Sequence record: PQ850613.1 | Reading direction: 5' to 3' (one strand) | Origin: Escherichia phage KarlSchell_Bas89 | Length of the DNA: 64,000 bases | Shown: one piece after another, positions 1 through 64,000 of the stretch | How positions within the stretch are numbered: the stretch's first letter is position 1 | Layout of the letters: each line of letters begins with the position of its first letter | Notes under the pieces: generated by a model | Databases searched by the model: none | Told to the model about the DNA's origin: nothing | The model's input: the letters and a program-made list of their open reading frames with translations, nothing else | Made by a program: the position numbers and the translations under genes

Positions 1-517
1 AGAAGGAGGGTACGTAAATACTATTAGTGGAGATTGGTATGACGGAAGTTGGTTACTTGGCGGAGTCAGAAGTGGCTCGACATTATTGGACCGTGCACAG
101 CTTAACGTTTTTGATGGCGTTGGTAGTAGCGCCTCGTTTGCATTTAATTCTAATGGTGTAGCAAGCTGCCAAGAATGGAGAAGCACATCTGATGAACGGG
201 TTAAAAGCAATATTGAGCGTATCAGTGATCCACTCTCCAAGATGAGAAACATCAAGGGGGTTAAATGGGTTCTGGAAACCAATGGATCAATAGGATACGG
301 ATTCATCGCACAGGACGTAGAGAAGGATTTTCCTGAAGCTGTATCAGAAACAAAGGCTTCACCAGTCACTCTGCGAGATGGGTCAGTGTTGGATAACGTA
401 AAGTCAGTTAACACCTCGGGCGTTGCTGCTGCGTTGCACCATGAAGCTATTCTTGAACTTATGAAGCAGGTTGAAGACCTCAAGAAAGAGGTGTCAGAGC
501 TTAAGTCTAGTAAGTAA
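1..517 (+). CDS. tail fibre/tailspike protein, C-terminal fragment (gene begins upstream of window) with peptidase S74-type intramolecular chaperone domain
   Basis: Frame is open from position 2 with no stop before the listed TTG; motifs SDERVKSNIE and GFIAQDVEKDFPEAV match the self-cleaving C-terminal chaperone domain of phage fibres; coiled-coil-like tail KQVEDLKKEVSELK. Confidence 0.7.
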   Translation, partial: EGGYVNTISGDWYDGSWLLGGVRSGSTLLDRAQLNVFDGVGSSASFAFNSNGVASCQEWRSTSDERVKSNIERISDPLSKMRNIKGVKWVLETNGSIGYGFIAQDVEKDFPEAVSETKASPVTLRDGSVLDNVKSVNTSGVAAALHHEAILELMKQVEDLKKEVSELKSSK

Positions 518-523
518 TCTAGT

Positions 524-543
524 AGCCCCTTCGGGGGCTTTAG
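524..543 (+). terminator. putative rho-independent terminator
   Basis: Hairpin AGCCCC-TTCG-GGGGCT followed by short T run, just after the fibre stop codon. Confidence 0.45.
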
Positions 544-611
544 TAGTAAGTATGTTCAAGAAGTAATGAAACTACTATATCACAAAAGGAATACACATAG
601 GAGATACGAAG

Positions 612-830
612 ATGAAAATGATGAAACAAATCAGTTATGGGCTAGCTTGTGTTGCTACCGGTTTTGCTGTGTCAGTGGCTGTTCCTGTTAACGCAGTGCA
701 TCCTCTGGTAACACAACCCGCACCAATTGAGAAGTTAAGTGCATCATGTAAGCAGCGTACAATTCAAAATAATCTTGTAGTTATTTGTCCGGACTCTGAT
801 TCTAGTGCTCTGAGAAACATGCTTCAGTAA
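612..830 (+). CDS. small secreted protein (N-terminal signal peptide)
   Basis: ATG with upstream AGGAG; hydrophobic N-terminus MKMMKQISYGLACVATGFAVSVAVPVNA; sits next to the lysozyme gene. Confidence 0.4.
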   Translation: MKMMKQISYGLACVATGFAVSVAVPVNAVHPLVTQPAPIEKLSASCKQRTIQNNLVVICPDSDSSALRNMLQ

Positions 831-860
831 CTTAGGGCTAACTGGAAAGGGAGGTGAAAA

Positions 861-1352
861 ATGGATAATGTCGCATTGCCACCGATACAACTGAGCTTAA
901 GCCCAGAAGGGATGGAATTCATCATGAAGCATGAAGGTATGAGAACTCGTGCTTACCAAGATTCCGCAGGTATCTGGACGATATGTGTTGGGGCTACGCG
1001 CGATATGAATGGGTATCCAGTTAGACAGGGATTAACGTATTCTATAGAGGATTGTCTAGCTCTGCTAGATAGAGACACACAAGACTCTGTTCGTGCCACT
1101 CAGAAAAATATTAGGGTTCCTTTGTTAACCCACGAGTTTGATGCTCTCACCTCTTTCAACTTTAACGTTGGTGGTGGGGCCTTATCAACTTCTAAACTTA
1201 GGAAAGTTATTAACGGAGATGTGAAGGGTGATGTTTATTCTGAGTTCCTCCGTTGGGATAAAATTACAGTTAAAGGTAAGAAGATTAGCAGTCCGGGATT
1301 GAAGAATCGTAGAACTGCTGAAGCTGACCTTTACACTGAAGGTAAATACTAA
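861..1352 (+). CDS. lysozyme, GH24 (T4 lysozyme-like)
   Basis: E-x8-D-x5-T catalytic spacing in EGMRTRAYQDSAGIWTICVG, as in T4 lysozyme; strong RBS GGAGG. Confidence 0.75.
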   Translation: MDNVALPPIQLSLSPEGMEFIMKHEGMRTRAYQDSAGIWTICVGATRDMNGYPVRQGLTYSIEDCLALLDRDTQDSVRATQKNIRVPLLTHEFDALTSFNFNVGGGALSTSKLRKVINGDVKGDVYSEFLRWDKITVKGKKISSPGLKNRRTAEADLYTEGKY

Positions 1353-1363
1353 AAGGAGTTGTC

Positions 1364-2170
1364 ATGGCAGTAGAAACTAATGCTAACACAATTAATGACC
1401 TCAACCCCCTGTACCCTCGTGACAGGGACTATCTTTACGAAGGGGCGGCTCAGATTCGCCTCGTTAAACAAGTATTGCAGAACACTTTTCCAAATGTAAC
1501 AGAACCAGTTCAATTGGATTCAGATTCTCTCAATATTCTGGCTAGCAAAGTTACCTTCACTGGCGACTCTATGGATGTTGGTGGGTTGATGATCAAGAAT
1601 GCCACTCCGGGCACAGGTGACAGAGATGTTGTCACTAAAGGCCAGATGGAAGCTTTCATGCAGAACTGGATGGCTAACAAAGTATTCAGGATTGGTTCTT
1701 ACTATATCACTGAAGAAGATATTAACCCCGGTGATAGTTCTTCTCTTGGTTTTGGCTCTTGGGCTAAAGTGACTGGTGTTATCATGGGTTCTGGTGTAGT
1801 AAACCCTGATGGTTCTGTTCCTAATGCTCAGCGTGTTGAATTCCAAGCAGGTGGTACAGGAGGTCGTGTGTTCAATACTATCCGTGCTGATAACTTGCCA
1901 CTCACCACAATCAACGGCTCAAGCTTCCAAGTAAGTTCTTATACTCACCGACATAACATGCAATACTCTCGTGGTGATGCTAGCGGTCATAACAGCAATG
2001 ATAACTGGCTATCTCCAGATGGTGCAGAGTTTACGGATTACACCTCGGAAGATACTCACAGCCATACCATTACTGGTACAGCTTCATTTGGTCGTGATGA
2101 TATTTCTCGTCAACCAATCAACACTTTACCACCTTTCCGATCTGCACACATCTGGAGACGTATTAGCTAA
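1364..2170 (+). CDS. hypothetical virion/tail protein
   Basis: ORF with RBS, inside structural module; no recognisable motif. Confidence 0.45.
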   Translation: MAVETNANTINDLNPLYPRDRDYLYEGAAQIRLVKQVLQNTFPNVTEPVQLDSDSLNILASKVTFTGDSMDVGGLMIKNATPGTGDRDVVTKGQMEAFMQNWMANKVFRIGSYYITEEDINPGDSSSLGFGSWAKVTGVIMGSGVVNPDGSVPNAQRVEFQAGGTGGRVFNTIRADNLPLTTINGSSFQVSSYTHRHNMQYSRGDASGHNSNDNWLSPDGAEFTDYTSEDTHSHTITGTASFGRDDISRQPINTLPPFRSAHIWRRIS

Positions 2171-2179
2171 GGAGGCAAT

Positions 2180-5100
2180 ATGGCGCTGTATCCAATAAAA
2201 TCATTAGGGGCTATCGGTGTTATTGCTGATCAGGCACCAACTGATTTAGCACCTAACGCTTTCACCAACGCTATGAATGCTCGGTTTGTTGAGCAGAGAG
2301 TTTTTAAGACGGGGGGCAATGCCCCTCTTTCTTACGTGGAAGAAGACAAAGATCTGACCCCACTCTCTTTTGTCTCCATGCCTTTCGATTATTATAGCGC
2401 AGGAAATAGCTTCCTTGTAGTAGGTACAGATAAGAAGTTATATAAACTGACAGATGAAAGCTTAACCGATATCAGTCGTAAAGTTGCTACGGTAACTAAG
2501 AAAGCTTCTGCTATCATAAAAATTTATCCAGTGGTCTCAAGGATTGTTCCTAAAGAGAGCACTATCACAATGAACTTTAACCAGACAAAAGAGTTAGAAG
2601 TTCAGGTTTTTCCAGAGGATGCTAATAATGCCAATCTGACTTGGGAAGTAAGCAACCCCTCTTATGCCAGTATTGCAGTAAATCCTACAGATTCTAAAAA
2701 AGCCACCCTCACTACATTGTCTACAGAAGGAACACTATCCATTACTGTTTCTACTGAAGACGAATCTGTGACAGCTCAAATCTCTGTTAACATCGTTGAT
2801 GGTGATACCGGTATCTTCTTGAGCCAAGACACAATCACAATTCGAAGAGGTGGTACAACAACTCTTACTGCTATCTCAGGTAAGACTCCTATCACTTGGG
2901 TTAGTAGCAACGGTGGTGCTTTGTCTGTGACACCTAATGCCAATACACTAACTGCTGTTCTTAATGCTATAGGAGAAGGAACTTTTACTGTTACAGCTGA
3001 TAACGGTTCTAAGTCTGCTACATGTACGGTTAATGTGATACCTCAGATTGATTCTATTTCTTTGAGTCAGACAGATGTTCAGATGGATAGAGGAACTCAG
3101 TATGTTCTGACTGCGACAGTCAACCCTGCTGATGCTCCTAATAAAGCAATCACTTGGACTTCTTCTAATCCGAATATTGCTACAGTATCAGGGACAAGCA
3201 CAGAAGCTACAATTACTGGACTTCTGGCTGGGTTTACAGAGATTACAGCAGTAACAGAGGAAGGTAGTCGTTCAGCTGTTTGTACTGTTCGTGTCAACCT
3301 AGCAGGTAGAATGCTAAATACCAGAAGCCTAGCGATGGCTGCTAGTGCATCTCTAGTAGAAGAGTTCAAAGAGGAAGAAGAACCAGTTGTACAGAATGAA
3401 GAAATTGTTTACTTTATGTCTGACTCTATGGGAATTGATACCTCCGGAATGGCTGAAGGCAACAACTTCTTTGACTACTCTAACGTATTCGACATGGAAG
3501 GTTTTGCTCGTGCTGCGGAGAACTCAAGAGCTGCTCCTCTGACCAATGTGACACTAGATATTGTTGAAGCTTCTCTAGACGTAGGTGAAGAAATTGTCAT
3601 AACTGCTACAGCAGCTCCAGAAGGGGATTACTCCTACCAGTGGGTTGTTGATAAAAGTGGTTATGTTTCTACTACCTCTACAACTGGAAGATCTTTGAAA
3701 CTAACAGCTGTTCGTAAAGGTGAGATTAAAGTTACATGTACGGCGAGTCAGATGACTCAAAGAGACTACGACGCTTTTGATGATTACCCTTGGTATCATG
3801 CAGTAATCTCTAACTGTGCAGTAGCGACAACTCACTATGAAACTCCTCAGGTTAAAGAATTCGAATCTGAATACTTTACAGACCTTCCGGGATGGGGTGA
3901 ACAGACAGTTGTTGATGGTGACGGAAACCCTTCTGTTCGTAAGTTTAACTGGAAGTGCGAAAGAGTTAGAGCTTTTAACAACAGGCTATTTGCTCTGAAT
4001 ATGAGAGAGTCTAACGCCTCTGGTGTTACCACTCATTATCCTTTACGTCTTCGCTGGTCTAACTTTGCGAATGAGAACAAGGCTCCTACTTTGTGGGATG
4101 ATTATGCTTACGACCGACTGACAACTTCTGATCTTTCAGCGAATATTGTTGGACAGACTGAAGCTCTTGAGAATGGTTATGCAGGATATATTGATCTGGC
4201 TGACTCTAACGGAAGTTTGATTGATGTTCTCCCTTTGAAAGATTACTTATTTGTTTACACCGAGTTTGAAACCTACATTGGTTCTCCTACCAATAACACA
4301 TACCAGCCTCTGATGTTTAAGAAGCTGTTTAACGATTCAGGTATTCTTGCTCCTGAGTGTGTGGTTGAAGTGGAGGGTGGTCACTTTGTTGTAACACAGA
4401 ACGATGTGATTCTTCATAACGGTGCATCTAAGAAATCTATTGCATCTAATCGTGTCAAGAACATGCTCATTAATGAAGTGTGTTTGGTAAATCCTCTAGC
4501 TACTAGAGTTCACTTGCATCAAGATAAGAAAGAAGTTTGGGTCATGTATGTTGGGCCGGGAGAGCCGAAAGAGAGTTTTGCTTGTACAAAGGCTGCGGTC
4601 TGGAATTACGAGTTTGACACTTGGTCTTTCCGTACTATCCCTTATGCTCAATGTATTGGTCTTGTTGATCCTCCGGTTCTCGAAAGAGGTCCAGTGTGGA
4701 CTGACTTCCAAACTATCACTTGGGATGACCCTGCTATCGATAAACTGGTGTGGAGAAAAGATGCAACTAACTTCCGTCAGAGAATTACTATCGTAGGCTC
4801 TTTCTTAAGAGGTTTCTATCAAGTAGATGTTGGTGCTTTGGATTATTTCTACGATAGAGCTAATGACAGAGTAATAGAACGTCCTCTGGAAATGAGGTTA
4901 GAGAGAACGGGGATTGATTTTGATAACGTCACTAACGAATGGAATCAAAAACATATCAACCGATTCAGACCTCAGACTACAGGTTCTGGTACGTATATCT
5001 TTGAAGCTGGAGGTAGTCAATTCTCTAATGAGTATGGTCACAACCACACAACTAAGAGTTATACGATTGGAGTTGATAGGCACGTAGCTGTGAGACTGAA

Positions 5101-5200
5101 CCATCCATACCTATTCTATAATGTTATAGATAATGATGTTAACAGTAACGCAGCCATAAATGGGCTGACAATAGAGTTTAATGTTGGCGGTCGAAGATAA
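2180..5200 (+). CDS. large virion protein with several bacterial Ig-like (Big_2-type) repeats
   Basis: 1006 aa; repeated segments such as ATVNPADAPNKAITWTSSNPNIATVSG...ITAVTEEGSRSAVCTVRV typical of Big_2 domains; RBS AAGGAGG. Confidence 0.65.
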   Translation: MALYPIKSLGAIGVIADQAPTDLAPNAFTNAMNARFVEQRVFKTGGNAPLSYVEEDKDLTPLSFVSMPFDYYSAGNSFLVVGTDKKLYKLTDESLTDISRKVATVTKKASAIIKIYPVVSRIVPKESTITMNFNQTKELEVQVFPEDANNANLTWEVSNPSYASIAVNPTDSKKATLTTLSTEGTLSITVSTEDESVTAQISVNIVDGDTGIFLSQDTITIRRGGTTTLTAISGKTPITWVSSNGGALSVTPNANTLTAVLNAIGEGTFTVTADNGSKSATCTVNVIPQIDSISLSQTDVQMDRGTQYVLTATVNPADAPNKAITWTSSNPNIATVSGTSTEATITGLLAGFTEITAVTEEGSRSAVCTVRVNLAGRMLNTRSLAMAASASLVEEFKEEEEPVVQNEEIVYFMSDSMGIDTSGMAEGNNFFDYSNVFDMEGFARAAENSRAAPLTNVTLDIVEASLDVGEEIVITATAAPEGDYSYQWVVDKSGYVSTTSTTGRSLKLTAVRKGEIKVTCTASQMTQRDYDAFDDYPWYHAVISNCAVATTHYETPQVKEFESEYFTDLPGWGEQTVVDGDGNPSVRKFNWKCERVRAFNNRLFALNMRESNASGVTTHYPLRLRWSNFANENKAPTLWDDYAYDRLTTSDLSANIVGQTEALENGYAGYIDLADSNGSLIDVLPLKDYLFVYTEFETYIGSPTNNTYQPLMFKKLFNDSGILAPECVVEVEGGHFVVTQNDVILHNGASKKSIASNRVKNMLINEVCLVNPLATRVHLHQDKKEVWVMYVGPGEPKESFACTKAAVWNYEFDTWSFRTIPYAQCIGLVDPPVLERGPVWTDFQTITWDDPAIDKLVWRKDATNFRQRITIVGSFLRGFYQVDVGALDYFYDRANDRVIERPLEMRLERTGIDFDNVTNEWNQKHINRFRPQTTGSGTYIFEAGGSQFSNEYGHNHTTKSYTIGVDRHVAVRLNHPYLFYNVIDNDVNSNAAINGLTIEFNVGGRR

Positions 5201-5206
5201 CAACTA

Positions 5207-5235
5207 AGGGGCTTCGGCCCCTTTTCTTGTTTTTA
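5207..5235 (+). terminator. rho-independent terminator
   Basis: AGGGGC-TTCG-GCCCCT hairpin followed by TTTTCTTGTTTTT. Confidence 0.65.
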
Positions 5236-5251
5236 AACTTTGGAGGTACTT

Positions 5252-6220
5252 ATGGGTGCTGGAGGTTTTCGTAAGAATACTGGACGCAACAACACCACAC
5301 TTCCCTACAACGTTGGGTTTCTCAATAGGGTAGAGGATACGGAAACATATAACACTGCTGTCTATGATGAACTACAGAAAGTCAGTACAGCGACTAACCA
5401 AATGTTCCAAGCAATCGATGAGATTCATGATGAGATTGATGTTCGTATCAAAGCTCTTAACGCAATGAATCTCCAGTTCGATGAGCTTGAGAATCGAATT
5501 ACTACAGAGATTGAAACAGCTATCGCAGATATTCAAACCCAGATGGGCAACCTGTCTACGGAGGACATTTGGGATAACTCAACGAATCCTCCTACTAAGC
5601 TAGATGGTACGGTAGCTGGTATCAAGACTAGCATTGAAGGTAATGATGTAAAGATTCAAACGGTTCAGGGGATTGTTAACGAGCAGGGAGAGGAGATTGC
5701 TTTAGTTCAAACAGAACTTTCTAACATTAATAGCAGTCTTTCTCAGTATATGAAGCTCACTGACTACGAAGCTACTTGGGGTGTTAATTCTAATGTTAAT
5801 GGTCGATATGCTGGAGTTAAGTTAACTAACAACGGGACGAACAGTGCTTTCCAAGTAACTGCTCAGAAGTTTATTGTCGGTGATGGCAGCTCTGGTAACA
5901 CCCCTTTCGTCTTTGAGAATGGTAGGGCTAGAATGGAGTTCGCTGATATAAAGAACGTCAACATCACAACTGCCATGATTGCTAATGCTCGTATCCAGTT
6001 TGCTCAGATTGATAACGTATGGATTCAAGATGGTCAGATTGCTAACCTAACTGCTAACAAGATTACTGCTGGTAGTATGTCCGGCTCTAACTGGAGACTT
6101 ACTGTAGGTGGGGATTTTGTAATGGGCGGAACAGGTGGGGCACAGCTTTGGATGAATGGAAACAGAATTGATTTCTATGATGGGAGTGGTGCTTTGAGAA
6201 TTAGAATAGGGAGTTGGTGA
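5252..6220 (+). CDS. putative tail fibre / receptor-binding protein
   Basis: ATG at 5252 with GGAGG 5 nt upstream (track start 5240 is TTG); coiled-coil N-half, Gly/Asn-rich beta-type C-half. Confidence 0.45.
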   Translation: MGAGGFRKNTGRNNTTLPYNVGFLNRVEDTETYNTAVYDELQKVSTATNQMFQAIDEIHDEIDVRIKALNAMNLQFDELENRITTEIETAIADIQTQMGNLSTEDIWDNSTNPPTKLDGTVAGIKTSIEGNDVKIQTVQGIVNEQGEEIALVQTELSNINSSLSQYMKLTDYEATWGVNSNVNGRYAGVKLTNNGTNSAFQVTAQKFIVGDGSSGNTPFVFENGRARMEFADIKNVNITTAMIANARIQFAQIDNVWIQDGQIANLTANKITAGSMSGSNWRLTVGGDFVMGGTGGAQLWMNGNRIDFYDGSGALRIRIGSW

Positions 6221-6221
6221 T

Positions 6222-7253
6222 ATGGCATATGGAATTTGGGCACAACCTGTAGGGCCGGGGCCAGCTGCCCCTGCTCCTCTCTTTATAGATAGCGGGAGTA
6301 CTTTCCCTCAGATAAAGAACACCATAAGCGGCAGTTTCAACTTTAACGGCGGTGGGAGATCTTTCCCTATTAGTGGGTGGGATGGTTCAGGTCAGATTGT
6401 TATTGTCCCAACAGGATCTCTTTGTTGGCAATGGGAAGTTCCACCTAACCTAGTACCAGATGTTTATTGTGTAAACAATATCTACGTAGAGAACACCACA
6501 TCGTTTCGTGTCAACCTTAATCAGAACCCCGGAAGCAACCCTCTTTTCGATTGCGGTTTTAACGTTTACCAAATCTGGCCCAGAGCTGATAGGAACTACG
6601 GTATAACCTTTTCTAATACAGCGGATTACTTCTCTATCTCTGATGCTGGAGTTGTTGGTCAGTGTGTTTGGGCTTGGCAAGGAACAATAAACAATGCTTT
6701 ACAAATTCCAGATATCGGTGGATTCTATATGCCTAACGCTGTGGTTTTTGCTAACTGGTCTGATGGTGGTTTAGGTCTGTCTTACACTTCTGGTGACAGG
6801 GTTATACGTGTTTATCAAAACCGTCCATATATTAACGGAAACACTAACGAAGGCGGTTCTGTCTTTGCTAGAGTTGCTGTGTTTTGTAATGGTGCTGGAG
6901 TTCCTGAGCACAATGGTGGTTTGAATATTTACTCACCGGGAACTACACAGTGTGTGTTCTCGACAAATAGGACACCTTTTACCATCGACAATTTTATAGG
7001 TTCTGGTGGGGGTAACACTGGAATGGCTTACCCTATGATACCTCTTTCCTCTGGTATTGGGGCTATAAAGGGTCAAGGGAGTGGTTGGAGATATCAGCAG
7101 ATGAGATCTCATACAATGTCCGGTTCTAGTGTAGGAACGGGTTATGGGAGATATCTTTTCCAGTGGGATCAGAATTACGATTTAGGGTCTGATACTGTGG
7201 TCAATTTATCTATACCTGTAATTAATGCAGCTAAAGTTTTTGCTGGTTTATAA
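6222..7253 (+). CDS. hypothetical virion protein (Gly/Asn-rich)
   Basis: ORF with ATG overlapping upstream stop; composition typical of fibre/tip proteins. Confidence 0.45.
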   Translation: MAYGIWAQPVGPGPAAPAPLFIDSGSTFPQIKNTISGSFNFNGGGRSFPISGWDGSGQIVIVPTGSLCWQWEVPPNLVPDVYCVNNIYVENTTSFRVNLNQNPGSNPLFDCGFNVYQIWPRADRNYGITFSNTADYFSISDAGVVGQCVWAWQGTINNALQIPDIGGFYMPNAVVFANWSDGGLGLSYTSGDRVIRVYQNRPYINGNTNEGGSVFARVAVFCNGAGVPEHNGGLNIYSPGTTQCVFSTNRTPFTIDNFIGSGGGNTGMAYPMIPLSSGIGAIKGQGSGWRYQQMRSHTMSGSSVGTGYGRYLFQWDQNYDLGSDTVVNLSIPVINAAKVFAGL

Positions 7254-7265
7254 CAAGGAGAGATT

Positions 7266-8060
7266 ATGGATAAGATTTTAGGAGTTTCAGAACTAGACCC
7301 ACTGGTTCAACAAGCTGCTAAGAAGTATGGTATTCCTGCTGCTCTTGTTCATGCGGTTATTCAGAGGGAGTCTAGTGGCAAACCCTCTGCTGCTTCAGGA
7401 ACAGGTCCGGTAGGGTTAATGCAAATTAGTAAAGGCTTGGCTAAAGATTATGGTTACAAATTAGAAGATCGTCTAGACCCAGCTAAGAATATCGACATGG
7501 GTGCTAGGTATATCAGGGACAACTTAAAAGCTTTTAATGGCGATGTAAGAAAGGCAATGGTAGGTTATTCAGAAGGGACTGGTGGTGCTAAGCAAATGTT
7601 TGCTGGTAAGAGAGGGTTTACTCCTCAAGCATTAGATTCTATGAACAACAAACACTTCCTCCCTTTCTTCAACCCTAACGATGCAGCAAGACAGACAGCA
7701 AACCCTGTAGGAGCTTTACAGGAGGCTCAAGTGGCAGATCAATACAACCCATCAACAATAACTCGTGAGGGTGCTGCAAACGCTCCTACACAGGCTGAGG
7801 TGATGGCTAGTAAGACAGGTGCTCTTGGTGGGAAACCTGCTGAGTTCTACACTGAAGAAGTACAAGGTCAAGACCAACAAAGGCCTCAGAACTTTGGTAA
7901 TGCTGCTCTAGCTGCTGCTGCAATGTTAGCTGGTAAAGTTCCTAACTCACAGACTGTTCAAAGAGCGCATGCACCTACTGGAGCTTCCTCTAATTACAGT
8001 CCTCAAACTCAAGCGGTGCTCAGACGTTTAGCAAGCATCGGTACAGACATTTACAGGTAA
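7266..8060 (+). CDS. lytic transglycosylase (SLT domain), probably virion-associated
   Basis: IQRESSGKPSAAS...GLMQI matches the SLT catalytic E-S motif region. Confidence 0.7.
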   Translation: MDKILGVSELDPLVQQAAKKYGIPAALVHAVIQRESSGKPSAASGTGPVGLMQISKGLAKDYGYKLEDRLDPAKNIDMGARYIRDNLKAFNGDVRKAMVGYSEGTGGAKQMFAGKRGFTPQALDSMNNKHFLPFFNPNDAARQTANPVGALQEAQVADQYNPSTITREGAANAPTQAEVMASKTGALGGKPAEFYTEEVQGQDQQRPQNFGNAALAAAAMLAGKVPNSQTVQRAHAPTGASSNYSPQTQAVLRRLASIGTDIYR

Positions 8061-8069
8061 GGAGGTTCT

Positions 8070-9116
8070 ATGTCTCTCTTCGGTTCTTCGGCTAAATCTA
8101 AAGTTACAGTAGCGCCTTCTTCTCAAGTAGATGCTCTGTTACGTCAGATTGTTTCCAATGCTCAAGGAATGAATAACGGTCAATTTGTTGGTCGTGAAAT
8201 GGCAGGATTCAATCAGAATCAAAGTGCTGCGCTCTCAGGTTTGGCTAACTCTGATGTGCAGAAACAACTAGCTGCTCTTTATACCCCTCGTACTCAGCAA
8301 GGTTTAGACCAAATGAACACTCTGGCCCAGCGGTATCAGAGTATGGCAAACGGTGGTGGTGTTACTGGTCAAGCTGTTAATGATTACAGCAAAGCTCTTA
8401 ATAACTCAGCTCTTGCACAAGCAACAGGTAAAGCTGCTTCTAATGTATCACTTGGTAATGGCTCTGATTCTGGTTCACTCCGTCGTGCTAGTGCTCAAGG
8501 TGCTGCTCTGGCTAGTGCAAACACTAACCTCTCTCGTAGTATAGATGGTAAGAACATGGGGATTAATAACCTCCAGAACAATGAAGCTTTCCAACGTGGA
8601 ATCCTAGGTGCTCAGACAGGTCTAGCTGGTCAGAATCTTAATCTGGGTGCTCAAGGTGTTCAGGCTACTCAACAAGCTATTCAGAATCAGCTCTTGGCTG
8701 GCAATCTGCAACAACAGCAAGATCAGGCTCGAGCTAACCTTAATTGGGAGAATGCTATTGGTAATCAACAGTTCGGTTGGAATCAACTCAACAATCAGCT
8801 TAATGTACTTAACTCAGTAAGTCCTATGGCTGGGTACACAATCAAGAATGCACAGCCCGGTGTTAGCCAAGGACAGCAACTGCTTGGTGCAGGTATGACT
8901 GGACTAGGTATTGCAGGTCGCTTAGGTGCTTTCACTCCTAATACTCAAACTCAGAATGCTTGGAACTCTTACAATGCTTCTGGTGGACAATCCGGTATGG
9001 CTGGTCCTATGATTGGTGGGTCTAACCTTTCTAATCAACAGAGTCAAAACAACTGGCTATCTACCGCAGGTAATAATATTTTAGGTGGTGTTCTTGGAGC
9101 ATTCGGGGCTAACTAA
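8070..9116 (+). CDS. Q/N/G-rich low-complexity virion protein
   Basis: 348 aa rich in Gln/Asn/Gly/Ala; RBS AAGGAGG. Confidence 0.5.
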   Translation: MSLFGSSAKSKVTVAPSSQVDALLRQIVSNAQGMNNGQFVGREMAGFNQNQSAALSGLANSDVQKQLAALYTPRTQQGLDQMNTLAQRYQSMANGGGVTGQAVNDYSKALNNSALAQATGKAASNVSLGNGSDSGSLRRASAQGAALASANTNLSRSIDGKNMGINNLQNNEAFQRGILGAQTGLAGQNLNLGAQGVQATQQAIQNQLLAGNLQQQQDQARANLNWENAIGNQQFGWNQLNNQLNVLNSVSPMAGYTIKNAQPGVSQGQQLLGAGMTGLGIAGRLGAFTPNTQTQNAWNSYNASGGQSGMAGPMIGGSNLSNQQSQNNWLSTAGNNILGGVLGAFGAN

Positions 9117-9128
9117 GGAGAAAACTTT

Positions 9129-10097
9129 ATGGCTTTATTTGGCAGCGGGGGTGGTTCTACTACCTCCAAAATGACAAGACCTGACTACATTCAGAGTTAC
9201 ATTGATCAATTAGTTAATCAAGTAAACAACACTAGTTCAGGCGATTATGTTTATCGAGAGAACGTAGGATTTAATAACAACCAGAACCAAGCTCTTAATG
9301 ATCTTGCTCAATCTGGTGCCCTAGGTGCTCTCTCTTCTCAATATATGGATGCAGCTGGTCAAGGGTTAGGTTATATGGATAACGCCTACCAAGGCTTTAA
9401 TAACCTCTCAGGACAGGGGCCTATCTCAGCAGAACAGGTTGGTGCTCTTGCTGGTGAACTCTACGACGATTCCGCTGTACAAGCAGCTATCAATGCTAAC
9501 AATGAACAAACTCAACAGAGTCTGGCACGTCATGCTCTTCCTCAGCTGGCTCAGCAGTATGCTGGTCAACAAGGTTCTGGTGCTCGTATGGCTAAATCTT
9601 TTGCTCAGGGTGACGCTCTGAATCAGATGCAGAACACAGCAACCAATATTACTAATAGCGCTTATGACTCAGCTCTAGGACAAGCTCAGAACATCCTCTC
9701 TGGAAATAGACAGAACCAAGCAGCTGCTTTAAGTGGACTATCTAACATTGGTAGTAATATGGCTGGCTTAGGTCAACAAGGTGCTCAGCTATCACAACAG
9801 CAACTAGCTAATCAATGGGGTGCTGGTTTGCAGCAACAGCAACAGCAACAAGCTGGTTTGGATAATGCTTATCAGAATGCTCAGAACGCAGCTAATTGGG
9901 GATGGCAAGACATTAATAACCAACTAGGTGCAGCAGGTGTCCTCAATGGCGCTCTCGGAACAACTACAACTACTAAAACAACTGGAGGTGGTGGTGGTTT
10001 CCTTGGTGGAGCAGCAAGCGGTGCAGCAGCTGGTTCAGCGTTTGGCCCTTGGGGTGCATTAGCTGGCGGTGTTATTGGTGGCTTAGCCTCTACCTAA
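9129..10097 (+). CDS. Q/N/G-rich low-complexity virion protein (paralog-like of preceding gene)
   Basis: 322 aa, poly-Q stretch, Gly-rich C-terminus. Confidence 0.5.
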   Translation: MALFGSGGGSTTSKMTRPDYIQSYIDQLVNQVNNTSSGDYVYRENVGFNNNQNQALNDLAQSGALGALSSQYMDAAGQGLGYMDNAYQGFNNLSGQGPISAEQVGALAGELYDDSAVQAAINANNEQTQQSLARHALPQLAQQYAGQQGSGARMAKSFAQGDALNQMQNTATNITNSAYDSALGQAQNILSGNRQNQAAALSGLSNIGSNMAGLGQQGAQLSQQQLANQWGAGLQQQQQQQAGLDNAYQNAQNAANWGWQDINNQLGAAGVLNGALGTTTTTKTTGGGGGFLGGAASGAAAGSAFGPWGALAGGVIGGLAST

Positions 10098-10111
10098 CTA
10101 GGAGATTAATT

Positions 10112-11776
10112 ATGCAACAAACTTCATATGCGTACCTCCGTAGTCGAGACCCACGCAATCAGATTTATGGTGTAAATCAGGGAGGGGTGCAAGCCTCTCC
10201 TTATATTCCTCGTCCTGCTTACCCACAAGCAGATATGTCTGTTTATACCCGTCCTAGTATGGCTCCTGCTGGATTAGCTGGGCTGGTTTCTCAGGCTAAT
10301 GAAGATCAAGAAGCAATGCTTGGTCCAAACAAACAAGTTGTTCAGGGTGCTAACATCCAACCTGATATCCCCAACGAAACTCCTGTAGCAGCCTCTCAGT
10401 CAGCTTCTCCGTTTGTTAACGATGAAAGCATGGTTGCTGCTGGCCTTTCTCCAGAAACTGCTTCTCAAGAGTTCTCAGACCCTCTACCGGTAAGTGCTCC
10501 TCCTAAACCGTTGGAACCTACTGATACAGAGTTTACTCAAGACCAAGTTAAACAGGCACAACAGGTTATGTCAACCCTTTCTTCCGGTTTACCTGAAGCT
10601 GAAGGTATGGCAGGTGCTTCTCGTAGCGCTGACCAAGAACGTGTTAACAAAGATTTAATGGAAGTGGCTAAGGCTAAGAACCCGATGGAAGAGTGGGGTA
10701 AGTTACAGAAACAACCTTTCTATCAGAACTCTAGCTTCTATACAGGTTTGATGGGTGTAGGTCTTTCTATTATGTCAGGTAAGTCTCCTATTGAAGCTTT
10801 CCAGATTGGCTCTGGTATGGCTGCACAGGATGAAACTAAGAATCAGCTTGAAGCTAACCGTGAATCTCTGATTGAACAGGGTTATTCTCCAGACTCAGTT
10901 GCTGCTGCAATTGCTACTGGTGATCCTTCTGCTCTGAAGATGCGTCAGATTAGCCCTCAAGAGAAACTTGCTTTGTCTGCTATTGAAGATGAAAGAGCTA
11001 ACCGTGAATGGGACAGACGCCAACAGATTAGTGAACAGTCTATGAGTCGTAGGATGGATGCAACTCGCCAAGCTGCTGAACAACGTGTACAAGAACAGTT
11101 TGCTCGTCAGAAAGAGTTGATTGGGTATCGTGATCAAGTAAAAGCTGATCGTGCTGAGAAAGCTGCTCAGAGTTTTAATTTTAATCCGAAAGAAGTTCGT
11201 CTTGCTCAGAACACAGCTGAAGGTACAGTTGCTAAGCAGTGGGCAGAGAAAGGTGGTCTGTTTAACCAGTCTCATAAAGACTTGGATTTGGCAGATCAGG
11301 CAGTTAAAGATAAAGACTATCAGACAGCTCGTTCTGCTTACATGCAGGCTATCATGAACTCCGCAAGGGCTGAAATCGGTGCTACTCGTTCTCTGACCGA
11401 AGAAGACTTACGTCACTTTGCAGAAGACCCATCAATCTTTGTTAAGGTTGGTAATACTTGGTCTCTGAAAGGTGGGTATCGTCCTACTGATGCTGCTCTT
11501 GCTTATGCTCGTAAACAGGCAACCGTTGGTGCTACTTCAGCGATGAAGGGTGTTAAGGATGCTAAGAAAGCAACCATCGAAGCTTACGTTGGTTCTGGTA
11601 TGGATAAGAAACGTGCTACTGCACTTGTTAACCGTGCTATACCTTCTGGTGGTTTCTATGACCCATTAGGTACATTTGAATCACAAGCTGAGGAAGAGGT
11701 TGGTGGTGCTGCTACTAATCCACGTCTGAATGGTGCTCTTTCAGCTTCTGAAGACACTAGCTGGTTTACTCAATAA
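10112..11776 (+). CDS. hypothetical virion (internal/ejection?) protein
   Basis: ATG at 10112 with AGGAG upstream (track start 10049 probably too early); 555 aa. Confidence 0.5.
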   Translation: MQQTSYAYLRSRDPRNQIYGVNQGGVQASPYIPRPAYPQADMSVYTRPSMAPAGLAGLVSQANEDQEAMLGPNKQVVQGANIQPDIPNETPVAASQSASPFVNDESMVAAGLSPETASQEFSDPLPVSAPPKPLEPTDTEFTQDQVKQAQQVMSTLSSGLPEAEGMAGASRSADQERVNKDLMEVAKAKNPMEEWGKLQKQPFYQNSSFYTGLMGVGLSIMSGKSPIEAFQIGSGMAAQDETKNQLEANRESLIEQGYSPDSVAAAIATGDPSALKMRQISPQEKLALSAIEDERANREWDRRQQISEQSMSRRMDATRQAAEQRVQEQFARQKELIGYRDQVKADRAEKAAQSFNFNPKEVRLAQNTAEGTVAKQWAEKGGLFNQSHKDLDLADQAVKDKDYQTARSAYMQAIMNSARAEIGATRSLTEEDLRHFAEDPSIFVKVGNTWSLKGGYRPTDAALAYARKQATVGATSAMKGVKDAKKATIEAYVGSGMDKKRATALVNRAIPSGGFYDPLGTFESQAEEEVGGAATNPRLNGALSASEDTSWFTQ

Positions 11777-11796
11777 GACCTAAGTCCTGCCTTCTA

Positions 11797-11805
11797 TAAT
11801 GTATA
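11797..11805 (+). promoter_or_regulatory. TAATGTATA promoter-like element
   Basis: Exact 9-mer 37 nt upstream of the 11842 start codon; same 9-mer and spacing upstream of a minus-strand gene at 29201. Confidence 0.45.
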
Positions 11806-11841
11806 TAGGGGGTAGGACATTTTTATTTATAAGGAGACGTT

Positions 11842-14800
11842 ATGGCTAACATTAAATCTTGGGAAGAAGCATCGAAAAGCCCCAAGTATATGAATGCAAC
11901 TCCTGAGCAACAGGCTCAGTTGAGAGAGCAATACAAAGCGGCAGGTGGTACAATCCCTGAAGATAAGCCAGTACAACCACAACAAGAAGAGCGTGGCTTA
12001 GTTGGTGAGTTCGCTCAGGGCGTATCTAATGCTATCGAATCTGGTGGAGCTAATATTGCAGCTAGTACCGCTCGTGGTTTAGGTGGTCTGGTTGAAATGG
12101 GTGAGAACGTTCTCGGTTCCCAAACAAGCTATGGTAAAAGAATTCAAGATAACGCAAAACAAGTATTAGAAAAGCGTATGGCTGGTATCGAGGATGGCTT
12201 TGGTAAGACTGCTGGGCAGTATGCTGGAGTGGCTGCTGATATCGGTTTGACAGTTGCTAACCCTGCTTTGGCTGCTGGTGTTATTGCGGGACGTGAAGCA
12301 GGGCGTGCTTATGCAGACCAGACTCCAGAAGAGGGAGAAGATAAGTCAGTGTTAGATGCTGCTCTTGTTGGTGGTGCTAACTTTGCAGCTCAGAAGATTC
12401 TTCCGGGTTTCACAGGAACAGCTGAGTCTACTTTAGGTCGTATTGGTCAGAGTGCTGCTTCTAACGCAGTGGCTGGTGCTAAGGGTGGTGCTCTCGTAGG
12501 TGCTGCTGAAGCTCAGAATAAGTATGGTGATGACACTACACTTGCCAATGTACTAGAAGGTGCAATTGATGAAGGTGTTGCTGGTGCTGCTTACGGCGGT
12601 GCTATTGGTGGTGTTCATGGTGCGATCAGTCGTCCTAGTCCTCAAGTATTTGATAAGACTCCTGAGAACGTTAAGACTGATATCTCCGCTGAAGATGAAG
12701 CGATTCGTAATGCTAAAAATGCTGATGAACTCCGTGAAGCTTATTCTCAAGCTGATACTGCTAACACAGCTTCCGCTCTTAACCTGCTAGACCAGAATGA
12801 TTTCCGTATTACAGATGCCGTGGCTATGGATTCTCCTGCTGCTCAACGTATCCTTAATACAGACCAGACTCGTGCTGAGAAAGCTGCTTCCTCTCTTACA
12901 GAGCGTTCTAACATCCCAGGTCTCAATCCTCTTGCTTCTCCAAGTAAGGTTAAGGGTAAAGCTTTTGCAGATAACGAACATAACCAGAAGCAAGCTGTAG
13001 CAATGAAAGATGCAATGGCTGACTACACTAAAGACAACACCAAGGCTCTTAATGATGTTCTTGATAATCTAGACAGAGAGTTGAATGACCTTCGTGTCCG
13101 TGGTGACTTTACTGGTAGCGCTATTGACATTAAGAATCAGACTCGTAATGATCGTGATTTCATTGATGCTTACAAGAACTTCTACACTGAAGCAAACAGA
13201 TTCAAAGCTCGTGATGGTGAAGACTTTAATAACTTTGTAGAGAAAGCTACCGAGCTACAGAAACTTGCTGATAATGTTTCTCCAGAGATGAAGAAAGCTA
13301 TTGGTGGTTTGAAGAAACTGAAAGGTATGCCTGAAGGTTTCAACCCTATCCAAGATGCCTTTACTCTGAATAACACAGCTAAATTAATGAGTAACCAAGA
13401 CCGTGGTTGGACAACCCTGACAGATGATGGTTTCCGTGAAGCCTCTTCTCCAAGTTTTGTTATGAACACCCTTGGTGCTGCTAAGTATGCTCTGAACCGC
13501 TTCTCTTCAGAGAGGGCTAGGTCTCAACGTGCTCGACAGCAGGATTCAAACAGTGAAGCAATTCGCTCTTTGGCTCGTGGTGATTTAGAGGTTGCTCGTG
13601 CTCGAAGTGCAGCAGCAAAAGCACGCGAAGAAATGGAAGCCGAACCGGTTGTTGATGACGTTCAATTTAAGACGCAAGCTGATGACCAAAATCAGGCTGG
13701 TTCTGAACCCTCTTCTCCAGCTACTGTGACGGAAGATTTCTCTCCTTCTCCAGCTCCTTTAACTGCTCGTGATTTGGTTGCTCAAAGACGTGCTATTCGA
13801 CAGGCGGAACAACGCCGTGCAGAGGAGGAAGCACAAGCTGCTCAGAATGCTCCAGTTGAACCAGAAGCTCCAGCAGAAACTTTGCCTACGCGTAACCCTC
13901 TTGAGGAACGTAGAGTGCAAGAAGCTGAGATGGAACAACAGCGTGCAGCAGAAGAGGCTGCTAAAGCTCCTGAGACGTCCGTAGAAGAGCCTACAGCTAA
14001 AGCTGAGCCGTTACCTGCTCGTGCTCCTAAAGCTCCTAAGGAAGCTGCTCCTGAGGTTAAACCGGCTACTGGTGTAGAACGTCTTGCTGCTATGTCAACA
14101 GCTGCTCGTCAGGCTACTAAAAACCGTGCTGAACGTTTTGCTCGTTCTTTGTATACTGCTGGTGCTAAAGCCAAAGCTACTGCGGAAAACTTCTTGGCTT
14201 ATAAAGGAGACCCGAAAGAGCTGATGCGTCGTATCCGTCAGGAAGACCAAGCGAACAATGCTGCTCGTCATGAAGAGATGGCTCGTAACCAACTAGCTTC
14301 TCAGCAAGGTATTGCAGCTGCTAAATCTAACCGAGTTCGTTCTGCATTCTCCGATTGGGTTAAAGAGCGTGGATTACCTTCTGAAATCGCCTCTAAAGCC
14401 CTACGTGCTGAAGAACGTGGATTGGATGGTAACGTATCAAGCCTAGACTCTTTGAAGCGCAGAGCTGAGCGTATGTATCAGAAAGAGCGTGATGATGAGT
14501 TTGATAGGCTGTATCGTGAAGCTCTGGAAGAAAACAAAGCTTTTGATAAGAAAGATGCACCTAAGCTGAAAGATCAGAAGGCTGAGTTCCAGTCAGAGAT
14601 TGATTCTCTACTTGAGAACGAACCTCTCCGTCCTGCTCAGAAAGATGCAATGCGTAAGATGATGAGTGATTTTGTTGATGGGAAGTTTAAAGCGGCTGAG
14701 AAAGCTGGAAGGGAAGAAGCTTTAGAGGTTGGTCAAATGAAGGATTTGTGGGATGGGTTTATTAATACCTACAATCGTGAAGTTGGCATGTTCAATAAAG

Positions 14801-16263
14801 CTAACAAGAACTCTCAGTATGAGGCAGCAGCTAAACATCTACAGGCTCGTGAAGAGCGTCTTACCTCTTTACGTAACAGAGCAGAAGCTCGTGCTCAAGC
14901 GAAAGCTACAGCAGAAGCTGAACGTCAGTCACTCGAAGCTATTGCTGGTCAGAAGACTGAGATAGAGAAGATGTTTGATGAGTTACCTAAACCTGTCCGC
15001 GAGGCTCAGGAAAGCCGTACTCTGAAACAGCTTGCAGCTCACCACGATAAGAACTCCCCTGTTCCTCCAGAACGTTTCCGTAGTATTATCGAACGTATCC
15101 ATAACGCAGAGTCCGACTACCTTGATCGTAAGCGTCGTCTCACTGATGCAGAGGAAGATGCTCGTGAAGCTAAGTGGAACAAGATGTATGAACAAGCAGA
15201 GGAGATGAACCGTAAATTCGATATAGATGCTCGCGTGTCCCGTGATAAGAGCCTCAAAGAAGCTCAGGAGCGACAGAATGATCTCATGGCAGTACAACGC
15301 CAACGTGATGACATTCACAGCCGTCTGGTGCGTTCTATCGAAGATAAGGGCATCCCTAAAGCTGATGCTGAAGCATTTGCTGGTTCTTATATGGATAACC
15401 GTTATGCTCTTCTTGAAAAACCTATGACCCCTACCGAGCATCAGAATGCTCGTGCACGTATTGAGTCCGATGTAGAGAAGTTTGCTAAGAAGTATGAAAG
15501 CTTGTCTCCTATCGAGAAAGACGTGGTTAAGATTACTGGTGATGTGGAAGGTAAACTGGATGGGTTGGATGCTGAGACTATGAAGGCAGTTGAGGAAGCT
15601 AGGAAGGTTGACTCTGATATTAAGAAACTTCAGGATGAAGAGTTGGAAATGGAGAAAGTCCGTTCAGCTTTACCTGATGATGAAAAGTCTCAGGCAAATT
15701 CCGACATTCTGGAAAGCATTAAAAAGCAAGAAGATGAGTTTGCAGGAAAGGTTGAGAAGGCATTCTTGGAAGGCAAGGACTTGAAGGAATTGGCTAGTGT
15801 TGCAGAGGTTCTGGATAGGGTTCATGGTGCTGACAAGGCTGGGAACAACCGTAGATTTGTTCGTGCTCTACAGACTGCTGCTGACAACAAGAATAAGTAT
15901 GGTGATAATCCGGTAGCTTGGTTTAGTGCTGATGATTACTCTGCTATTGCTAAACTTGGTGCTGCATCAGCGGGCGGTAACAAATCGAGAGCGTTGGAGA
16001 AGATCTTTGGTTCTACAGCAGATCAAGCTAAGGCTAAGCTTTTGGGGAGAGATGATGTAGCGAAGATTAGACGTGTGATTGAAGCGAATCCTGAAGTCAA
16101 GATTCCTTCTTACAAGACTACTACTCGTCAAGAGTATTTACAGTTCTTGGAGAAGTATAATGATGAAGGAGTGTTGAAAGTCAAACGTGGTTCTCTGTCT
16201 GACAGATTAGAAAGGAATAAGCGTCAAGCTAAACTCCGTGTTAGAGTTCGCTCGAAAGAGTAA
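11842..16263 (+). CDS. large (1473 aa) coiled-coil-rich virion protein (internal core/ejection-type)
   Basis: Long ORF with RBS AAGGAG; A/E/K/R-rich helical composition; last gene of the plus-strand structural block. Confidence 0.55.
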   Translation: MANIKSWEEASKSPKYMNATPEQQAQLREQYKAAGGTIPEDKPVQPQQEERGLVGEFAQGVSNAIESGGANIAASTARGLGGLVEMGENVLGSQTSYGKRIQDNAKQVLEKRMAGIEDGFGKTAGQYAGVAADIGLTVANPALAAGVIAGREAGRAYADQTPEEGEDKSVLDAALVGGANFAAQKILPGFTGTAESTLGRIGQSAASNAVAGAKGGALVGAAEAQNKYGDDTTLANVLEGAIDEGVAGAAYGGAIGGVHGAISRPSPQVFDKTPENVKTDISAEDEAIRNAKNADELREAYSQADTANTASALNLLDQNDFRITDAVAMDSPAAQRILNTDQTRAEKAASSLTERSNIPGLNPLASPSKVKGKAFADNEHNQKQAVAMKDAMADYTKDNTKALNDVLDNLDRELNDLRVRGDFTGSAIDIKNQTRNDRDFIDAYKNFYTEANRFKARDGEDFNNFVEKATELQKLADNVSPEMKKAIGGLKKLKGMPEGFNPIQDAFTLNNTAKLMSNQDRGWTTLTDDGFREASSPSFVMNTLGAAKYALNRFSSERARSQRARQQDSNSEAIRSLARGDLEVARARSAAAKAREEMEAEPVVDDVQFKTQADDQNQAGSEPSSPATVTEDFSPSPAPLTARDLVAQRRAIRQAEQRRAEEEAQAAQNAPVEPEAPAETLPTRNPLEERRVQEAEMEQQRAAEEAAKAPETSVEEPTAKAEPLPARAPKAPKEAAPEVKPATGVERLAAMSTAARQATKNRAERFARSLYTAGAKAKATAENFLAYKGDPKELMRRIRQEDQANNAARHEEMARNQLASQQGIAAAKSNRVRSAFSDWVKERGLPSEIASKALRAEERGLDGNVSSLDSLKRRAERMYQKERDDEFDRLYREALEENKAFDKKDAPKLKDQKAEFQSEIDSLLENEPLRPAQKDAMRKMMSDFVDGKFKAAEKAGREEALEVGQMKDLWDGFINTYNREVGMFNKANKNSQYEAAAKHLQAREERLTSLRNRAEARAQAKATAEAERQSLEAIAGQKTEIEKMFDELPKPVREAQESRTLKQLAAHHDKNSPVPPERFRSIIERIHNAESDYLDRKRRLTDAEEDAREAKWNKMYEQAEEMNRKFDIDARVSRDKSLKEAQERQNDLMAVQRQRDDIHSRLVRSIEDKGIPKADAEAFAGSYMDNRYALLEKPMTPTEHQNARARIESDVEKFAKKYESLSPIEKDVVKITGDVEGKLDGLDAETMKAVEEARKVDSDIKKLQDEELEMEKVRSALPDDEKSQANSDILESIKKQEDEFAGKVEKAFLEGKDLKELASVAEVLDRVHGADKAGNNRRFVRALQTAADNKNKYGDNPVAWFSADDYSAIAKLGAASAGGNKSRALEKIFGSTADQAKAKLLGRDDVAKIRRVIEANPEVKIPSYKTTTRQEYLQFLEKYNDEGVLKVKRGSLSDRLERNKRQAKLRVRVRSKE

Positions 16264-16271
16264 ACAAGAAA

Positions 16272-16305
16272 AGCCCCAACCGAAAGGAAGGGGCTTTATT
16301 TTTAT
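16272..16305 (+). terminator. rho-independent terminator
   Basis: AGCCCC...GGGGCT hairpin followed by TTTATTTTTAT. Confidence 0.65.
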
Positions 16306-16331
16306 CTAAGTTTTAGAAACCATCAAATTCG

Positions 16332-16835
16332 TCAATCTTTTTTAAACTCTCCATGATATTCCTCTCTTTTACTCTTAAGCCATCTATGTAAATATAAGAT
16401 ATCGTATGAAGATTTCGTGTAAGATTTACCTGATATGTAAATTCGAGCCTGGTAGTATCCCGGATTCTTTCCTCCATGAGAGTTGTCATGAATACCTTTA
16501 GGTAAAGAATCTCTTTTACTGCTCCAACCTCTAGTATTCCTAGCACTTTCCTTCGCATTACAAAGTCTAAGATTTTCTATTGTATTGTTGTCTAGGTTAT
16601 TATCTATGTGGTCTACTAAAAACCCTTCTGGGATAGGTCCATTATGGTACTCCCAAACCAACCGGTGAGCTTTAATTCTTCCAGAGTTTTTGGTGTTGAT
16701 TTCCCAATAACCTTTCTTGTTTTTCGTACCTACCACGCTTCCTATTTTTACAAAAGGGGCTGGTTTACTCTTCCAGAGAAATCCAGAAGGGGATTCAGAG
16801 GAGTATAGAAAATGGGTCCACTTTTCTTCACTCAT
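16332..16835 (-). CDS. HNH homing endonuclease
   Basis: AHRLVWEYHNGPIPEGFLVDHIDNNLDNNTIENLRLCNAKESARN. Confidence 0.8.
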   Translation of the reverse strand: MSEEKWTHFLYSSESPSGFLWKSKPAPFVKIGSVVGTKNKKGYWEINTKNSGRIKAHRLVWEYHNGPIPEGFLVDHIDNNLDNNTIENLRLCNAKESARNTRGWSSKRDSLPKGIHDNSHGGKNPGYYQARIYISGKSYTKSSYDILYLHRWLKSKREEYHGEFKKD

Positions 16836-16843
16836 ACACTCTC

Positions 16844-17212
16844 CTAGATTAAGTCGTAATACTGGATAATACCTTTCAGAGCAAAGTCACGAATCTGGTC
16901 TTTCTCTGTATCATAGGCTGTCATAATCCAGCAAGGATTCCCGTCATTGTGATAAACGGAAACACCAACTGAAGTTCGGATAGGAATAACGGCGCGGTCT
17001 GCAACCTCACCTCTCCAATTACGATAGCGAAAGCGAAGAATTTGTTTCGTAGAGACTGGAGCATCAGTTGTTTCCTTTTTTAAATTGTTTTCTAGCATTA
17101 TTTTCTTCTTGAGTTTTAGTCTTGTGACAAGGTTCTTTACAAAGCACTTGGAATCCATGCTTCTCAACAAGTGCCCTCTGAATAATTTCATCCCAAGTAG
17201 CTTCATGGTCAA
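16844..17212 (-). CDS. hypothetical protein
   Basis: ORF; true start probably an internal Met near 17098; overlaps next ORF. Confidence 0.3.
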   Translation of the reverse strand: MTMKLLGMKLFRGHLLRSMDSKCFVKNLVTRLKLKKKIMLENNLKKETTDAPVSTKQILRFRYRNWRGEVADRAVIPIRTSVGVSVYHNDGNPCWIMTAYDTEKDQIRDFALKGIIQYYDLI

Positions 17213-17465
17213 TAGGAACCAGAGGCTCTATATGGTCAATAGCCATTTCTTTAACAGGGTGATCATTGCCACACATAGCACATTGATAGTGCATTGCCAG
17301 CTTCCCTGTCTTGGGGTTTATCTTTCGTTCTGTTTGAGCATCTTTAAGAGCATCGAACATAGGCTTCCACTTCCTAGTCAGAGAGCGAATCCCTGACTTG
17401 ATGAAGGAGTTATATCGAGCTTCTGTCCAAGTGCCGCTACAGCGAGTCTTCTCAACCTTCGCCAT
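17064..17465 (-). CDS. His-Me finger (HNH-type) nuclease
   Basis: CAMCGNDHPVKEMAIDHIEP ... CKEPCHKTKT. Confidence 0.5.
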   Translation of the reverse strand: MAKVEKTRCSGTWTEARYNSFIKSGIRSLTRKWKPMFDALKDAQTERKINPKTGKLAMHYQCAMCGNDHPVKEMAIDHIEPLVPIDHEATWDEIIQRALVEKHGFQVLCKEPCHKTKTQEENNARKQFKKGNN

Positions 17466-17676
17466 AACCTACATCCATATCATCCTCCTGCCAAACTCTT
17501 TTATTAACACGGTGACTAACCTTGTCAGCTTTAGGGATACGACCAGTGCGTTGATCAAACAGTTGGTGTTTAATCTTCTGATCTTTACGAGTTTCACGGT
17601 TAGGTGCAGTTTCATCATAAGTACGGTAGTTGAATTTATTACCCATTATCAATATCCTTATTCCAAATTTTATCAA
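17452..17676 (-). CDS. hypothetical small protein
   Basis: ORF between two annotated genes; no motif. Confidence 0.25.
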   Translation of the reverse strand: MIKFGIRILIMGNKFNYRTYDETAPNRETRKDQKIKHQLFDQRTGRIPKADKVSHRVNKRVWQEDDMDVGYGEG

Positions 17677-18502
17677 GCCATGACCACTCGAAGAGGTCTT
17701 CTGGTGTTTGACCTACGAATAGGAGACGAGCATTCTCAAGCATCTTTTCTTCCCATTCTGTATCAAACTTCTTATAATATTCCATTCGCACTATATGATA
17801 AAGAGTCCACTTATCACTTACACCTTGTAAAAGGTTAATAGCAGCTTTCTTTCCAATCCCTTGACGACGGAGTTGTAACTTACCTCCCCACATGACTTCT
17901 TCACGCTCGCCACAACCGGGAATGTTGTCTGTGCCATCACCAATAAGCATTTGATAAAAGAAGTTTTGCCAAGCAACCTCATCTGATACGTAGTGAGGAG
18001 GAACCTCTTTCTGCCTTTCTCCACATGCCCACCGATAATGCCATCCGGGGGTTATCAATAAATCTTTGTCTCGTGTGCAGATGATAGTGTTCTTGTCAGT
18101 TCGCTGCCTTTCTGCTAATGCATCGTCAGCCTCTCTTCCATAAACACCTACATACTCGTAGTTATTTTTAATGTAATCACCAACGTTCTGCCAGTGGAAA
18201 GGTCTTTCTCCCGGAGGTCGGTTGGCTTTGTACCCTTGCTGCTTTGCTACATCAAAACGGAAGTTACCGCCTTCGCTGAAGTAGAAGATTGTCTTTCGGC
18301 AACCAGCGCGAGCAATGATTGTATCAATTTTATTTTGAAGTCGTTCAATTAGAAATCCATAATCTACTGGTGTACGTCCTGTATCTAGGAAAGGATGCTC
18401 CTGAGTCAGAGCACCCACTTCGTATCGGAGAACATCAGCATCAACCAAAGCTACTTCAGGATACTTAACATCTTCCATAAACATCATCCCGAGTTTGAGC
18501 AA
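17639..18502 (-). CDS. 5'-3' exonuclease / flap endonuclease (T7 gp6-like)
   Basis: ALVDADVLRY, GREADDALA, TRDKDLL, IGDGTDNIPG acidic-cluster motifs. Confidence 0.75.
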   Translation of the reverse strand: MLKLGMMFMEDVKYPEVALVDADVLRYEVGALTQEHPFLDTGRTPVDYGFLIERLQNKIDTIIARAGCRKTIFYFSEGGNFRFDVAKQQGYKANRPPGERPFHWQNVGDYIKNNYEYVGVYGREADDALAERQRTDKNTIICTRDKDLLITPGWHYRWACGERQKEVPPHYVSDEVAWQNFFYQMLIGDGTDNIPGCGEREEVMWGGKLQLRRQGIGKKAAINLLQGVSDKWTLYHIVRMEYYKKFDTEWEEKMLENARLLFVGQTPEDLFEWSWLDKIWNKDIDNG

Positions 18503-19079
18503 TAATCCAATCCAAATAATATCGAGCTTCCGAAATAGTCCGATTATTATATAATGTGCAAGTTTCTAACTGATTTCCTTCAATATAATTCCTAGAATCT
18601 CCAGAAAAATCACATCCCTCTCTTTTGACTTGAACTACTACTACATTGAAAGACTTCTCTAACTCTCTTACCTCTGCTTCAAACCCACCGTCCGTAAACA
18701 GGATAACATCATTATGATTCCTCCCTTCTGCATTGATGCTGTTTACTGCTTGGATTCCCATATAGTTCTCACCAAACATAGGTTTTAAGTAATCTTCACT
18801 TGTGGAAATCATTAAATCCCTAACAGATCTCCCTCCCCATTCAGGTCTAGCCTTTTCTTTCCAGTCTCGGTCTTTATACAACTCCAGAAAATCCTCCAAC
18901 TGCAAACCTAATGCTGCGGAGGCTACTTTGTACATAGGCTCTTTAAATGATTTAGCATAACGGGAATAAGACGCAATGTGGGATTTTAGTAACCACTCCT
19001 CAGCTATCGTGTCTTTACCACAACCCGGAGGCCCATTGAGAATTACTACTAAAGGTTTAGACTTATCAGTCATTTCCAA
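18465..19079 (-). CDS. P-loop nucleotide kinase (probable dNMP kinase)
   Basis: Walker A ILNGPPGCGKDT near N-terminus, about 200 aa. Confidence 0.5.
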   Translation of the reverse strand: MEMTDKSKPLVVILNGPPGCGKDTIAEEWLLKSHIASYSRYAKSFKEPMYKVASAALGLQLEDFLELYKDRDWKEKARPEWGGRSVRDLMISTSEDYLKPMFGENYMGIQAVNSINAEGRNHNDVILFTDGGFEAEVRELEKSFNVVVVQVKREGCDFSGDSRNYIEGNQLETCTLYNNRTISEARYYLDWIIAQTRDDVYGRC

Positions 19080-19462
19080 TCTCCAATGATTTCCATATCT
19101 AGTTTGTCTCCTTTCTTTGTAAGGAGTATTGCTGGTTTATCTTTACTTTTCATGTACTCAAACATGTGCAGAGAGCCTCTTGACTCTCCATCCCAGAAGA
19201 CTATTGCTGAGTCAGCATATTCTCCCATGTCTACGTTTCTAAGGATACCAGCTTTCTTTCCTAAGGTTGTCCAAGACGGGATAAACCTTTTAATACCAAG
19301 GCCGTTATGCTTAGCAATAACCTCTCCATGAGAGTCTGGCCCTTTTGCTCCCCCTGATACAACTTCAGTGAAGAGCTTAGGTATACCTTTCGGGAGTAAA
19401 TCCCACATCTGAATAAAAGAAGGCCAGTCAATAGACCGGCTTCCTGCTATAATCACTTTCAT
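19070..19462 (-). CDS. SLOG/DUF2493-like Rossmann-fold protein
   Basis: KVIIAGSR ... GGAKGPD ... AGILRN ... VFWDGESRGS pattern. Confidence 0.45.
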   Translation of the reverse strand: MKVIIAGSRSIDWPSFIQMWDLLPKGIPKLFTEVVSGGAKGPDSHGEVIAKHNGLGIKRFIPSWTTLGKKAGILRNVDMGEYADSAIVFWDGESRGSLHMFEYMKSKDKPAILLTKKGDKLDMEIIGDWK

Positions 19463-19463
19463 A

Positions 19464-20105
19464 TTAAGACCCTTGGAATTCTTCCTTGTCGAAGTGCTTC
19501 TCTACCACATACTCATACAGATCTTTATACTCTGCATAACGACGATAGAATGTCCCATGTGAGATGCCTAATTCTTTCTGAATGGAATCGTGAGGGATAC
19601 CTAAGAAGAGCATTGAGAACATGCTTGCAAGCTTCTGTGTATCCATTGTATCACTCAAATCTTGGAAGAAGTAGAAGATACGAGACTCCATGAAAGGGTC
19701 CCCAACTGAGTCATGCTTATTAACTGCATATTCCAGAGGGCCTTCTGAGTAAATGTCAGGGTTGTTAAACATATCTGCTTCTGGAATAGCATAGATACGT
19801 CGATCACCAACTGTCTGTCGATTGGAACGGATAGACCAGATGATATTCTTCACACGATAAGTCATGTGCTCAATCTCTACTTCACCTTCTAGTAGAAGTT
19901 CTTCTTGCTTGGAGTAGATGAAACGCCAAACATTAAGCAACACCTCTTGAGCTACATCCTCTGCTTCATGATAGTCACGAATGTCGTACATAAAGAATTT
20001 GTGAACCACTTTCCAGTTCACCTTATAGAACTCATCGAAGGTTGGGAAGTATTTGATTGGAATACCGTGAATACGATACCGAGTAGGTGTTGTTTTCTTA
20101 GCCAC
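19464..20105 (-). CDS. phage-encoded sigma factor (ECF-like)
   Basis: Region-2-like [17 protein letters not shown] and region-4-like [28 protein letters not shown]. Confidence 0.7.
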
Positions 20106-20135
20106 AAGTTATCCTTAACTTTGTCGGTTTTAATT

Positions 20136-20342
20136 TTATACACTGATCAAGTAAATAGCTGTTTCAGGGTTTGGTGTGTTTTGTTGTGGTGTGCCGGAGA
20201 TACGAATCCACTCATCATTTTCTGGTTCGTAATACAACCAAGCATCTGTGAATTTGAAAGTTCTTCCAAACACTTTATTATCATGTTCCCAAATTACGTG
20301 AACATTCCTAGTATCAGGTAGAACTGATTGCGCTCTAATCAT
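20136..20342 (-). CDS. hypothetical protein
   Basis: ORF only. Confidence 0.3.
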   Translation of the reverse strand: MIRAQSVLPDTRNVHVIWEHDNKVFGRTFKFTDAWLYYEPENDEWIRISGTPQQNTPNPETAIYLISV

Positions 20343-20599
20343 TGAATACCTCTTTCTTTCAGAGCTTCTAACAACCCATTGTGGTTAGCAGCACACTCTG
20401 GGTACTGGTCTTGATACCACTCTAGTGTCGTTAATATTGCAACACCTTGTGGACTTTTTAGCATCGGCAAATCTACACGACACTTAGTTTTTAGATTTGT
20501 TGGTAATGGCATTAACTGCCTGCTGTTGTCGCTCGTTGAACAGCTTGACGTACTCATCACTAGCGCAAACATTATAAAAAACTGGCTTAGTCTTTTCAT
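20339..20599 (-). CDS. candidate o-spanin (lipoprotein) overlapping the 3' end of the next gene
   Basis: Internal Met gives MKRLSQFFIMFALVMSTSSC (signal peptide plus Cys); different frame from the overlapping gene. Confidence 0.3.
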   Translation of the reverse strand: MKRLSQFFIMFALVMSTSSCSTSDNSRQLMPLPTNLKTKCRVDLPMLKSPQGVAILTTLEWYQDQYPECAANHNGLLEALKERGIQ

Positions 20600-20858
20600 A
20601 GTGCATCTCTTTGTAAACTGTCTCAGTGTTCTTCTTCCAGTCTGATAGACCATTGAGAACTCTCATAGCAACATCATCAGCTGCTTTGTTTCTCTCTATC
20701 TCTAATTCTTGCTGATGTTTCTCTTTGTCCAGATTATTACTATCTGTTTGATATTCGTTAAACTTCATACCACCAAAGAATACAAGAGCTGAAAAGATGA
20801 TGAACCCTAAGTTATCACTTAACGTGTTTTGCATATTATCTCCAACGAAAAAAGCCAC
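20484..20858 (-). CDS. candidate i-spanin (N-terminal TM helix plus coiled coil)
   Basis: LGFIIFSALVFFGG hydrophobic helix then charged helical region. Confidence 0.35.
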   Translation of the reverse strand: MAFFVGDNMQNTLSDNLGFIIFSALVFFGGMKFNEYQTDSNNLDKEKHQQELEIERNKAADDVAMRVLNGLSDWKKNTETVYKEMHYEKTKPVFYNVCASDEYVKLFNERQQQAVNAITNKSKN

Positions 20859-20870
20859 CCGAAGGTGGCT
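20846..20870 (-). terminator. rho-independent terminator (minus strand)
   Basis: AGCCACC-CGAA-GGTGGCT hairpin with A run on plus side (T run on minus), downstream of SSB gene. Confidence 0.65.
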
Positions 20871-20892
20871 AAACTGTTACAAGGAGAGATAC

Positions 20893-21633
20893 TTAGAATG
20901 GAGATTCGTCTTCTTCAAAAGTAGACTCAGGCTCACGATCAATAGTAGGGATAGAAGCAACCGGCTCTTTCTGCTCGTTCTCAGAAGCCTTAGTGACTTC
21001 ACGACCAGCGAGAGGAATGTTCTTAGCGTCATTAGCTTGGGTAAGCAGGTTACGCTGGAATGGGAAGATTACCTGATAAGCAGCTACGTTATCATCTGTT
21101 TCAGCATACGGTTCGAAGAAGACCAGAGGACTGCGAGCAGCAGCAACAGCTTCACGATACTTGGTAGGAATCGGAGTAATCTGTTTGATAGAGTTCTTAA
21201 CTTCACCAGCTTTGTTGGTGTAAGAGTTGATTAGAACGTTTACAGGCTGACCTAACAGCATTTCTTTAAACCAAGCCAAATCACCTTTCAGTGCTTGGAT
21301 GCTAGGGTCAACCATCTTAATTAGGTTGAGAATACCAGAGTTCTTAGCTCGTGGGTTTACATCGAAGCTCTTAAACTGACATGCAGGGCGCGGGTCAAGA
21401 GCATTGCCTTCAGAGTCCTTACCGGTTGCATCAACACCAATCAGCTCAAACGCCAAGTCCATACGGAAAGCTGGGTTCTTAGGAGTAACTGCTTTAGTCT
21501 TAGGGTCAACCCAAGGGTCACGATTGTGAACACCAAGACCAACAACACGAACGATACGAGCTTCGTACTCACCATCAGGGATTACGTCGTAGTTGGATTT
21601 ACGGGAAACGGACATAGTTGGGATAGAAGACAT
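20893..21633 (-). CDS. single-stranded DNA-binding protein (T7 gp2.5-like)
   Basis: Acidic C-terminal tail ending EEDESPF; position in replication module. Confidence 0.55.
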   Translation of the reverse strand: MSSIPTMSVSRKSNYDVIPDGEYEARIVRVVGLGVHNRDPWVDPKTKAVTPKNPAFRMDLAFELIGVDATGKDSEGNALDPRPACQFKSFDVNPRAKNSGILNLIKMVDPSIQALKGDLAWFKEMLLGQPVNVLINSYTNKAGEVKNSIKQITPIPTKYREAVAAARSPLVFFEPYAETDDNVAAYQVIFPFQRNLLTQANDAKNIPLAGREVTKASENEQKEPVASIPTIDREPESTFEEDESPF

Positions 21634-21680
21634 ATTTTAATTTCCTTATTTAATTTAAGATTGTTGCTCACTTTGAGCGG

Positions 21681-21699
21681 TTATGTATAGTATACATTA
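21681..21699. promoter_or_regulatory. near-palindromic TTATGTATA-g-TATACATTA element (back-to-back promoter-like 9-mers)
   Basis: Minus-strand TAATGTATA about 58 nt upstream of SSB start; one-mismatch copy on plus strand. Confidence 0.4.
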
Positions 21700-21762
21700 C
21701 ACCTATACCGATAAGGGTGCTATATAGTATAAGCAGTAGTGGTAGTAGATATTGACTACTAG

Positions 21763-21771
21763 TAATGTATA
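21763..21771 (+). promoter_or_regulatory. TAATGTATA promoter-like element facing an ORF-less region
   Basis: Exact 9-mer; downstream 280 nt has hairpins but no plus-strand ORF. Confidence 0.35.
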
Positions 21772-22048
21772 TATTGTATAGATGATAATTCTATTGCAGG
21801 CTTGTATATTGGGCAATTCTCAGAATCCCTTGCAAGTACCGAAGGGCAGGAGACACCTGCGAGATAAAAATAGAGAATTAAGGAATCCTTGATTTAGGTT
21901 GTAGGGACTCCTAGGGACTTTGATTCTCTATTTAAAAGAAATATTAATTACTTACTACCTAAATAGTTAACTAACTTACTTAAAACCTTTTCAATAAGAA
22001 TTGCTAAAAGGATAATTCCTAAGAAAGCTAATAAGAGAAAGGCATAAG

Positions 22049-22300
22049 TTACCATTCCATCATTCCTTTTAATCTAGATTCTTCTACTATTCGCTGATAG
22101 AGTAAGTTAGACTCAGCTTGATCTTTTAACATTTTACTGTATTGATCTCTGAGACTATCTTTATAAACAACAGGTGGTTTAAATAGTGATGATACTTTGT
22201 TCTTTTCTTCTTTCATCAAAAGTCTTCCTAATCTCTTGCAGAGATACAGCTTTAAAGTTGATTTGTTCCATCGAGGTACAGAAGTATCTCCAATCATCAA
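22049..22300 (-). CDS. hypothetical protein
   Basis: ORF, overlaps 3' end of next gene in another frame. Confidence 0.25.
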   Translation of the reverse strand: MMIGDTSVPRWNKSTLKLYLCKRLGRLLMKEEKNKVSSLFKPPVVYKDSLRDQYSKMLKDQAESNLLYQRIVEESRLKGMMEW

Positions 22301-22685
22301 TCACATGATTGTGAGTATGAGCATAGATGTTGAACTTCCCTCTCATTTCATCAGCGTGAATGGGAATGTGAGTCACCCAAAACTCTTTGTACTTGAAGTC
22401 ACCTGATACAGTTCTGAACACTTTCATAATCTGTGGTAACAAATCCAGTCTGTCATGATTCCCTAAGACAAGATGCTTCTCGCCTTTAATCTCATAGATG
22501 ATATCCAGTGCATATGGTTCAAACACCCAATCACCAGTGAAGAAAGTCTTATCTCGTTTAGTCACATGGTCAAACGCTGAAAGAACTGCTTTATCGTGCT
22601 CTTCAATACTACCAAACTGTTTACGAAACTTGCAGATATTACGATGACCTAAGTGACCATCTCCTGCGAAATATACTTCAGCCAT
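22179..22685 (-). CDS. metallophosphoesterase (calcineurin-like)
   Basis: GDGHLGH, GDWV, LGNHD, AHTHNH motifs. Confidence 0.7.
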   Translation of the reverse strand: MAEVYFAGDGHLGHRNICKFRKQFGSIEEHDKAVLSAFDHVTKRDKTFFTGDWVFEPYALDIIYEIKGEKHLVLGNHDRLDLLPQIMKVFRTVSGDFKYKEFWVTHIPIHADEMRGKFNIYAHTHNHVIDDWRYFCTSMEQINFKAVSLQEIRKTFDERRKEQSIITI

Positions 22686-22694
22686 AAAGACCTC

Positions 22695-23177
22695 TTAGAT
22701 AGTTAATTTGTGATCTTCCTCCGCTCTGTTTCTGACAGAGACGGCTTCCTCTAGGGTTGAGAAAGTTCCTAGGTATTTAGTTTTACCTTTAATGTGTATG
22801 TTGGCTATGTACTTCCCTCTTGAATTGAGGTACACACCCTTAGCCCCTGAGGTGTTGTTAGAATTCAAACCCTTATTCCAAGAGTTATTCTCGTTGTTAA
22901 CCTCTCTAAGGTTGCCTATGGAATCATTGGAAGGATTTCGATCAATGTGGTCTATTTGATCTTTAGGTAAAACGCCATTAGCAAAATACCAAATGATATG
23001 GTATCTGTAAATAGCTCTTCCTTTCAATCGAATAAACACTCTTCCATCCTTTTTTGAAGTTCCTGCCTCATCACCTCGCCTGCATTTTGTTCCGTTGTGA
23101 ATTCTCCAGAACACTTTCCCAGATGATAAATCACAAACAAAGAACTCATCCAGAAGATCTTCTATCATATCATGCAA
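22695..23177 (-). CDS. HNH homing endonuclease with AP2-like DNA-binding domain
   Basis: IDHIDRNPSNDSIGNLREVNNENN plus YLGTFSTLEEAVSVRNRA. Confidence 0.75.
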   Translation of the reverse strand: MHDMIEDLLDEFFVCDLSSGKVFWRIHNGTKCRRGDEAGTSKKDGRVFIRLKGRAIYRYHIIWYFANGVLPKDQIDHIDRNPSNDSIGNLREVNNENNSWNKGLNSNNTSGAKGVYLNSRGKYIANIHIKGKTKYLGTFSTLEEAVSVRNRAEEDHKLTI

Positions 23178-23386
23178 CCATCACACACGAAATCCCCACT
23201 CAGGGATTCTTGTAATAAACGACTTTGTTCATCAGAGACTAACTGATTAACAACTTTCTGTAACTCTAACAGTTGATCAAAATCTATATATTGTCCTTCC
23301 TCAAGAACGTTAGTTTCAATCCCCCATAAAGGTGACGGCATGTTTCCACTTGCATTAAAAATCATCGTATGTTTCCTTATGTCCAA
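23165..23386 (-). CDS. hypothetical protein
   Basis: ORF only. Confidence 0.3.
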   Translation of the reverse strand: MDIRKHTMIFNASGNMPSPLWGIETNVLEEGQYIDFDQLLELQKVVNQLVSDEQSRLLQESLSGDFVCDGCMI

Positions 23387-23516
23387 GATTTAGCTTTTAC
23401 TTCAACGTAGGTTTTAACTTCACCTTTCAGAACCTCTTGAGAAGCGATAGCGCTTTCTTCAGAGTGGTGTACAACGGTAATTACTTTCTTTCCAATCTTA
23501 TAAGTATGAACCCAAA

Positions 23517-23723
23517 TCATTTAACTTCCTCAATATCAACTAATTCGAAACTCCCTATTTCTTCAAGCTGGATAATCTTTTCAACCTTCTCAACAGCTTT
23601 AATAGGGTTCTCTTCTTCTACAACCTTACACCCCGACACCACGAGACTGCCTGTCCCACGAAGGTATAGATTTAACTTATAGATCACTTTGTAATATTTC
23701 ACCTTGATAAGACCCTTCCCCAA
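23517..23723 (-). CDS. hypothetical protein
   Basis: ORF only. Confidence 0.3.
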   Translation of the reverse strand: MGKGLIKVKYYKVIYKLNLYLRGTGSLVVSGCKVVEEENPIKAVEKVEKIIQLEEIGSFELVDIEEVK

Positions 23724-23874
23724 TCTTTGATGTAACAGCGACCATCAATCCACTTGGTCTCTGATTTAAATTCTTGAGAGATTCTTGTTTCACAGTCTTC
23801 TTTACTGTAGTCACCAAGCATCTCCATAACACAAATAAACAGAGCTATACCAATGGCCCACAAGATTAACTTCT

Positions 23875-24267
23875 TCATCGAATCACCAAAGGCTCATCAG
23901 AGTACACAGGAGCGGCTATTTCTACAGGAGGTGCTGCTTTAAGGTCATTAAGTCTTACACCCTTTAGCATCCCATCTAGGTGGTCCATTTTAGGGATTCC
24001 AACAGGGAAGTCATCAATCCAGATATCTACAAAGAAACCTAGTTGACGACATACATCATCCTTCTGTACACCATTACAAAAGATAACAGGAATCTGTAAG
24101 GTCTCTGCATCATAGAGAATGTCTACGTTGTCATACCCGTTAGGCTCTGAGAATCGGAAAGTTACAAATCGAACATCGTGCCCATTTGCTTTCATTAAAC
24201 CAATCACGTCTCTCCACAAGCGTCTATCCGCTGTGTATGTATCATCATAATCTAAACCAATGTTCAT
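23875..24267 (-). CDS. HAD-like phosphatase (putative)
   Basis: N-terminal IGLDYDDTY resembles HAD motif I. Confidence 0.4.
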   Translation of the reverse strand: MNIGLDYDDTYTADRRLWRDVIGLMKANGHDVRFVTFRFSEPNGYDNVDILYDAETLQIPVIFCNGVQKDDVCRQLGFFVDIWIDDFPVGIPKMDHLDGMLKGVRLNDLKAAPPVEIAAPVYSDEPLVIR

Positions 24268-24284
24268 ATCTAATCCTTAGACAA

Positions 24285-24312
24285 GAAAAGCCGCCCGAAG
24301 GCAGCTCTTTAT
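24285..24312 (-). terminator. putative terminator hairpin (A/T runs on both sides)
   Basis: GCCGCC-CGAA-GGCAGC imperfect hairpin flanked by AAAA and TTTATTTTAT. Confidence 0.45.
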
Positions 24313-24313
24313 T

Positions 24314-24511
24314 TTATGCTTCTTGTTCTTCTGGCTCTTCAGCGTTCAACTGTTCCAGTCGATCATTCTCAATACTAAGATCAATAACTACACCAGTAAG
24401 TTCTACTACAGCCTGACGCAGTGCGTCTTTACCCATCGAGTTAACTTGGGTCAGGAAGAATGCTTTACCTTCTTCGGTGGATAGGGTTTCTTTAAGTTCA
24501 ATAGGGGTCAT
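24314..24511 (-). CDS. hypothetical protein
   Basis: ORF only. Confidence 0.3.
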   Translation of the reverse strand: MTPIELKETLSTEEGKAFFLTQVNSMGKDALRQAVVELTGVVIDLSIENDRLEQLNAEEPEEQEA

Positions 24512-24858
24512 TTATTATCTCTCATAAATTCGGGTTACTGTACCACCCGCAGCTTCTACTTGAGCTACGAATGAATCACGCTCTTCATCTGTATAAACCA
24601 GCTCATTCAGGAAGATCCCTTCAGAGTCTTGGTACAAGATGTTCCACTTAGGCAGGGGCTTACGAATCAAGTCCATCACTCTTTATCCTCCCGTTCTTTC
24701 CACAGTTGGGCTAGTTCTAAATAATACTCAGCTTCGTCAGTGCGTCCTTGTTCTTTACAGATGCTATGCTGACGGAAGCACCAATCTGAAGGTTGCTCTT
24801 CCACTTCCTTGTCTCCTTGAGAAGTAATCAATAAGACTACTTCATTTGTTTTTCCAAT

Positions 24859-25050
24859 TCACTCTGCCATTTGAGGAATCTCTAGATGCTTTATAGAGAA
24901 GTTTTTATTTGGGAAAGTCTTTATTAGCCAAGCTGCTTCTTGGATAGCTTTGTTTTCTTTCTCGTAAATACAAAGCCGAGCATCCAAGGAAACAATTCTC
25001 CCGGTTTCGCTGACGATTACCCATGTTTTATAGGTATAAGTAGGGGTCAT
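24859..25050 (-). CDS. hypothetical protein
   Basis: ORF only. Confidence 0.3.
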   Translation of the reverse strand: MTPTYTYKTWVIVSETGRIVSLDARLCIYEKENKAIQEAAWLIKTFPNKNFSIKHLEIPQMAE

Positions 25051-25066
25051 TGATAATCCTTTTGAA

Positions 25067-25552
25067 TCAATGTGTGTGATTCCAATTTAATCCAATCTGA
25101 CAGTCAGATGCCAGAGGGCATTCCATCTTGAGATACTCACCAGCTTTCTTAACACAAAGCTCTGTAAGCTCTTTTAGCTTTTGTGCATCATTACGGTGAA
25201 CAGAGAACTGCCCTTCATCGTGCATGTCAATAACCTTCGCACAACGAACACCATCACGCTCAATCCACTTGTTAAGGAAAAGCATGGCATACTTCATAAC
25301 AATCGCACCAGCACTCTGTAAGAGAGTATTCAGTGCTTTATGAACCATTACCTTGCCTGTTGCATCACGTCTCATTGTAATACGACGACCATCAACACCC
25401 AAGATATAACCTTGAGCTGCTTTCTCTGTCATACGCTCAATAAGAATTGCAATACAAGGATTCTCTGCCAAGAAACGTGCTCTCATTACTGCACCTTCTT
25501 CAGAGCCTCCACCAACGATAGAACCGAGCTTAGCATCACCTGCCCCATCAAT
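25067..25552 (-). CDS. DNA polymerase (family A, T7 gp5-like), 3' segment (after the inserted HNH element)
   Basis: Frame open upstream of the listed Met gives IDGAGDAKLGSIVGG...; contains ALNTLLQSAGA and motif C HDE; protein ends in H like T7 gp5 (from memory). Confidence 0.7.
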   Translation of the reverse strand: MDGAGDAKLGSIVGGGSEEGAVMRARFLAENPCIAILIERMTEKAAQGYILGVDGRRITMRRDATGKVMVHKALNTLLQSAGAIVMKYAMLFLNKWIERDGVRCAKVIDMHDEGQFSVHRNDAQKLKELTELCVKKAGEYLKMECPLASDCQIGLNWNHTH

Positions 25553-26332
25553 AGTTCAAGCAAAGGCGCTACTCTTTGCTCCGTTCTCTTATGAACTGCT
25601 TACAGTTTCCTGTAAGATCGGACTATATCTTCATCTCCACCTTTACGTGCTGAGAGACAGGCGCTTCCGTAACACTTGTTACGTACTCCCTTCCGGGATA
25701 GTCTCTGAACTTTCCGTGACACAAACTTTTCTACATAGATCAATGAACTGAGCATCAGATAGTTTACCTTTTGCATTATTCACTTCCCAAGTTACCCATT
25801 GGACATTTCCAATTTCGTAACCTTTCGAATTATCCTTCCTATCTAAAGAAAGTTTATTCGGGTGTCCGCTGACGAAAGATAGTGAATCCCCTGTCAAGGC
25901 ACATTTGTAGTTTTGCTGAGAAAGAAGCTCGAATAAATAGTCTTGAGTAATCGTGAACTCAAAACCCCTTTCTCTAGCTCTGTGATGGGAGTTGTGATAT
26001 CTCTCACGAACCGCTCCACCCCAAGTTTGTCGATATTGTCCCATAGCAGCAGATGCTGCACTTCTGTTTCGACGTCTCCACTCATTTGAAGCAATGCGAG
26101 CACAATTTTTACATTGACATTGCTTTCCATCTTTACTCTTAGATGAATTATGGAAACTGTCGAGTGGCTTTTCTTCGCCACAGCTTGAACATATCTTTGT
26201 CATAAACACCTCCTTGTGTTGATGTTTATGTCACGGCTTAGCTGCTGATTGGCATATCTTTCGACTTAGCTTTCCAGCAATTCACCTGTTTTGCTTCTGC
26301 ACATTTCTATGCAGTGAACCAATTATTTAGTT
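25553..26332 (-). mobile_element. candidate group I intron carrying an HNH endonuclease ORF, inserted in polymerase motif B
   Basis: Upstream piece stops right after TFIYAF, downstream frame resumes at IDGAGD; about 780 nt between, containing an ORF with its own RBS; boundaries approximate. Confidence 0.45.
25679..26209 (-). CDS. HNH homing endonuclease (insertion-encoded)
   Basis: SLDRKDNSKGYEIGNVQWVTWEVN; own RBS AAGGAGG. Confidence 0.8.
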   Translation of the reverse strand: MFMTKICSSCGEEKPLDSFHNSSKSKDGKQCQCKNCARIASNEWRRRNRSAASAAMGQYRQTWGGAVRERYHNSHHRARERGFEFTITQDYLFELLSQQNYKCALTGDSLSFVSGHPNKLSLDRKDNSKGYEIGNVQWVTWEVNNAKGKLSDAQFIDLCRKVCVTESSETIPEGST

Positions 26333-27694
26333 AAAGGCATATATAAATGTCTTCGCATTGTCACGAGTAGGAAGACCAGCAAGTCTCTGGTTGTGGGAGT
26401 GGATATCACCTTCTAATAAAATGTCACGATACATAACAGCAGAAGCTAAACCACGTTCAGCCAATGCTTTCTTACCAGCGTTACCTTCTGCAATGGCTTC
26501 AGCAAGCATGTCTCTACACTCTTTAATGAGGTAGTGAGCAAGCATACGAAGCTCTAATCCAGAACCGTCATAACCTAAGAAGAGTTCTCTACCAGCTGGT
26601 ACATAATATTTATACAGACCTACCGGTTTGTCTTTCTTTCCGGGTTTTCCACGTTCGTAGATAACGTTTGTATTTTTTCGTAAGTAACACCCATCAGGGA
26701 TATTGTTGGTAATGATGAAAGGATAGTTATGACTATCATCTGTGGAGTAGTTAGATTGAAATAAACTCCTACACTCGTGACCAAACAAACCGCGAGAAGG
26801 AATATTAACAACAATGCGATGTTTAAAACGAAATGTCGGAGTAGCGCAGCTATTAGCTTCCGCTGAGAGTTTACCATCTGGACGTTCCTTATCAATCAGT
26901 CCATTAATCAAGCCTAGTCTGTGAGCCGCTACAACACGTCTCTTAAGCAGACTTCCCACTTTACCTAGATCACCCTCAAGACCTTCTTCAAGAGTCTCTT
27001 CGAGGTTTGTAGGAGCTGTGGGCCACTTGTTTGAAGTAGCTAATGCTCTCTTAATTTCATCAAAGGTTACAGGTTTCTTCCTGTTAGGGTTCAAACCTAA
27101 ACCAAAGACATAAGCCTTCATGTAGTTGACAGTTTTGTGACGGAAGTGCTTATCCAAGAACTTCTTGATATCAGCATCAACCATCTGAGCTGTCTGTCGC
27201 TCTTTCTCATTGCCACGCATCCAAGAGTTGTACCATTCTTGATACGTTCCACACTTACGCATGGCTCGCTTAATCTCAAATGTGTTCCAAGGCTTCTTAG
27301 ATGTATTAAATTCTGGAGGAAGAAAACCTTCATCCATCAGTGCTTCTTTAACTCGTGCATCCTTTGATGGGTCAAAGTCAACATACTCAACACAAGTAAA
27401 AGCTCCACCAATATCTTCTCTCTTTAACCCTACTCTGTCGCAATATAATTGAGGCCACTTCTGAAGAGCACCAGTCTTCTTAAAGGGTTTCATGTAAGTA
27501 GAGCCATCAACCCTCATCTTAGGTAACAGAGGAATTAATTCTCTGTCGATGTTAACGATAATCTCTCTGAGAAGGTGAACATACCACCGTGCATTCCTCC
27601 GATTAAAGTTGACACCACTCTTCGCTTGCTTTGAAATTATATCAGCGACAGTCATCTCCGTTAAGAACGGAAGTACATCAGGGTTCTCCATCAC
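26333..27694 (-). CDS. DNA polymerase (family A, T7 gp5-like), 5' segment of polymerase domain
   Basis: GYDGSGLELRMLAHYL (motif A) and LPTRDNAKTFIYAF (start of motif B) closely match T7 gp5 as recalled. Confidence 0.8.
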
Positions 27695-27706
27695 CCTCTC
27701 CTTTTA

Positions 27707-28084
27707 TTATCGGTATAGTAAATCTGTAAATGCTTGATTATCTGCTATTACATCCAAAGCCTCATCCGTGCTAGGAGTTTCAGCTTCTTCTACTTGGTAC
27801 ACAACCTCACGCACACGGAAAGCTCTTGCAGGAACCCTAAAGCCAGCATGTCTCTCCATAACATCTTTCTGAACCTGTGCAAGTTTCATACCCCACACTT
27901 CTTCATAAAGCTCTGGATGTTTATTACTAATAACTACATATTGGCGATGTACGGATTTCGACTCTCTGACCTTAGCTAGTAACTCATTAAACAGGTCTAA
28001 CTCTTCTTCAGAGAGTGCATCCACAATATCTTCCCACTTCTCTACACAGAAGCGGTGGGCATGTCTGATAGGTAATGGCATCAT
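27707..28084 (-). CDS. hypothetical protein
   Basis: ORF directly upstream of polymerase gene. Confidence 0.4.
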   Translation of the reverse strand: MMPLPIRHAHRFCVEKWEDIVDALSEEELDLFNELLAKVRESKSVHRQYVVISNKHPELYEEVWGMKLAQVQKDVMERHAGFRVPARAFRVREVVYQVEEAETPSTDEALDVIADNQAFTDLLYR

Positions 28085-28339
28085 TTACCCCTTAGGGAAA
28101 GGAAGAAGATTTTCTACTGCAACACGATAAACTTTTTCTACGTTTTTGTTTTTATAGGAGATAAACTTGCCATCAGCACCACGAAGAATTACATTAGTGC
28201 GAGCAGTCTTCGGGTTCTGGGAAATCTGACCAGCAATGATAGACGCATTAATCGCATTATCAGCGAAGTTAGCAAACTTCCACTTAACCAGTTTATTGGA
28301 AATTGAATCGATGATAGTTACAGTTTTTACGATAGACAT
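28085..28339 (-). CDS. hypothetical protein
   Basis: ORF only. Confidence 0.35.
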   Translation of the reverse strand: MSIVKTVTIIDSISNKLVKWKFANFADNAINASIIAGQISQNPKTARTNVILRGADGKFISYKNKNVEKVYRVAVENLLPFPKG

Positions 28340-28363
28340 ATTTTATTACCTAAAGGGTTTGTA

Positions 28364-28393
28364 TAAAAGAAAAGGCCACCCAAGCGGGTAGCC
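28364..28393 (-). terminator. putative rho-independent terminator (minus strand)
   Basis: GGCCACCC-AAGC-GGGTAGCC hairpin with A-rich run on plus side. Confidence 0.5.
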
Positions 28394-28398
28394 TCTGA

Positions 28399-28893
28399 TT
28401 AACTAGAGCTTAAAGCGTGTCTGATAGCTGTATGGCTTACACCAAACATCCTACCTAAAGCTCTTGTTCCAAACTGAGCAGAACCTTTGACATAAAGGTT
28501 TTTAACTCTTTTAACATCCTCTGTATTAAGTTTCATTCTAGGGTTTATGTTCCTGTGATGGCCTACATTAAGACCTGTATCAAAAGAATGTTGAACATTC
28601 TCAGAAGCATCTGCCCACTCTAGATTCTCAATACGATTATCACTTTTTACACCATTCTTATGATTTATCTGAGGTTTGTTTTCAGGGTTAGGTATGAAAA
28701 AGGTTGCTATCAACCTATGAGCTTTCCATGACCTCCCTTCAAAATAAACCCTAATATAACCTTTAGTGTCTAAGTGGCCAGCCTCTTTACCCGGATGGCT
28801 CTTATTCCACTTAAAACCTTTTGAAGATGACTCTGTGTAAAACAGACGACCAGAATCTCTATCATAAGAGAGGTAGTCGGATATAGGAATCAC
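28399..28893 (-). CDS. HNH homing endonuclease
   Basis: AHRLIATFFIPNPENKPQINHKNGVKSDNRIENLEWADASEN. Confidence 0.8.
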   Translation of the reverse strand: MIPISDYLSYDRDSGRLFYTESSSKGFKWNKSHPGKEAGHLDTKGYIRVYFEGRSWKAHRLIATFFIPNPENKPQINHKNGVKSDNRIENLEWADASENVQHSFDTGLNVGHHRNINPRMKLNTEDVKRVKNLYVKGSAQFGTRALGRMFGVSHTAIRHALSSS

Positions 28894-29201
28894 TGACTCA
28901 GCGCCCCCTTCCTTCCACCATTTGATTTTCCAGCTCGATCTCCACTTTTGCCGCCAGCTGAACGATTGCTGCTGACTGTCTCAACACGTAAATTGCTTGA
29001 CGCATTAGAGCCTCCTGATTTAATGGCTCGTTTGTGTCCGACATCTTTACCTTTGAGTGCAGATTTTCCAACGCGTTTCTCAACGATGCGACGTGCACGG
29101 TGGCGCTGAGCATCTCCGCTCTTACTTCCAACTCCCGTTTCACCTCTTGCGATGGCTGTACGTCTTTCTTGTGCATAATCTCTTTTAGCCTTATCAGTCA
29201 T
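28890..29201 (-). CDS. basic K/R/G/S-rich small protein (possible nucleic-acid-binding)
   Basis: Good RBS AAGGAG 8 nt upstream; TAATGTATA 37 nt upstream; a second ORF (28898-29176) is open in another frame. Confidence 0.4.
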   Translation of the reverse strand: MTDKAKRDYAQERRTAIARGETGVGSKSGDAQRHRARRIVEKRVGKSALKGKDVGHKRAIKSGGSNASSNLRVETVSSNRSAGGKSGDRAGKSNGGRKGALSQ

Positions 29202-29237
29202 TTACAACTCCTTAATATATCAGTGTACACTAAGGAG

Positions 29238-29246
29238 TATACATTA
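29238..29246 (-). promoter_or_regulatory. TAATGTATA promoter-like element (minus strand)
   Basis: Exact 9-mer on minus strand 37 nt upstream of 29201 start. Confidence 0.45.
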
Positions 29247-29259
29247 TGAGAGGGTAGCT

Positions 29260-30000
29260 TTAGTTGCCACCCTTCTCCATAGCTTTAACGATTGCTTTAC
29301 AGAAACCAGAACGAACAATGTCATCCGAGTCGCCATCAACAATATCAGCGAACTCGTACAGATCATGCTCATCAATGAACTCGGTAGCCCAAGTAAGACC
29401 ACTCTCCCGACCTTTCATATCGTGCTGGTTAGTGTCACCCATGCAGAACAGCTGGGATGTTTCACCCAAGCGGGTCATGATAGAGAATGCTTCATCTTTG
29501 GTTGTATTCTGGAACTCATCCACAATAACAATGGCATCATTGAAAGAGCGACCACGGAGGTATTCCAGAGGCACAAACTCAATATTCCCATTACCAAGCT
29601 GGCATTCATAAAAACCTTTACCATATCGCTGAGTAATCACATCAACAATAGGCATCAGGTATGGTTCGAACTTATCACGAAGCCCACCCGGAAGTAACCC
29701 AAGAGAATTACCCATGCCAACAGAGGGTCGGCTAATGATAATCTTTTGAATCTTACCACTCTTCAGTGCATCAATGACAGTAGAGGTGATGACGAATGTC
29801 TTACCACAGCCCGCAGGAGCGTCTGTGAACACCACTTGTTTAGTCTTGATAGCATTGAGTAGCTCAGATTGAAACTGATTCTGAGGGACCACTGGCTTCG
29901 CTAAAACAACCTCTTCATACTCACGCTTACCTTTCTTGGTGACTAAGGCTTCACGACGTAAATCTTTACGAGATTCTCTACGGGACTGTCTACGGCTCAT
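29260..30000 (-). CDS. phoH: PhoH-like ATPase
   Basis: Walker A DAPAGCGKTF and PhoH-like length/architecture. Confidence 0.8.
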   Translation of the reverse strand: MSRRQSRRESRKDLRREALVTKKGKREYEEVVLAKPVVPQNQFQSELLNAIKTKQVVFTDAPAGCGKTFVITSTVIDALKSGKIQKIIISRPSVGMGNSLGLLPGGLRDKFEPYLMPIVDVITQRYGKGFYECQLGNGNIEFVPLEYLRGRSFNDAIVIVDEFQNTTKDEAFSIMTRLGETSQLFCMGDTNQHDMKGRESGLTWATEFIDEHDLYEFADIVDGDSDDIVRSGFCKAIVKAMEKGGN

Positions 30001-30182
30001 TTGCGCTCTCCTAGCTCTTCGTAATTAAATACAGAGGTTCGACAATCTTTACATATTGTTGTATAGACTCGAACATTAATGAACTTCTTGTTCTTCCCTT
30101 TGGTGGGTGAGCCTTTAGCAAGCTCACTGATAACTTTAGAACTTAAGTTTAGGTTTGTGCCTTCACATTTAGAGCACTTCAC
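29997..30182 (-). CDS. small zinc-ribbon protein
   Basis: CSKCEG ... CKDCR cysteine pairs. Confidence 0.35.
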   Translation of the reverse strand: MKCSKCEGTNLNLSSKVISELAKGSPTKGKNKKFINVRVYTTICKDCRTSVFNYEELGERK

Positions 30183-30345
30183 TCAGGCTCACCAACAGTA
30201 ACTTCCAAAACAACTTGAGAGATGATGTTGTTGATCTGTTTGATTTGCTCATAAGTCAGTTGCATACCTTTCATTTTCCGAGGGGCATTACTTCGTGCTC
30301 TTCGCTGACGATAAAAATTGTTCTTTTTGACAGAGTGTAAGCTAC

Positions 30346-30576
30346 TCATTTTAAATCCACCAACTCAAGATTCCACCAAACATCTTCCATTCTCGGCGAA
30401 CGCCCACCGAATGAGTCGTCGCAGTTCTTGTTGTTTAGGGTGTAATCGATAGAGTAACAAGGCACACCTTCATCTTCTAGCTGCTTTCGAGTCGGTTTAT
30501 CTTGGAACACAGCTTCGAAGTATGAACCATCTTGATCATATTCATTTATTTCACGAGTTAGAACCCATACTTTCAT
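30346..30576 (-). CDS. hypothetical protein
   Basis: ORF only. Confidence 0.3.
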   Translation of the reverse strand: MKVWVLTREINEYDQDGSYFEAVFQDKPTRKQLEDEGVPCYSIDYTLNNKNCDDSFGGRSPRMEDVWWNLELVDLK

Positions 30577-30794
30577 TTCACAACCTTAAACTTAAATGTT
30601 GTTGGGTGGTAGTAGTGTAACCTGTTTATTGTGTGCTTAGTCTCATGATACAGAACACAAGAGTGGCACATTGAATGGTGCAAACAGGTTACTGGATTAC
30701 GTTTGAAATTGGCAATAAGCTTCCGCTTGTTACAGAAGCTACATGTTTTGTGTAAGTCCATTAACTCTCCAGAGTTTTCCTTAGAGCTGACCAA
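30573..30794 (-). CDS. Cys/His-rich small protein
   Basis: CSFC ... CLHHSMCHSC. Confidence 0.35.
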   Translation of the reverse strand: MVSSKENSGELMDLHKTCSFCNKRKLIANFKRNPVTCLHHSMCHSCVLYHETKHTINRLHYYHPTTFKFKVVK

Positions 30795-31417
30795 GAAATT
30801 GGGTAGAGTTTAGCCATCTCTTCATCTAATGACTGAGCAAACAGTCGAACTTCATACTGAGCATGGGATGATAGTCGTTGACGACACAATTCAAACCAGC
30901 CATACAAGCTACCAGTCCAGACCCACTCAGTAATCATTCCCTGAGGAAGAACAAAGCGAGCTTGCTCTGGTGCAATAAATTCAATTAGCTTATCATACGC
31001 TGCCAGTGAAGCTTCGTATGCATTATTGATCAGCATTAATGCTTCGGCTCGTTCTCCGTTGACAAGCTGTGTCCCTGAACCTGCATGGAGGTCCGAAGGT
31101 CTCGCAAAAATCTCTTTAGGGATGAAGACTTCAACTGCTCCATCTTTATACCGCCGGGACATTTCGTTCCACGAGAACCCAATTTGGTGTTTTCCAAGCT
31201 GTCTCGCAATTGCGATAGGTGCTTTGCATCGGAAACTGACTTGTGGGTGTCGGAATGGCGTAACATGCTTCTCTCTTGCGAGAAAGTTGATGAGACGTTC
31301 ATCGCGATCATTTAAATCACCTTCGCGGGTTACGCCAAAGGAAACTCGAGCTGCGTTTACTACGCTACGATCACTTCCCATAGCTTCGATTAATGTTGCT
31401 TGTAATTGTTCATTCAT
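30761..31417 (-). CDS. thyX: flavin-dependent thymidylate synthase ThyX-like
   Basis: KAPIAIARQ ... SWNEMSRRY and LSSHAQYE match ThyX signature regions as recalled; canonical RHR appears as KHQ. Confidence 0.75.
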   Translation of the reverse strand: MNEQLQATLIEAMGSDRSVVNAARVSFGVTREGDLNDRDERLINFLAREKHVTPFRHPQVSFRCKAPIAIARQLGKHQIGFSWNEMSRRYKDGAVEVFIPKEIFARPSDLHAGSGTQLVNGERAEALMLINNAYEASLAAYDKLIEFIAPEQARFVLPQGMITEWVWTGSLYGWFELCRQRLSSHAQYEVRLFAQSLDEEMAKLYPISWSALRKTLES

Positions 31418-31436
31418 CCGTGAATTTCCTTATTTC

Positions 31437-31712
31437 TTATTTAATATCCAAAGCTGTTACTAAGAAAGCTTTCAGGTTTGCTTCAGTCTGCATACCAGAT
31501 AAGCTATAATGTGCTCCGCTGTTACGATTAGGCACAATGAAAGCAGGAATGCTTCGTACACCGTACTCGATAGCTCGCTCACGACCGTTGCCTTCGAGGA
31601 TATTAACCTCTTCAACTTCTAGGTTAAGCTCTTCAGCTAATTTGTTGAGGGTAGGAGCCATTGCTTTGCAAGGGGCACATTGATTACTATAAAACTTAAT
31701 AATTTTGTTCAT
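31437..31712 (-). CDS. thioredoxin/glutaredoxin-like protein
   Basis: CAPC active-site-like motif near N-terminus, about 90 aa. Confidence 0.55.
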   Translation of the reverse strand: MNKIIKFYSNQCAPCKAMAPTLNKLAEELNLEVEEVNILEGNGRERAIEYGVRSIPAFIVPNRNSGAHYSLSGMQTEANLKAFLVTALDIK

Positions 31713-31719
31713 AAAAACC

Positions 31720-31974
31720 TTAAGCAGTGATCAGGTGGAGGGTAAATGGGATGACCACAGAGATAATAACCCAAGCAACAGATGCGATTTGGATTTCATT
31801 CTTCTTGTCCGGTGTCTCTTCAATAAGTTTCTTGCTGCCATAATAAACACCGCCGCCAATGAGAAGTGCCCAAATACTCCAAATGGTTGCTGATAACATA
31901 TTCAATTCCTTATAAACAAGTTCGCCCCACCTCGGATTAGGAGACAGGGCGGAGGTTTTAGTATGAGACGTCAC
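31720..31974 (-). CDS. small membrane protein (two predicted TM helices; holin-like)
   Basis: Hydrophobic segments IWSIWALLIGGGVYY and VAWVIISVVIPFTLHLI. Confidence 0.3.
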   Translation of the reverse strand: MTSHTKTSALSPNPRWGELVYKELNMLSATIWSIWALLIGGGVYYGSKKLIEETPDKKNEIQIASVAWVIISVVIPFTLHLITA

Positions 31975-32545
31975 TGGAGTGTGACATGTTACTTTTAACG
32001 AAGTAGCAATACTTGCCTAACCCTTCGTTGATTTCTTGGAGCATGCTCTGGTCAACTGGATACTCGCTCAAACATCCATCGAACTCATCCATTTTGTCAA
32101 TCATGCACATTAAAGACATGCACATATCAGAGAGCATACCATCCATATCTAGGTCTGCATTTCCTTCAGAGAACCAAGAGTGTGACAAGTAGTTAGAAGC
32201 AGTTGCATCCACCTTAATACAGTGGAAACGCATACGTTCAGCTATCCGATCACCTGTCTCACGAGCATAATCTTCCAGCTCATCAAACATTCCATGAACA
32301 CCCTGAAACCCTGCACCAGATACGTTCCAGTGATAATTCTTAGCTTTGATATGCAAGAGTTCTAAGTTAGCTTGAATACCGCATAGAATGTGTTCTAGGC
32401 TGTTTCCACTAATCATCCCTTGCATACGCTCTAAACGGGAGATAGAAGAGTCTGTTTCACGTAATACATCACGGAAAGAAGTCTCTTTTGTTAGAGTTGG
32501 TAAGTCGAAAACATTGTGATTAGACATTAGGATTTTCTCCATCAA
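31958..32545 (-). CDS. Dps/ferritin-like protein
   Basis: KNYHWNVSGAGFQGVHGMFDELEDYARETGDRIAERM resembles the Dps signature region. Confidence 0.5.
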   Translation of the reverse strand: MMEKILMSNHNVFDLPTLTKETSFRDVLRETDSSISRLERMQGMISGNSLEHILCGIQANLELLHIKAKNYHWNVSGAGFQGVHGMFDELEDYARETGDRIAERMRFHCIKVDATASNYLSHSWFSEGNADLDMDGMLSDMCMSLMCMIDKMDEFDGCLSEYPVDQSMLQEINEGLGKYCYFVKSNMSHSSDVSY

Positions 32546-32849
32546 GTTCTACTGAGTTCGCAACATTGCGTTCCAGATTTGAGATTACCTGTTGGGTGAT
32601 AACGATGCAGTTCTGTGGGTCAACTGACTTAGAACGTCCCATCTCAGGGTCATACACCTTAACACGTTTTGCTGTAGAACCAGTTACCTGTAACACCTTG
32701 AGAAGATAACCCTGATTCCCGATAGACCATGCAACAACATCACGATTCTTGATGAATCGACCAAGCATATCACGATGGTAGAACTGCTGCATAACCTTTG
32801 ATTTATTAATCTCTTCGGCTGGCGGAGCCACTTTACTCAAATCTAACAT
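32520..32849 (-). CDS. hypothetical protein
   Basis: ORF; TATACATTT (one-mismatch promoter-like 9-mer on minus) about 40 nt upstream. Confidence 0.35.
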   Translation of the reverse strand: MLDLSKVAPPAEEINKSKVMQQFYHRDMLGRFIKNRDVVAWSIGNQGYLLKVLQVTGSTAKRVKVYDPEMGRSKSVDPQNCIVITQQVISNLERNVANSVELDGENPNV

Positions 32850-32921
32850 TTCACTCTCTCCTGTTTAATACAATATTCTTATACTGTATATACATTTGAG
32901 AGTGATCATATCTACTACCAA

Positions 32922-33134
32922 TTAGTAGTAAACATATCCAGAGATATATGAGCCTTTATCCCCACTAAACTCAAACCATCGATGCATGTCAGCACGTTTA
33001 ACCGTACCGACTAGAGCTTTCATATTCTTCTTAGCAATACGAGCCTCTTTACGAGTGTTAAACAGTTTGATATTATCTTTACCTAGATGGTGTCCATCTT
33101 CCCAAACAACACGAACAGCCCACATCTTTTTCAT
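32922..33134 (-). CDS. small basic protein, member of tandem paralog trio
   Basis: MKKMWAVRVVWEDG ... YISGYVYY shared pattern with two neighbours. Confidence 0.45.
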   Translation of the reverse strand: MKKMWAVRVVWEDGHHLGKDNIKLFNTRKEARIAKKNMKALVGTVKRADMHRWFEFSGDKGSYISGYVYY

Positions 33135-33349
33135 TAGTAATGCACCTTTCCGCTGATATAAATACGGCCTGAGGTATACTCATAGCCCTTGAGAATCTTG
33201 ACAGAGGTAAGATATCCAGTGTGTAATTCACTGAACGATTTCTTAAGCCTACGTGCGCCTTCTCGTGTTTTCTGGTAGGTCATGGTCACACCCCCACTTG
33301 TCCACTCTGTTCTAACTAACCAAACTCTTTTCATAAGACCTGCTCTCAT
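33134..33349 (-). CDS. small basic protein, member of tandem paralog trio
   Basis: MKRVWLVRTEW ... IYISGKVHY. Confidence 0.45.
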   Translation of the reverse strand: MRAGLMKRVWLVRTEWTSGGVTMTYQKTREGARRLKKSFSELHTGYLTSVKILKGYEYTSGRIYISGKVHY

Positions 33350-33546
33350 TAGTAGTACACCTTGCTGCCAGCCATGAAAGCCCCTGTCGAGCTTATAATA
33401 ACCTTACTGATAGTAACTTTCTTATGCCGGAAGTATGTCTTCCAGCCCTTTTTACAGATTCGAGCTTCTTGTCGAGTCTTACAAAAGTCAGCCAAAGACA
33501 GCTCTTGGGTTTTGTTATCATAAACACGAACACACCACTTTTTCAT
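33349..33546 (-). CDS. small basic protein, member of tandem paralog trio
   Basis: MKKWCVRVYDNKT ... GSKVYY. Confidence 0.45.
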   Translation of the reverse strand: MKKWCVRVYDNKTQELSLADFCKTRQEARICKKGWKTYFRHKKVTISKVIISSTGAFMAGSKVYY

Positions 33547-34071
33547 TTATCTTTCATCCACATTAAAGGAGAGATGGAGTCTGCTTCTCATAGACTTAGC
33601 TAAAAGTTTTGCCTCTTCGAGAGTTTTCACTCCATATACAGACTCACGTTTACCATCTTTTTGAACAGAGACACAGAACGTCCCACCTTTCTCTTGGTAG
33701 ACATTCTTAATCCCTAGCTTGTTATCAACTCTGGTCTTAGCATTCTGACTATTTTCAGAGTGAGAACACTTTCTCAGGTTAATTTCTTCTAGATTCCCTC
33801 TGTTACCATCAGCGTGATCTATTTGATATTCATCCGATAAATCCTCACCAGTATAAAGAACAAAAAGAATCCTATGATTATGGACACGAACTCCTCCTAA
33901 GGGAATTTGGTAATATCCATCTTTTGTGAGTTTTCCAGCAGGTTTCCCTGCTATATCATTAGCAAATTTACTAGGCTTCCTTTTCCAAGAAAGCCCTGAC
34001 GGGGATGACATGTCTATGTTAAAAAGATCAAACACTTCATCATAGCATATCAGCATGGTTTGTTCCACCAA
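33547..34071 (-). CDS. HNH homing endonuclease with AP2-like domain
   Basis: YQIDHADGNRGNLEEINLRKCSHSENSQN. Confidence 0.75.
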   Translation of the reverse strand: MVEQTMLICYDEVFDLFNIDMSSPSGLSWKRKPSKFANDIAGKPAGKLTKDGYYQIPLGGVRVHNHRILFVLYTGEDLSDEYQIDHADGNRGNLEEINLRKCSHSENSQNAKTRVDNKLGIKNVYQEKGGTFCVSVQKDGKRESVYGVKTLEEAKLLAKSMRSRLHLSFNVDER

Positions 34072-34594
34072 AAGCTTTTGTTGGCCCTTGTTGGTTATTG
34101 TATGAACCTTTAGTTGCGTAACTATCTTCTTCAGAGGAGGAGTGTTTAAAGAACTCCATTTGACCGATACGCATTCCCGGCTTAATTAGCAAAGAGTGAT
34201 GCTGTAGGACGTTCTTGAATTCCATAGTAAGTTGGCTCCCATGCCACCCACCGTCAGCATGACCAGCGTGCATGTGCTCTAAGAAGCAACGACCAACAGT
34301 GGACCGTAACATGAAGTCACAACTAATATTATCTGGCAGGTTGAATGTCTCCACTGTATGAGCCAAGAAGCACTCACCCGGTTTGATAACTAAACCTTCT
34401 TCTGGAATCATAACCTCGTTGAAGTTAGGAGACTCTTTAGCGGAGATATCAACAACCCCATTAGCTGCTCCTTCCATCAGAACACGGTCTCCAATACGAA
34501 CATCAATACTGGAGGAGTTAACAGCTGAGTGAGGTGCATCAATAACACCATCATCGATTAGTTTATGTAATTCCGGACTTCCTAATAAACTCAT
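34040..34594 (-). CDS. dcd: dCTP deaminase-like (dUTPase superfamily)
   Basis: N-terminus and length resemble Dcd; beta-rich, Gly-rich loops. Confidence 0.6.
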   Translation of the reverse strand: MSLLGSPELHKLIDDGVIDAPHSAVNSSSIDVRIGDRVLMEGAANGVVDISAKESPNFNEVMIPEEGLVIKPGECFLAHTVETFNLPDNISCDFMLRSTVGRCFLEHMHAGHADGGWHGSQLTMEFKNVLQHHSLLIKPGMRIGQMEFFKHSSSEEDSYATKGSYNNQQGPTKAFGGTNHADML

Positions 34595-34608
34595 TCTTAT
34601 TCCTTGTA

Positions 34609-35889
34609 TTAATCTGCGATACTATCGCTTTCATCAACCCAGACTGTACCATTAACCTGTCTTAGACGACGAGCTGACGCTTCGTTAATAGAGTTAACCC
34701 CTGCTGTGCGAGGGTTTGTGTACCAAGGTCGAGCTATGGTGCCCTCTCGAATCACTTGGTTCGTTTCGACATGCCATCTGTTTGATACCATGTTGGCTTC
34801 AAAGTTACCACCCGCTCCACCACTGATAGGCACAGCTTGAGCTGGTTGGTTTACTCGGTTAGTTCCTGCCCCAAAGGATGCTGCAAATTCAGACATACGT
34901 GCATCAAATGCAGAACGAACACGCTGAGTAGGTGATATATCATTTCGTGTATCTACTGCACGAGGCATAGCCCAAGTATCATCTGTTGAGATATCAGGGG
35001 TAGGCTCTTGCTCTAGAGGTTGAAGATTAGCTGTCCATTGACTGTTCAGTATACGATAGAAATCTGCACCATAACCACTTCGGATAACATCTTCTCTGAT
35101 ACCAAAAAAGCGACTAATATCTCCACCGATTCGGGCCAACTTATCGTTGTATGTAGATACAGATACCCCACTTTCTGTTACTAAGTCAGAAACACGACTT
35201 GTTGTAAGTGGTGAGTTATTCCAACAATAATAGTCAGTAATGTGGCCGTCATACCCAAAGTATGCAACCTCTGCATCAGGCCATTTCTTGTGGACATATG
35301 CCACTTCGCGAGTAGAACAAACAGGGATTGCGCCTGTTTCAGTCATTGCATAGAAGCCGTCAGAAGAGAACCAAAGTGAGTCTAGTGCTAAGAATCCACG
35401 ACACACACTTGGGAAAGTAGCAGCCAGCGCCCCAAGTGAGGTGGGTTCGTTGAACATTAACTGAACCTTTGCACCCTGATAATCAATCTCTAGGATATCT
35501 ACAAAATTCAAAGAAGACCCAGGGGCATATTGACTATTACTTCGTCCAATATCCTGCTCAACAAGAAGAGATCTTGTTTCAACACCATGAGCCTCTGCCC
35601 ACTCTTTGAAATCTTCAAGGAACAAGCGAGCCTTAGCTCGCCACATCGACCGATCAGTTACGGATTGTCTCGGCAATCCGCCCTCTGTAGTGATGAGGAA
35701 GATATCAATGTCATGGGGCTCACGCGTCTGGAAGATTGCATCCCTAACAGCACCACCTGCAATGATAGGGTACACACCATCAGGGATTAAACGGTTTGCA
35801 ATCAACTCGTTAATTAACGTAAGACCAGACATAAGCTGCGGACTGTCATCAATCCGACGACGAATTAGTGCATTAGGGATATTATACAT
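34609..35889 (-). CDS. nucleotidyltransferase with Pol-beta/CCA-adding-type head motif
   Basis: IIAGGAVRDAIFQTREPHDIDIF matches GGxVRD...DxD; start ATG directly abuts the stop of the exonuclease gene. Confidence 0.45.
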   Translation of the reverse strand: MYNIPNALIRRRIDDSPQLMSGLTLINELIANRLIPDGVYPIIAGGAVRDAIFQTREPHDIDIFLITTEGGLPRQSVTDRSMWRAKARLFLEDFKEWAEAHGVETRSLLVEQDIGRSNSQYAPGSSLNFVDILEIDYQGAKVQLMFNEPTSLGALAATFPSVCRGFLALDSLWFSSDGFYAMTETGAIPVCSTREVAYVHKKWPDAEVAYFGYDGHITDYYCWNNSPLTTSRVSDLVTESGVSVSTYNDKLARIGGDISRFFGIREDVIRSGYGADFYRILNSQWTANLQPLEQEPTPDISTDDTWAMPRAVDTRNDISPTQRVRSAFDARMSEFAASFGAGTNRVNQPAQAVPISGGAGGNFEANMVSNRWHVETNQVIREGTIARPWYTNPRTAGVNSINEASARRLRQVNGTVWVDESDSIAD

Positions 35890-36438
35890 TTACATTTTCC
35901 AATATAAAGATGGGGGGTCATTTGGGTCAAAGTTTGCAATATGACAAAGATATTTATAAACCTTAACCGTTAAGTTTACATCCTGTTCACAATAAGTAAA
36001 CATGTCCTCTGTAAAGGCATCCCATGCTTCTTCCTGTTCACCGTAATCACCCTTAAGCTCTTCTAAGAACTCACCCCATTGCTTTAAGCCATGACCTCTT
36101 GGGCCATGTCTAGGGTCGCCTTTCGGATACTCAGGACTGTCACCAATACGGTCAGGTTTAAGATACCGACTCAGACATAAAGTGTCTAGGACGTTGAATT
36201 TGTAATCAATCAAATCAGGGTACATCTTCTTCAGAGCACATAAGTCGAAGTCAATAACGTTATGACCTACAACAACATCAGCCTCTGTAAGTTTCTTGAT
36301 ACCCTCTTCAATCTGGTGAGGACGAAATCCCCACCGTTCACCAGTTGCTATATCAAAGATAAAGATACACCATACGTTTGTGATATCGTCGTACAGTGCA
36401 TCACTCTCAATATCAAATGCGTAGACTTTCTTTACCAC
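35890..36438 (-). CDS. DNA polymerase 3'-5' exonuclease domain protein (T7 gp5 N-terminal-domain-like), separate gene
   Basis: [11 protein letters not shown] (Exo I), [14 protein letters not shown] (Exo II), YCEQDVNLT (Exo III) align with the T7 gp5 N-terminus as recalled. Confidence 0.75.
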
Positions 36439-38222
36439 GGGCTTTTCTCTCCATCTTGAGCAAGAAGTGATGCTGCATCCTCTCCATTTGTCAGCGAGAA
36501 TGGATTTTCTTCATCAATTTCATGTTCTTCACGCTCAAGCAGTCGTCCCGTCTCTCCTACATATTTCGTATAGCACACCCCTGTTTGTCCATAGTTACGC
36601 TCTTTGAGGAGTCGTATAATGGAGAGGTTCTTAGCCAGACCATCTGCTTGTTTGTCACGTTCAAAACCGATGATACATTGACACCAACGCATAAGAGAAC
36701 GAGAGCCAGTAAACTGTACCTCTCGAACCTGACCACCTTCTTCATGAGGTGCACCACCTGCCGGAGCATTGAGGTGAGATAATACGAATGCTGTGAAGTT
36801 TAATTCTTGACACATACCAGCAAGCTCGGAAGCAATCTTACTGATTTCAGTGTTAATCTCTGAAGGTGTTAAATGAGACACCAGAGCGGTAATATTATCA
36901 AGGATGATAAACTTACACTGGTTTTCAACAACCCAGAAACGGATACACTGTTTAATGTCGGCCCATTCATTCTGACCAAAGTTATCATAGAGGAAGAATT
37001 TATCTGCATATCGAAGAGCTTCGTTACGCAATGTATCTTCATCATACTCAACATCAGGTCTGTGGAAAGGGATAGATGCTGACTTACCTGCAATGTTCTT
37101 AACGGACATTCCGACCTTCTCTTCCAAGAAGAATCCACCACCATTAAAACCATGCTCAAGACAAAGCCAAGCAACCAGTTCATGTGCAATCAGTGTTTTA
37201 CCAGAGCCTACACCGCCACCAATTGCTACCATCTCTCCCCAACGAATACCGTAGGTCATCTCATTAAGAGTCTTCCACGGATATGGGATACCCCACTCTG
37301 CTTTCTTCAGAGCATCATCTAAGCAATCAAAAACAGTTACAGCACCAGCTGGAGATTCACGCTTCGCTGAATATTTAAGAATGTTAAACAACTCCTGACC
37401 ACGACCAGAGAGAAGCATATCATTCGCATCTTTAAGTTCTTTCTCAACACCATTGTACTGGAAAGAACCTTTAGGAATACGAGCAAACTTCACATGTGGG
37501 AACAGAGCACGCCCTTTGGTAAGAGCAATCTCACCAGCATCATCGTTGTCCATACAGAGGACAACCTCTTCAAAACCATTCAAGAACTCACGGTTGCGAG
37601 ATAGAACGGAAGAGATTGACCCTGCACCGAATGGTAAAGAGACACACGCTGGTTTAATGTTTGTTGCATTTGTAAAAGCTGTAAGAACGTGGAAGCCAGA
37701 CATACAAGACAAGGGGTCTTCAAAGATGAAGAGCTTCTTATTGTACACATCTCCACGTTTAGCCTGTGCCATACCAAACAAATCAGCTTCTTTCACACTA
37801 CCGATGTAATAAAACTTTTTACTATCGAGCAGTTTAACCTCATAACCGACAATGTTTCCATCACGTTCACGAGGGAAGAAGTAACTATCCGGTGTCTGAC
37901 CATCAGTTTGACTGAGACCTATACGACACTCAAAACGCTCTGATACAGCTTTAGGGATTAATCGACGAGTGAGTTCTCCTTGAGGTAACTCCAAGCAATC
38001 ATCCAAGACTTCTCGAAGTTCTTCAGGGGACAGCTCTTTCTTTTCATTTGGTGTAGGTGTCGTGCCTTTCTCAAAGACTTCGTAATTACCACACCGGTTG
38101 CAACTTCCAAAAGTTTCTTCAGTTTCTTCGTTATGAAACAGAATCATATGATTGCCGGTCTTGTCCCTACCATGTGACTGGCATTCTTTACAAGCGCAAT
38201 CTCCAATAATCTTTTTAGACAT
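36432..38222 (-). CDS. DNA primase/helicase (T7 gp4-like)
   Basis: Zinc ribbon CACKEC...[23 protein letters not shown], Walker [20 protein letters not shown]; start at internal Met 38222 with GGAG upstream. Confidence 0.85.
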
Positions 38223-38706
38223 ATAATCTCCATCCGTGAGTTTGTTTATATTCTCCGCTATATAACCTGTAAAGGGCGGCAGAATCAACACCAGAAAGCC
38301 TTGAAAGCTGTCTTATACTATCACCTGAAACAATTTCCCCATTACTAGAGACGATCGACATACTCTTACCAAAAGAATATATCTGATTGTACTCAGAAGT
38401 GCACCACTCTAGATTCTCTACCAGATTATTATCTGGCTGTTCATCTATATGATTAACTTGAGGTAAGTTTTCAGGGTTAGGAAGGAAAGCTATAGCTACT
38501 AATCTGTGTACACTTCTAGTACATTTAACACCTTCAGAGTTTGTCATTCTCACGTAAAGATATTTACGACTATAATGTAGAGACTTGATAGCTGGCTCTG
38601 TGGGAGGTTTTCTCCCACGTCCAGTAATTCTCCAAGATCTTATACGTCCAAAGGATGAAACCTCATACCCCGGAAAATCTGTAATTGGTTTCCATTCTTC
38701 TGACAT
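38215..38706 (-). CDS. HNH homing endonuclease
   Basis: VHRLVAIAFLPNPENLPQVNHIDEQPDNNLVENLEW. Confidence 0.8.
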   Translation of the reverse strand: MSEEWKPITDFPGYEVSSFGRIRSWRITGRGRKPPTEPAIKSLHYSRKYLYVRMTNSEGVKCTRSVHRLVAIAFLPNPENLPQVNHIDEQPDNNLVENLEWCTSEYNQIYSFGKSMSIVSSNGEIVSGDSIRQLSRLSGVDSAALYRLYSGEYKQTHGWRLYV

Positions 38707-38743
38707 GCTCTATCCTCCTTGGATTCTCCTTGAGCAAACTACC

Positions 38744-38953
38744 TTACTTATAAAAACTTCGAATCATGTCCCAGATTTCTTCCTGCTGGACCCTAAAGAA
38801 AGCTAAACGTGTCGATGTACGTTCAATAAATTCTTCACTATGCTTTTCTCTATCTAGCATACTGACAAGCTTTTCATATTTATTGATCTTCCATCGCATT
38901 TTTAAATAGTCTGATTCTAGTGTCCTTAACCTCTGACACTCAATCAAATCCAT
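38744..38953 (-). CDS. hypothetical protein
   Basis: ORF only. Confidence 0.3.
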   Translation of the reverse strand: MDLIECQRLRTLESDYLKMRWKINKYEKLVSMLDREKHSEEFIERTSTRLAFFRVQQEEIWDMIRSFYK

Positions 38954-39372
38954 CAGTTATCCTCTGACAGATAAAGAGACCAGTCACCAGATTCAACCAG
39001 TTCATCTTGCTCTTCATCAATGTGATAAATCCAAGCAGTGACAGTTTCACCACTATCCAGAACCACTTCGATAGGTGTACGCTTATAGAAAGTGTGTGGG
39101 TTGTCATTACCACGATGCCCTTCCAGCATGTCATAAGCACCCTCAACACCGTCCATGTCAGTTTTAAACACTTCAACACGAACAGGTTTACCGTTACTGC
39201 TGTGTTCCAGAGAAACACTTGGGAAGTATGAACCACCGTAGCGGTACAGGTTGTAGTTTTCTTTAGTGAAACCTTCACCAATCGATTCAGCACCTGCACG
39301 AGCATTCACTCGGAAGTTAGCCTGACCAGTACGAAGAGAACCATAAGTTGCTACATAAATTACTTCTGACAT
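38953..39372 (-). CDS. gamma-glutamyl cyclotransferase-like (AIG2/GGCT family) protein
   Basis: N-terminal YVATYGSLRTG ... RYGGSYFPSV pattern. Confidence 0.45.
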   Translation of the reverse strand: MSEVIYVATYGSLRTGQANFRVNARAGAESIGEGFTKENYNLYRYGGSYFPSVSLEHSSNGKPVRVEVFKTDMDGVEGAYDMLEGHRGNDNPHTFYKRTPIEVVLDSGETVTAWIYHIDEEQDELVESGDWSLYLSEDN

Positions 39373-39443
39373 TTTAAATACCTTTGTTCATTGTTTAGTT
39401 AATCCGAACTAGCCTCCTCTTTCGAAGAAGCTAGAGCAGATTG

Positions 39444-39626
39444 CTATGCTGTGAAGTTTTTGATTACACCGCAAATAACATCTGTTTCAAACGTACCCAC
39501 CAGAACATCGTCTCGGTAGAAGTTAATCGCCTTACCATCTCGGTTAAAGTGATCTGCTTCAATGAGCATAGATTGTACCTGACCATCTGGAGTGGAGGTT
39601 CGAAAGATGACGTTATACTGACTCAT
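39444..39626 (-). CDS. hypothetical small protein
   Basis: ORF only. Confidence 0.25.
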   Translation of the reverse strand: MSQYNVIFRTSTPDGQVQSMLIEADHFNRDGKAINFYRDDVLVGTFETDVICGVIKNFTA

Positions 39627-39865
39627 AAAGAAGTTACTCCCTTATCTTCTTGGGCGATAGAGATGATACGACTCACACACTGCATTGAGTACTCATCACC
39701 ACGCTTTAGGAACGTTACGATAGCAGAGAATTGATTACCAATCATCCGCTCATTTGTAATACCGAACTCTTTGCAGAGTTCTTTCAGTTTGCTACGAGAA
39801 CCAATAATCAGAGGTTCTTTTTCTTCAGTCATTCCACGACTAATCAAATCTTCAATAGACAACAT
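39623..39865 (-). CDS. hypothetical small protein
   Basis: ORF only. Confidence 0.3.
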   Translation of the reverse strand: MLSIEDLISRGMTEEKEPLIIGSRSKLKELCKEFGITNERMIGNQFSAIVTFLKRGDEYSMQCVSRIISIAQEDKGVTSL

Positions 39866-39888
39866 AATTCCATTCCTTGGGGGTTTAA

Positions 39889-41106
39889 TTAAAAGTTTAC
39901 TGCTTCACCATCAACGGTAGTTACTGATGCAAGACGACGAACACGGCCAATCTGTTCACGACTGATTGGAGTATTCCAACCAGAGCGATAGAAGTTGCGA
40001 CCACAGAAGAACACAACAACATTAGAAGCAATCCGTCCGTAGTTACGATCAGGGTGATTGATGTTAGCAAGATAATAACCACGGGTCAAGTTTGCATTTT
40101 CGTTGATATGCCGAGCATTTGGTGCAGTTGTTTCAGCTTGCATCATTTCAGGAACATCTTCTACGATAGGCTCAACCGTAGGTTCATCACCAGCTAAAGC
40201 AAAGTTCTCATCAGCAGCCTCTTCTGCATCATCTTCCAGCTCCACAGTTTCCTGAATAACTGGCAGAGGGTATGCTACACGATACTCAGGGTTTTGACCA
40301 CGGAGAGATTCAACATACTGCAAGAAGTTGTGCTGGTAAGTTTCCAGAGTTGTACCAGTCAGGCCCGGAGCGGTATTAACTTCTAACACCCACGCTTCCT
40401 CACCTTTACTGATAAGATCAACAGCACCAAAGTTAAGACCGAGTGCTTGTACTGCTTTGTGCGCTTGAATTAGAACCTGATCAGGTGGTGAATCATTAAA
40501 AGAGTTGGAATAAACCCAACCAGTGTGGTGATTACGAACATCTTCACGATAGTCAGGGTTATCACGATACCCATTACGACGAATCTTCTTCTGGACGTAA
40601 GTAATAACACCTTCAAAAACATGCACACGCCATTCACGACGTGGACCAGTGATTGCTTTTGTATACAGAGGAGCCTCAGCAACACCCTCACGAGGAAGAC
40701 GAACAGTGATGCCTTCACCAGAGTGACCATTAAGTACACCACGTTCGTAAACAATACTGTTTTGGTTCCAGTTAAGTGCTTCATCTCGGTTAGTGGTATA
40801 CTCAACAGTCTTGACTTCCGCAAGACGCATGGCATTGAAAGCTGCAACCTTGTTAGCCGCACGATTCAATGCTGCTACGTTGTTCAGAACCGTTGCACCT
40901 TCGAAGAAGGATTCTTGATAACGACGGTTTCCATAGTTGATAATCACGTCACCAGAACGAGCACGGAATCGGCTGGTTCCATCAGACAGAAGAGTCATTG
41001 CGTTGGCATTGATTCGGTTGTCACGGAGATGTTGATTCAAGCTGGATACCAGAGCATTAACAGAATCAGAAGGGCCATAAGGGAGAACACGGATACGAGT
41101 AGTCAT
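39889..41106 (-). CDS. ATP-grasp family ligase
   Basis: GAVDLISKGEEAWVLEVNTAPGLTG matches the ATP-grasp E-x-N...PG signature. Confidence 0.6.
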   Translation of the reverse strand: MTTRIRVLPYGPSDSVNALVSSLNQHLRDNRINANAMTLLSDGTSRFRARSGDVIINYGNRRYQESFFEGATVLNNVAALNRAANKVAAFNAMRLAEVKTVEYTTNRDEALNWNQNSIVYERGVLNGHSGEGITVRLPREGVAEAPLYTKAITGPRREWRVHVFEGVITYVQKKIRRNGYRDNPDYREDVRNHHTGWVYSNSFNDSPPDQVLIQAHKAVQALGLNFGAVDLISKGEEAWVLEVNTAPGLTGTTLETYQHNFLQYVESLRGQNPEYRVAYPLPVIQETVELEDDAEEAADENFALAGDEPTVEPIVEDVPEMMQAETTAPNARHINENANLTRGYYLANINHPDRNYGRIASNVVVFFCGRNFYRSGWNTPISREQIGRVRRLASVTTVDGEAVNF

Positions 41107-41108
41107 TT

Positions 41109-41342
41109 TTAGATACCTTTAAGTTTAAGAATTTCGTTGCGAGTACGTTGGATACGTTCTTCAAGAGTGTGATAATCAAAGATGCACATCTCTTCTGCTT
41201 CATCAGAAGGTGCATCCATTAAACCCATAGCAATCGGATACACCTTTCGCTGTTCCGTTGTCATGCCCTGTAGCCGGAGTCGTTGATACTCCAGCAGGGT
41301 AATTTTCGGCTTGTTAGTTTCCTTGCTTGACATGAGGCTCAA
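41109..41342 (-). CDS. hypothetical small protein
   Basis: ORF only. Confidence 0.3.
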   Translation of the reverse strand: MSLMSSKETNKPKITLLEYQRLRLQGMTTEQRKVYPIAMGLMDAPSDEAEEMCIFDYHTLEERIQRTRNEILKLKGI

Positions 41343-41547
41343 CCTTGATACCTTTCAGTTTCACATAGTCAGCCAGCACGTTGTTAATAACTGTTGGGAA
41401 AGGAATCTCAACAGGTGCATTAACTAACCCACCAATACCCTCTTGCATCCACTTCTGGATTGCACGAAGGTTATCACATCCTGTGCTTGTCATTGGAATA
41501 CGGCGAGTGGTTACAACGTTATCCAACATCATCTTACGAATTTCCAA
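41314..41547 (-). CDS. hypothetical small protein
   Basis: ORF only. Confidence 0.3.
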   Translation of the reverse strand: MEIRKMMLDNVVTTRRIPMTSTGCDNLRAIQKWMQEGIGGLVNAPVEIPFPTVINNVLADYVKLKGIKVEPHVKQGN

Positions 41548-42043
41548 GGTACACCTCTACATTTTCATTTAGTTTAGCAAAAGATTTGTGATGAATAGGA
41601 GCTGCTTTATTGTAAGCATTTGCTGCATCTTCCTCGGTAGAAAACCTACCAAGATACAGAAGCTTACCATCAACTCGAATCCTCGCTTCCCATTTACCAG
41701 AATTGAAGTATATTCCTTTATACTTGGTATTTTTACCATTCATAACAGAACAGTTTCTACTATTTCCTGCTGCATCAGCTTCTCTAAGATTTTCGGGATG
41801 CTGATCATCTCGGATACCATTGATATGGTCTACATATTTAGGAAGGTATCCATTATACATAAAGAAAGCTACCCTATGTGCTAGGTATGTCTTTCTTTTG
41901 AATCCGATTTGAATATACCCGCTATCTTTGTTTAGGCTTCCAGCAAAATCTCCAACTTGTTTCATCGGGGTAGGTTGTTTCCAATAGAGACTCCCCTCTT
42001 TATGTTCCAACCTAGATGCAAGCTCTATTAGTGTTTCATCCAC
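41534..42043 (-). CDS. HNH homing endonuclease with AP2-like domain
   Basis: AHRVAFFMYNGYLPKYVDHINGIRDDQHPENLREA plus YLGRFSTEEDAANAYNKA. Confidence 0.75.
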   Translation of the reverse strand: MDETLIELASRLEHKEGSLYWKQPTPMKQVGDFAGSLNKDSGYIQIGFKRKTYLAHRVAFFMYNGYLPKYVDHINGIRDDQHPENLREADAAGNSRNCSVMNGKNTKYKGIYFNSGKWEARIRVDGKLLYLGRFSTEEDAANAYNKAAPIHHKSFAKLNENVEVYLGNS

Positions 42044-42053
42044 TCTACACCTC

Positions 42054-44072
42054 TTAATTATGACCTTTACAGTGCACTGAATCGCACACCACTTGATTGG
42101 TATTGTTTAGTGTGCAGAGTTCTGCATCACGCCACGGAATCTTTTTAAAACAGACTGCACAAAACCCAAGAGTAGACCAGAGGGCTTTTGTGAAGGTTGC
42201 TGATCGGTTTCCATCGAAGGACGCAACTGTTCTGGTAATTGAGACTTTTGACTCACGAAAGGTTTCCGCTGCTGGAGCGGGTTCCTCCTTTGGGGTAGTC
42301 ACTGCAATAGCATAAACACCACCCCAACGCTTCTCAATGTAAGCACCGAACACATCTTCCAGAGTGATTTCACTCTTACGTTTGGTTGAGGATTCCATGA
42401 CAATCATGTTGTCCAGAATCTTTTGATCAACACGAAGAGCTACTTCAGGACGTCGAGCACTTGTTGTATCAACATACTTGGTCCAAACATAACCCTCTTT
42501 CAGAGTGACTTGAGTTGCTTGCTTCTTTGCTTTATTAGCACAGATTTTACAAACATCGTCACTACGAAGTTTACTGAACTCTTCATCAAATTCAAAGTCA
42601 GACTTCACTTCGCCGCACACTGAACAAACGCCGATAGGAATCTCATCCTCTTCAACGTCTTCCACTTGCTTCTGGATAGAGTCAAAACAAGCTTTATGCC
42701 AATATGCTTGGTATGCGAAGATCGCACTTGGTGCTTCTTTCCAGTCGATGTGCTTATCACAGCCACCACAATCACCGTGGGAATGGGCTTCCCAGAACTT
42801 ACGAGTGATAGTCACCCCATTCTTGCTGACAAAACTATCCTCTGCGTCAAAAGGGATATCATCATCGAAATCAGCAGTAGTGCTTTCCGGCTCCTTTTTC
42901 GACAAATCAAAGAAGTGACCAGAGATTAACACCAGACGAATCATGCTATTAACTTCAGAGATACAGCCAACCGTACCACGGTAAACCATATGCTTGTTCT
43001 TAAGAGCAGCTTCATAATCAGTTTGCAGGATGTTATGAACATCACCCTCAATATACTCTTGAGCTTTGTCATCATAAATATAACCAACCATCTTACCGCG
43101 ATCGGTATCTTTATAACAAACAAACTCATGAGGAATAATATCAACCTGCATATCACGACGGATATCAACACCTTTGTCAGAGGCGATCTTGTTTTGTTTC
43201 AAGATTGCTTCACGACGACGTACATCACCTGCGGTTACGCCGGGCTTTCTTTGCTCGTCGCTGTTCCCGTTTAAGTAACTTTTTACTACGCTTGAGTGGT
43301 TGTTGCTGTAGCTGTTCGAGTAATAACTGCCCCAACGCGTTGCTACCGTAAAAACCGGGAGTTCATGTACGACCTCCTCTACCAAAGTCATCTTGTTGTC
43401 AGAAACATCAAAGATGTACTCTGTACCGACCTTACACTCAAAGTGCTCATCAATTCGGTTCTTGTGGCTCTTAGAACGCTGAAGAATCCACATCAACATC
43501 GCTTCTTCTGAAGCACCAAACCATGAAGTTCCCAGACGGGCCAGATGGAATGGACGCTCATCGTTGCGAATGATGTGAAGACGGTTATCACTTGCATCAT
43601 GCCAGATCAGAGTGAATGCACCATCCAACTTCTGAATAGTCTCTGCTGCACCAATCTTGTTAATAGAGTGGCAGATATTCTCACTATCAACTTCAAAAGC
43701 CTTACTGTCAGGCAGGAGGTCTTGATCAACTAGGGTTCCGTTATGAACCAGAGTGATGTTTCCGTGAGAGAATGGGTGAGCGTTACGTGAGTTAATAGCG
43801 CCTTTCGTAGCATGTCGGCTGTGACCAACAATCCATGAAGGAGGCACTGTGTAATTAGTAAGGCCAGTTGTCAGCTCGGTGTACTCTTTCTGTAACATGA
43901 AAGCATAGGAAGGCAGTGCTTCTTTATAAGAGAACACAGATCTTTCGCTTTTACGCTGACCGAAAATACCAGTTGAGTGTTGACCACGAAATACACCAGC
44001 GTAGAGAAGCTGGTTGTAAATATCTAAGTCATAACTTGAGAGGCTTCCACCTGCTAATACGATACCACAAAT
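42054..44072 (-). CDS. class II (Ntn) glutamine amidotransferase fused to a Cys-rich C-terminal domain; probable non-AUG (ATT) start
   Basis: Frame upstream of the track start reads stop-K-I-CGIVLAGGSLSSYDLDIYNQLLYAGVFRGQHSTGIF, the classic MCGIV N-terminus; GAFTLIWHDASDNRLHIIRND downstream. Confidence 0.7.
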   Translation of the reverse strand: MCGIVLAGGSLSSYDLDIYNQLLYAGVFRGQHSTGIFGQRKSERSVFSYKEALPSYAFMLQKEYTELTTGLTNYTVPPSWIVGHSRHATKGAINSRNAHPFSHGNITLVHNGTLVDQDLLPDSKAFEVDSENICHSINKIGAAETIQKLDGAFTLIWHDASDNRLHIIRNDERPFHLARLGTSWFGASEEAMLMWILQRSKSHKNRIDEHFECKVGTEYIFDVSDNKMTLVEEVVHELPVFTVATRWGSYYSNSYSNNHSSVVKSYLNGNSDEQRKPGVTAGDVRRREAILKQNKIASDKGVDIRRDMQVDIIPHEFVCYKDTDRGKMVGYIYDDKAQEYIEGDVHNILQTDYEAALKNKHMVYRGTVGCISEVNSMIRLVLISGHFFDLSKKEPESTTADFDDDIPFDAEDSFVSKNGVTITRKFWEAHSHGDCGGCDKHIDWKEAPSAIFAYQAYWHKACFDSIQKQVEDVEEDEIPIGVCSVCGEVKSDFEFDEEFSKLRSDDVCKICANKAKKQATQVTLKEGYVWTKYVDTTSARRPEVALRVDQKILDNMIVMESSTKRKSEITLEDVFGAYIEKRWGGVYAIAVTTPKEEPAPAAETFRESKVSITRTVASFDGNRSATFTKALWSTLGFCAVCFKKIPWRDAELCTLNNTNQVVCDSVHCKGHN

Positions 44073-44146
44073 TTTCTAATCCACCTGAAGGGTAAACCCT
44101 TTCATCTAATTAACCTTTAGTTGTGCCCCTTTCGAGGCACCCATTG

Positions 44147-45247
44147 TTACAGCAGTCGTTCTAACTGAATTTCCAAGTGATCTGGAATATACTCAGTGAC
44201 GTTGTTATCGGAGACGCCAGATTCACGCATCATGTTGAGCATGTTACGAATCTGCCCTTCTGTTGCTTCACGAGCTTCGCTGATCTCTGATTCATAGAGG
44301 GACATAATCTCGTCATGAACATCTGGAGCGTTACCTCGAACATATCCGAGGAAGCCGTAGAAGTCAGACATATCACGAAGAGATACAACTACGGACCCAC
44401 TATTATCAAGAGTTTGTAAACGAATACGCCCAACCTGACGTACAGAACGGTTACGACAGAACAGGATATCACGAGCCAGACGATAACCACTATCAAGATC
44501 TTCGTGTCTTGGTGAATAATCCAGAGGTAGGTGAGGTAGCATAGGTTCAAAACGAACCCTGTTAAGCATCTCAACAAACTCTTCATTGTCAAGCTCTGCA
44601 TTCTCAACTGCTAATTTCTTGAGAACCAAGAAGCGATTTACCAGATTTAACAGCTGACCTTTCTTCCACTTAGGCTCTGAGATACGGAACTCAACAGAAC
44701 CGAACTGAGCCAGAGGAAGTAGATTAAGTGATGTATACTTATCCCAACGATCAACAATATGTCGGAAGAAGTTCTCACCTTCGTAGTTAAACGCTTCAGA
44801 GGCATTCATTACTTGAGCCTGAACCACTGCAAACGCAGGACAGAAATTACTACGGTAACGGTGATAACCAGAGCACTTAAACATCAATGCTTCATAGAAA
44901 GTCCACCCAAGGATAACTTTCTTAACGATGTTGCTATCAGCATCTCGCATATCCATATGAACGTGAGTGGAACAGCGCCAAGTCCCTTCTGCTTCGGACT
45001 CCATCACTGCCTCACTCAGATTGTTGATAGCGTCAAACAGTTCTACACCATTGTAAGGGCGAGAACAGACCATTTCACATCCGTTGCGAAGCGAGCCGTC
45101 CTCTGTACATTCCCACATATCTGCTTCGATATGATCGTCACCTTCAAGCTCCAGCTCAATACCAATACCACATTGGAATGCGATACTCGGATGTTCTTCA
45201 CTCAGACGATTACTACGGTATCCAAAAGCTTGCGCTACAGTTGTCAT
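44147..45247 (-). CDS. amidoligase (glutamine-synthetase-like carboxylate-amine ligase)
   Basis: GIGIELELEG and CSTHVHMDM resemble amidoligase/GS-like metal-binding motifs. Confidence 0.55.
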   Translation of the reverse strand: MTTVAQAFGYRSNRLSEEHPSIAFQCGIGIELELEGDDHIEADMWECTEDGSLRNGCEMVCSRPYNGVELFDAINNLSEAVMESEAEGTWRCSTHVHMDMRDADSNIVKKVILGWTFYEALMFKCSGYHRYRSNFCPAFAVVQAQVMNASEAFNYEGENFFRHIVDRWDKYTSLNLLPLAQFGSVEFRISEPKWKKGQLLNLVNRFLVLKKLAVENAELDNEEFVEMLNRVRFEPMLPHLPLDYSPRHEDLDSGYRLARDILFCRNRSVRQVGRIRLQTLDNSGSVVVSLRDMSDFYGFLGYVRGNAPDVHDEIMSLYESEISEAREATEGQIRNMLNMMRESGVSDNNVTEYIPDHLEIQLERLL

Positions 45248-45858
45248 AACGACTCCACTAACTCCACAGTGTATTGGTTAAAATCACTTTCAATATGCTT
45301 GAACTTGTCAAGCAGTTGTACGGTCTGACGACCACGGCTGTCATATCCAGCCCTAAGAAGCACACGACCAACATGTGCACCTTTATAATAAATAAGACCA
45401 TCAGAAGGGTTGATGAAGATGAATCGAGTCAACAAACCTTCAAAGGATGGATTAAACAGGTTATAAACCATCTCACCGGAGATGTTACGACCCAGAGAAG
45501 TTACACCACGGAGTTTGTTACCCATTAGACCCTTAGCTCGCTGACGAACTGGATTGATATGGGTCCAACTTACCATGTTACGACCGTGTTGAAGATAACC
45601 AACATCAGGGGATTCCAGAATCAGGTTAGGGTTGAACACCCCAATCTGAACTGTTGTACGGTTAAACCCTGAGTCTGTTTTAATCCAACGCTCTGCTTCG
45701 AACATCAAAGCCATCTCTGCTTCATGAGAGAAGTCATCACGAGAGAACTCACCTTGTTGGAATACGTTCATAACAAACAGTGGGATATTTAGGTTCCCAC
45801 GTCTTTCAGCAATCCATGTCCCACAATAGTAATGAGAGAAGTCAGTTACTAAGCTCAC
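45244..45858 (-). CDS. hypothetical protein (cluster member)
   Basis: ORF with 4-nt overlap to neighbour, suggesting co-translation. Confidence 0.4.
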   Translation of the reverse strand: MSLVTDFSHYYCGTWIAERRGNLNIPLFVMNVFQQGEFSRDDFSHEAEMALMFEAERWIKTDSGFNRTTVQIGVFNPNLILESPDVGYLQHGRNMVSWTHINPVRQRAKGLMGNKLRGVTSLGRNISGEMVYNLFNPSFEGLLTRFIFINPSDGLIYYKGAHVGRVLLRAGYDSRGRQTVQLLDKFKHIESDFNQYTVELVESL

Positions 45859-45867
45859 GATAACCCC

Positions 45868-46677
45868 TTACGCTACCTGTAAACGTTTCAAGAACACACC
45901 TGCTTCACGAACATCATTGGTGTTGATGATCTGGTGCAGCTTTTCAATCGGAAGGCGAGAGTGGAGGCTCATCAAGAACTCCATGTCGCTGTTTTGTACA
46001 ACCTTGTCAACTTGATCATACACAAATTGACGATCTTCTTTCTTGCCAATCCAGAAGTTCGACAGAGATCGATACTCAATACCGTAAGGTTTGTAACGGA
46101 TTGCGGATGCTTTACCGTACAGCTCTTTACGACGAGTATCACCGTCCATCAGAACAGCAGGCAATGACAGGAAGTAATCACACAGAACGCCCAGCATCAT
46201 CTGAACCTTCTTATTCACATCCAGAGAGCCAGTGACACCAATGTGCACATGACCACCTGCTGTACGCAAGCCCTTGTTCTCTGAAGTTGGAGAAGCATTC
46301 TTTTGACCGGTGAATGCGTTGAAGTCTGGAGTACAACCAAACACGAAAGCGGACGGATGGAATGATTCCAATTCTTCTTTAGAGAAGATATGAGAGCTTA
46401 CACCCAGAGCCGCTTCCATGTCCTGTTTCTTCAGCACTTCATTGGTAAGATCAATACCGCGCTGAACGTTGTCATTAAACGCTTCAAAACCTTGTTGTGG
46501 GTTGATATCAAACTCAGCCAGCACGTTGTCTTCTTGGAGACGTACATCCTTAGCCAGATCGATTTTATTTTCTTTAGAACAACCCAGCTTGCCAGCAACA
46601 GAGGTGATGATGCCAGAAGAAGTACGAACAAACATCTCTGGGTCCGTCCCAATTAAAAATACACGTTTAGTAGTCAT
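45868..46677 (-). CDS. second glutamine-synthetase-like ligase (putative)
   Basis: LIGTDPEMF and GGHVHIGV resemble GS/GCS2-type motifs. Confidence 0.45.
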   Translation of the reverse strand: MTTKRVFLIGTDPEMFVRTSSGIITSVAGKLGCSKENKIDLAKDVRLQEDNVLAEFDINPQQGFEAFNDNVQRGIDLTNEVLKKQDMEAALGVSSHIFSKEELESFHPSAFVFGCTPDFNAFTGQKNASPTSENKGLRTAGGHVHIGVTGSLDVNKKVQMMLGVLCDYFLSLPAVLMDGDTRRKELYGKASAIRYKPYGIEYRSLSNFWIGKKEDRQFVYDQVDKVVQNSDMEFLMSLHSRLPIEKLHQIINTNDVREAGVFLKRLQVA

Positions 46678-47144
46678 GCTTTAGTCCAACCTTTATGAGA
46701 TAGATAGTTTTTAAACCTGCCACTGTGAACAGCTCCCATGTGGCCGGGATGTAAGTTGTTATTTCTACAGAAGTCTTTGAGGTTATATATTTTAACAACC
46801 CTTCCTTCTGGAGATTTAAACTTCCAAAATCTAGCATTCCCTTTCACAGCATTATCTTTGCTGGATAGAAGTTGGAAATTGGTGAGACGGTTATTAGTTT
46901 TATCACCATCTATGTGGTCAACTGTCATGCCCTCAGGTATCGGGCCTATAAACAACTCCCACAAGAGCCTGTGTACCAGAAAATTTCTTGTAATCTTTTC
47001 CGGAGCTTGAATGGCAACAAACCTTAAATAGCCATCTTTATCAGGGAATGTTTTCCTACATTTCCCTGTTTTTGCATTAATGATTCTACCGTTTTCAAAT
47101 ACCCGAAAAGTAGAAACACCAACTACTAACTCTCTGTAGTCCAT
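46674..47144 (-). CDS. HNH homing endonuclease
   Basis: VHRLLWELFIGPIPEGMTVDHIDGDKTNNRLTNFQLL. Confidence 0.8.
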   Translation of the reverse strand: MDYRELVVGVSTFRVFENGRIINAKTGKCRKTFPDKDGYLRFVAIQAPEKITRNFLVHRLLWELFIGPIPEGMTVDHIDGDKTNNRLTNFQLLSSKDNAVKGNARFWKFKSPEGRVVKIYNLKDFCRNNNLHPGHMGAVHSGRFKNYLSHKGWTKA

Positions 47145-47171
47145 AAGAAACTGCCAATTAAAAAGATGCGC

Positions 47172-48101
47172 TTAGTCATTATAGTATTCCACCAATTCTT
47201 TAAAGAGGGATATGATTGTTTCTTTGTTGCTCTCCATATTAGAGCCGCAACGACTTTCAATACGTTCTAAGAAACCATTTACATTGATGTTAGAAATCTT
47301 TTCATCAAGAGATGAACGTTTCCAACCAGTGCTCATAGACCAAACTCTCAAAAAGGTACTCATTGAAGAGTACATCTCTGCGTTTTGGTTTCGACGACGA
47401 GCAATACGACGAAGGGCTGCACGGTCATGGTTTCGGATATACCCTGATGTGTTATCACCTTCTCCGACTTTGTTTTGCAACCAAACGTCGGTTGAAAACT
47501 CATCTGTATCGCAAATGATCGGAAGAAATGCAAATGCTGGTAAATCATGCGGTAAATAGATAGATGTTGATTCGTCAGTGGAGTCATTAACTCTGTCAAA
47601 GTTAAGCTCCCCAAAGAAATCCTTACTTACCCCAGCAAGAGCTAGAGCTAATCCAACACGACGACGGAATAGCCATTCTTCTCTATCATCAACTCCCTCT
47701 GAAAGAAAATCCATAGATTCGTACTCGCAATCGAGATAACTACGGAAAGTCATTAGTCCTGTAAAAACTTTATCTGCTGCGTGTTCGCGAAGATCAACCT
47801 CTACGCTATTAGCAGAAGTGATCGTGAACATGTCTTTGTACATAGAACAAGAGTTCAGTACGTCAGCAGTATCCAACAAATGGGACTCAATCTCATCCAT
47901 GTTGCAGTGGGGCCAGTAGTTAATCTTACCCATGTGCGCTGTGAAGTTATCCAAGCTGGTTCGAGTACTTAGGCCGTTAACATCACGAGTGCTGAAGTTG
48001 TGCATAGAGTTGTGGATACCAAAACAAACTCGGCTCGTAAAACTCTGCTCACCCACCATGTCACTAACTTCTACAGGAGCTAATGTTGTGGAAATTGCCA
48101 T
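47172..48101 (-). CDS. hypothetical protein (cluster member)
   Basis: 309-aa ORF, no recognisable motif. Confidence 0.45.
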   Translation of the reverse strand: MAISTTLAPVEVSDMVGEQSFTSRVCFGIHNSMHNFSTRDVNGLSTRTSLDNFTAHMGKINYWPHCNMDEIESHLLDTADVLNSCSMYKDMFTITSANSVEVDLREHAADKVFTGLMTFRSYLDCEYESMDFLSEGVDDREEWLFRRRVGLALALAGVSKDFFGELNFDRVNDSTDESTSIYLPHDLPAFAFLPIICDTDEFSTDVWLQNKVGEGDNTSGYIRNHDRAALRRIARRRNQNAEMYSSMSTFLRVWSMSTGWKRSSLDEKISNINVNGFLERIESRCGSNMESNKETIISLFKELVEYYND

Positions 48102-48113
48102 TGTCTTTAACCT

Positions 48114-56865: not shown

Positions 56866-57086
56866 GATGCTTGATACCTTTGAATGTGTTCAATACGAGT
56901 GGATTGAGCAAAAGACGCTTTAACAGCCATTTCTTTAACTTCTTCTTTCCGCTGATTAACGTGTACAGTATCCCAATGTTTATGGTCACGACGTCGCTGT
57001 AATATCTTACTACACTTGCGATGGTTTCCAGTGCTGCGATGTTTCTCACAAATAGGACACTTGCCAAAATTATTACTAAATATCAT
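56862..57086 (-). CDS. small Cys/His-rich protein
   Basis: GKCPICEKHRSTGNHRKC. Confidence 0.35.
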   Translation of the reverse strand: MIFSNNFGKCPICEKHRSTGNHRKCSKILQRRRDHKHWDTVHVNQRKEEVKEMAVKASFAQSTRIEHIQRYQAS

Positions 57087-57310
57087 TTTCTAAATCCTAG
57101 CTTACGCAATACACGGCCTAGCGTTGTTTCTTGTGTGATAATATAGCTGATCGCCTCACGTTCCAACGTGTCAATCTTCATTGGCGACGGATACCATTCA
57201 CCAGTAAGCACACATTTACACTCGACACCATATTTTTTAGATAGGCGGTAATGTTGACCGTTGCGAAGGTTTCTATAAACCGTGGTATGTGTAGTTAACA
57301 TAATCGTCAC
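57083..57310 (-). CDS. hypothetical small protein
   Basis: ORF only. Confidence 0.3.
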   Translation of the reverse strand: MTIMLTTHTTVYRNLRNGQHYRLSKKYGVECKCVLTGEWYPSPMKIDTLEREAISYIITQETTLGRVLRKLGFRK

Positions 57311-57354
57311 CTTTGATTAGATTCTTTGATTAGCACACTGAATCAATGCACTGA

Positions 57355-57392
57355 TAAAAGAAAAGGCGCTGCCCGTTAAGATAGCGCCTTAT
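57355..57392 (-). terminator. rho-independent terminator (minus strand; hairpin flanked by A and T runs)
   Basis: AAGGCGCT...AGCGCCTT 8-bp stem. Confidence 0.55.
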
Positions 57393-57410
57393 GTTGTTTA
57401 TATTGTGGTG

Positions 57411-58322
57411 TTATGCTGCATTTTGACGTGCTGCCATAATCTCAGCCGCTTTCCGCAAGATCTCTTCTTGCTCAGCCGCCGCCGCTTGTTCTGTACGGAT
57501 TGCAACCGTTGAAGAGATACGACCGCGCAGATTATCTAACTTCTCCTGCATTTTTGCGATGGTTGATTCCATTTCATCGGCATAAGAATCCAGTGATTCC
57601 AATTCCTTGCTTGATGCGTTCATCAAGTAGTCATCAGAGATCGCTACGGTTGAAGCCGTTACTTTCTTAATCAGGGAGTCAAAGGACTTCTTAACCTTGC
57701 CCACTTCTTCACTAAGGGCAATAGTGTTATCACTGGTAGCGCCGTTACGCTCATCCGCCAACAGTTTAGCTTCAATACGGATTGCATTCAAGCGTTCAAC
57801 CAGAGCGTAAATATCTTGATTAAAATCTTCCTTTACTTTCGCCGGAATTTGCAGGTGTGCCGCTACGTTATCGTTGCAACCTTTGAAGAAGTTAGGATTA
57901 TCTACTTCGATTTCATCACCTTTGGCGAATTTTTCGAAAGAGTTAGACCAACGAGCGCGGTTTTGTTCCATTTTCGCCTTAATTTGCGCTTCTTTCGCAT
58001 CTTCTTTCGCTTTCGCTTCACCTTCTAAAGTAATCCACTTCTTACGACCATTTGCCGCCTCAGTGTTATATTTGATAGGAGTTAAGAAAGTGATCGCGGT
58101 AGCAATTACATCAAAATCGCGAAAACGTTCAGTTAACAGGAAATCAACCGCCGTCTGCAATACGTCCAACTTCTTACCGTTGCTACGGAAGTGCTGCAAA
58201 TGACCTAACAAGAAGTTAGAAACATCTTGCTTAATTGCCGCGTTGTTGCTACGGATATTGTTAGCCAGTGCATTAAAACCAGATTCGTTAACCAGATTAA
58301 AAACTTTAGCCATGATATTCAC
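57411..58322 (-). CDS. hypothetical early protein (helical)
   Basis: 303-aa ORF directly downstream (minus sense) of the large non-coding region. Confidence 0.45.
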   Translation of the reverse strand: MNIMAKVFNLVNESGFNALANNIRSNNAAIKQDVSNFLLGHLQHFRSNGKKLDVLQTAVDFLLTERFRDFDVIATAITFLTPIKYNTEAANGRKKWITLEGEAKAKEDAKEAQIKAKMEQNRARWSNSFEKFAKGDEIEVDNPNFFKGCNDNVAAHLQIPAKVKEDFNQDIYALVERLNAIRIEAKLLADERNGATSDNTIALSEEVGKVKKSFDSLIKKVTASTVAISDDYLMNASSKELESLDSYADEMESTIAKMQEKLDNLRGRISSTVAIRTEQAAAAEQEEILRKAAEIMAARQNAA

Positions 58323-59134
58323 CTTTCAATTGTAAGGGCGCTATTGCCCCGCTCTCTATGAGCTTGTTTAAGCCACTATTGACTTATCGATAACCACTCA
58401 TTTTTAAGTAGTTATTGATAAGTAAGGGAGTCTTATCAGGAATTAACCTTGCTCCCTTATTATCTGCGATGTTTCATCCGGTATCTTTAATTAGTCGCTA
58501 TAAACTAAGCCGACCTGATAGCGATGATCAATCATCACAATAAGGCAGTGTGCCCGACTCTAATTAGTTACTTTATTGTAACCGTCGGTAATATCGTTTA
58601 CTCTGTTTTCGCTCCCGCCTATCCTTTTGTACCAACTCTCAATCGCTAACCATCGCCCACTACGGGAGGTTATTGCGAAAAAGTCATTAGCCGTCTGATA
58701 CATTGACGTTTGATTATCTTTCAGCAGGTTTACTACATAAACTGATTATGTACGCCATCAATAGTGGCCTCAAATCATTCACTTCGTAAACGTTCACACT
58801 AAACCTTATTGTTAAATAGCAATTTGCTACTCTTTAACCACTCCCCGCCGCTCGCAATTGAGCGTTAATTCTTCGGATTTGCCTACCCTGATTAACTTCT
58901 TTCACCGTAGCGCCTTGTTAGCGATGACCGCCGCTACCCTTAACCGTGGGCGATTAGCTTAAGTCTTTGCGTGCACTCGATGAATCTGCTTATCAGTGGT
59001 GACGTTTCCAGTAAGGGATTGTAAGATTGTTTACTCTGATAACTTAGAGAATCTTACACCGTTTTATCTGGTATGCTATCCGATGGTTATTATCATCTAG
59101 CATATTCAACCGATATAGAAGAATGTTTAAATTG

Positions 59135-59613
59135 TTAAAGAGCGGTAAATCTATCAGTGTGCTTTCTCACACTATGCAACTGTTAGCCGTTGTTACGCTG
59201 TTCACTTCGCGGTGATTTGCTTAGTGAGTGCTCATTATGAATCATGTTGTTTTAGCTGTCAACCACTTTTTTAATCTTTTTTCGTCGTTCCCGCTGTTGG
59301 GAGGATATATCAATCAGCTTTATTTGATTGAAGATTAAGCGGTAAGGCTTAACTTATGATTCATATTTTTAAAGAGCGGTGAAGCATTTACAGCTTAACA
59401 CATCGTGTTAGCTTGTCAACTCTTTTTATCATCTTCTTTTAATTCTTTTCCCTTATCTCGCGTGAATCTTTGCGAAAGGGCAAGATGATAAATTTTTAAA
59501 GAGCGGGATGTTTCAAGTCATCGCTGACTGTGCTCATTATGTATCAGGCTTTTTCCGGTGTCAATACTCTTTTTCAAGTATTTTCACTTTCTAGCCTGAT
59601 TTTTAAAGAGCGG
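59135..59613. repeat. array of four TTTTTAAAGAGCGG repeats plus three TGTCAAnnACTnTTTTT motifs within a 1.6 kb non-coding region
   Basis: Copies at about 59135, 59366, 59493, 59600; no ORF of 60 aa or more apart from one weak 68-aa ORF. Confidence 0.55.
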
Positions 59614-59948
59614 GGCAATTTCTTGCCTTGTATGTTTTACATCGTACCCGATGAAATGAAGTATACGCTAATCGGACGGGTATGCAATAGGGATAAGCAA
59701 ATTATTTTAAACTTTTTTGAAAGGTGGGAAGTGTAAGAGAGTGCGCGCGGGATAACATACGCAAAACAGGCTGTAAATCACTTTCTAACGTCCTGTAAGC
59801 CATCCTAACGAGCTAATCAGGGATAAGGCATACAATCACCCCAGAAACGAGAAAAGCCTCACTAGGAGGCTTATAGGAAGGATTTAGAGCATCAGATAGA
59901 TTATGACCATAGGCATGACTACGGCACAATACAGGAGAAAGATTAGCC

Positions 59949-60314
59949 CTATGGATTTACACATTGACCGTTACCGGATGCTACTTCATTCATAGACTCA
60001 TCGAACAAGGTTAGGGATGAGCGTAACAGGTGATCGATCATGATTTGCTTGCCAGTGGTTTCATTTACCAACTGGATAGTTTTATCGAATGATTGTACCC
60101 GATTGAAATCACTAACGTGTAAAATAATAACCTTCGGTGACTTTTTACCAGTGTCATAATTCTCAATCAAATAGGTGCACTGTAAACCGTCAACCGTAGC
60201 AGGGGAGAACGTTACAGCCTTAACATTACCCATAGACGAGAAGAATAGCGCCACCGTAGCAACGAACAAGCCACGCCAAAAATAATCACGAATCACTATT
60301 GCTATCCTCGCCAA
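59949..60314 (-). CDS. secreted/membrane protein (N-terminal hydrophobic segment)
   Basis: FWRGLFVATVALFFSSMGNVKA. Confidence 0.35.
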   Translation of the reverse strand: MARIAIVIRDYFWRGLFVATVALFFSSMGNVKAVTFSPATVDGLQCTYLIENYDTGKKSPKVIILHVSDFNRVQSFDKTIQLVNETTGKQIMIDHLLRSSLTLFDESMNEVASGNGQCVNP

Positions 60315-60568
60315 AAAAATGCTACGCTAATCTGTTCCACTTCTTCCAGCGATAGAAGAATCCCACGTTGGGCTAAATACTTCCCAACAGTTAGATAGTC
60401 CTGCACTAAACAGACAACAGGAAAGCGGATAGTTTGTATCTCACCCTTAGAAAGAAAGGATAAATATCCAACGTCACTTGACTCATCAAAGGATAGTGTA
60501 ACTCCACCGTAATTGTGCGTATCAATTAGCGCAATAGTTTCATTTCCCATAATATTTCCAATCCTCAT
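60302..60568 (-). CDS. hypothetical small protein
   Basis: ORF only. Confidence 0.3.
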   Translation of the reverse strand: MRIGNIMGNETIALIDTHNYGGVTLSFDESSDVGYLSFLSKGEIQTIRFPVVCLVQDYLTVGKYLAQRGILLSLEEVEQISVAFFWRG

Positions 60569-61116
60569 TATTGTTTAGCACTGATACAATCAGCCAGATT
60601 AATATGAATGGTGTACATCGCATTATCTTCGCTATTGTAAACCGTGGTAGCAAGTATTGATTCATTTATCGGGCCATAGCTGACCAGATTAGTGACAGCT
60701 TTCGCATGGCTGTAACGTTGTACAGTGCCATATGTAACTAGTTCGGGATCGTTATCAGTACGCTTTAATAACAGATCTTCATTGCCCTGATTATCTAGTG
60801 TTTTGGTACTAACGACCAGACCATCACGGGAAACATTACTAAGTTTAACTTTTAAAACGACCTGATTGGTGTCACTATCCGCACCATTACAGATTAGCCA
60901 TTGCTTCGGTGCAGTCTTAACGAATAGACTAGCGGCATCATTAGCAACAGGAGCAGGACTAGCAACAGCGTTGTCAGAGATAGCACCAACGGCAGCACTG
61001 ACACCGATAGCTGCAACCAGTGCATAACTTGCAAGGTTAATAGATTGCATAACTCTGATACGTGTATTCATAATCCTACCCTTATAAAATAGATTTAATT
61101 TGATTGTATGTTTCAC
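60568..61116 (-). CDS. secreted protein (signal peptide)
   Basis: MQSINLASYALVAAIGVSAAVGAIS. Confidence 0.4.
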   Translation of the reverse strand: MKHTIKLNLFYKGRIMNTRIRVMQSINLASYALVAAIGVSAAVGAISDNAVASPAPVANDAASLFVKTAPKQWLICNGADSDTNQVVLKVKLSNVSRDGLVVSTKTLDNQGNEDLLLKRTDNDPELVTYGTVQRYSHAKAVTNLVSYGPINESILATTVYNSEDNAMYTIHINLADCISAKQ

Positions 61117-61479
61117 AAAGTAGCACGTATATCTTATTCATACGTAGGGCCATTGCTCAGTTGACCGCTTCACTGACCTGATAGTGTTCTGGCTTGCGCC
61201 AGTCAATCACGGAGTCCTTACTTTTAAACATTCTCACTTACTTAAGCTGATTAGCCTTCGGTGAGCTTACTACGTTAAGAAGCTACTTTGCATCACTGCT
61301 TTACTTCCTAACTACAAACTACACTCGCAACTATATATTAAAGGAAAAGATTGTCAACCATTTATTTTCTGACTTTCTCATAACTTATTGGATTATAAAG
61401 GAATTTAATTTACTAAACTTTCTCATTCAGGGCATAGATTACTACTTCTATTGTTACACTATCACATAACGCCAGACAT

Positions 61480-62016
61480 ACGGGGAGAACAGGCCGCATA
61501 AACAGACATACGGGGCAACGGTACAACGCAACCAGCACGGGGGAAGGATAAACGGGTAACATATAATGTATGTTGTTACATGATGCTATGGTTAGCGGCT
61601 TGCGGAAGTAATATACCAATCAAATAATTCACTCATCAAACTATCACGCACTGCGTGCAACGCTGAAAAAGAAAGAGATTAAAAGAATAACATAAAGAAA
61701 CAATTAAAAGAATAATAATAACATCAATTATCAATACCAATCTAACTATTACATACATCATTAATCCACTCATAATTATCACTCATAGAATCATTTACAT
61801 TCAAACTATGGGGCGATGTGATGGTTACTATCCTATACTATTCTACCTGCAATAATGTGCCCTTTACTAGTTCCTATACAGTGCTAGCCTCTCATACCCT
61901 CCCAATTAATGAATGAAATAAACGGGGCAAAAGTAATGCCTACTATATTACACGGGGTAACAACCTCAAGGGATAGGACACGGGGAAGACTGGAACGTTC
62001 AGGCATGTTCACGGGG
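61480..62016. repeat. eight (C)ACGGGG repeats in two clusters flanking an AT-rich spacer (iteron-like)
   Basis: Copies at 61480, 61510, 61537, 61552 (degenerate), 61922, 61952, 61980, 62011, spaced about 27-31 bp within clusters; AT-rich 61620-61900 between. Confidence 0.55.
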
Positions 62017-62150
62017 AAAGGAGGAAGCGAGGGAATAGCCATAATTTAAATGAGGACTCCCCCTTTTTAGGAAACGCGCTCGGAGGGGCTAGGTCCACTC
62101 GGTCAAATCAGAATTTTAAACTGTTATATATAAGGTTGAGAGAGGAATTA

Positions 62151-62312
62151 ATGAATCTAATTAAAGTGTTTAGACGGATGAAATGTAAACACAATTACTA
62201 CCTTCTTCGTAAAGCTTACGGGGATGAAAGAGTACACGGGCTATACCTATCAACATGGAAATGTAAGGATTGTGGTAAGCTACGGTTTAGTGAATGGATA
62301 GACAGACCGTAA
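62151..62312 (+). CDS. small zinc-ribbon protein (53 aa, below track cutoff)
   Basis: ATG with GAGAGAGG upstream; CKH...CKDCG cysteine pairs. Confidence 0.35.
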   Translation: MNLIKVFRRMKCKHNYYLLRKAYGDERVHGLYLSTWKCKDCGKLRFSEWIDRP

Positions 62313-62593
62313 TGGAATGGATATTCTGGTTAGTAATAATCTTCTGTTTGTTCATCTGCTTCTCTATAGCAAGATGTATCAAATATGACTAAGCCTTAAC
62401 ATGACATGGCCTTTATGTGAGGTCCCCTTTATATCAGAGGATATAGTAAATATGACAGAAGATGAATACGGTAGCTTCTCTGAAGAAGACTACGAAATAG
62501 AATACAGATATACTCACGGGGTGGCCTTAATATGAGTGAGTCATCAAAGATGACGACCCCTTTATGTCTTCCCTTTTTCAGAGGAGAATTAAT

Positions 62594-62851
62594 ATGGATT
62601 TTATCTTAGACTTTTTATCAGAGGTGATTCCTCGGTTTCGCACTGAAAGATGTGCATTCACATTTGAAGATATGGGTGACGGGGAGTTAATCCTCACTTG
62701 TATTGGTCGCTTAGTAGACCTAGATGATGACGAAGACTTCGATGCCACAATGGATGTAAGCTCCTTGAGTTGGCTTTACATGAGAGCTTTCCTGTCATTC
62801 AAAACAAACACATTTACTGATTATAGAAAAGAGGACACTGATAATGAATAA
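62594..62851 (+). CDS. hypothetical acidic protein
   Basis: Internal ATG with AGAGGAG upstream. Confidence 0.35.
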   Translation: MDFILDFLSEVIPRFRTERCAFTFEDMGDGELILTCIGRLVDLDDDEDFDATMDVSSLSWLYMRAFLSFKTNTFTDYRKEDTDNE

Positions 62852-63362
62852 CACAACAATCATCGCAGCACAGGCTATGGACTTAAACGATTATAACTCT
62901 GCCCTGTGTGGCTCAGGTACTACAACCAAGCTATTCAATGGAGAAGTGGTTACAATGAATGGCCTTTGCTCTCCGGATCTTTATAGTGGCTCTATCCTCA
63001 AGCCAGAACACAAGAACCCTTCTACATTGGAAGTTATTCAGTATGAATCTACCAAACACAAAAACTTGCCGGAACATGCACGACAGATGATCGAATGGAT
63101 TGAAGAAGCAGAATATGAAATGTTGTATAACTATATGAACTCAAAAGATGAGTGGACTCGATTGGTAAGCATTAACGAAGATGGCACAGAAAAGATTACG
63201 TGGATTCATAAAGACGAAGTGGTTAACGACGTGGTAGAAGATTACGAAAAATTTTTGGTCGGAGGGTTGGCTGAAGTTGAGAAGGGGTATGCAGTTCCTG
63301 TAGAATATGAAGGTGAACTTGTTGCTCTGAAGAAGATGTTTAACCTAAGCATCGATTGCTAA
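62844..63362 (+). CDS. hypothetical protein
   Basis: 172-aa ORF followed by a terminator. Confidence 0.45.
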   Translation: MNNTTIIAAQAMDLNDYNSALCGSGTTTKLFNGEVVTMNGLCSPDLYSGSILKPEHKNPSTLEVIQYESTKHKNLPEHARQMIEWIEEAEYEMLYNYMNSKDEWTRLVSINEDGTEKITWIHKDEVVNDVVEDYEKFLVGGLAEVEKGYAVPVEYEGELVALKKMFNLSIDC

Positions 63363-63371
63363 TTTTGGTAT

Positions 63372-63396
63372 GCCTCTCGTAGTGGGAGGCTTTTTG
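63372..63396 (+). terminator. rho-independent terminator
   Basis: GCCTCTC-GTAGT-GGGAGGC hairpin followed by TTTTTG. Confidence 0.6.
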
Positions 63397-63426
63397 TTAT
63401 AGTGGTAATGTAAGAAGGAGAGAAAC

Positions 63427-63897
63427 ATGTTTGGTGAAAAAGGAGAACTCACGCCTCTACAGGTAGCTGAGATTACAGGAAGATTACCCGGAGTAACGGA
63501 AGAACTTGAATCCAAGGGTATGAACCCAAGCAATGGAAAGTTTCAAAAAGGAAATAAGTTTGGTAGACCAAAAGGTAGTAGAGGTAAACTTACTCAGCTT
63601 ATGTTAGACCGAGTAGCTTCTAGTCATTTGTCTCCTGATGAAGTGTTAATTCAAATTTACGAAGACCCTAATATTCCGCCTGATCTTAGATTCAAGGCTG
63701 CATCAAAAGTCGCAGATCTAGTTTATCCTAAGGCAGCTTCTGTTGAAATTAAGATGGAGGATGAGAATGCAATTAATGAGGAAACGTTGAATGCACAAAT
63801 CAAGGACTTCTTGACCGGAGCTTTAGGTATTGATGTTATGCCTCCAGAAGACTCTGAGGACGCTGAAAAGGAGGAGGAAGCGGACGAGAGTAAATAA
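63427..63897 (+). CDS. hypothetical protein with GRPK motif and acidic C-terminus (possible small terminase/DNA-binding)
   Basis: KGNKFGRPKGSRGKLT; lies where a packaging module would be expected. Confidence 0.3.
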   Translation: MFGEKGELTPLQVAEITGRLPGVTEELESKGMNPSNGKFQKGNKFGRPKGSRGKLTQLMLDRVASSHLSPDEVLIQIYEDPNIPPDLRFKAASKVADLVYPKAASVEIKMEDENAINEETLNAQIKDFLTGALGIDVMPPEDSEDAEKEEEADESK

Positions 63898-63965
63898 AGG
63901 AAACGGGGAGCTGTCGAAGATTCTTTTACAGTGTACCTCAGTATAGAGGGGAGGGTTCTTTTCGC

Positions 63966-63986
63966 GAGGGATCTCTCCCTTTTTTA
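63966..63986 (+). terminator. rho-independent terminator
   Basis: AGGGA-TCTC-TCCCT hairpin followed by TTTTTTAATTTT. Confidence 0.55.
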
Positions 63987-64000
63987 ATTTTGGAGGAAGT

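Follow-up and report, generated by a model that had tools for sequence, protein, structure and literature searches.

A probable DNA-ejection cassette with two Gln/Asn-rich paralogues in Escherichia phage KarlSchell_Bas89

Introduction

The closest described counterparts of the proteins considered here are those of phage SU10 (genus Kuravirus). The products of SU10 genes 20–24 were detected in purified virions by mass spectrometry (nanoLC-MS/MS) with 40–73% sequence coverage (PMC4281155, Mirzaei et al. 2014), gp24 being represented by 116 peptides (73% coverage; PMC4281155). Intermediates of SU10 genome release are devoid of gp20–24, and the authors concluded that these are ejection proteins (PMC9509320, Siborova et al. 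2022). No density was resolved for the five proteins in that structural study (PMC9509320), and roles or structures were not assigned to gp21–24 in the SU10 work (PMC9509320, PMC4281155). Several SU10-type phages are in therapeutic use.

The ejection proteins of T7 (gp14/15/16) and P22 (gp7/20/16) follow each other in the order small, medium, large (PMC8954989, Swanson et al. review, Table 1), and the same order is found for gp56/54/53 of the Bruynoghevirus Pa223 (bioRxiv 10.1101/2025.06.11.659172). Pa223 gp56 was identified in virions by mass spectrometry and has been proposed to form an outer-membrane channel with C-terminal transmembrane helices, predicted at positions 278–291 and 296–311; the hollow nonameric form of this channel is a prediction made with AlphaFold3 and MemBrain (bioRxiv 10.1101/2025.06.11.659172). 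LUZ24 gp53, gp51 and gp50 are the counterparts of Pa223 gp56, gp54 and gp53, i.e. of the putative outer-membrane channel, periplasmic tunnel and inner-membrane complex, respectively, with gp53 being matched to gp56 by genus, length and gene order.

Results

Phage identity and organization of the locus

The window analysed here is a stretch of 64,000 nucleotides from Escherichia phage KarlSchell_Bas89 (PQ850613.1). Judged from its sequence, the phage is a Nieuwekanaalvirus-like podophage of the Gordonclarkvirinae, of the phiEco32/SU10 type; the region discussed below is 96.7% and 95.8% identical at the nucleotide level to the Escherichia phages EP335 and KBNP1711, respectively. Five consecutive genes in this region probably make up the phage's DNA-ejection cassette, encoding its 'ejectosome' or internal virion proteins. 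The features of the locus are the following:

7266–8060, + strand: SLT lytic transglycosylase, 264 aa (SU10 gp20 orthologue)
8070–9116, + strand: Q/N-rich paralogue A, 348 aa, net charge +7 (SU10 gp21 orthologue)
9129–10097, + strand: Q/N-rich paralogue B, 322 aa, net charge −8 (SU10 gp22 orthologue)
9978–10094, + strand: glycine-zipper segment at the C-terminus of paralogue B, aa 284–322 (alignment, hhalign)
10112–11776, + strand: helical ejection protein, putative, 554 aa from ATG (SU10 gp23 orthologue)
11784–11828, + strand: hairpin with T-tract between the 554-aa and 1473-aa genes (terminator scan, fold)
11842–16263, + strand: A/E/K/R/D-rich ejection protein, putative, 1473 aa (SU10 gp24 orthologue)
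16270–16305, no strand: bidirectional intrinsic terminator ending the virion module (stem with A and T tracts; SU10 parallel)

Each cassette gene is preceded by a strong Shine-Dalgarno sequence 6–9 nt upstream. The third open reading frame of the block, initially annotated as encoding 555 aa, is indeed present, but its product is 554 aa long when counted from the ATG, which is preceded by a strong AGGAG; an alternative in-frame TTG at 10049 would yield a protein of 575 aa. Genes located 3' of the 16305 terminator are on the opposite strand.

The transglycosylase recognised by the initial annotation ahead of the block was confirmed: the 264-aa protein contains a Pfam SLT domain (aa 13–114, E 4.4e-25) and matches phrog_12507 'transglycosylase' (E 1e-157). 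It is also related to the N-terminal SLT domain of T7 gp16 (gp16 aa 10–113; 36.5% identity, E 4e-14).

Comparison with described ejection systems

The cassette proteins are colinear, full-length orthologues of SU10 gp20–24, sharing with them 79, 78, 82, 69 and 81% amino acid identity (BLASTP), and their lengths (264/348/322/554/1473 aa) closely follow those in SU10 (260/350/322/551/1473 aa). Colinearity extends over SU10 gp16–24 (69–92% identity), and the flanking nozzle, needle and DUF6453 genes as well as the terminator are common to both phages. SU10 belongs to a different genus, and no functional difference was seen. Since SU10 gp20–24 are virion constituents that are missing from particles after genome release, the reading of the block as podoviral internal core or ejection proteins, put forward in the initial annotation, is supported and was in fact already known; both Q/N genes of KBNP1711 carry the RefSeq name 'DNA ejection protein'. 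By orthology with SU10, the five products are very probably ejected internal virion proteins, and we infer for this phage both their presence in virions and their loss upon genome release. The cassette is thus a previously described feature and not a new kind of system.

The same five-gene cassette was found in eight lineages, down to 26–37% identity. In all eight, the genes follow those for the nozzle, the needle and the SLT protein in the order small, medium, large (348+322, 554 and 1473 aa in this phage), and only one cysteine occurs among the 40 cassette proteins.

In LUZ24, the genes behind the tail hub and needle are arranged as they are here, the size classes are comparable (∼313, 505 and 1055 aa versus 322–348, 554 and 1473 aa), and the tail hubs are homologous (w_1006 versus LUZ24 gp56, E 1e-31). 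In contrast to the present phage, LUZ24 encodes only one Q/N protein and has no free-standing SLT gene at the corresponding position, and no sequence similarity to LUZ24 gp51 and gp50 was detected for the 554-aa and 1473-aa proteins. In addition, Pa223 gp54 adopts an ordered arrangement around the portal; comparable density was not resolved in SU10.

P22 gp7/20/16 (PF25688 P22_gp7, PF16928 Inj_translocase) are likewise encoded behind the needle gene in order of increasing size. However, P22 gp7 is a single-copy protein of only 229 aa and the P22 cassette is devoid of an SLT ejection protein. The likeness to the T7 ejectosome lies in the three size classes and in the delivery of a lytic transglycosylase together with the ejected proteins, although the SLT domain is part of gp16 in T7 and resides in a separate protein here, the small component is duplicated, unlike in T7, and the ordered core stack on the barrel-less portal of T7 contrasts with the lack of a resolved core in SU10-type virions. 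The 348-, 322-, 554- and 1473-aa proteins displayed no similarity to T7 gp14/15/16 in BLAST, HMM, PDB sequence and profile or Foldseek searches. Over their full length, they also detectably resembled neither P22 gp7/20/16 nor any entry of the PDB in sequence or fold; the PDB should hold any deposited chains of DEV gp72/73 or Pa223 gp54.

The Q/N-rich proteins are paralogues from a large family

Two successive proteins of 348 and 322 aa had been described as dominated by Gln, Asn, Gly and Ala with poly-Q runs, and this description holds. The four residues make up 52.5% of the 348-aa protein (A) and 55.2% of the 322-aa protein (B), with Q+N accounting for 25.9% and 23.9%, respectively, and reaching peak densities of 44% and 41% over 80 aa. 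A run of four glutamines is present in A (Q4 at aa 214) and two runs are found in B (Q3 at aa 223 and Q7 at aa 235). Charged residues (D/E/K/R) are scarce, 7.8% in A and 7.5% in B, versus 19–33% in the neighbouring proteins. The two proteins share 30% identity over 272 aa (E 1e-8), identifying them as paralogues, and both match phrog_4287 'DNA ejection protein' over the full length (E 2.7e-102 for A and 2.2e-98 for B).

A profile search with the A/B family retrieved 3247 clusters from 1.84 billion representatives, revealing a large family for which there is no Pfam model. LUZ24 gp53 (313 aa, with a Gly-rich C-terminus) belongs to it: it scored 44.5 bits against the first A/B profile, whereas 2000 block-shuffled copies scored at most 13.3 bits, and 99.5 bits (E 2e-31, positions 27–311) against the expanded profile; it also matches phrog_4287 (E 2e-10). 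The Q/N content, initially singled out as unusual, is indeed high when set against the 42 open reading frames of at least 150 aa in the window (median 9.4%, next-highest value after A and B 16%). Within the protein family, however, A and B are not outliers: Q+N has a median of 18.4% and a maximum of 29.4% among 146 diverged representatives, and values of 17.9% and 16.3% were obtained for P22 gp7 and LUZ24 gp53, respectively. High Q/N content is therefore a family-wide trait, with A and B lying at its upper end.

The paralogues carry opposite net charges in all eight lineages (+2 to +12 for A, −4 to −12 for B), albeit these lineages are related and do not represent independent samples; of 134 A/B family representatives only 22% are net positive. 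Such conserved opposite charges suggest an A:B heteromer, a proposal we regard as tentative. A more specific version, also held only tentatively, is that duplication of the ejectosome's small outer-membrane component gave rise to an obligate pair, A and B, with complementary charges, which co-assembles as a hetero-oligomeric channel. A different possibility is that A and B are functionally redundant or replace each other depending, for instance, on the host or the type of envelope, and that each forms its own homo-oligomeric gp14/gp7-like pore. The known gp14-class proteins are homo-oligomeric (T7 gp14, DEV gp73 and the Pa223 gp56 model), and one copy of the Q/N protein suffices in the more distant relatives LUZ24 and L008. 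Nevertheless, we consider such redundancy unlikely, given that both genes are retained in the same order in 8/8 lineages, that the C-termini have diverged and the net charges are opposite throughout, and that the SU10 orthologues of A and B were both detected together in virions (PMC4281155).

Glycine-rich termini of the Q/N-rich proteins

The C-terminal segment of paralogue B, aa 284–322 (TTGGGGGFLGGAASGAAAGSAFGPWGALAGGVIGGLAST), comprises 39 residues without charge or Q/N and contains five overlapping small-xxx-small zippers. It is the most conserved part of a 33-sequence alignment, in which G294, G298, A299, G302, P307, G309, A312, G313 and G317 are each at least 90% conserved. Paralogue A displays a weaker Gly-rich hydrophobic segment (aa 271–289; nt 8880–8936) and a Gly-rich C-terminus, also weaker than that of B (ILGGVLGAFGAN), from which the canonical GPWGA zipper is absent. 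More generally, the last 45 aa of the A/B family members have a median G+A+S content of 47%. A classical 19-residue hydrophobic transmembrane helix was found in neither A nor B, the top Kyte-Doolittle windows reaching 1.07 and 1.13; in this simple scan values of at least 1.0 were confined to the C-terminal Gly-rich segment(s). A Gly-rich uncharged terminus of the type seen in LUZ24 gp53 and Pa223 gp56 is thus present in B and, in weaker form, in A. The transmembrane helices predicted for Pa223 gp56 are near its C-terminus, where the Gly-rich segment of the A/B family is situated.

Similarly to A and B, P22 gp7 is rich in Q/N/G/A/S (57.6%), Cys-free and low in charge, and it ends in a glycine zipper with a PWGA motif, as does paralogue B. 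Alignment of the two C-termini with hhalign gave a probability of 85% (E 5.9e-6, 52% identity), the link between the A/B family and P22 gp7 being confined to these 33 C-terminal columns. PF25688 did not match A or B even at E≤10, and the score of P22 gp7 against the expanded family HMM (1.5 bits, bias 66.5) was not significant after bias correction. If A and B form a heteromer, the glycine-zipper/PWGA terminus would be an ancient membrane-insertion module common to the P22-like, LUZ24-like and phiEco32-like ejection proteins, and under the duplicated-pair proposal B would have retained the ancestral zipper, with A representing the version with a divergent C-terminus.

It could also be argued that A and B are ejected cargo or internal packing, the conduit being built from the nozzle and the 554-aa and 1473-aa proteins only. 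As a soft uncharged filler or 'lubricant', they might take up head volume, buffer DNA pressure or plug the portal barrel. Their very low charge and low-complexity Q/N/G/A composition would suit a flexible filler; the AF2 monomer of B is all-helical and of low confidence (pLDDT 41.6), without a confident fold; the SU10 orthologues give no ordered density (PMC9509320); and P22 ejection proteins take up space which DNA can fill in their absence (PMC8402733). On the other hand, the conserved glycine-zipper terminus and the W/Y/N positions conserved across thousands of clusters point to a defined fold or assembly, the homologous Pa223 gp56 is predicted to be a hollow channel, and two paralogues of opposite charge are maintained over the whole divergence of the cassette, so that a role as mere cargo appears improbable.

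The 554-aa and 1473-aa proteins

The 554-aa protein matches phrog_12130 over its full length. Its AF2 model (pLDDT 68.6) consists of a disordered region (aa 1–140) and a helical one (aa 140–530), the latter including a 72-residue helix at 282–353; the invariant core spans aa 189–277 (PFYQNSSFYTGLMGVGLSIMSGKSPIEAFQIGSG...). Foldseek searches against BFVD identified counterparts in Cronobacter phage GAP52, Aeromonas phage 4_4572 and Proteus phage Privateer ('virion-associated protein'), and no solved structure was matched. By its position, the protein may be a gp15/gp20-like 'periplasmic tunnel' component.

The 1473-aa protein matches phrog_14629 over its full length and produced no matches in Pfam, NCBIfam or the PDB. 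It had been characterised as an A/E/K/R-rich helical coiled-coil protein; the composition was borne out (A+E+K+R 40.8%), but the coiled-coil label found no support in a crude home-made heptad score, in which only 5% of residues (aa 103–137 and 987–1020) exceeded the 99th percentile of shuffled sequences. What is conserved in distant relatives is the N-terminal ∼350 aa (nt 11842–12891; 26% identity to the L007 protein, E 2.5e-18). This region contains Gly/Ala-rich hydrophobic segments at aa 130–148 and 169–187, and small-xxx-small zippers start at aa 142, 205, 241 and 245, the last one ending at aa 261. Database entries related to this protein bear misleading names, such as 'TolA', 'erythrocyte binding protein' and 'nuclear pore complex'. 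From its position and size, the protein may be a gp16-like inner-membrane/cytoplasmic component. That it would instead serve mainly as a scaffold or length determinant of the unusually elongated prolate (C3) head, or gauge the extended tail like a tape measure, rather than act in inner-membrane translocation, is highly improbable: it is indeed very long, charged and probably helical, its orthologues vary widely in length (781 to 1620 aa) and no similarity was detected between it and T7 gp16, P22 gp16 or LUZ24 gp50, but SU10 gp24 is released along with the genome (PMC9509320), the SU10 scaffolding protein is a separate product, gp8 (PMC4281155), conservation resides in the Gly/Ala-rich N-terminal region and not in length, and the protein occupies the last-gene, largest-protein place of the gp16-class proteins.

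A recurrent hairpin before the 1473-aa gene

The hairpin at 11784–11828 has a 15-bp stem (dG −22.8 kcal/mol) and is followed by ATTTTTATTT. It is identical in SU10, where it is located between genes 23 and 24, and in KBNP1711 and Bas90, while the equivalent hairpin of L010 carries compensated changes. At the same position, L011, L013, L007 and L009 each have a T-tract preceded by a hairpin, and these hairpins are unrelated in sequence; in L012 no hairpin was found there. We consider the structure to be a candidate attenuating terminator. The terminator at 16270–16305, formed by the stem AAAGCCCC..GGGGCTTT between A and T tracts (dG −17.5), has an annotated equivalent at the same place in SU10.

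Discussion

The comparisons presented above are consistent with the following scheme, in which the chances of the individual role assignments being right are about even. The cassette proteins would be packaged with the DNA in the prolate head and, once the tail nozzle has formed and the needle has detached, would exit via the portal-tail channel and extend this channel across the cell envelope, with the 264-aa SLT protein presumably cutting the peptidoglycan. A and B, being nearly uncharged, Cys-free and helical, would be the gp14/gp7-class component nearest to the outer membrane; their glycine-zipper C-terminal segments may enter the membrane, and the conduit may be lined or bundled by their polar Q/N helices. 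If the two proteins form a duplicated pair, their co-assembly would occur after ejection through Q/N 'polar-zipper' helices. The 554-aa helical protein would provide the periplasmic tunnel, and the 1473-aa protein, as the gp16-class component, would form the inner-membrane/cytoplasmic end, with the conserved Gly/Ala-rich N-terminal region as its anchor. The candidate attenuator hairpin would keep expression of the 1473-aa protein lower than that of the smaller subunits.

Experiments on the close relative SU10 have already demonstrated ejection of the orthologous proteins, and the finding, although real, is largely ordinary. The new details are the paralogy of A and B, the link of their Pfam-less family to LUZ24 gp53 and Pa223 gp56, the family-wide Q/N richness, the glycine zipper shared with P22 gp7, the opposite charges of A and B and the recurring hairpin before the giant gene. 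A hetero-oligomeric A/B channel, if true, would be unlike the gp14, gp7 and gp73 pores, which have so far been described as homo-oligomers. Among short-tailed phages, the building of the trans-envelope DNA conduit has so far been resolved for the T7, P22 and N4-like phages only, and the Pfam-less family, the P22-shared zipper, the charge pair and the structure-conserved hairpin offer concrete starting points that structural studies of SU10-type phages can test.

Genomic context and relationship to SU10

The region that carries the Q/N-rich proteins is 96.7% identical at the nucleotide level to Escherichia phage EP335 and 95.8% identical to KBNP1711, both affiliated with Gordonclarkvirinae, Nieuwekanaalvirus; many Kuravirus phages (SU10, phiEco32, ES17 and others) display ~79% identity to it. 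Five genes follow each other here as an unbroken series on the plus strand.

7266-8060, + strand: SLT protein (lytic transglycosylase), 264 aa
8070-9116, + strand: Q/N-rich paralogue A, 348 aa
9129-10097, + strand: Q/N-rich paralogue B, 322 aa
10112-11776, + strand: 554-aa protein
11842-16263, + strand: 1473-aa protein

A strong Shine-Dalgarno sequence is found upstream of every ATG in this cassette, and for this reason the ATG at 10112 was preferred to the upstream TTG at 10049 as the start of the 554-aa protein. The intergenic gap is 65 nt before the 1473-aa gene and 9–14 nt before the others.

SU10 gp16–24 are colinear with the window genes, and gp20–24, which correspond in order to the five cassette proteins, are 79, 78, 82, 69 and 81% identical to them. 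Siborova et al. (PMC9509320; Fig. 4C, Table 1) found the latter missing from genome-release intermediates and classed them as ejection proteins, while noting that they could assign no density in the head to any of them. All five proteins were detected in purified SU10, with 40–73% coverage and 116 peptides for gp24 by itself (Mirzaei et al. 2014; PMC4281155). The initial annotation had read the genes as encoding internal core or ejection proteins, a reading that absence from virions was to refute; the published virion detection of the SU10 orthologues runs counter to such absence and bears the reading out. Moreover, 'DNA ejection protein' is the existing RefSeq name of both KBNP1711 Q/N-rich genes as well as the name of phrog_4287, in which PHROGs places both window Q/N-rich proteins. 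The observation is real and its interpretation right; phages of the SU10/phiEco32 type are already known to have these proteins, under the name of ejection proteins. A reading of the low-complexity ORFs as artefacts without coding function was rejected in view of their strong ribosome-binding sites, conserved orthologues and the SU10 peptide evidence.

Two further genes and a terminator flank the cassette.

6222-7253: DUF6453 protein, 343 aa, PHROG 'membrane protein', between the tail-needle and SLT genes
~16270-16305: bidirectional terminator closing the virion module
16332-16835, - strand: HNH-type endonuclease-like ORF, 167 aa, directly past the terminator

The DUF6453 protein contains six cysteines and is 92% identical to SU10 gp19, which was not detected in virions according to the SU10 supplementary table. 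In SU10 a terminator is annotated at the position matching that of the window, and in KBNP1711 an HNH endonuclease is annotated in the corresponding neighbourhood.

The Q/N-rich paralogues

Composition counts agree with the described dominance of Gln, Asn, Gly and Ala and with the presence of poly-Q runs. Gln and Asn together account for 25.9% of the 348-aa protein and 23.9% of the 322-aa protein, and the four residues for 52–55%; runs of Q4 occur in the former and of Q3 and Q7 in the latter. Charged residues make up only 7.5–7.8% of the two sequences, and cysteine is absent. The proteins are paralogous (30% identity over 272 aa, E 1e-8), sharing an N-terminal MxLFG and W/N motifs.

When 1.84 billion representative proteins were scanned in full by HMMER with the Q/N family profile, 3247 clusters passed E<=1e-3, of which 521 also passed E<=1e-10; they are mostly of 300–430 aa and matched over their full length. 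Among the 146 best representatives the Q+N content has a median of 18.4% (10th–90th percentile 13–24%, maximum 29.4%), figures that should be read with the possibility that a Q/N-rich profile favours recovery of Q/N-rich members. The initial annotation regarded the extreme Q/N content as unusual. This holds relative to the other window ORFs (median 9.4%, next highest 16%), but not relative to the family: a high Q/N content characterises the family as a whole, and the two proteins lie near the top of its range.

Pfam (E<=10) and NCBIfam scans assigned no family to any of the four non-SLT cassette proteins, and neither PDB sequence searches with the four proteins nor profile searches with two alignments (A1, the Q/N family alignment with 31 added homologues, and A2) returned anything meaningful. 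In tblastn searches against 50,697 phage records, a Q/N protein and the N-terminus of the 1473-aa protein each matched 98 Gordonclarkvirinae records only. For the 322-aa protein, AF2 modelling on an alignment of 33 sequences gave a result too poor for a fold search (pLDDT 41.6). One distant metagenomic member of A1 (P0047, 391 aa) carries a C-terminal extension, ..GVLAQEVAKRDPEAVV.., resembling the terminus of a tail-fibre ORF (window 86-517; ..GFIAQDVEKDFPEAVS..) that itself looks to be of the intramolecular-chaperone type.

Conservation in A1 peaks at the C-terminal end of the 322-aa type, ..TTTSGGGGGxLGGAMSGAAAGSAFGPWGALAGGVIGG, which consists of overlapping small-xxx-small (glycine-zipper) motifs and is devoid of charged residues. 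P22 gp7 is similar to the Q/N proteins in its Q+N content (17.9%) and C-terminal end (..GGGASGAIAGAGLAKLIGSSTPWGAAIGGGIGLLGSLF), and profile-profile comparison of the two families aligned 33 C-terminal columns (probability 85%, E 5.9e-6, 52% identity). Since the match is confined to these columns, the HMMER comparison of the Q/N family profile with P22 gp7 was not significant once bias-corrected, and the window proteins did not match PF25688 in the Pfam scan, we treat the glycine zipper as a shared module and do not take it to prove homology along the whole length. Searching the literature for 'glycine zipper' in combination with 'ejection protein' found nothing.

Conservation of the cassette and opposite charges of the paralogues

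All contigs with diverged homologues of the 322-aa protein display one gene order, adjoining SU10-type capsid, portal, nozzle and needle genes: SLT (260–297 aa across lineages), paralogue A (331–364 aa), paralogue B (312–328 aa), a mid-size helical protein (495–613 aa) and a giant protein (781–1620 aa). Both A and B have orthologues throughout the lineages, to which they are closer than to the opposite type, so the duplication must be old. In the more distant relatives LUZ24 and L008 there is a single Q/N copy, which is B-like in being net negative and carrying the zipper.

In all eight lineages compared (the window, L003, L007 and L009–L013), which are not independent of one another, the net charge of A is positive (+2 to +12) and that of B negative (-4 to -12); among 134 Q/N family representatives, just 22% carry a net positive charge. 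The opposite charges hint that A and B might form a heteromer. Cysteine occurs once in total among 40 cassette proteins; the neighbouring nozzle and DUF6453 proteins have nine and six, respectively.

Two metagenomic relatives have an Endonuclease_7 (homing-endonuclease-like) gene exactly between A and B (L011 6610-6999; L012 6554-7000). In L009, a complete set of SU10-type capsid, portal and ejection-cassette genes resides within a 389-kb E. coli assembly contig (GCA_023211535.1, DAHCAP010000002.1, 389,554 bp, at 204317-225285), and homologues are also named from Enterobacter assemblies. The L009 contig and the Enterobacter assemblies suggest that this phage group, regarded as strictly lytic, may have prophage-like or otherwise cell-associated relatives.

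The 554-aa and 1473-aa proteins

AF2 modelled the 554-aa protein with moderate confidence (pLDDT 68.6), placing long helices, one of 72 residues, after ~140 disordered N-terminal residues. Its invariant core (aa 189–277) contains a hydrophobic Gly-rich stretch, FYTGLMGVGLSIMSG. Foldseek searches with the model yielded only generic helical bundles in the PDB (best E 0.085) and, in BFVD, only orthologues from related prolate podophages, such as the Privateer 'virion-associated protein'. A nearly invariant family motif at aa 255–281 of this protein (window 10112-11776), LIDQGYSxDSVAAAIAxGDPSLLKM, weakly matched the C-terminal part (aa 408–434) of the portal protein PDB 9lw9 (E 0.09), probably by chance.

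Ala, Glu, Lys and Arg constitute 40.8% of the 1473-aa protein, in agreement with the richness attributed to it, and charged residues 32.8%. The ~350 N-terminal residues, which are the portion kept in distant relatives, contain many Gly/Ala hydrophobic segments and small-xxx-small motifs, and the remainder is highly charged and fast-evolving. A heptad-periodicity heuristic, itself a weak test, was largely negative and lent no support to an extended canonical coiled coil. No match was found between the N-terminal profile and T7 gp16, P22 gp16, LUZ24 gp50 or L008_1508. Names given to orthologues ('TolA', 'erythrocyte binding protein 1', 'nuclear pore complex') were dismissed as low-complexity artefacts.

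The gap preceding the 1473-aa gene contains a potential regulatory element.

11784-11828: strong hairpin (15-bp stem) with ATTTTTATTT directly after it, separating the 554-aa gene from the 1473-aa gene

Hairpins were found at the matching site in L003 (15608-15674), L011 (9726-9773), L013 (5863-5908), L007 (13121-13171) and L009 (12480-12533), and none in L012; those of L011, L013, L007 and L009 are unrelated in sequence, each being followed by a T-tract. Retention of the structure without conservation of sequence suggests a functional partial terminator. Such an element would lower expression of the largest subunit, in line with the low copy number that gp16-class proteins have in T7 (PMC8954989), and may set subunit stoichiometry.

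Relationship to ejection proteins of other podoviruses

The SLT protein shares 36.5% identity with the transglycosylase domain at the N-terminus of T7 gp16. Otherwise, apart from the 33-column zipper of P22 gp7, the cassette has no match to T7 or P22 ejection proteins or to solved structures. LUZ24 (Bruynoghevirus) has the same layout past its tail hub and needle, with gp53 (313 aa), gp51 (505 aa) and gp50 (1055 aa). When P22 gp7/gp20/gp16, T7 gp14/15/16 and LUZ24 gp50/51/gp53 were searched by HMMER with the family profile, only LUZ24 gp53 was found. It scored 44.5 bits against A1, whereas none of 2000 block-shuffled copies exceeded 13.3 bits; an expanded family profile matched it over almost its whole length with 99.5 bits (E 2e-31), and it also independently matched phrog_4287 (E 2e-10).

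In the closely related phage Pa223, the proteins gp56, gp54 and gp53 have the lengths of the LUZ24 equivalents, the equivalence being drawn from genus, length and order. They were identified in virions by mass spectrometry and proposed to form the outer-membrane channel, periplasmic tunnel and inner-membrane complex, respectively; for gp56, transmembrane helices were predicted in the C-terminal part, and AlphaFold3 modelled a channel of nine subunits (bioRxiv 10.1101/2025.06.11.659172). By analogy, judging from position, size class, composition and the Q/N homology to the putative outer-membrane channel of Bruynoghevirus, A and B may act at the outer membrane, the 554-aa protein in the periplasmic tunnel and the 1473-aa protein at the inner-membrane/cytoplasmic end.

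Follow-up and report, generated by a model that had tools for sequence, protein, structure and literature searches.

Copies of a nine-nucleotide sequence, TAATGTATA, lie between genes on both strands in the 64,000-nt stretch of the Escherichia phage KarlSchell_Bas89 genome that was analysed here (PQ850613.1; hereafter the window), which raises the question of whether they are promoter elements and, if so, which RNA polymerase holoenzyme reads them. A sequence-only reading of the window had suggested a promoter element with identical spacing on opposite strands, and had likened it to a motif of the sigma-dependent promoters of phage phiEco32. Both points hold: tAATGTAtA is the experimentally determined consensus of six phiEco32 gp36-dependent promoters (P6, P13, P26, P40, P58 and P68), at which transcription starts 6–8 nt downstream of the element (PMC4331800; PMC8948821; PMC4281155). 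The motif is an ordinary one, namely the already published promoter signal of the phiEco32-type phage's own sigma factor, and one of its copies, on the plus strand at 21763, leads into a strongly conserved stretch of non-coding DNA.

Number, location and spacing of the motif

A search of the whole window returned the four exact copies that had been reported, at 11797–11805 (+), 21691–21699 (−), 21763–21771 (+) and 29238–29246 (−), where 0.56 are expected, and none of 100 dinucleotide shuffles reached four. All four are intergenic according to the annotation of EP335 and phiEco32 (an initial crude gene map had placed the 21763 copy inside a spurious 37-codon ORF, annotated in no relative), and since only about 11% of the window is intergenic, such a distribution has a probability of about 1.6e-4.

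The enrichment found by this search is confined to exact copies and does not extend to one-mismatch variants, which as a class occur 22 times in the window against 19.2 expected. Among the variants only AAATGTATA at 32889–32897 (−) is both conserved and syntenic; it lies 39 nt before the start at 32849, in agreement with the earlier description of a one-mismatch copy about 40 nt upstream of that gene. The one-mismatch copies at 21681 and 21772 were rejected as promoters, the motif not being conserved there, as was that at 35883 (−), where the −35 bases are missing and the copy overlaps the start of a gene.

The claim of a fixed spacing stands for two sites only. The copies at 11797 and 29238 are each separated by 36 intervening nt (an offset of 37, as had been noted) from the ATG at 11842, which opens a 1473-aa gene, and from the ATG at 29201, but 57 nt lie between the 21691 copy and the start at 21633, and only 12 nt between the P6-like element TAATGTAAG at 63406–63414 (+) and the ATG at 63427, so that the gaps, in genome order and including that at 32889, are 36, 57, 36, 39 and 12 nt. 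What counts is how far the element lies from the transcription start and not its distance from the start codon. A position upstream of genes had also been claimed, which is correct for the 11797 copy and the minus-strand copies but not for that at 21763 (+), which no annotated gene follows. The label 'SSB' given to the gene at 20893–21633 found no support in Pfam or PHROGs.

The phage and its regulatory proteins

By sequence comparison the window belongs to a phiEco32-like podophage, 97% identical to EP335 and about 96% identical to KBNP1711; the phage of the window is Nieuwekanaalvirus-like, phiEco32 itself being a Kuravirus. A homologue of the phage sigma factor gp36 is encoded at 19464–20105 (−), with 83% identity to phi32_36 and a match to PDB 9M7Y chain F at E = 4.5e-121, and the counterparts of gp36 residues E79, H80, Y83, R84, W90, S91, S94, N95, Y186 and R187 are all kept. 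A homologue of gp79 is encoded at 39623–39865 (−), with 73% identity to phi32_79; gp79 inhibits sigma70 transcription and activates gp36 transcription (PMC12276001), and in phiEco32 gp36 is required at the promoters of this class, while gp79 both activates them and shuts off sigma70 (PMC12276001; PMC8948821). A cryo-EM structure published in 2025, in which the promoter is P68, has gp36 itself reading −14A, −13A, −12T and −11G of the element, partly as single-stranded DNA, while the gp36 C-terminal domain contacts −37G and −34A (PMC12276001).

Promoter sites with phiEco32 counterparts

The sites in the window stand in one-to-one synteny with phiEco32 P6, P26, P40, P58 and P68, with the same layout in EP335 and SU7, the P13 counterpart falling outside the window. 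An AATGTA core centred at −11.5 is present at 11797, 21699 (−), 21763, 29246 (−), 32897 (−), the last as part of AAATGTATA, and 63406, as part of TAATGTAAG.

The exact copy at 11797–11805 (+) corresponds to the −10-like element (−15 to −7) of the late promoter P26, with a predicted +1 at 11812. It is syntenic with phiEco32 26014–26022, upstream of phi32_26, and invariant in an alignment of five genomes from three genera, and the gene downstream of it (11842–16263, +; 1473 aa; phrog_14629) is a phi32_26 homologue by synteny and equal length. The motif sits at the apex of a terminator-like hairpin with a T-run (11784–11828, +), in which a stem-loop at 11784–11818 with 15 pairs, 6 of them G-C, is followed by ATTTTTATTT. 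This hairpin starts 8 nt past the stop of the gene ending at 11776 and is the top terminator-like site in the interval of 10.5–30.4 kb; its G+C-containing stem-loop, T-run and position downstream of a gene are those of an intrinsic (rho-independent) terminator, and substitutions in SU7 and ECBP2 (G.T to A-T, C-G to T.G) leave its pairs intact.

Three middle promoters are represented on the minus strand. The P40 equivalent, an exact copy at 21691–21699 (−) with a predicted +1 at 21684, precedes the gene at 20893–21633 (−), is syntenic with phiEco32 36632–36640 and has all nine columns invariant across 15 relatives. The P58 equivalent, likewise exact, at 29238–29246 (−) with a predicted +1 at 29231, precedes the gene at 28890–29201 (−) and is syntenic with phiEco32 42937–42945; in the alignment conservation starts at the motif, the DNA upstream being unrelated between genomes. 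No P58-type copy occurs in the first 50 kb of the SU7 genome, and the promoter set is therefore not universal. The P68 equivalent at 32889–32919 (−) comprises AAATGTATA and a −35 box, GGTAGTAGATAT, at 32908–32919, with a predicted +1 at 32882 ahead of the gene at 32520–32849 (−); it is syntenic with phiEco32 46862–46870, and both elements are invariant in five genomes. The P6-equivalent late promoter at 63406–63414 (+), which the sequence-only reading had missed, keeps the AATGTA core intact and is preceded by a terminator-like hairpin; its phiEco32 counterpart is at 1677–1685.

The bases at −37 and −34 are G and A at the P58-like and P68-like sites and at the plus-strand site at 21763, whereas both are A at the P26-like and P40-like sites. 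The G at −37, whose absence counts against these two sites, is apparently not obligatory, since in the alignment phiEco32 P26 has the same upstream sequence as the P26-like site and is active in vitro.

Comparison with published systems and competing explanations

The phiEco32 gp36 promoters (Pavlova et al. 2012; structure, Xu et al. 2025) share with the window the 9-mer, the syntenic positions, the sigma factor, gp79 and the −35 box of P68. They differ in belonging to a phage of another genus and in the P6 element, which is TAATGTAGA in phiEco32 and TAATGTAAG here, and the promoters of the window are predicted ones. The same motifs have been tabulated for NJ01, ECBP2, KBNP1711, SU10 and 172-1, the predicted promoters of KBNP1711 being P4, P11, P24, P35, P56 and P70, with P6/P4 in Table S3 (PMC8948821). 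For KBNP1711 that table places the same element upstream of the same genes as in the window; it lists six sites per phage, among which the plus-strand copy that lies between the homologues of gp40 and gp41 does not appear. As the sites have been published for phiEco32 and tabulated for KBNP1711, and the sigma and gp79 homologues are present here, the main finding was already known. Phage 7-11 resembles the window in that a phage-encoded sigma factor (SaPh711_gp47) governs its late transcription, the promoters lying at comparable places in the genome (PMC8948821), but its consensus is bipartite, GTAAtg-(16)-aCTA, and does not match the motif of the window, its sigma factor is only 15% identical and it has no gp79 homologue.

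We consider it very likely, with a probability of roughly 0.93, that the TAATGTATA copies are −10-like elements of middle and late promoters read by the E. coli RNA polymerase core with the phage sigma factor. The sequence, the synteny, the conservation and the presence of a cognate sigma factor and activator were observed directly, and that initiation actually takes place at these sites in this phage we infer by homology from the phiEco32 experiments. By that analogy, the host core together with the gp36 homologue would use the −15 to −7 element, the sigma N-terminal domain reading A-14, A-13, T-12 and G-11 with the DNA opened from −11 and the C-terminal domain touching the −35 region at −37G and −34A, while the gp79 homologue would displace sigma70 region 4 and stabilise the phage sigma factor. 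Sigma factor and gp79 together would then redirect transcription away from host and early genes and towards the middle and late ones, with starts predicted 7 nt past each element.

That the sites are instead ordinary host sigma70 promoters with an AT-rich −10, the 9-mer being a conserved extended −10 context, appears very improbable. It draws on the P26 sequence cTATAATgtata and the P58 sequence tCATAATgtata, in which a sigma70-type −10 hexamer overlaps the motif (TATAAT and CATAAT, respectively), on a consensus scan that returned GTGGCA-16-CATAAT at 29270–29243 (−) and TAGATA-18-TATATT at 21746–21775 (+), and on the suggestion made for SU10 that both holoenzymes may transcribe some of the middle genes (PMC4281155). 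At P26 and P58 the overlap makes recognition by the two holoenzymes alike conceivable. Sigma70-like matches are, however, not enriched (41 observed against 37 expected), the invariant core is AATGTA rather than TATAAT, the P40 and P68 sites have no sigma70 −10 hexamer, and the dependence of the phiEco32 counterparts on gp36 and gp79 argues in the same direction. Even less probable, to a degree that makes it almost negligible, is a role of the 9-mer as the operator of a dimeric DNA-binding regulator and not as a promoter element. Several copies do show partial dyad symmetry, for instance TTATGTATAgTATACATTA at 21681–21699 and CTATA-ATGTA-TATAG at 11793–11807, but Suseptimavirus relatives, in which the minus-strand copy is invariant, do not conserve the palindromic partner at 21681 as a motif, the dyad at P26 is accounted for by the terminator hairpin with its T-run, and in the cryo-EM structure it is the sigma factor that reads the element.

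The plus-strand copy and the non-coding block downstream

The copy at 21763–21771 (+) is an exact match and would be the −10-like element of a seventh, divergent gp36-type promoter with a predicted +1 at 21778. A −35 box, GGTAGTAGATAT, lies at 21741–21752 (+), from −37 to −26, which is the same 12-mer at the same offset as in the P68-like promoter, and the copy is also found in phiEco32 (36704), EP335 and SU7. In 15 relatives 9 of 11 columns from −37 to −27 are invariant, as are 11 of 12 from −16 to −5, against 0 of 10 in the spacer between them. The six-promoter lists in papers later than the 2012 description by Pavlova et al. (PMC4331800; PMC8948821) do not include it, and it is followed by an ORF-free stretch. 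On these sequence features the copy is most likely a seventh gp36-class promoter, divergent from P40, from which a non-coding transcript about 160 nt long would start; its product would probably be an undescribed non-coding RNA, or the element would probably serve a cis element.

The stretch at 21778–21937 combines a bipartite promoter footprint of its own with conservation above the coding background, and it holds no conserved ORF. It opens with a 5' hairpin (21778–21794, +) that begins at the predicted +1, 7 nt past the −10 element, and shows compensatory changes, its pair types being U-A or G-C; G-C or G.U; and C-G, A-U or U-A. In this hairpin 96.7% of cells are paired, against 23–48% with slid partners, and none of 500 shuffles reached the covariation score. 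The 45 other predicted pairs, outside the 5' hairpin, never vary and are thus uninformative on covariation. A nearly invariant 3' domain lies at 21838–21937 (+), where 93 of 100 columns are invariant in 15 relatives and a GCAGG/CCTGC hairpin precedes a long hairpin (21868–21933) enclosing smaller stems. The block is 100% identical to SU7, a phage of another genus for which the genome average is 78%, and in the 28 kb compared 21831–21930 ranks first of 2637 windows of 100 nt (100% against a median of 79%). In the most distant relative, L010 (gp40 67% identical), a 143-aa ORF that ends 146 nt upstream of gp40 takes the place of the non-coding block of roughly 300 nt.

A hidden small ORF was rejected, the only plus-strand ORF, which starts at the ATG at 21782, not being conserved in relatives; a replication origin inferred from GC skew was also rejected, as no skew switch occurs at 21.8 kb, within the minus-strand gene block. 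Rfam 15 gave no hit at gathering score and none within 21778–21937 at E up to 10. The best matches to a trans-acting antisense target within the window were 11-mers, below the shuffled background, and a search of 5,426 E. coli genomes, with E up to 1, gave no match that would suggest host mimicry. Among 185,579 genomes of bacteria and archaea none contains the 28-nt core, and a metagenome scan returned six near-identical copies. A scan of viral contigs for the bipartite pattern returned known phiEco32-type contigs and others; of the latter, three with the same spacing were examined and found to be chance matches in coding DNA, the rest having different spacings. A literature search returned no Kuravirus transcriptome.

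What the conserved block may be

Our tentative reading, to which we give odds not far short of even, is that 21763 is an active seventh gp36 promoter, which would have been overlooked because no gene follows, and that it makes a structured non-coding RNA of about 160 nt, from 21778 to about 21937. Behind the covarying 5' hairpin such an RNA might, on similarly guarded odds, carry an exchangeable middle module, of which two unrelated versions occur, and then the 3' domain of 100 nt; being invariant across three genera, this domain would be under stronger constraint than any other sequence in the part of these genomes that was compared. If true, the phages would have an RNA of a new class, or else a primer or origin transcript, linked to the middle stage of infection.

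It is also conceivable, at odds somewhat below even, that the 21763 copy does not work as a promoter of any functional RNA and that the block is a DNA-level or minus-strand element. It would then be either a replication origin or an intrinsic terminator of the upstream minus-strand operon combined with a protein-binding site, and the motif on the plus strand would be a remnant or act only by convergent transcription that blocks read-through. The T-run points this way, as the hairpin at 21868–21933 is followed by TTTTTAT on the minus strand and by only TTT on the plus strand, and so do the lack of covariation support beyond the 5' hairpin, the modest fold z-scores (−1.9 plus, −1.6 minus) and two direct repeats spaced by 10 nt (TAGGGACT) which, with an AT-rich stretch downstream, resemble origin architecture. 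A conserved box, a variable spacer and a conserved −10 are nevertheless hard to explain without promoter function, the first base of the 5' hairpin coincides with the predicted +1 and its G.U pairs are possible only in an RNA of the plus strand, no GC-skew switch occurs at 21.8 kb, and a terminator needs no 100 invariant nucleotides.

Two known systems offer analogies to the plus-strand site. The lambda OOP RNA is a short antisense RNA against the main operon that adjoins the replication region; like it, the candidate would be a small transcript with its own promoter, running opposite to the flanking operon and ending at a hairpin common to the opposing transcript, but the candidate RNA is predicted, its promoter would be specific to the phage sigma factor and no overlapping coding target was identified. 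At the primary replication origin of T7 the tandem phage-specific promoters phi1.1A and phi1.1B are followed by an AT-rich region, and here too a promoter specific to the phage polymerase would fire into non-coding AT-rich DNA among replication genes, but no GC-skew switch occurs at 21.8 kb, and relatives do not conserve the second copy in tandem, at 21772.

In conclusion, the promoter motif itself is not new, being listed already for a near-identical phage, and its practical value lies in annotation: from it the middle and late transcription units of the genome can be placed, and the sigma/activator switch is seen to be intact. Of greater potential importance are the putative orphan promoter on the plus strand and the block downstream of it, in a group of phages used in, and studied for, therapy against pathogenic E. 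coli. Should the most conserved sequence of these phages be an unannotated RNA or cis element served by a phage-specific promoter, it is probably essential, with possible roles in replication priming, in regulating the opposing operon or in countering host defences.

Probable phage-specific promoters in the window

Judged by its sequence, the window belongs to a podophage of the phiEco32 type (subfamily Gordonclarkvirinae), with nucleotide identities of 97% to Escherichia phage EP335 and 96% to KBNP1711 in the 12 kb compared, and of approximately 80% to members of Kuravirus, and with a gene order matching that of phiEco32 one to one. At successive promoter sites (11.8–36 kb), window and EP335 coordinates are offset by 4001, 3516, 2307, 2937 and 2417, and these shifts of hundreds of bases from site to site imply several gene-sized insertions or deletions despite the 97% identity in common DNA. 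The single tRNA gene (53290–53363, minus strand; Rfam RF00005, 58.7 bits) occupies the site of the annotated tRNA-Arg of phiEco32.

The sequence-only reading had described TAATGTATA as recurring on both strands, which is borne out by the count over the 64-kb window: four exact copies, at 11797 (plus), 21691 (minus), 21763 (plus) and 29238 (minus), are present against 0.56 expected, a number that no shuffle reached, and all four are intergenic by the annotation of the closest relatives (p of about 1.6e-4, since intergenic DNA makes up only some 11% of the window). Taken as a class, one-mismatch variants are not enriched in the window (22 observed, 19.2 expected). The identical spacing to start codons that had also been claimed holds for two sites (36 nt each) but not as a general rule, the gaps being 36, 57 and 36 nt for the exact copies with a downstream gene and 39 nt for a AAATGTATA copy at 32889–32897 (minus).

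The link drawn there to a motif of phiEco32 sigma-dependent promoters is correct, TAATGTATA being the experimentally determined consensus of the phage-specific promoters upstream of phiEco32 genes 6, 13, 26, 40, 58 and 68 (PMC4331800). These six promoters, dependent on the phage sigma factor gp36, share one single consensus, tAATGTAtA, with transcription starting 6–8 bp downstream of it, and counterpart sequences occur at the expected sites in every phage of the phiEco32 subgroup, Table S3 of the same paper listing the promoters of NJ01, ECBP2, KBNP1711, SU10 and 172-1 (PMC8948821). The finding of gp36-type promoters is thus not new for the family, and for the phage 96% identical to the window the sites have already been tabulated. 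A cryo-EM structure from 2025 combines E. coli RNA polymerase, gp36, the activator gp79 and promoter P68. In it, gp36 recognises -14A and -13A through N95 and S91, the A opposite -12T through S94, and -11G through E79 and H80, with W90 and Y83 stacked at the fork and -37G and -34A contacted by R187 and Y186; gp79 gives a three- to four-fold stimulation of P26 and P68 and shuts off sigma70 (PMC12276001).

The gp36 homologue of the window (19464–20105, minus; 83% identity to gp36; PDB 9M7Y chain F, E = 4.5e-121) conserves all gp36 DNA-contact and clamp-contact residues, and the gp79 homologue (39623–39865, minus) is 73% identical to gp79. By synteny, the phiEco32 elements P26 (26014, plus), P40 (36632, minus), P58 (42937, minus) and P68 (AAATGTATA; 46862, minus) have window counterparts at 11797, 21699, 29246 and 32897, that of P13 (9101, plus) falls outside the window, and P6 (TAATGTAGA; 1677, plus) corresponds to TAATGTAAG at 63406–63414, 12 nt upstream of the gene-6 homologue. 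If the motif is taken to span -15 to -7, positions -37 and -34 of the P68-like site are G and A, the same bases reported for P68 in the structure paper, which validates this register. Given the published consensus, the synteny with phiEco32 sites and the encoded cognate sigma, the earlier interpretation of TAATGTATA as a promoter element was right, and sites of this type in the window are very probably gp36-type promoters.

In five genomes from three genera, conservation at P26 covers the motif and the entire spacer, at P58 it starts sharply at the motif, with unrelated DNA upstream, and at P68 both the -10 element and an upstream box, TTGGTAGTAGATAT, are invariant; SU7 (Suseptimavirus) has no P58-type site in the first 50 kb of its genome. 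All 9 motif columns of P40 are invariant among 15 relatives, and its palindromic plus-strand partner (21681) is not conserved as a motif.

Of the terminator-like hairpins within 10.5–30.4 kb, the strongest (11784–11818, plus; 15 pairs, then the T-run ATTTTTATTT, the whole spanning 11784–11828) lies just 3' of a gene ending at 11776 and has the P26-like element at its apex; its pairing is kept through substitutions in SU7 and ECBP2. As the predicted start (11812) lies within the descending arm, terminator and promoter overlap, so that upstream-derived transcripts can terminate there and P26 transcripts would be made without the 5' arm. At the P26-like (TATAAT, 11795–11800) and P58-like (CATAAT, 29243–29248, minus) sites, the gp36 element overlaps in its 5' part with a sigma70-type -10 hexamer, and recognition by both holoenzymes is conceivable there. 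At the P6-like site (63406–63429, plus), the predicted start (63421) is just 6 nt upstream of the ATG and 3' of a Shine-Dalgarno-like AAGGAG; the transcript would be nearly leaderless, and the same geometry is seen in phiEco32. In SU7, TAATGTAAA (33589–33597, minus) lies 18 nt upstream of a 651-nt gene (32920–33570), taken to be the sigma gene from its position and size, which hints at autoregulation in this genus.

An additional promoter-like site and its downstream block

The list of six published promoters does not include the plus-strand copy at 21763, which is directed away from the gene at 20893–21633, and is followed by a stretch with no conserved ORF. phiEco32, EP335 and SU7 all keep it in this position, 72 nt from the P40 copy, and an identical 12-mer, GGTAGTAGATAT, occupies -37 to -26 both here and at the P68-like site. 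Among 15 relatives, 9 of 11 columns are invariant at -37 to -27, none of 10 in the spacer (-26 to -17) and 11 of 12 at -16 to -5, a pattern that reads as a bipartite promoter footprint. In ES17-like phages the copy and the P40 element are set apart by an insertion of about 150 bp, which implies that the copy is inherited together with the downstream block rather than with P40; the insertion carries a 144-nt annotated CDS (382–525 in the ES17 locus; also in locus L008; columns 150–275 of alignment A1). A metagenomic relative (contig ERZ1034915, about 8950) has TAATATATA rather than TAATGTATA at this site, with alteration of -11G, a base contacted by gp36 E79 and H80; either a sequencing error or a naturally occurring knock-down variant could account for this.

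The predicted +1 (21778) is exactly where a 5' hairpin starts. Covariation is seen among its pairs (U-A or G-C; G-C or G.U; C-G, A-U or U-A), 96.7% of cells are paired compared with 23–48% when partners are slid, and its covariation score was reached by 0/500 shuffles; predicted pairs outside it do not vary at all, and covariation is hence uninformative there. The middle segment (21800–21836; alignments A1 and A5) exists in two unrelated versions, one found in the window, phiEco32 and SU7, the other, longer and with a TCTCTCA/TGAGAGA hairpin, in MN05, ES17 and ECBP2, a distribution crossing genera that implies recombination at conserved junctions. In the 3' domain (21838–21937) 93 of 100 columns are invariant, and 21831–21930 is 100% identical to SU7, ranking first of 2637 100-nt windows in a comparison with a different genus whose mean identity is 78% over 27.9 kb. 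The conserved block (21831–21937) has no Rfam match and carries no annotation in ten GenBank records of relatives; searches of E. coli and other bacterial genomes gave no match, and the rest of the window shows no extended complementarity to it. Just past it lies a gene for a 35-aa hydrophobic peptide (21948–22055, minus; MVTYAFLLLAFLGIILLAILIEKVLSKLVNYLGSK; phrog_24970), a homologue of phi32_41 that is missing in Paul, EK010, LAMP and ECBP2 and has a shape like that of small membrane toxins or of holin-like peptides.

The most likely reading, with a probability of roughly 0.4–0.5, is that the plus-strand copy is a seventh gp36 promoter, from which a non-coding RNA about 160 nt long would be made; the G.U pairs of the 5' hairpin are compatible with plus-strand RNA only. 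Its main rival, which we consider possible if somewhat doubtful, is that the block works as DNA or through the minus strand, either as a terminator and binding site or as an origin, the plus-strand promoter then acting via convergent transcription only or being a remnant. The long hairpin at 21868–21933 is followed by TTTTTAT on the minus strand and is therefore probably a terminator for the upstream operon of that strand as well, whereas just TTT follows on the plus strand; with regard to an origin, no GC-skew switch was found.

In conclusion, the motif is real and its interpretation stands, but both were already known, and it is the orphan promoter, or candidate promoter, together with the ultra-conserved block that constitute the only parts worth an experiment.

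Follow-up and report, generated by a model that had tools for sequence, protein, structure and literature searches.

On eight separate occasions, as judged from sequence comparison with relatives, site-specific selfish nuclease genes have very probably entered the replication and nucleotide-metabolism module of Escherichia phage KarlSchell_Bas89 (Bas89). The window that we analyzed, i.e., 64,000 nt of sequence record PQ850613.1, belongs to a phiEco32-like podophage of the Gordonclarkvirinae (Nieuwekanaalvirus) that is ~96% identical to KBNP1711 and EP335. The original prediction had listed nuclease ORFs at 16332, 17064, 22695, 25679, 28399, 33547, 38215, 41534 and 46674; all nine were present there, and these, like all other features described below, are on the minus strand. 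Its count of at least eight HNH homing genes was borne out as seven free-standing genes plus one intron-encoded nuclease, whereas the ORF at 17064 proved to be a conserved core gene.

Nuclease motifs were found by profile search. Pfam HNH_3 was above its gathering score in seven of the nine ORFs (E-values of 1e-6 to 8e-19), with 25679 and 17064 being recognized by PHROG profiles instead. An HMM built from the seven HNH_3 ORFs detected no extra copy anywhere in the 64 kb. Pairwise identity amongst the seven genes was only 24-35%, which indicates that they are distinct lineages and not duplications. The D/N-H dyad (DH or NH) and the N...N residues were visible in alignments of the HNH_3 proteins, the core of which aligned to I-HmuI. 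Two architectures were apparent: four proteins carry an HNH domain followed by an AP2-like DNA-binding tail, while three are I-HmuI-like (NUMOD4, HNH, helix-turn-helix). The AP2-like tails that had been predicted for several of the ORFs were supported at the level of a profile of phrog_99-type proteins (16332, 22695, 33547, 41534 and relatives), the C-terminal tail of which matched the AP2/ERF structures WRI1 (E=1.7e-9), TEM1, ERF096 and AtERF1, and the core of which matched I-HmuI (1U3E) at 5.8e-9. Taken singly, only 41534 gave a Pfam AP2 match, and this was sub-threshold (1.8e-5; 25.3 bits against a cut-off of 33.3 bits); the most divergent tail was that of 16332. For 28399 and 38215, the helix-turn-helix tails were supported only by inspection of the sequence and by weak Pfam matches.

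Comparison of gene order with relatives, which had been proposed as a check, revealed that empty sites exist. Each free-standing HNH gene was a precise insertion of 470-500 nt at a gene boundary, with the corresponding site being empty in EP335 and KBNP1711. KBNP1711 lacked all seven HNH_3 genes, and EP335 was empty at all eight sites, its gene ends and overlaps there being seamlessly intact. With EP335 as reference, the eight insertions spanned positions 16335-16817, 22704-23172, 25547-26327, 28417-28914, 33550-34245, 38223-38695, 41559-42045 and 46672-47151. HNH_3 genes numbered seven in the window, compared with zero to five in six relatives. Across the Gordonclarkvirinae, at least 13 such nuclease sites were variably occupied, eight of them being filled in Bas89. 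Site G (31429..31440), between thyX and thioredoxin, is empty in Bas89 and holds an HNH gene in EP335, ES17, TH38, PAS59 and two metagenome-assembled genomes (MAGs). Same-site homologues were also found in more distant phages of other genera and in metagenome contigs, and the nucleotide identity of same-site copies (94-100%) was often far above that of the flanking backbone (60-90%).

The seven HNH genes are positioned exactly at gene boundaries, where translation signals (ribosome-binding site, start or stop codon) have been borrowed or duplicated such that each gene is co-translated with its neighbors. Coordinates and junction sequences upheld the predicted overlaps of 4-40 nt, i.e., 4 nt (ATGA or GTGA) at 22695, 28399 and 46674, 8 nt at 38215, 14 nt at 41534, and 17-32 nt at 33547. 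A signature of transfer, either a conserved element or a co-converted flank, was found for 16332, 22695, 33547, 38215 and 41534; for 28399 and 46674 it was weak or missing.

At site A, the HNH gene with an AP2-like tail of the phrog_99 type (16332..16835; HNH_3 8e-19) is the final gene ahead of a convergent terminator. It was 98% identical in amino acids (96-99% nt) to the same-site copy in Kuravirus PAS59, compared with only 70-91% for the flanks. In EP335 and KBNP1711, this site carries an 8-codon micro-ORF which shares its start with the HNH gene and the first codons of which resemble the HNH start. The Kuraviruses have an unrelated small ORF here, beginning MNEE, and the apparent scar may for this reason be the original target; the micro-ORF could be either a deletion scar or that target, such that the direction of change is ambiguous. 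The HNH-AP2 gene at site D (22695..23177; HNH_3 8e-10) lies within the last codons of the upstream ORF, with a probable start at the ATG at 23168, overlapping the upstream stop codon (ATGA). It is a precise insertion of 469 nt relative to EP335 and KBNP1711, and matched the same-site copy in YF01 at 97.5% aa (94-96% nt) between flanks of 60-85%. The HNH-AP2 gene at site K (41534..42043; HNH_3 4e-12) is bordered by a 9-nt duplication of the ribosome-binding site (AGAGGTGTA). It was 99-100% identical in nucleotides to the copy in one MAG (L019), the flanks of the two being 59-90% identical, yet its own flanks were 100% identical to EP335, which is itself without the gene.

The two free-standing elements for which the transfer signature was weak or absent are both I-HmuI-like. 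That at site F (28399..28893; phrog_59 type with a C-terminal helix-turn-helix; HNH_3 5e-11) is a 498-nt insertion into the upstream ORF at its 3' end, shortly before a terminator at 28396-28371. Its product was 67% identical in amino acids to the same-site copy in YF01 and 80% to a partial copy in another MAG (L020). That at site L (46674..47144; HNH_3 4e-18) lies upstream of the COOH-NH2 ligase gene, and its product was 78-79% identical in amino acids to same-site copies in SU7, PE006, Bas86 and SDYTW1. Upstream of this insertion is the orphaned original ligase start (47152..47179), seen as a 25-nt duplication in the junction alignment with EP335, and the ligase gene is now headed at 46677 by a recoded copy of the original start (MTTKRVFLIGTDP). 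Given their identity of 67-79% to same-site homologues, 28399 and 46674 may be old and possibly inactive residents.

Short co-conversion tracts were apparent beside two of the HNH genes, extending over ~100 nt of the primase-helicase 5' end in one case and over the whole dCTP deaminase gene in the other. Site I, downstream of the dCTP deaminase gene, holds an HNH-AP2 gene (33547..34071; HNH_3 2e-8; probable start at the ATG at 34056), the product of which was 94% identical in amino acids to ES17 gp071 at the same site. Contrasts in identity suggest that the adjoining allele for the 184-aa dCTP deaminase (34040..34594) was transferred with it: this allele was 88-92% identical in nucleotides to ES17 and only 60-70% to EP335 and KBNP1711, with identity to the latter two returning to 85-99% beyond ~34547. 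Should the pool of nucleases considered below be the main driver of allele replacement, this whole-gene swap would be an example of it. At site J, the ribosome-binding site and start codon that belonged to the primase-helicase gene now serve a NUMOD4-HNH gene of the I-HmuI-like type (38215..38706; NUMOD4 4e-9, HNH_3 1e-6, I-HmuI 1U3E 2.4e-6). The best match to 38215 amongst 50,697 phage records was only 42%. Five metagenome contigs carried homologues of 71-97% identity, in each case with the primase-helicase gene immediately downstream; the nuclease gene was 89-99% identical, compared with 65-88% for the flanks. The adjacent putative co-conversion tract (38115..38214), which covers the recoded primase-helicase 5' end, was 92-93% identical to the MAGs that bear the nuclease gene and 69-72% to EP335 and KBNP1711, with the pattern reversing immediately downstream. 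The N-terminus encoded there differs from that of EP335 (MSKIILGDTGCKEC).

The eighth element had been read as a free-standing gene. Its identification as a nuclease stood, but the ORF lies in a group I intron that the original prediction had missed. This intron (780 nt; 25549..26328) interrupts the family A DNA polymerase gene at motif B (NAKTFIYAFN/YGAG, the slash marking the junction), between exon 1 (26329..27694; residues 1-454 of the EP335 polymerase, 100% identity) and exon 2 (25067..25548; residues 456-614, 98%). Rfam Intron_gpI (RF00028) gave two half-matches, of 34.7 and 48.1 bits, with the ORF between them; each falls short of the gathering score of 50, the model being split by the ORF. 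The homologous introns of L015 and L016 passed the Rfam threshold, at 56.2 and 54.7 bits. A U precedes the 5' splice site and the intron ends in G (AACU/AAAU...GGUU and ...UAUUG/AUGG); the splice junctions were alike in all intron copies, but the L012 intron opens differently (AACU/CAAC). Compensatory changes were observed in 29 of the 76 pairs of the intron fold, with 96% of cells paired, a result that none of 500 shuffles reached and for which slid controls gave values of 1-5. P7 was invariant across the copies and so fell outside this test. The spliced 615-aa product aligned without gaps to the intact EP335 polymerase over 614 of 614 residues, with 99.5% identity, and self-splicing of the RNA is predicted to keep the polymerase intact. 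The polymerase of KBNP1711 and Bas89, annotated as two genes plus an "endonuclease", is to be read as one intron-containing gene. In KBNP1711, the intron ORF bears a frameshift.

The predicted endonuclease of 174 aa is encoded in the P6a loop of the intron (25679..26203); the ORF had been listed as 25679-26209, of which the start did not hold, the likely one being the ATG at 26203. An N-terminal Cys4 zinc ribbon is followed by a PacI-like ββα-Me domain. The ORF had no match in Pfam or NCBIfam and matched PHROG 1035 at 4e-44, and its family profile matched PacI (3LDY) with E=1.8e-5. Foldseek returned 3ldy_A as the top match for the structural model (pLDDT 90; E=7.5e-4, probability 1.00), followed by other ββα-Me nucleases, with modest TM-scores to PacI of 0.38 and 0.45. 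The nuclease motif reads SLDRKD...GY...N...N..K, and the invariant columns in the family alignment are C, D, G, Y, N, N and K. PacI is a small enzyme of the HNH type that has two Cys4 zinc sites, and it shares the pattern (V/L)DR.D...GY..N......N..K, in which Arg stands in for the canonical His. Unlike PacI, the Bas89 protein is encoded by an intron of a phage polymerase gene and possesses an extra helical middle region.

Homologues of this protein in metagenome contigs were, without exception, located between split polymerase halves. The family comprised 23,134 cluster representatives at E<=1e-3, for which Pfam and NCBIfam have no model and which PHROGs label "endonuclease VII". That it constitutes a large uncurated family of homing endonucleases is a tentative suggestion and on balance doubtful, and we hold the separate proposal, that the nuclease pool of at least 13 sites is chiefly responsible for allele replacement in the Gordonclarkvirinae replication module, to be no likelier. 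If the family were widely associated with introns or gene boundaries, it would represent an unrecognized major class of homing endonucleases and a source of rare-cutting specificities.

The ORF at 17064 (17064..17465; CxxC...DH...CxxCH) was recognized as HNH only by PHROG 3106 (1e-37), the Pfam HNH and HNH_5 matches being sub-threshold. As a mobile element it was ruled out, since it was present in six of six relatives, at the same place and with 83-100% aa identity that tracked the backbone; the comparison marks it as a vertically inherited core HNH protein. Within the replication operon, its gene lies at the distal end, beside the 5'-3' exonuclease gene. For HK97 gp74-like packaging HNH proteins, to which it was compared, a gene next to those for terminase and portal would be expected. 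The YF01 paper notes that the terminase genes are elsewhere and declines a packaging role (PMC9965538).

For the mobile elements, the mechanism we propose is that in a mixed infection each nuclease would nick or cut the allele of a relative lacking it, at or near the insertion point, and repair would then copy the nuclease gene together with a variable flanking stretch from the carrier genome. Recoded flanks, such as the primase-helicase 5' end, the first nine ligase codons and the whole dCTP deaminase allele, would make the carrier allele resistant to cutting. Same-site copies that are closer than the surrounding genome, together with co-conversion tracts, are what homing between co-infecting relatives predicts, and with the empty sites they support the homing that had originally been proposed. 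From these patterns we infer endonuclease activity and super-Mendelian inheritance of the HNH proteins. Ordinary homologous recombination between co-infecting phages could likewise give rise to presence/absence polymorphism and to patchy identity, the HNH genes being passive cargo of mosaic exchange and their nuclease activity playing no part in their own spread. Mosaic replacement without a nuclease gene does occur here (18480-19069 and several small-ORF blocks align to neither close relative), and the ~1-kb ES17-like patch comprising the dCTP deaminase and HNH genes could be a simple recombinant segment. We nevertheless regard passive carriage as improbable: what is exchanged coincides almost exactly with the nuclease ORF, flank identity switching within <=100 nt, the insertion sites are precise to the single nucleotide and recur across genera, the HNH_3 core is retained in seven of seven genes, and recoded target-side flanks are expected from nuclease-driven homing and not from random mosaicism.

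A still more remote alternative is that the HNH genes are ancestral and functional, for instance in host DNA degradation, competitor exclusion or packaging, and have been lost repeatedly, such that the empty sites are deletions. Decay does take place, as seen from the frameshifted intron ORF of KBNP1711, the core protein at 17064 illustrates that HNH proteins can become fixed in a lineage, and the first codons of the micro-ORF at site A in EP335 and KBNP1711 are similar to the HNH start. Vertical descent with loss is, however, incompatible with four nuclease genes being 94-100% identical in nucleotides across backbones of 60-90%. The seamless empty sites in EP335 also argue against deletion, and the MNEE ORF of the Kuraviruses offers a reading of the supposed scar as the original target. 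Repeated invasion by homing is thus the explanation that we prefer.

HNH insertions in the Gordonclarkvirinae are already in the literature, and Bas89 therefore adds to a known kind. A figure legend in the BASEL collection paper (S3 Fig) describes homing-endonuclease insertions in this locus (PMC11990801), and the YF01 paper mentions "four HNH domains in YF01" (PMC9965538); as described in those passages, the elements share the subfamily, replication locus and element kind of those in Bas89. The passages concerned mention the insertions in passing, with no site-by-site occupancy, no evidence from identity contrast or co-conversion, and no polymerase intron (PMC11990801; PMC9965538). The homing of HNH genes described here offers a clear-cut instance of a well-known phenomenon, nothing in it challenges the present understanding of homing endonucleases, and the polymerase intron, previously unannotated, is the sole unreported element. 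Bas89, EP335 (empty at eight sites) and carriers of single elements exist as isolates or assembled genomes and form a natural panel, in which a single cross could be used to quantify homing, the length of co-conversion tracts and target immunity for eight different nucleases. Gordonclarkvirinae are also candidate therapeutic phages, and co-infecting members of a cocktail could exchange elements together with flanking alleles.

Three known systems invite comparison. I-HmuI and I-HmuII of the Bacillus phages SPO1 and SP82 are nicking homing endonucleases of the HNH type, and their ORFs lie within group I introns of the gene for DNA polymerase. The I-HmuI-like proteins of Bas89 share the HNH_3 core, a NUMOD4-like N-terminus and a similar size of ~160-175 aa, and here too a group I intron bearing a nuclease ORF interrupts the DNA polymerase gene. 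In Bas89, however, these proteins are free-standing at gene boundaries, the nuclease of the polymerase intron is PacI-like, and the phage is a podovirus of a Gram-negative host. In T4-like phages, free-standing Seg and Mob proteins bring about intronless homing with co-conversion of flanking markers. The Bas89 genes resemble these in their insertion points, which fall between essential genes of replication and nucleotide metabolism or at the ends of such genes, in their presence/absence polymorphism, and in their short co-conversion tracts and recoded target-side sequence. Seg proteins are GIY-YIG enzymes and Mob proteins belong to a different HNH lineage, whereas four of the seven Bas89 genes have an AP2-like tail, and the density of eight mobile elements in ~31 kb of the ~76-kb Bas89 genome is above that in T4-like phages. 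Finally, HNH-AP2 endonucleases of phages and cyanobacteria are the proposed ancestors of plant AP2/ERF domains, and the Bas89 proteins are alike at the profile level, their HNH core preceding a C-terminal domain that matches AP2/ERF structures.

DNA searches against deposited phages placed the window in a phiEco32-like podophage of the Gordonclarkvirinae, genus Nieuwekanaalvirus, 95-97% identical to Escherichia phages KBNP1711 and EP335 and 76-82% identical to Kuravirus and Suseptimavirus phages such as ES17, YF01, PAS59, SU7 and phiEco32. The genes between roughly 16.3 kb and 62 kb are all on the minus strand, and this region contains the replication, nucleotide-metabolism and amidoligase module. 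Within 34609-48101, nuclease genes are interspersed in a conserved nucleotidyltransferase/glutamine amidotransferase/ATP-grasp/amidoligase/COOH-NH2 ligase/gamma-glutamyl cyclotransferase cluster. A tRNA gene lies at 53290-53363 on the minus strand (Rfam, 58.7 bits), and the matching place in EP335 is annotated as tRNA-Arg. In the dNMP kinase region, some 590 nt (18480-19069) gave no blastn alignment to EP335 or KBNP1711, with flanks 96-98% identical; this block is an allele replacement and has no adjoining nuclease gene. A sigma-70 promoter scan yielded 44 sites where chance alone predicts 45 and was thus uninformative; phages of the phiEco32-like kind encode their own sigma factor.

All nine nuclease ORFs of the original prediction, named here by their lower coordinates (16332, 17064, 22695, 25679, 28399, 33547, 38215, 41534 and 46674), were found at the positions given, and the 4-40 nt overlaps reported with neighbouring genes were confirmed from coordinates and junction sequences. 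Pfam HNH_3 scored above its curated cut-off in all of these except 17064 and 25679, with an additional NUMOD4 match in 38215 and a sub-threshold AP2 match in 41534. When all frames of the 64 kb were searched with an HMM built from these seven, no further HNH_3-type copy was found. By PHROGs, 16332, 22695, 33547 and 41534 belong to phrog_99 (HNH with an AP2-like tail), and 28399, 38215 and 46674 to phrog_59 (I-HmuI-like HNH). The proposed AP2-like tails hold at the profile level: the C-terminal tail of the phrog_99-group profile matches solved plant AP2/ERF domains (WRI1, E=1.7e-9) and its core matches I-HmuI (5.8e-9), to which ORF 38215 could also be aligned directly. Pairwise identity among the seven proteins is only 24-35%, which rules out a recent intragenomic duplication, and the seven genes are separate lineages.

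Comparison of gene order with relatives, as the original prediction had proposed, revealed empty sites in both EP335 and KBNP1711. By blastn against EP335, the window contains eight clean insertions (16335-16817, 22704-23172, 25547-26327, 28417-28914, 33550-34245, 38223-38695, 41559-42045 and 46672-47151), and the matching place in EP335 holds 0-10 nt, except for 182 nt at 33550-34245. KBNP1711 is without all seven HNH_3 genes, and has only the polymerase-gene insertion in common with the window. The reciprocal case was also observed: the site separating thyX from thioredoxin, which is empty in the window (31429-31440), holds an HNH gene in EP335. Local BLAST with six relatives and several metagenome contigs identified 13 or more sites in the module whose occupancy varies. 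The number of HNH_3 genes per comparable region was zero in KBNP1711, one each in EP335 and TH38, two in ES17, three in YF01, five in PAS59 and seven in the window.

At the insertion site of gene 16332, EP335 and KBNP1711 have an 8-codon micro-ORF that was considered as a deletion scar of the HNH gene; the claim was dropped as ambiguous because Kuraviruses have a resident small ORF there with the same MNEE start. Between this first HNH gene and a convergent 1473-aa ORF lies a G+C-rich, 36-bp terminator hairpin (16269-16304), which is 100% identical in over 140 T4-like myophages of Klebsiella, Enterobacter, Cronobacter and Citrobacter and whose match in Citrobacter phage Miller is annotated as a terminator. 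A cross-family element transfer, suggested by 144 phage records with identities of at least 99%, was rejected, as the matches consist of this hairpin.

At the junctions, gene 38215 has taken its ribosome-binding site and ATG from the primase-helicase gene, which restarts 8 nt ahead of the HNH stop codon. A 9-nt duplicated ribosome-binding site flanks gene 41534, with the downstream start codon altered from ATG to TTG, and genes 22695 and 28399 are placed among the final codons of the upstream ORF, whose original stop codon now terminates them. At 46674, the first 25 nt that the ligase gene originally had lie orphaned upstream of the insertion, and the HNH gene carries a recoded copy of the ligase-gene start at its 3' end.

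The strongest evidence of transfer is the contrast between element and flanks in nucleotide identity to the best same-site copy, computed in 100-nt windows. For 16332, the element is 96-99% identical to that of PAS59, with flanks at 70-91%; for 22695, the values against YF01 are 94-96% and 60-85%; for 41534, against metagenome contig L019, they are 99-100% and 59-90% (flanks 100% to EP335); and for 38215, against contigs L019-L021, 89-99% and 65-88%. Because of their lower identity to same-site copies, 28399 (65-71% to YF01, flanks about 80-87%) and 46674 (92% falling to 70% to SU7 and contig L020, flanks 63-85%) look like older residents. Two co-conversion tracts were also detected. The primase-helicase 5' end, the 100 nt that follow immediately on 38215, is 92-93% identical to contigs bearing the homing-endonuclease gene versus 69-72% to EP335/KBNP1711, a pattern that flips past this tract. 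The second comprises the entire dCTP deaminase gene adjoining 33547, which arrived with that gene; its 184-aa allele is 88-92% identical to ES17 and 60-70% identical to the close relatives, and identity to the latter is regained past about 34547.

The polymerase-gene insertion is of a different kind. The family A polymerase of EP335 is intact (614 aa), whereas that of the window and of KBNP1711 is split in motif B following Asn454, between NAKTFIYAFN and YGAG. An intein was ruled out by a stop codon directly past the 5' junction and by the ribosome-binding site of the nuclease ORF's own. The sequence features identify the insertion as a putative group I intron. Rfam at the gathering threshold found no intron in the window because the ORF splits it; under permissive settings, Intron_gpI halves of 34.7 and 48.1 bits flank the 25679 ORF. 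A wider permissive scan of 15.5-48.5 kb found no second intron, and hence the other seven elements are free-standing. The last base of the 5' exon is U, able to pair with the intron GGUU, and the last base of the intron is G. When the exons (27694..26329 and 25548..25067) were joined, 614/614 residues aligned to the EP335 polymerase at 99.5% identity without gaps, the predicted ligated junction being ...UUUAACU-AUGGGGCAGG...

In 11/11 metagenome contig loci (L007-L017), homologues of the 25679 ORF were located between split polymerase halves; the loci have four of these homologues among them, and two introns from these contigs exceed the Rfam Intron_gpI threshold. In five diverged introns aligned without the ORF, 96% of cells were paired and 29 of 76 pairs were compensatory, located in P2, P3, P6/P6a, P8, P9 and peripheral hairpins; none of 500 shuffles attained this level, and slid controls gave 1-5. 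P1 was omitted from the count because, in two intron copies with a P1 extension, MAFFT had placed the 5' exon wrongly. The ORF sits in the P6a loop, shares about 11 codons with the 3' core and likely starts at the ATG at 26203 (174 aa).

KBNP1711 has the same intron (13009-13790 of the compared sequence, about 39193-39974 of the record), where a 1-nt indel, reflecting either decay or sequencing error, frameshifts the nuclease ORF. In database records the parts of the split polymerase stand as genes of their own, in KBNP1711 as gp050 'DNA polymerase', gp051 'endonuclease' and gp052 'putative DNA polymerase'. In the polymerase gene of a more distant phage (metagenome contig L012 2150-3660, SRR25400274_1121), two motif B introns, after AKTF and after FN, lie only 16 nt apart, each with a separate ORF (161 or 174 aa). 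A second, different polymerase intron site was seen near residue 564/565 in PAS59 (L006 24900-25750) and contig L007 (4000-4750), with an HNH_3 ORF and a partial Intron_gpI match (30.9 and 26.3 bits, respectively); the PAS59 polymerase is annotated as truncated, and this site is empty in the window.

Neither Pfam nor NCBIfam has a model for the 25679 protein or its family, and it was placed only by family profile and predicted fold, a single-sequence PDB search having returned nothing usable for either 25679 or 17064. Its family profile matches the HNH restriction enzyme PacI, which was also the top Foldseek match of the predicted model (pLDDT 90), followed by Hpy99I, Cas9 HNH domains, Gme HNH and T4 endonuclease VII. 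We read the product as a PacI-like ββα-Me nuclease with Arg for the usual catalytic His. The family, labelled 'endonuclease VII' in PHROGs, is very large: 23,134 cluster representatives fall within E<=1e-3 and 3,507 within E<=1e-10, and many members hold two or more domain copies.

The nuclease predicted at 17064 was upheld as an HNH protein by PHROG 3106 (1e-37), with a visible CxxC...DH...CxxCH pattern, and had no above-threshold match in Pfam or NCBIfam. It is found at the same place in 6/6 relatives, at 83-100% identity that tracks the backbone, and is a core gene rather than a homing element. The YF01 paper (PMC9965538) declines a packaging assignment. The original list of nuclease ORFs stands for seven mobile, free-standing genes; 25679 is intron-encoded, and 17064 is not mobile.

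Homing between co-infecting relatives, as originally proposed, is supported for the HNH genes and the intron. Alongside the domain content and the intron structure with exon restoration, we observed precise recurrent sites, empty alleles, the identity contrast and co-conversion tracts. Vertical descent with repeated loss cannot explain that contrast, being incompatible with 94-100% identity across 60-90% identical backbones. The main rival, passive mosaic recombination, is disfavoured because the exchanged units coincide almost exactly with nuclease ORFs and recur at single-nucleotide-precise sites. Under homing, the nuclease proteins would nick or cut alleles without them in mixed infections, repair would copy the nuclease gene into the cut allele, and the recoded flanks may give self-immunity.

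None of the papers searched describes a phiEco32-like polymerase gene interrupted by a group I intron, and only the intron and its PacI-like nuclease are unreported; the phenomenon itself is ordinary. HNH homing endonucleases, free-standing or intron-borne, are classical in phage replication genes, examples being I-HmuI in SPO1, the Seg and Mob proteins of T4 and HNH-AP2 proteins. Among related phages, the BASEL paper (PMC11990801) refers to "homing endonuclease insertions" in the dCTP deaminase-replication locus of Gordonclarkvirinae, and four HNH domains were counted in YF01 (PMC9965538).

Follow-up and report, generated by a model that had tools for sequence, protein, structure and literature searches.

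The open reading frame at 19464-20105 almost certainly encodes a phage sigma factor of the phiEco32 type, the ortholog of phiEco32 gp36, in a Nieuwekanaalvirus-like podophage of E. coli. The window (the whole 64-kb stretch of DNA that we analysed) is, by sequence comparison, that of a podophage of the subfamily Gordonclarkvirinae and is phiEco32-like throughout. Its DNA shares 95-97% identity with Escherichia phages EP335 and KBNP1711 (genus Nieuwekanaalvirus) and about 80-83% identity with phiEco32, SU10, NJ01 and some 90 other records. The sigma protein is 99.5% identical to that of EP335 and 99.1% identical to that of KBNP1711 (RefSeq NC_070979 and NC_023593), which is essentially no difference, and the window represents a further isolate or contig from the EP335/KBNP1711 species group. 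The initial annotation, which was made from the letters and their open reading frames, had proposed a phage-encoded, ECF-like sigma factor that redirects the host RNA polymerase (RNAP). That proposal is supported, since each of its elements fits what is published for phiEco32. 'ECF-like' holds for the two-domain architecture and for the naming used by depositors but not for the curated ECF and sigma-70 profile thresholds.

The reading frame has exactly the bounds given above and runs on the minus strand, where the initial annotation had named no strand. Its GTG start is preceded by AAGGA, and its stop codon is 1 nt upstream of the ATG of the following gene, the gp35 ortholog (19070-19462). When we searched the protein with sigma-70 profiles, Pfam Sigma70_r2 (PF04542) aligned with residues 34-62 only (E = 0.0031, 17.7 bits), below the family cut-off of 24 bits. 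The 15-letter segment that the initial annotation had quoted as region-2-like corresponds to residues 47-61. No match to Sigma70_r4 or Sigma70_r4_2 (PF04545/PF08281) was found even at E values up to 10, and the Pfam match in the C-terminal part of the protein was to HTH_23 (residues 169-193, E = 0.13). Region 2 was recovered below threshold, and the anticipated region-4-like helix-turn-helix was not recovered by any region-4 profile. The NCBIfam profile for sigma70-ECF proteins (TIGR02937) aligned with residues 23-191 across profile positions 3-155 of 165 (E = 6.7e-6), scoring 25.8 bits against a curated cut-off of 42.9 bits. By the thresholds of the curated sigma-70 and ECF families the protein does not belong to them, although it would function as such a factor does, and its ortholog shows folds of both kinds. 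Generic Pfam and NCBIfam sigma profiles alone would leave the call ambiguous; it is settled by PHROGs and by a sequence search of the PDB. PHROG 1740, annotated as 'RNA polymerase sigma factor', matched the whole protein (E = 8.7e-46), and at the sequence level its membership in this phage-specific family is unambiguous.

The PDB search returned phiEco32 gp36 (chain F of entry 9M7Y, E = 4.5e-121); the alignment covers residues 1-212, contains one 1-aa indel and shows 83% identity over 212 aa. Entry 9M7Z belongs to the same phiEco32 gp36/gp79 system. In 9M7Y, cryo-EM shows E. coli RNAP in complex with promoter P68 and both phage proteins, gp36 and gp79 (Xu et al. 2025, PMC12276001). In that work, gp36 is a distant protein of the sigma-70 family that binds the host core RNAP; its N-terminal domain is sigma2-like and its C-terminal domain sigma4-like, with deviations from the canonical folds (PMC12276001). 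All 24 gp36 residues that the paper names as contacts to RNAP, DNA or gp79 recur unchanged in the window protein. These include the five acidic-helix residues that bind the beta' clamp helices (D44, E47, E49, D50 and E54; 5/5 identical) and the eight that read and melt the -10 region (E79, H80, Y83, R84, W90, S91, S94 and N95; 8/8 identical). In the C-terminal domain, M138, I142, F166, L167 and F204 of gp36 hold the beta flap tip helix, and a groove formed by F146, M164, L167 and I169 receives helix 1 of gp79. Two further residues touch the -35 DNA, R187 at the G of -37 and Y186 at the -34 base pair, and activity is lost when either is mutated (PMC12276001). The C-terminal contacts to the flap tip helix, the -35 DNA and gp79 are all retained in the window protein, in which their numbering is that of gp36 plus one. 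The N-terminal domains are 84% and the C-terminal domains 91% identical, and the 34-residue linker between them is the most diverged part and carries the 1-aa insertion.

The weak HTH_23 match, together with the subthreshold match to sigma region 2, would suit a helix-turn-helix regulator that is not a sigma factor at all but represses or activates the sigma-70 holoenzyme by binding to TAATGTATA. However, gp36 occupies the sigma2 and sigma4 positions on core RNAP in the cryo-EM structure, with its linker in the cleft, and directs transcription with the core enzyme alone, without sigma-70; each of its contact residues is conserved in the window protein. This regulator model is already refuted for the ortholog gp36, and we give it next to no chance here.

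An ordinary bacterial-type (group IV) ECF sigma factor that had been taken up by the phage would be expected to bring a bipartite ECF promoter and anti-sigma control. The long alignment with TIGR02937, the name 'ECF sigma factor' in several records and in the PDB entry, and a two-domain architecture that lacks regions 1.1 and 3 all point in this direction. In both kinds of protein, a linker joins the sigma2 and sigma4 domains. Yet every sigma-70 and ECF profile scored below its curated cut-off and the region-4 profiles had no match, while tblastn in a phage-genome collection recovered the protein in 98 records of phiEco32-like phages and in no others. In the cognate promoter one extended -10-like element, AATGTA at -14 to -9, predominates, and the partner protein gp79 serves gp36 as an activator, not as an anti-sigma factor. 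gp36 also differs from bacterial ECF factors in its rotated first helix, in the shortened helix 4 of its C-terminal domain, in the orientation in which it binds the flap tip helix and in its promoter logic (PMC12276001). We therefore consider an ordinary ECF factor of bacterial type very improbable, and favor an ortholog of gp36.

We found no RNA polymerase domain among the ten largest open reading frames of the window (Pfam); the polymerase domains that they contain belong to DNA replication functions only. Just two reading frames reach at least 800 aa, an Ig-domain tail fibre and the 1473-aa ortholog of gp26 (11842-16263), the latter having no Pfam, NCBIfam or PDB match. The replication genes themselves (a gp4-like primase-helicase with DnaB_C and Toprim domains, a family A polymerase, and separate 3'-5' and 5'-3' exonucleases) are T7-like only loosely. 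We also observed that the DNA polymerase gene is split at 25547-26329 by a group I intron with an endonuclease reading frame, an insert that phiEco32 lacks. Related complete genomes have no annotated phage RNA polymerase. phiEco32 itself is without one and uses host RNAP throughout, with sigma-70 serving its early genes and gp36 its middle and late genes (PMC8948821).

A phage RNA polymerase that reads the 9-mers might still be hidden in a cryptic protein, such as the large, family-less gp26 ortholog of the virion module, or be encoded in the roughly 12.6 kb of the genome that lie beyond the window. In addition, RefSeq labels phi32_50 (42 aa) as 'RNA polymerase' and phi32_127 (87 aa) as 'polymerase'. 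Proteins of these lengths are too small to be polymerases, however, and the window homolog of phi32_50 falls in PHROG 1312, whose function is unknown. Read from the annotation of EP335, the missing part encodes terminase, portal, scaffold, capsid, an Ig-domain protein and tail fibres. Moreover, E. coli core RNAP and gp36 are enough to transcribe from P26 and P68 in vitro, and gp36 and gp79 are the sole phage proteins on RNAP from infected cells. A dedicated phage RNA polymerase is thus extremely unlikely. The absence of such an enzyme from the window, as first proposed, stands, and redirection of host RNAP by a phage sigma factor matches the published phiEco32 system of the 83%-identical ortholog.

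The phiEco32 proteins gp36 and gp79 were reportedly studied in Savalia 2008 and Pavlova 2012. We identified the gp79 ortholog in the window by tblastn; PHROG 8339 matches it over 80 of 80 positions, and chain G of 9M7Y matches it at E = 4.2e-36. Its residues that contact RNAP and gp36 are either identical or conservatively changed (L6I, V10I and W36F). In phiEco32, gp79 displaces sigma region 4 and thereby inhibits the holoenzymes of both sigma-70 and sigma-S; it also stabilises the C-terminal domain of gp36 (PMC12276001). Transcription from P26 and P68 by E. coli core with gp36 is boosted 3- to 4-fold by gp79 in vitro, and no phage proteins other than these two were found on the enzyme isolated from infected cells (PMC12276001).

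The initial annotation had also put forward the recurring 9-mer TAATGTATA as a candidate recognition element. It occurs four times in the window as an exact copy, against 0.56 expected (0 of 100 shuffles reached four), and every exact copy lies in a gap between reading frames. Copies with one mismatch are not enriched (22 versus 19.2 expected). The signal thus resides in the few exact copies, and we did not count one-mismatch copies as promoters, except for the syntenic P68-like and P6-like sites. One such copy, AAATGTATA at 35883, overlaps a start codon and was taken as chance. The 9-mer equals the published gp36 consensus, tAATGTAtA, which is known from six phiEco32 promoters (P6, P13, P26, P40, P58 and P68) (PMC8948821). 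Transcription from gp36 promoters starts 6-8 bp downstream (PMC8948821; also PMC4281155 and PMC4331800), and six promoters of this type (P4, P11, P24, P35, P56 and P70) have been predicted in KBNP1711 (PMC8948821 supplement, Supplementary Table S3). The proposed 9-mer nevertheless makes up only part of the recognition element, given that activity also requires the contacts seen in the structure at -37 and -34.

Alignment of flanking sequences identified window sites as the positional and sequence counterparts of phiEco32 P26, P40, P58 and P68, each 36-57 nt upstream of the matching start codon (Table 1). The P26-like site has flanks nearly identical to those of phiEco32 P26, a promoter that is gp36-dependent in vitro (PMC12276001), and carries the upstream element TAAGACCTA at 11774-11782. 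This element is shared at -38 to -30 by the late-type promoter P26 and, in phiEco32, by P13; the window does not extend to the P13 counterpart. The P40-like site is syntenic with phiEco32 P40 and KBNP1711 P35 (promoter table, PMC8948821 supplement). The flanks of the P68-like site closely match phiEco32 P68, the promoter present in the 9M7Y structure. Here TGGTAGTAGATAT ends 10 nt upstream of the core, which places a G at -37 and an A at -34 when positions are counted from the published placement of AATGTA at -14 to -9. The P6-like assignment is the weakest, since its core deviates from the consensus at two of nine positions; the AATGTA core is intact, the other seven positions fit, and a hairpin and T-run lie upstream, as in phiEco32. 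By position, this site is the counterpart of phiEco32 P6 (TAATGTAgA) and KBNP1711 P4 (PMC8948821 supplement).

Table 1. Coordinates of the sigma factor gene, its partner gene, and putative regulatory features in the window
Feature	Position	Strand	Details
Phage sigma factor gene, phiEco32 gp36 ortholog	19464-20105	minus	213 aa, GTG start
phiEco32 gp79 ortholog	39623-39865	minus	80 aa; tblastn 72.5% identity
P26-like late promoter, core TAATGTATA	11797-11805	plus	36 nt upstream of the gp26-ortholog ATG
P40-like middle promoter, core TAATGTATA	21691-21699	minus	57 nt upstream of the gene 40 ortholog (20893-21633)
P58-like middle promoter, core TAATGTATA	29238-29246	minus	36 nt upstream of the gene 58 ortholog (28890-29201)
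P68-like middle promoter	32889-32920	minus	core AAATGTATA (32889-32897); 13-mer TGGTAGTAGATAT (32908-32920)
P6-like late promoter, core TAATGTAAG	63406-63414	plus	12 nt before the ATG at 63427
Candidate seventh gp36-type promoter	21740-21771	plus	TGGTAGTAGATAT, 10-nt spacer, TAATGTATA (21763-21771)
Candidate non-coding transcript	21778-21935	plus	5' hairpin, variable middle in two versions, near-invariant 3' block
Terminator-like hairpin AGCCACCTTCGGGTGGCT, then T6	20853-20870	minus	consensus match only

The mechanism has been demonstrated in phiEco32, and for the window phage we infer it through orthology of the 83%-identical sigma protein. Early genes would be transcribed by the host sigma-70 holoenzyme. 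Once the phage sigma factor is made, its sigma2-like N-terminal domain (residues 1-103) would dock on the beta' clamp helices through the five acidic-helix residues, its linker would thread the active-site cleft, and its sigma4-like C-terminal domain would sit on the beta flap tip helix. The N-terminal domain would read AATGTA at -14 to -9 and open the DNA from -11 by means of the eight -10 residues, while the C-terminal domain would touch -37 and -34 via Y187 and R188 (window numbering). The gp79 ortholog would bind outside the clamp and push region 4 of the host sigma factor from the RNA exit channel, a displacement that would shut off host and early transcription. By clamping the C-terminal domain of the phage sigma factor, it would also stimulate middle and late promoters. 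Predicted middle targets are the TAATGTATA-type sites before the orthologs of genes 68, 58 and 40, which cover replication, nucleotide metabolism and the operon that leads to the sigma gene itself; predicted late targets are the sites of this type before the orthologs of genes 26 and 6, which are virion genes. No phage RNA polymerase would be needed at any of these steps.

The window phage shares with phiEco32 the orthologous sigma factor and its contact residues, the gene neighbourhood, gp79, the promoter consensus and the positions of P6, P26, P40, P58 and P68. It differs in genus, phiEco32 being a Kuravirus and the window phage a Nieuwekanaalvirus, as well as in the sequence of the P6-like core and in the sigma linker. 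A further difference concerns how the sigma gene is switched on. In phiEco32, a sigma-70-like promoter (TGGACA-18-TATAAT) lies directly upstream of gene 36, as the SU10 authors also point out (PMC4281155). Neither this promoter nor the macro-domain gene 37 is present in the window, where a 68-aa reading frame replaces both. The GC-rich, terminator-like hairpin (Table 1) separates gene 40 from the genes that lead to the sigma gene, and expression driven by the P40-like promoter would thus need read-through.

Phage T4 also directs the host core RNAP to one short -10-like element, through its late sigma factor gp55; unlike gp36, gp55 has no sigma4-like domain, and it requires gp33 and the sliding clamp. 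The T4 proteins AsiA and MotA resemble gp79 in that a small co-factor shuts off the function of sigma-70 region 4 and activates phage promoters, but AsiA remodels the host sigma-70, whereas gp36 replaces sigma-70 completely (PMC12276001). Salmonella phage 7-11 has a phiEco32-like genome in which the gene for a phage sigma factor, gp47, is syntenic; gp47 acts together with the host core RNAP, and its promoters occupy similar places in the genome (Lavysh et al. 2022, PMC8948821). However, gp47 is only about 15% identical to gp36, recognizes bipartite promoters (GTAAtg-(16)-aCTA) and drives late genes only, with no gp79-dependent middle class reported (PMC8948821).

The sigma factor, its partner, the promoter motif and the atomic mechanism are already known from published work, and the nearest relatives of the window phage carry the annotation. 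The only lead to something that may be novel is a promoter on the opposite strand with an invariant block downstream of it. The plus strand carries the fourth exact copy of TAATGTATA, which faces away from the adjacent P40-like site and is antisense to all neighbouring genes. The exact 13-mer TGGTAGTAGATAT occurs twice in the window, at this site and at the P68-like promoter, in both cases 10 nt upstream of the core. The site at 21763 is absent from the list of six gp36 promoters in the PMC8948821 supplement, and an earlier pairwise motif scan covered only the strand of the downstream gene (PMC4331800). We aligned the intergenic region from 11 phages of three genera, picked across the whole range of similarity. 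The 9-mer and the 13-mer are invariant in this set, apart from one base of the 13-mer in ES17. Downstream, 87 of the 92 positions of the block at 21841-21932 are invariant in all 11 phages, even though genome-wide identity is only about 80%.

The plus-strand site may be a genuine seventh gp36-dependent promoter that drives a non-coding RNA of about 160 nt; on present sequence evidence, we hold this to be a real possibility with the odds somewhat against it. In the 5' hairpin, two of the eight pairs show compensatory changes among the 11 phages (one takes the forms CG, AU and UA, the other changes from UA to GC), and a third pair is either G-C or G-U. The long 3' hairpin is invariant and hence uninformative on covariation; seven of its pairs are G-U, which are mismatches on the opposite strand. 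The folding energy of the candidate RNA is unremarkable (z = -1.9). Read on the minus strand, the block is a hairpin followed by T5, and it may also, or instead, terminate transcripts from the P58-like promoter. No Rfam family matched the region at 21.7-22.0 kb at gathering or relaxed thresholds, and blastn of the invariant block against E. coli genomes gave no match. An exact-pattern scan of IMG/VR recovered five contigs, mostly of known isolates, which added no diversity for the analysis of covariation. Complementarity between the candidate RNA and the rest of the window is limited to chance-level 11-mers. A 36-aa reading frame on the plus strand (21782-21892) was rejected as coding, given that its ATG is missing in NJ01 and phiEco32 and it is not conserved.

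If it is made, the candidate RNA might serve in regulation or as an antisense RNA. Alternatively, it might activate or prime replication, in analogy to T7 and T4, whose origins contain promoters. GC skew near 21.8 kb tracks gene orientation and gives no independent signal of an origin.

A reading of the raw sequence recovered both the sigma factor and the true promoter consensus, and the value of our analysis in this respect is as a check on such reading. phiEco32 gp36 and gp79 form a model system for the takeover of host transcription by a phage. If transcribed, the opposite-strand site would add to this model system a non-coding RNA or a transcription-activated origin.

The sequence carries a candidate promoter for the phage sigma factor, the phiEco32 gp36 ortholog, on the strand opposite to every adjoining gene and back to back with the counterpart of the phiEco32 promoter P40. 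This site consists of an exact TAATGTATA, and its upstream 13-mer and spacing are those of P68, another gp36 promoter of phiEco32. The site is unchanged in an alignment of 11 phages and is followed by a block of about 95 nt, 87 of 92 positions of which are invariant among the 11; compensatory changes are present in the 5' hairpin behind it. The six gp36 promoters listed in the literature do not include this site. Together, the site and block may give rise to a non-coding RNA or to a transcript that activates an origin, or may act as a terminator in both directions.

The core of the P40-like promoter lies in a perfect 15-nt palindrome (ATGTATA-G-TATACAT), which places a one-mismatch copy, TTATGTATA, at 21681 on the other strand. 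The palindrome is kept in phiEco32. Upstream elements are also shared: the late promoters P26 and P13 have TAAGACCTA in common at about -38 to -30, and P68 and the opposite-strand site have TGGTAGTAGATAT. These may be two upstream-element classes for the C-terminal domain of the sigma factor, perhaps tied to middle versus late timing. The P26-like promoter would drive the gp26 ortholog, the final gene of the virion module, whose product falls in a PHROG (phage protein family) of unknown function and had no match in Pfam, NCBIfam or PDB.

Coordinates of features in the window (L001, phiEco32 sequence; EP335, close relative)
Feature	Window position	Strand	Remarks
Upstream element of P26-like promoter	11774-11782	+	L001 copies upstream of 9101 and 26014
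gp26 ortholog, 1473 aa	11842-16263	+	81% identity to phiEco32 gp26
Gene directly downstream of sigma gene	19070-19462	-	starts 1 nt past sigma stop
Region upstream of sigma gene, with 68-aa ORF	20106-20342	-	ORF in PHROG 30479, function unknown
Palindrome at P40-like core	21683-21697		
Opposite-strand promoter candidate and downstream block	21740-21935	+	L001 counterpart 36681-36870
phi32_50 homolog	24679-24804	-	function-unknown PHROG
DNA polymerase gene insert	25547-26329	-	
Endonuclease VII/HNH-type ORF in insert, 176 aa	25679-26209	-	PHROG 1035, E 4e-44
tRNA-Arg gene, anticodon TCT	53287-53363	-	also in phiEco32 and EP335

The gene for the family A DNA polymerase comes in two parts, 27691-26330 for residues 1-454 of phiEco32 gp53 and 25546-25070 for residues 456-614. 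The ~780-bp insert between them, which phiEco32 lacks, matches the Rfam family Intron_gpI (48.1 bits, E 5.6e-11), narrowly below its gathering score of 50. The endonuclease encoded within also matches two PHROGs with transcription-related names, at E 2.5e-14 the one called 'Srd anti-sigma factor' and at E 4.5e-8 the one called 'decoy of host sigma70'; these matches most likely reflect a common endonuclease-like fold or loose family names, not a role in transcription.

Two RefSeq names in phiEco32, 'RNA polymerase' for phi32_50 (42 aa) and 'polymerase' for phi32_127 (87 aa), look like annotation artefacts that could misdirect a search for a phage RNA polymerase. The final ~1.9 kb of the window (~62140-64000) match plus-strand ORFs 2-4, at the left end of EP335's record. 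The window thus crosses the point where the linear genome as deposited ends and begins, through either circular permutation or another choice of start.

The gene downstream of the sigma gene is annotated in relatives as 'GTP-binding domain', and its product gives a weak, subthreshold Pfam match to the YspA/SLOG family (E 2.4e-4). Upstream, the window has no counterpart of the phiEco32 macro-domain gene 37 and is missing the sigma-70-like promoter (TGGACA-18-TATAAT) that directly precedes the sigma gene there (both in L001 34811-35273); the 68-aa ORF replaces both. This genus must therefore bring about early sigma-gene expression in some other way.

Follow-up and report, generated by a model that had tools for sequence, protein, structure and literature searches.

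A predicted two-component spanin of the overlapped type among the middle genes of a phiEco32-like Escherichia phage

The spanins of phage lambda are an inner-membrane type-II protein, Rz (153 aa), and an outer-membrane lipoprotein, the proline-rich Rz1 (mature part 40 aa), whose gene uses the +1 frame and is wholly embedded in that of Rz; periplasmic Cys residues are present, and the two genes adjoin S and R. The P2 pair LysB/LysC is the prototype of the overlapped arrangement, in which the o-spanin gene starts inside the i-spanin gene and reaches past its end, and its genes lie within the lysis cassette. The T4 proteins PseT.3 and PseT.2 (117 and 83 aa) are encoded by separated genes that are not near those of the holin and endolysin, and they have been shown experimentally to complement lambda Rz/Rz1. 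The closest described systems are the pairs of phages phiEco32, KBNP1711, NJ01 and ECBP2, which are listed in SpaninDB as overlapped i-/o-spanins with overlaps of 115-116 nt (116 nt in phiEco32 and KBNP1711) (Kongari et al. 2018, PMC6139136). Both genes are also annotated in the GenBank record of phage Paul (MN045231; CPT_Paul_036 as i-spanin and CPT_Paul_035 as o-spanin), and a 2026 paper on the Kuravirus phage ZCEC16 called the same two ORFs overlapping spanins (PMC13417854). No experimental test of any member of this phiEco32-like spanin family was found in the searched literature.

The window, i.e., the whole 64-kb stretch of Escherichia phage KarlSchell_Bas89 (PQ850613.1) that was analysed here, belongs to a phiEco32-like podophage (Gordonclarkvirinae) and is 97.9% identical at the DNA level to Escherichia phage EP335. 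A sequence-only reading had proposed that two overlapping ORFs in this DNA form an i-spanin/o-spanin pair. Both ORFs are present on the minus strand (20484-20858 and 20339-20653), and the proposal agrees with a PHROG 1152 match, the SpaninDB listing, the annotation of phage Paul and the Kuravirus paper. Judging from topology signals, gene context and analogy, on which the assignment of function is based, the two genes very probably encode the two-component spanin of this phage in the overlapped arrangement. The closest relatives of the window are Escherichia phages, implying a Gram-negative host, and the phage has its own endolysin, as expected for a spanin-encoding phage. The sequence-level features that define the two-component class (Summer 2007; Kongari 2018) are all supported for the predicted pair. 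The pair is an already known and ordinary feature, having been catalogued in SpaninDB in 2018.

The window has the same genes as phiEco32, KBNP1711, NJ01 and ECBP2, with the same sizes (116 aa and 86 aa, the latter 67 aa when mature), on the minus strand and with the same ribosome-binding sites. A tblastn comparison with these four phages covered (almost) the full length of both proteins; the i-spanin identities were 75.9-94.8% and those of the o-spanin 75.6-88.4%, and comparison of the window sequences with SpaninDB entries pointed to families JH2 (i-spanin) and NJ01 (o-spanin). The differences are the residues in front of the lipidated Cys, which are TSS in the window but MSS, MSA or LSA in these phages, and several substitutions in the mature o-spanin (KTKC, LKSPQG, YPEC). 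Phage Paul shares the gene order, with a 246/248-aa gene, a terminator, the i-spanin and the overlapping o-spanin leading towards the sigma factor gene; however, its i-spanin and o-spanin are 89% and 80% identical to those of the window, and an extra macro-domain (Appr-1-p) gene lies between its o-spanin and sigma factor genes. The i-spanins of Felix O1-like phages (Felixounavirus) are about 30% identical, belong to the same family JH2 and are overlapped with an o-spanin, but those o-spanins are of another family, and the phages are myoviruses with other gene neighbourhoods. P2 LysB/LysC and T4 PseT.3/PseT.2 are set apart in other families by the SpaninDB listing. The T4 pair resembles the window's in protein size, in the two Cys residues of the o-spanin and in the distance from the other lysis genes, although the T4 i-spanin lacks a periplasmic Cys. 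With lambda the pair shares the layout of two membrane-anchored proteins read from two frames and the periplasmic Cys, but there is no sequence similarity. A Pfam search with both proteins gave no match at E <= 0.1; therefore, "Rz-like" is a functional label for this pair and does not imply homology to lambda Rz.

The i-spanin gene (20484-20834, minus strand) was taken from the ORF list and encodes 116 aa plus a stop codon (MQNTLSDNLGFIIFSALVFFGGMKFNEYQ...NKSKN). It matches PHROG 1152 "Rz-like spanin" with E = 1.3e-35, and the protein is 94.8% identical to the KBNP1711 i-spanin of SpaninDB. Its short N-terminus leads into a single transmembrane helix, after which comes a charged domain (about 91 residues). 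This domain has one conserved cysteine, Cys90, which is present in each homologue examined; a conserved motif of the i-spanin is KPVFYNVCASDEY. The helix was placed at residues 9-23 (LGFIIFSALVFFGGM; codons at 20766-20810, minus strand), the best 15-residue Kyte-Doolittle window (2.25), and no other hydrophobic segment was found in the protein. TMpred in the phage Paul record gives a transmembrane domain at residues 8-23 of the homologue. The N-terminus, MQNTLSDN, has no positive charge, as the SpaninDB curators also remarked (PMC6139136), and the N-in/C-out orientation is predicted from the charge difference across the helix instead of the positive-inside rule. A single-sequence AlphaFold model was all-helical with low confidence (pLDDT 56), and a PDB sequence search with the i-spanin gave no meaningful match.

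The i-spanin had initially been read as a 124-aa ORF with an N-terminal transmembrane helix and a charged region. The ORF, the helix and the charged domain were all recovered, but the start is better placed downstream. The GTG at 20858 sits in the stem of a conserved terminator hairpin, whereas the ATG at 20834 follows a ribosome-binding site, GGAGA, 5 nt upstream (20839-20843, minus strand, by direct reading), for which SpaninDB lists the same Shine-Dalgarno sequence (PMC6139136). The 12 relatives compared all have the GGAG core of this site (as GGGG in Bas93), and the equivalent of the ATG is used in all 12 as well as in two curated annotations. The most likely i-spanin start is the ATG at 20834, giving 116 aa.

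The o-spanin gene (20339-20599, minus strand; ORF list) encodes 86 aa plus a stop codon and lies in a longer ORF of 104 aa (20339-20653), whose internal Met opens MKRLSQFFIMFALVMSTSSC. The protein begins with MKRLSQ; the sequence up to the predicted cleavage site is MKRLSQFFIMFALVMSTSS, followed by CSTSDNSRQ...KERGIQ, and the mature lipoprotein would have 67 aa. It matches PHROG 2425 (E = 2.4e-24), which has no functional label, and it is 88.4% identical to the KBNP1711 o-spanin of SpaninDB. The suggested internal-Met signal peptide with a Cys was recovered by hydropathy and pattern matching: residues 1-19 (20543-20599, minus strand) contain K2, R3 and the hydrophobic core FFIMFALVM, and are followed by the predicted lipid-attachment Cys20 (codon TGT, 20540-20542, minus strand) in the lipobox T-S-S-C with Ser21 at +2. 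This Ser, with Asp absent at +2, fits outer-membrane sorting. In the phage Paul record, LipoP gives an SpII score of 18.03 and cleavage between residues 19 and 20 for a protein 80% identical to that of the window.

The lipobox had been called non-canonical, and it does fall outside the classic consensus [LVI][ASTVI][GAS]C, the only deviation being Thr at -3. TSSC nevertheless matches the PROSITE-style lipoprotein pattern and [ILMFTV][^REKD][GAS]C, and the deviation is no real problem, since Thr at -3 recurs in EP335 (TSSC), Bas93 (TSAC) and Salmonella phage SW5 (TSGC). A lipobox deviating still more, AWAC, works by experiment (Kongari et al., PMC6139136). The mature part of the o-spanin contains Cys40 and Cys69, both conserved, and the motif EWYQ..Y..CA..HNGL near the C-terminus, so that, together with Cys90 of the i-spanin, periplasmic Cys residues are available for disulfide-linked complexes, a near-universal feature of two-component spanins. 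A weak ribosome-binding site, GAGA, was read from the sequence upstream of the o-spanin ATG (20606-20609, minus strand), and SpaninDB gives the same "aaaGAGatgcact" as the o-spanin Shine-Dalgarno sequence (PMC6139136).

The 3' end of the i-spanin ORF is overlapped in another frame, as had been noticed, by a dual-coding region of 116 nt (20484-20599, minus strand) in which the o-frame is +1 relative to the i-frame. The o-spanin extends 145 nt beyond the i-spanin stop. The architecture is therefore "overlapped", and the "embedded" Rz/Rz1-type arrangement of the sequence-only reading does not apply. The open +1 frame itself was dropped as evidence in favour of conservation and selection, since it stays open in 56% of synonymous-codon shuffles and is unsurprising.

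For the conservation analysis, an IMG/VR scan with the o-spanin yielded only 4 loci, and GenBank phage records were used instead, the window being compared with 12 loci from Gordonclarkvirinae. All 12 relatives retain both frames, the 116-nt overlap, Cys20 and Ser21, and only TSS, MSS, MSA, LSA and TSA occur before the Cys. Cys20 and Ser21 occur without exception in 8 homologues, the most distant at 36% identity, and Cys69 is invariant in the distant o-spanin homologues. The dN/dS was 0.098 for the non-overlapping part of the i-spanin and 0.089 for the o-frame downstream of the i-spanin stop. Nucleotide diversity was 0.147 where only the i-frame is coding and 0.200 where only the o-frame is, against 0.090 in the overlap, and the dS of the i-frame fell from 0.846 to 0.380 inside the overlap. 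This lower diversity and lower dS indicate a double constraint on the overlap. Diversity by codon position tracks the i-frame before the overlap and the o-frame after it, and drops inside. Relative to EP335, divergence is highest in the C-terminal part of the o-spanin, where 200 nt contain 23 differences; the adjacent 1.8 kb contain none.

The neighbours of the pair are middle genes for a sigma factor, a dNMP kinase and an exonuclease, and the pair probably shares an operon with the phage sigma-factor gene. A terminator scan revealed an intrinsic terminator, AGCCACC-TTCG-GGTGGCT plus T6 (20847-20870, minus strand; hairpin at 20853-20870), between the upstream 246-aa gene and the i-spanin; the hairpin lies in a 56-nt stretch with a folding energy of -15.3 kcal/mol. 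The terminator is kept in all 12 relatives compared and is annotated as such in phage Paul. At the other end, the o-spanin stop overlaps the start of the next gene (68 aa, 20136-20342) in the tetranucleotide ATGA (20339-20342, minus strand, direct reading), which suggests translational coupling of the two genes in one operon. The presumed functional partners of the spanins are a holin-family gene (612-830, plus strand; PHROG 11161 "holin", E = 1.8e-46; holin in EP335) and an endolysin gene (861-1352, plus strand; Pfam PF00959 Phage_lysozyme, E = 4.5e-32; PHROG 7 "endolysin"), the latter flanked by tail genes. Both are on the opposite strand and about 19 kb from the pair (19.5 kb for the holin gene), and in the window the pair is thus outside a lysis cassette, the typical though not obligatory place for spanin genes. 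The remark that the pair is away from the lysozyme was correct (19 kb), and such a location is the rule for this phage group, with T4 PseT.3/PseT.2 as a precedent.

No spanin was found beside the holin and endolysin, among the neighbouring ORFs and the tail genes on both sides, and the annotation of EP335 contained no other spanin candidate. A six-frame scan of the window for lipoprotein signals, run from each start codon, revealed the o-spanin as the only ATG-started ORF with such a signal. Three further matches had TTG or GTG starts, two inside a same-strand listed ORF and one opposite a listed gene, and were judged to be chance; the sole good lipobox among them, LGSC (51489-51659), is embedded in a 130-aa gene without a transmembrane domain. 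Either the lack of a predicted lipoprotein signal or the presence of real spanins elsewhere had been named as grounds for rejecting the pair. Signals are in fact predicted for close homologues, and neither the window nor the EP335 annotation offered another candidate. Only 6 clusters, mostly truncated 57-aa gene calls, were retrieved when a large protein database was searched with the o-spanin, and they gave no usable alignment for predicting its structure.

More distant homologues were found in other genomic settings. In Proteus phage PM-CJR, Morganella phage Henu15 and Salmonella phage SW5, o-spanin homologues (37-45% identity) share DNA with an i-spanin homologue at its 3' end, and these overlapping pairs come directly after the holin and endolysin genes, at the end of the lysis cassette. 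In Yersinia phage P778, an o-spanin homologue (36%) lies just after the endolysin. The lipoboxes of the distant homologues are canonical or nearly so (IAGC, TSGC, MSAC). In phage SU7, the pair is split by an HNH homing endonuclease, and the o-spanin has a new lipoprotein signal with the lipobox LMAC.

These homologues bear on whether the pair might be a membrane protein and an outer-membrane lipoprotein with a role other than lysis, such as superinfection exclusion or receptor masking in the manner of T5 Llp or Cor. The location among middle genes, 19 kb from the holin and endolysin, would suit such a role, as would the unlabelled PHROG 2425. However, three unrelated phage groups have homologues of both proteins at the end of holin-endolysin cassettes, and in a fourth case an o-spanin homologue comes after an endolysin. 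The phage has a Gram-negative host and yet would be left with no other spanin candidate, the overlapped pairing and the conserved periplasmic Cys match those of spanins, and the T4 spanin genes are likewise unlinked to other lysis genes. Considering this, we regard a non-lysis role as very unlikely.

Two doubts concern the o-spanin in particular. Its frame might be open by chance over the i-spanin 3' end, with only a downstream 57-aa piece, or nothing, being translated: the shuffling result allows for this, most gene callers start downstream (57 aa in the protein database and RefSeq), the ribosome-binding site is weak, and the dN/dS of the overlap read in the o-frame is about 0.9. We give this explanation scarcely any credence, because all 12 relatives compared keep the start (Met-Lys/Arg), the hydrophobic core and the Cys-Ser, with the lipid-attachment Cys invariant even in the most distant homologues, and because diversity and dS are both lower in the overlap. 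Moreover, the 57-aa product would have no targeting signal at all, and SU7, which lost the overlap, nevertheless retained a lipoprotein signal, a new one. Alternatively, the relatives could have a working spanin while the o-spanin of this isolate is crippled by Thr at -3. TSSC does lie outside the classic consensus, and the C-terminal part of the protein is the most diverged stretch relative to EP335, but this too is a very slim prospect: EP335, Bas93 and SW5, all viable isolated phages, have the same Thr, the more deviant AWAC works experimentally (Kongari et al., PMC6139136), and the ORF is intact and under purifying selection.

By analogy with lambda Rz/Rz1 and T4 PseT.3/PseT.2, the i-spanin would be an inner-membrane protein whose N-terminus stays inside the cell while its C-terminal domain projects into the periplasm. 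The o-spanin would receive its lipid, be processed by signal peptidase II and reach the inner leaflet of the outer membrane through the Lol system. The periplasmic domains of the two proteins would then bind each other, forming complexes that bridge the periplasm through the peptidoglycan mesh and are probably stabilised by disulfide bonds. Once the holin (612-830) releases the endolysin (861-1352) and the peptidoglycan is destroyed, the freed complexes would break the outer membrane open, most likely through its fusion with the inner membrane, as the final step of lysis. Transcription of the pair probably starts at upstream promoters and reads through the terminator at 20847-20870; one candidate promoter is the phage-sigma (gp36)-type motif TAATGTATA at about 21691-21699. 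We tentatively propose, as a possibility that we hold at somewhat less than even chances, that three things apply: the placement of the pair directly behind the strictly conserved terminator, in the sigma-factor operon, may itself be regulatory and give low, read-through-limited expression from the middle phase, so that complexes assemble well before the late holin and endolysin; separately, Thr at -3 may be a functional non-classic variant; and divergence or recombination may be locally concentrated in the C-terminal part of the o-spanin.

Since overlapping genes are avoided by gene callers, most GenBank/RefSeq entries for this phage group lack the full-length o-spanin or shorten it to 57 aa (41 aa in EP335), and large protein databases likewise contain truncated versions. 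For these E. coli phages, which are used therapeutically, the set of lysis genes consequently looks incomplete. The spanin pair opens no new biological question, and the main value of the present analysis is in annotation quality: the correct annotation of a 116-aa and an 86-aa protein completes the set of holin, endolysin and spanins.

Both ORFs behind the sequence-only reading, which proposed an embedded i-spanin/o-spanin pair, were present exactly as described: 20484-20858 (-), 124 aa from a GTG start, and 20339-20653 (-), 104 aa with the internal MKRLSQFFIMFALVMSTSSC. However, the GTG is probably not the start, because an ATG at 20834 (-) has the ribosome-binding site GGAGA 5 nt ahead of it, whereas the GTG at 20858 lies within the 3' arm of a GC-rich terminator hairpin. 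From this ATG, the i-spanin has 116 aa (20484-20834, -). The intrinsic terminator found upstream of the ATG on the same strand in a terminator scan (AGCCACC-TTCG-GGTGGCT followed by six T) lies in a 56-nt stretch with a folding energy of -15.3 kcal/mol, is kept in all 12 relatives compared, and has a terminator annotated at the same element in the record of phage Paul. For the o-spanin, the start is ATG 20599 (-), with a weak GAGA ahead of it, which gives 86 aa (20339-20599, -); its stop overlaps the start of the next gene in an ATGA (20339-20342, -). The two genes share 116 nt (20484-20599, -), with the o-spanin frame at +1 to that of the i-spanin, and the o-spanin extends 145 nt past the i-spanin stop. 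The arrangement is therefore not embedded but "overlapped" in the terms of Summer and Kongari.

The i-spanin has the expected N-terminal hydrophobic helix, its one hydrophobic segment (residues 9-23, Kyte-Doolittle 2.25), followed by a charge-rich region of 91 residues (14 K+R, 16 D+E) with one Cys (C90). A single-sequence AlphaFold model was all-helical, but its confidence is low (pLDDT 56) and it carries no weight here. The o-spanin signal consists of K2, R3, the hydrophobic core FFIMFALVM and the lipobox T-S-S|C20, and the mature protein of 67 aa contains Cys40 and Cys69. The residue at +2 is Ser, so there is no Lol-avoidance Asp. The lipobox, described earlier as non-canonical, does depart from the classic [LVI][ASTVI][GAS]C, but at -3 alone, and it fits a PROSITE-style lipoprotein pattern and [ILMFTV][^REKD][GAS]C.

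To analyze conservation, diversity and selection, the locus was taken from 12 related phages (EP335, KBNP1711, NJ01, 172-1, Paul, ECBP2, EC.W14-3, Bas93, 101114UKE3, IME267 and two IMG/VR genomes). Over the 4 kb around the pair, DNA identity was 97.9% with Escherichia phage EP335, 95.7% with KBNP1711, and about 81-83% with 172-1, NJ01, SU10 and other Gordonclarkvirinae, the phiEco32-like prolate podophages. In all 12 relatives, the i-spanin has 115-116 aa, and the o-spanin has 86 aa with the start M-[KR]-[KR]-L, the hydrophobic core and Cys20-Ser21, the lipobox varying among TSS, MSS, MSA, LSA and TSA. Outside the overlap, diversity was highest at the third codon position of the respective frame (i-spanin, 0.274 versus 0.103 and 0.065 at positions 1 and 2; o-spanin, 0.372, with 0.040 at position 2). 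Overall diversity was lower in the overlap (0.090) than in the i-spanin-only (0.147) and o-spanin-only (0.200) parts. The Nei-Gojobori dN/dS was 0.098 and 0.089 in these single-coding parts, respectively, and dS in the i-spanin frame fell from 0.846 outside the overlap to 0.380 within it. Purifying selection thus acts on both genes, and the overlap is under a double constraint. The open +1 frame by itself is not significant, staying open in 56% of synonymous shuffles. Compared with EP335, there were no differences over 20900-22700 and 23 in 20300-20500, where the o-spanin gene continues past the overlap; farther downstream, each 100 nt carries 1-7 differences. The sharp mosaic boundary (within 20300-22700) coincides with the terminator and suggests either recombination or a faster-evolving periplasmic domain of the o-spanin.

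A tblastn search with the o-spanin revealed weaker homologues outside the phage group, with 36-45% identity in the alignment. In Proteus phage PM-CJR, Morganella phage Henu15 and the P2-like Salmonella phage SW5, the homologue overlaps the 3' end of a small gene that encodes an N-terminal transmembrane domain and directly follows the holin and endolysin genes. In Yersinia phage P778, it comes after the endolysin and is annotated as o-spanin. The lipoboxes of these distant homologues are IAGC, TSGC and MSAC. Cys20, Ser21, Cys69 and several residues of a C-terminal-proximal EWYQ..Y..CA..HNGL motif were invariant in all eight aligned o-spanins, and the i-spanin shares the motif KPVF/EPVY-xN-x-C-x-x-D-D/E-Y with the upstream proteins of the Proteus, Morganella and Salmonella phages. 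In Escherichia phage SU7 (MZ342906), the overlapped pair has become separated (L010, the SU7 locus, 646-1683), the i-spanin (646-987) and the o-spanin (1417-1683) now being on either side of an inserted gene (1083-1469) for an HNH_3+AP2 homing endonuclease, paralleling the T5 versus Shivani/phiR201 case of Kongari et al. (PMC6139136). The SU7 o-spanin has a different, new lipoprotein signal (MLTKKKQKSCLVIFLASSLMAC, lipobox LMAC) encoded inside the endonuclease 3' end, which is difficult to account for if lipoprotein targeting is dispensable. The insertion is probably also present in EK010 and Bas86, because tblastn reaches only o-spanin residues 27-86 in these two phages.

The endolysin (Pfam Phage_lysozyme, 861-1352) and a 72-aa holin-family gene (PHROG 11161, 612-830, +) have a tail-fibre gene on one side and a tail gene on the other. 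We found no spanin-like ORF among their neighbouring ORFs and no other spanin in the complete EP335 annotation. In a six-frame scan of the window with all start codons, the present o-spanin ORF had the only ATG-started lipoprotein-type signal. Together, these checks revealed no real spanins elsewhere. Three other hits have TTG or GTG starts and lie inside or opposite other listed ORFs. One of them, a GTG-started 56-aa ORF at 51489-51659 (-) with a good lipobox (MSSGRKKKISLLFVMLGSC), is embedded in another frame of a 130-aa gene (51508-51900); because this host gene encodes no transmembrane domain, the ORF probably arose by chance and is not a second, embedded o-spanin. The single hydrophobic stretch of the holin-family protein is N-terminal and resembles a cleavable signal peptide (...AVPVNA|VHP), not a typical holin transmembrane pattern, as also reported for the homologue in phage ZCEC16 (PMC13417854). 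The true holin of the phage group may be another protein.

Neither spanin protein matched Pfam, and the pair is thus not a sequence homologue of lambda Rz/Rz1. It has all sequence-testable features of two-component spanins but one, linkage to a lysis cassette, and that one is no requirement: in T4, too, the spanin genes lie away from the holin and endolysin (PMC6139136). The feature is real, and the spanin-pair reading itself is well supported. The sequence displays a predicted inner-membrane-anchor signal on one protein and a predicted outer-membrane lipoprotein signal on the other; Cys residues that are putatively periplasmic are conserved, the overlap is dual-coding, and selection is purifying. 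If the pair works like lambda Rz/Rz1 and T4 PseT.3/PseT.2, the subunits would bind across the periplasm via the peptidoglycan mesh, and after holin and endolysin action the complexes would disrupt the outer membrane, probably through its fusion with the inner one. In terms of the clusters defined for phiEco32 and SU10, the pair is among the middle genes. With 18 nt between it and the conserved terminator upstream, there is no space for a promoter of the pair itself, and the nearest phage-sigma-type motif, TAATGTATA (about 21691-21699, -), is upstream of the preceding 246-aa gene (20893-21633, -); read-through of the terminator is therefore the likely source of its transcription. The 246-aa gene is preceded by this motif, of the phiEco32 gp36 promoter type, and followed by the terminator; its product had no Pfam or PDB match and has an acidic C-terminal tail (...FEEDESPF) reminiscent of those of single-stranded-DNA-binding proteins.

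The pair is already catalogued. SpaninDB (Kongari et al. 2018) lists PhiEco32, KBNP1711, NJ01 and ECBP2 as having overlapped two-component spanins, with the i-spanins in family JH2 alongside Felix O1-like phages and the o-spanins in a family of their own, NJ01; high identity places the present proteins in these two families. Its supplementary tables give 116 aa for the i-spanin, whose N-terminus has a net negative charge, 86 aa for the o-spanin (67 aa when mature), overlaps of 115-116 nt (116 for phiEco32 and KBNP1711), Shine-Dalgarno sequences that match those found here, and SMSS, TMSA and NLSA as lipoboxes (PMC6139136). The GenBank record of phage Paul annotates both genes (LipoP SpII score 18.03), and a 2026 paper on Kuravirus phage ZCEC16 identified ORFs 35 and 36 as overlapping i-/o-spanins by SignalP 6 and DeepTMHMM (PMC13417854). 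No experimental test of the phiEco32-like spanin family was found in the literature searched. Among the sampled phage records, only a few (Paul, IMEP8, SU7) annotate the o-spanin. In EP335, RefSeq names the counterpart of the 116-aa ORF "Rz-like spanin" and reduces the overlapping frame to a truncated hypothetical protein of 41 aa. A 57-aa truncation is all of the o-spanin that most database records and protein collections contain (proteins P0002-P0005 from the protein database search; CDS at locus coordinates 888-1061 in the further loci L011-L015), and another Kuravirus paper names the truncated ORF o-spanin. Automatic gene calling systematically starts the gene downstream of the overlap, so that the signal peptide is lost, and the practical value of the finding for these phages is annotation repair.
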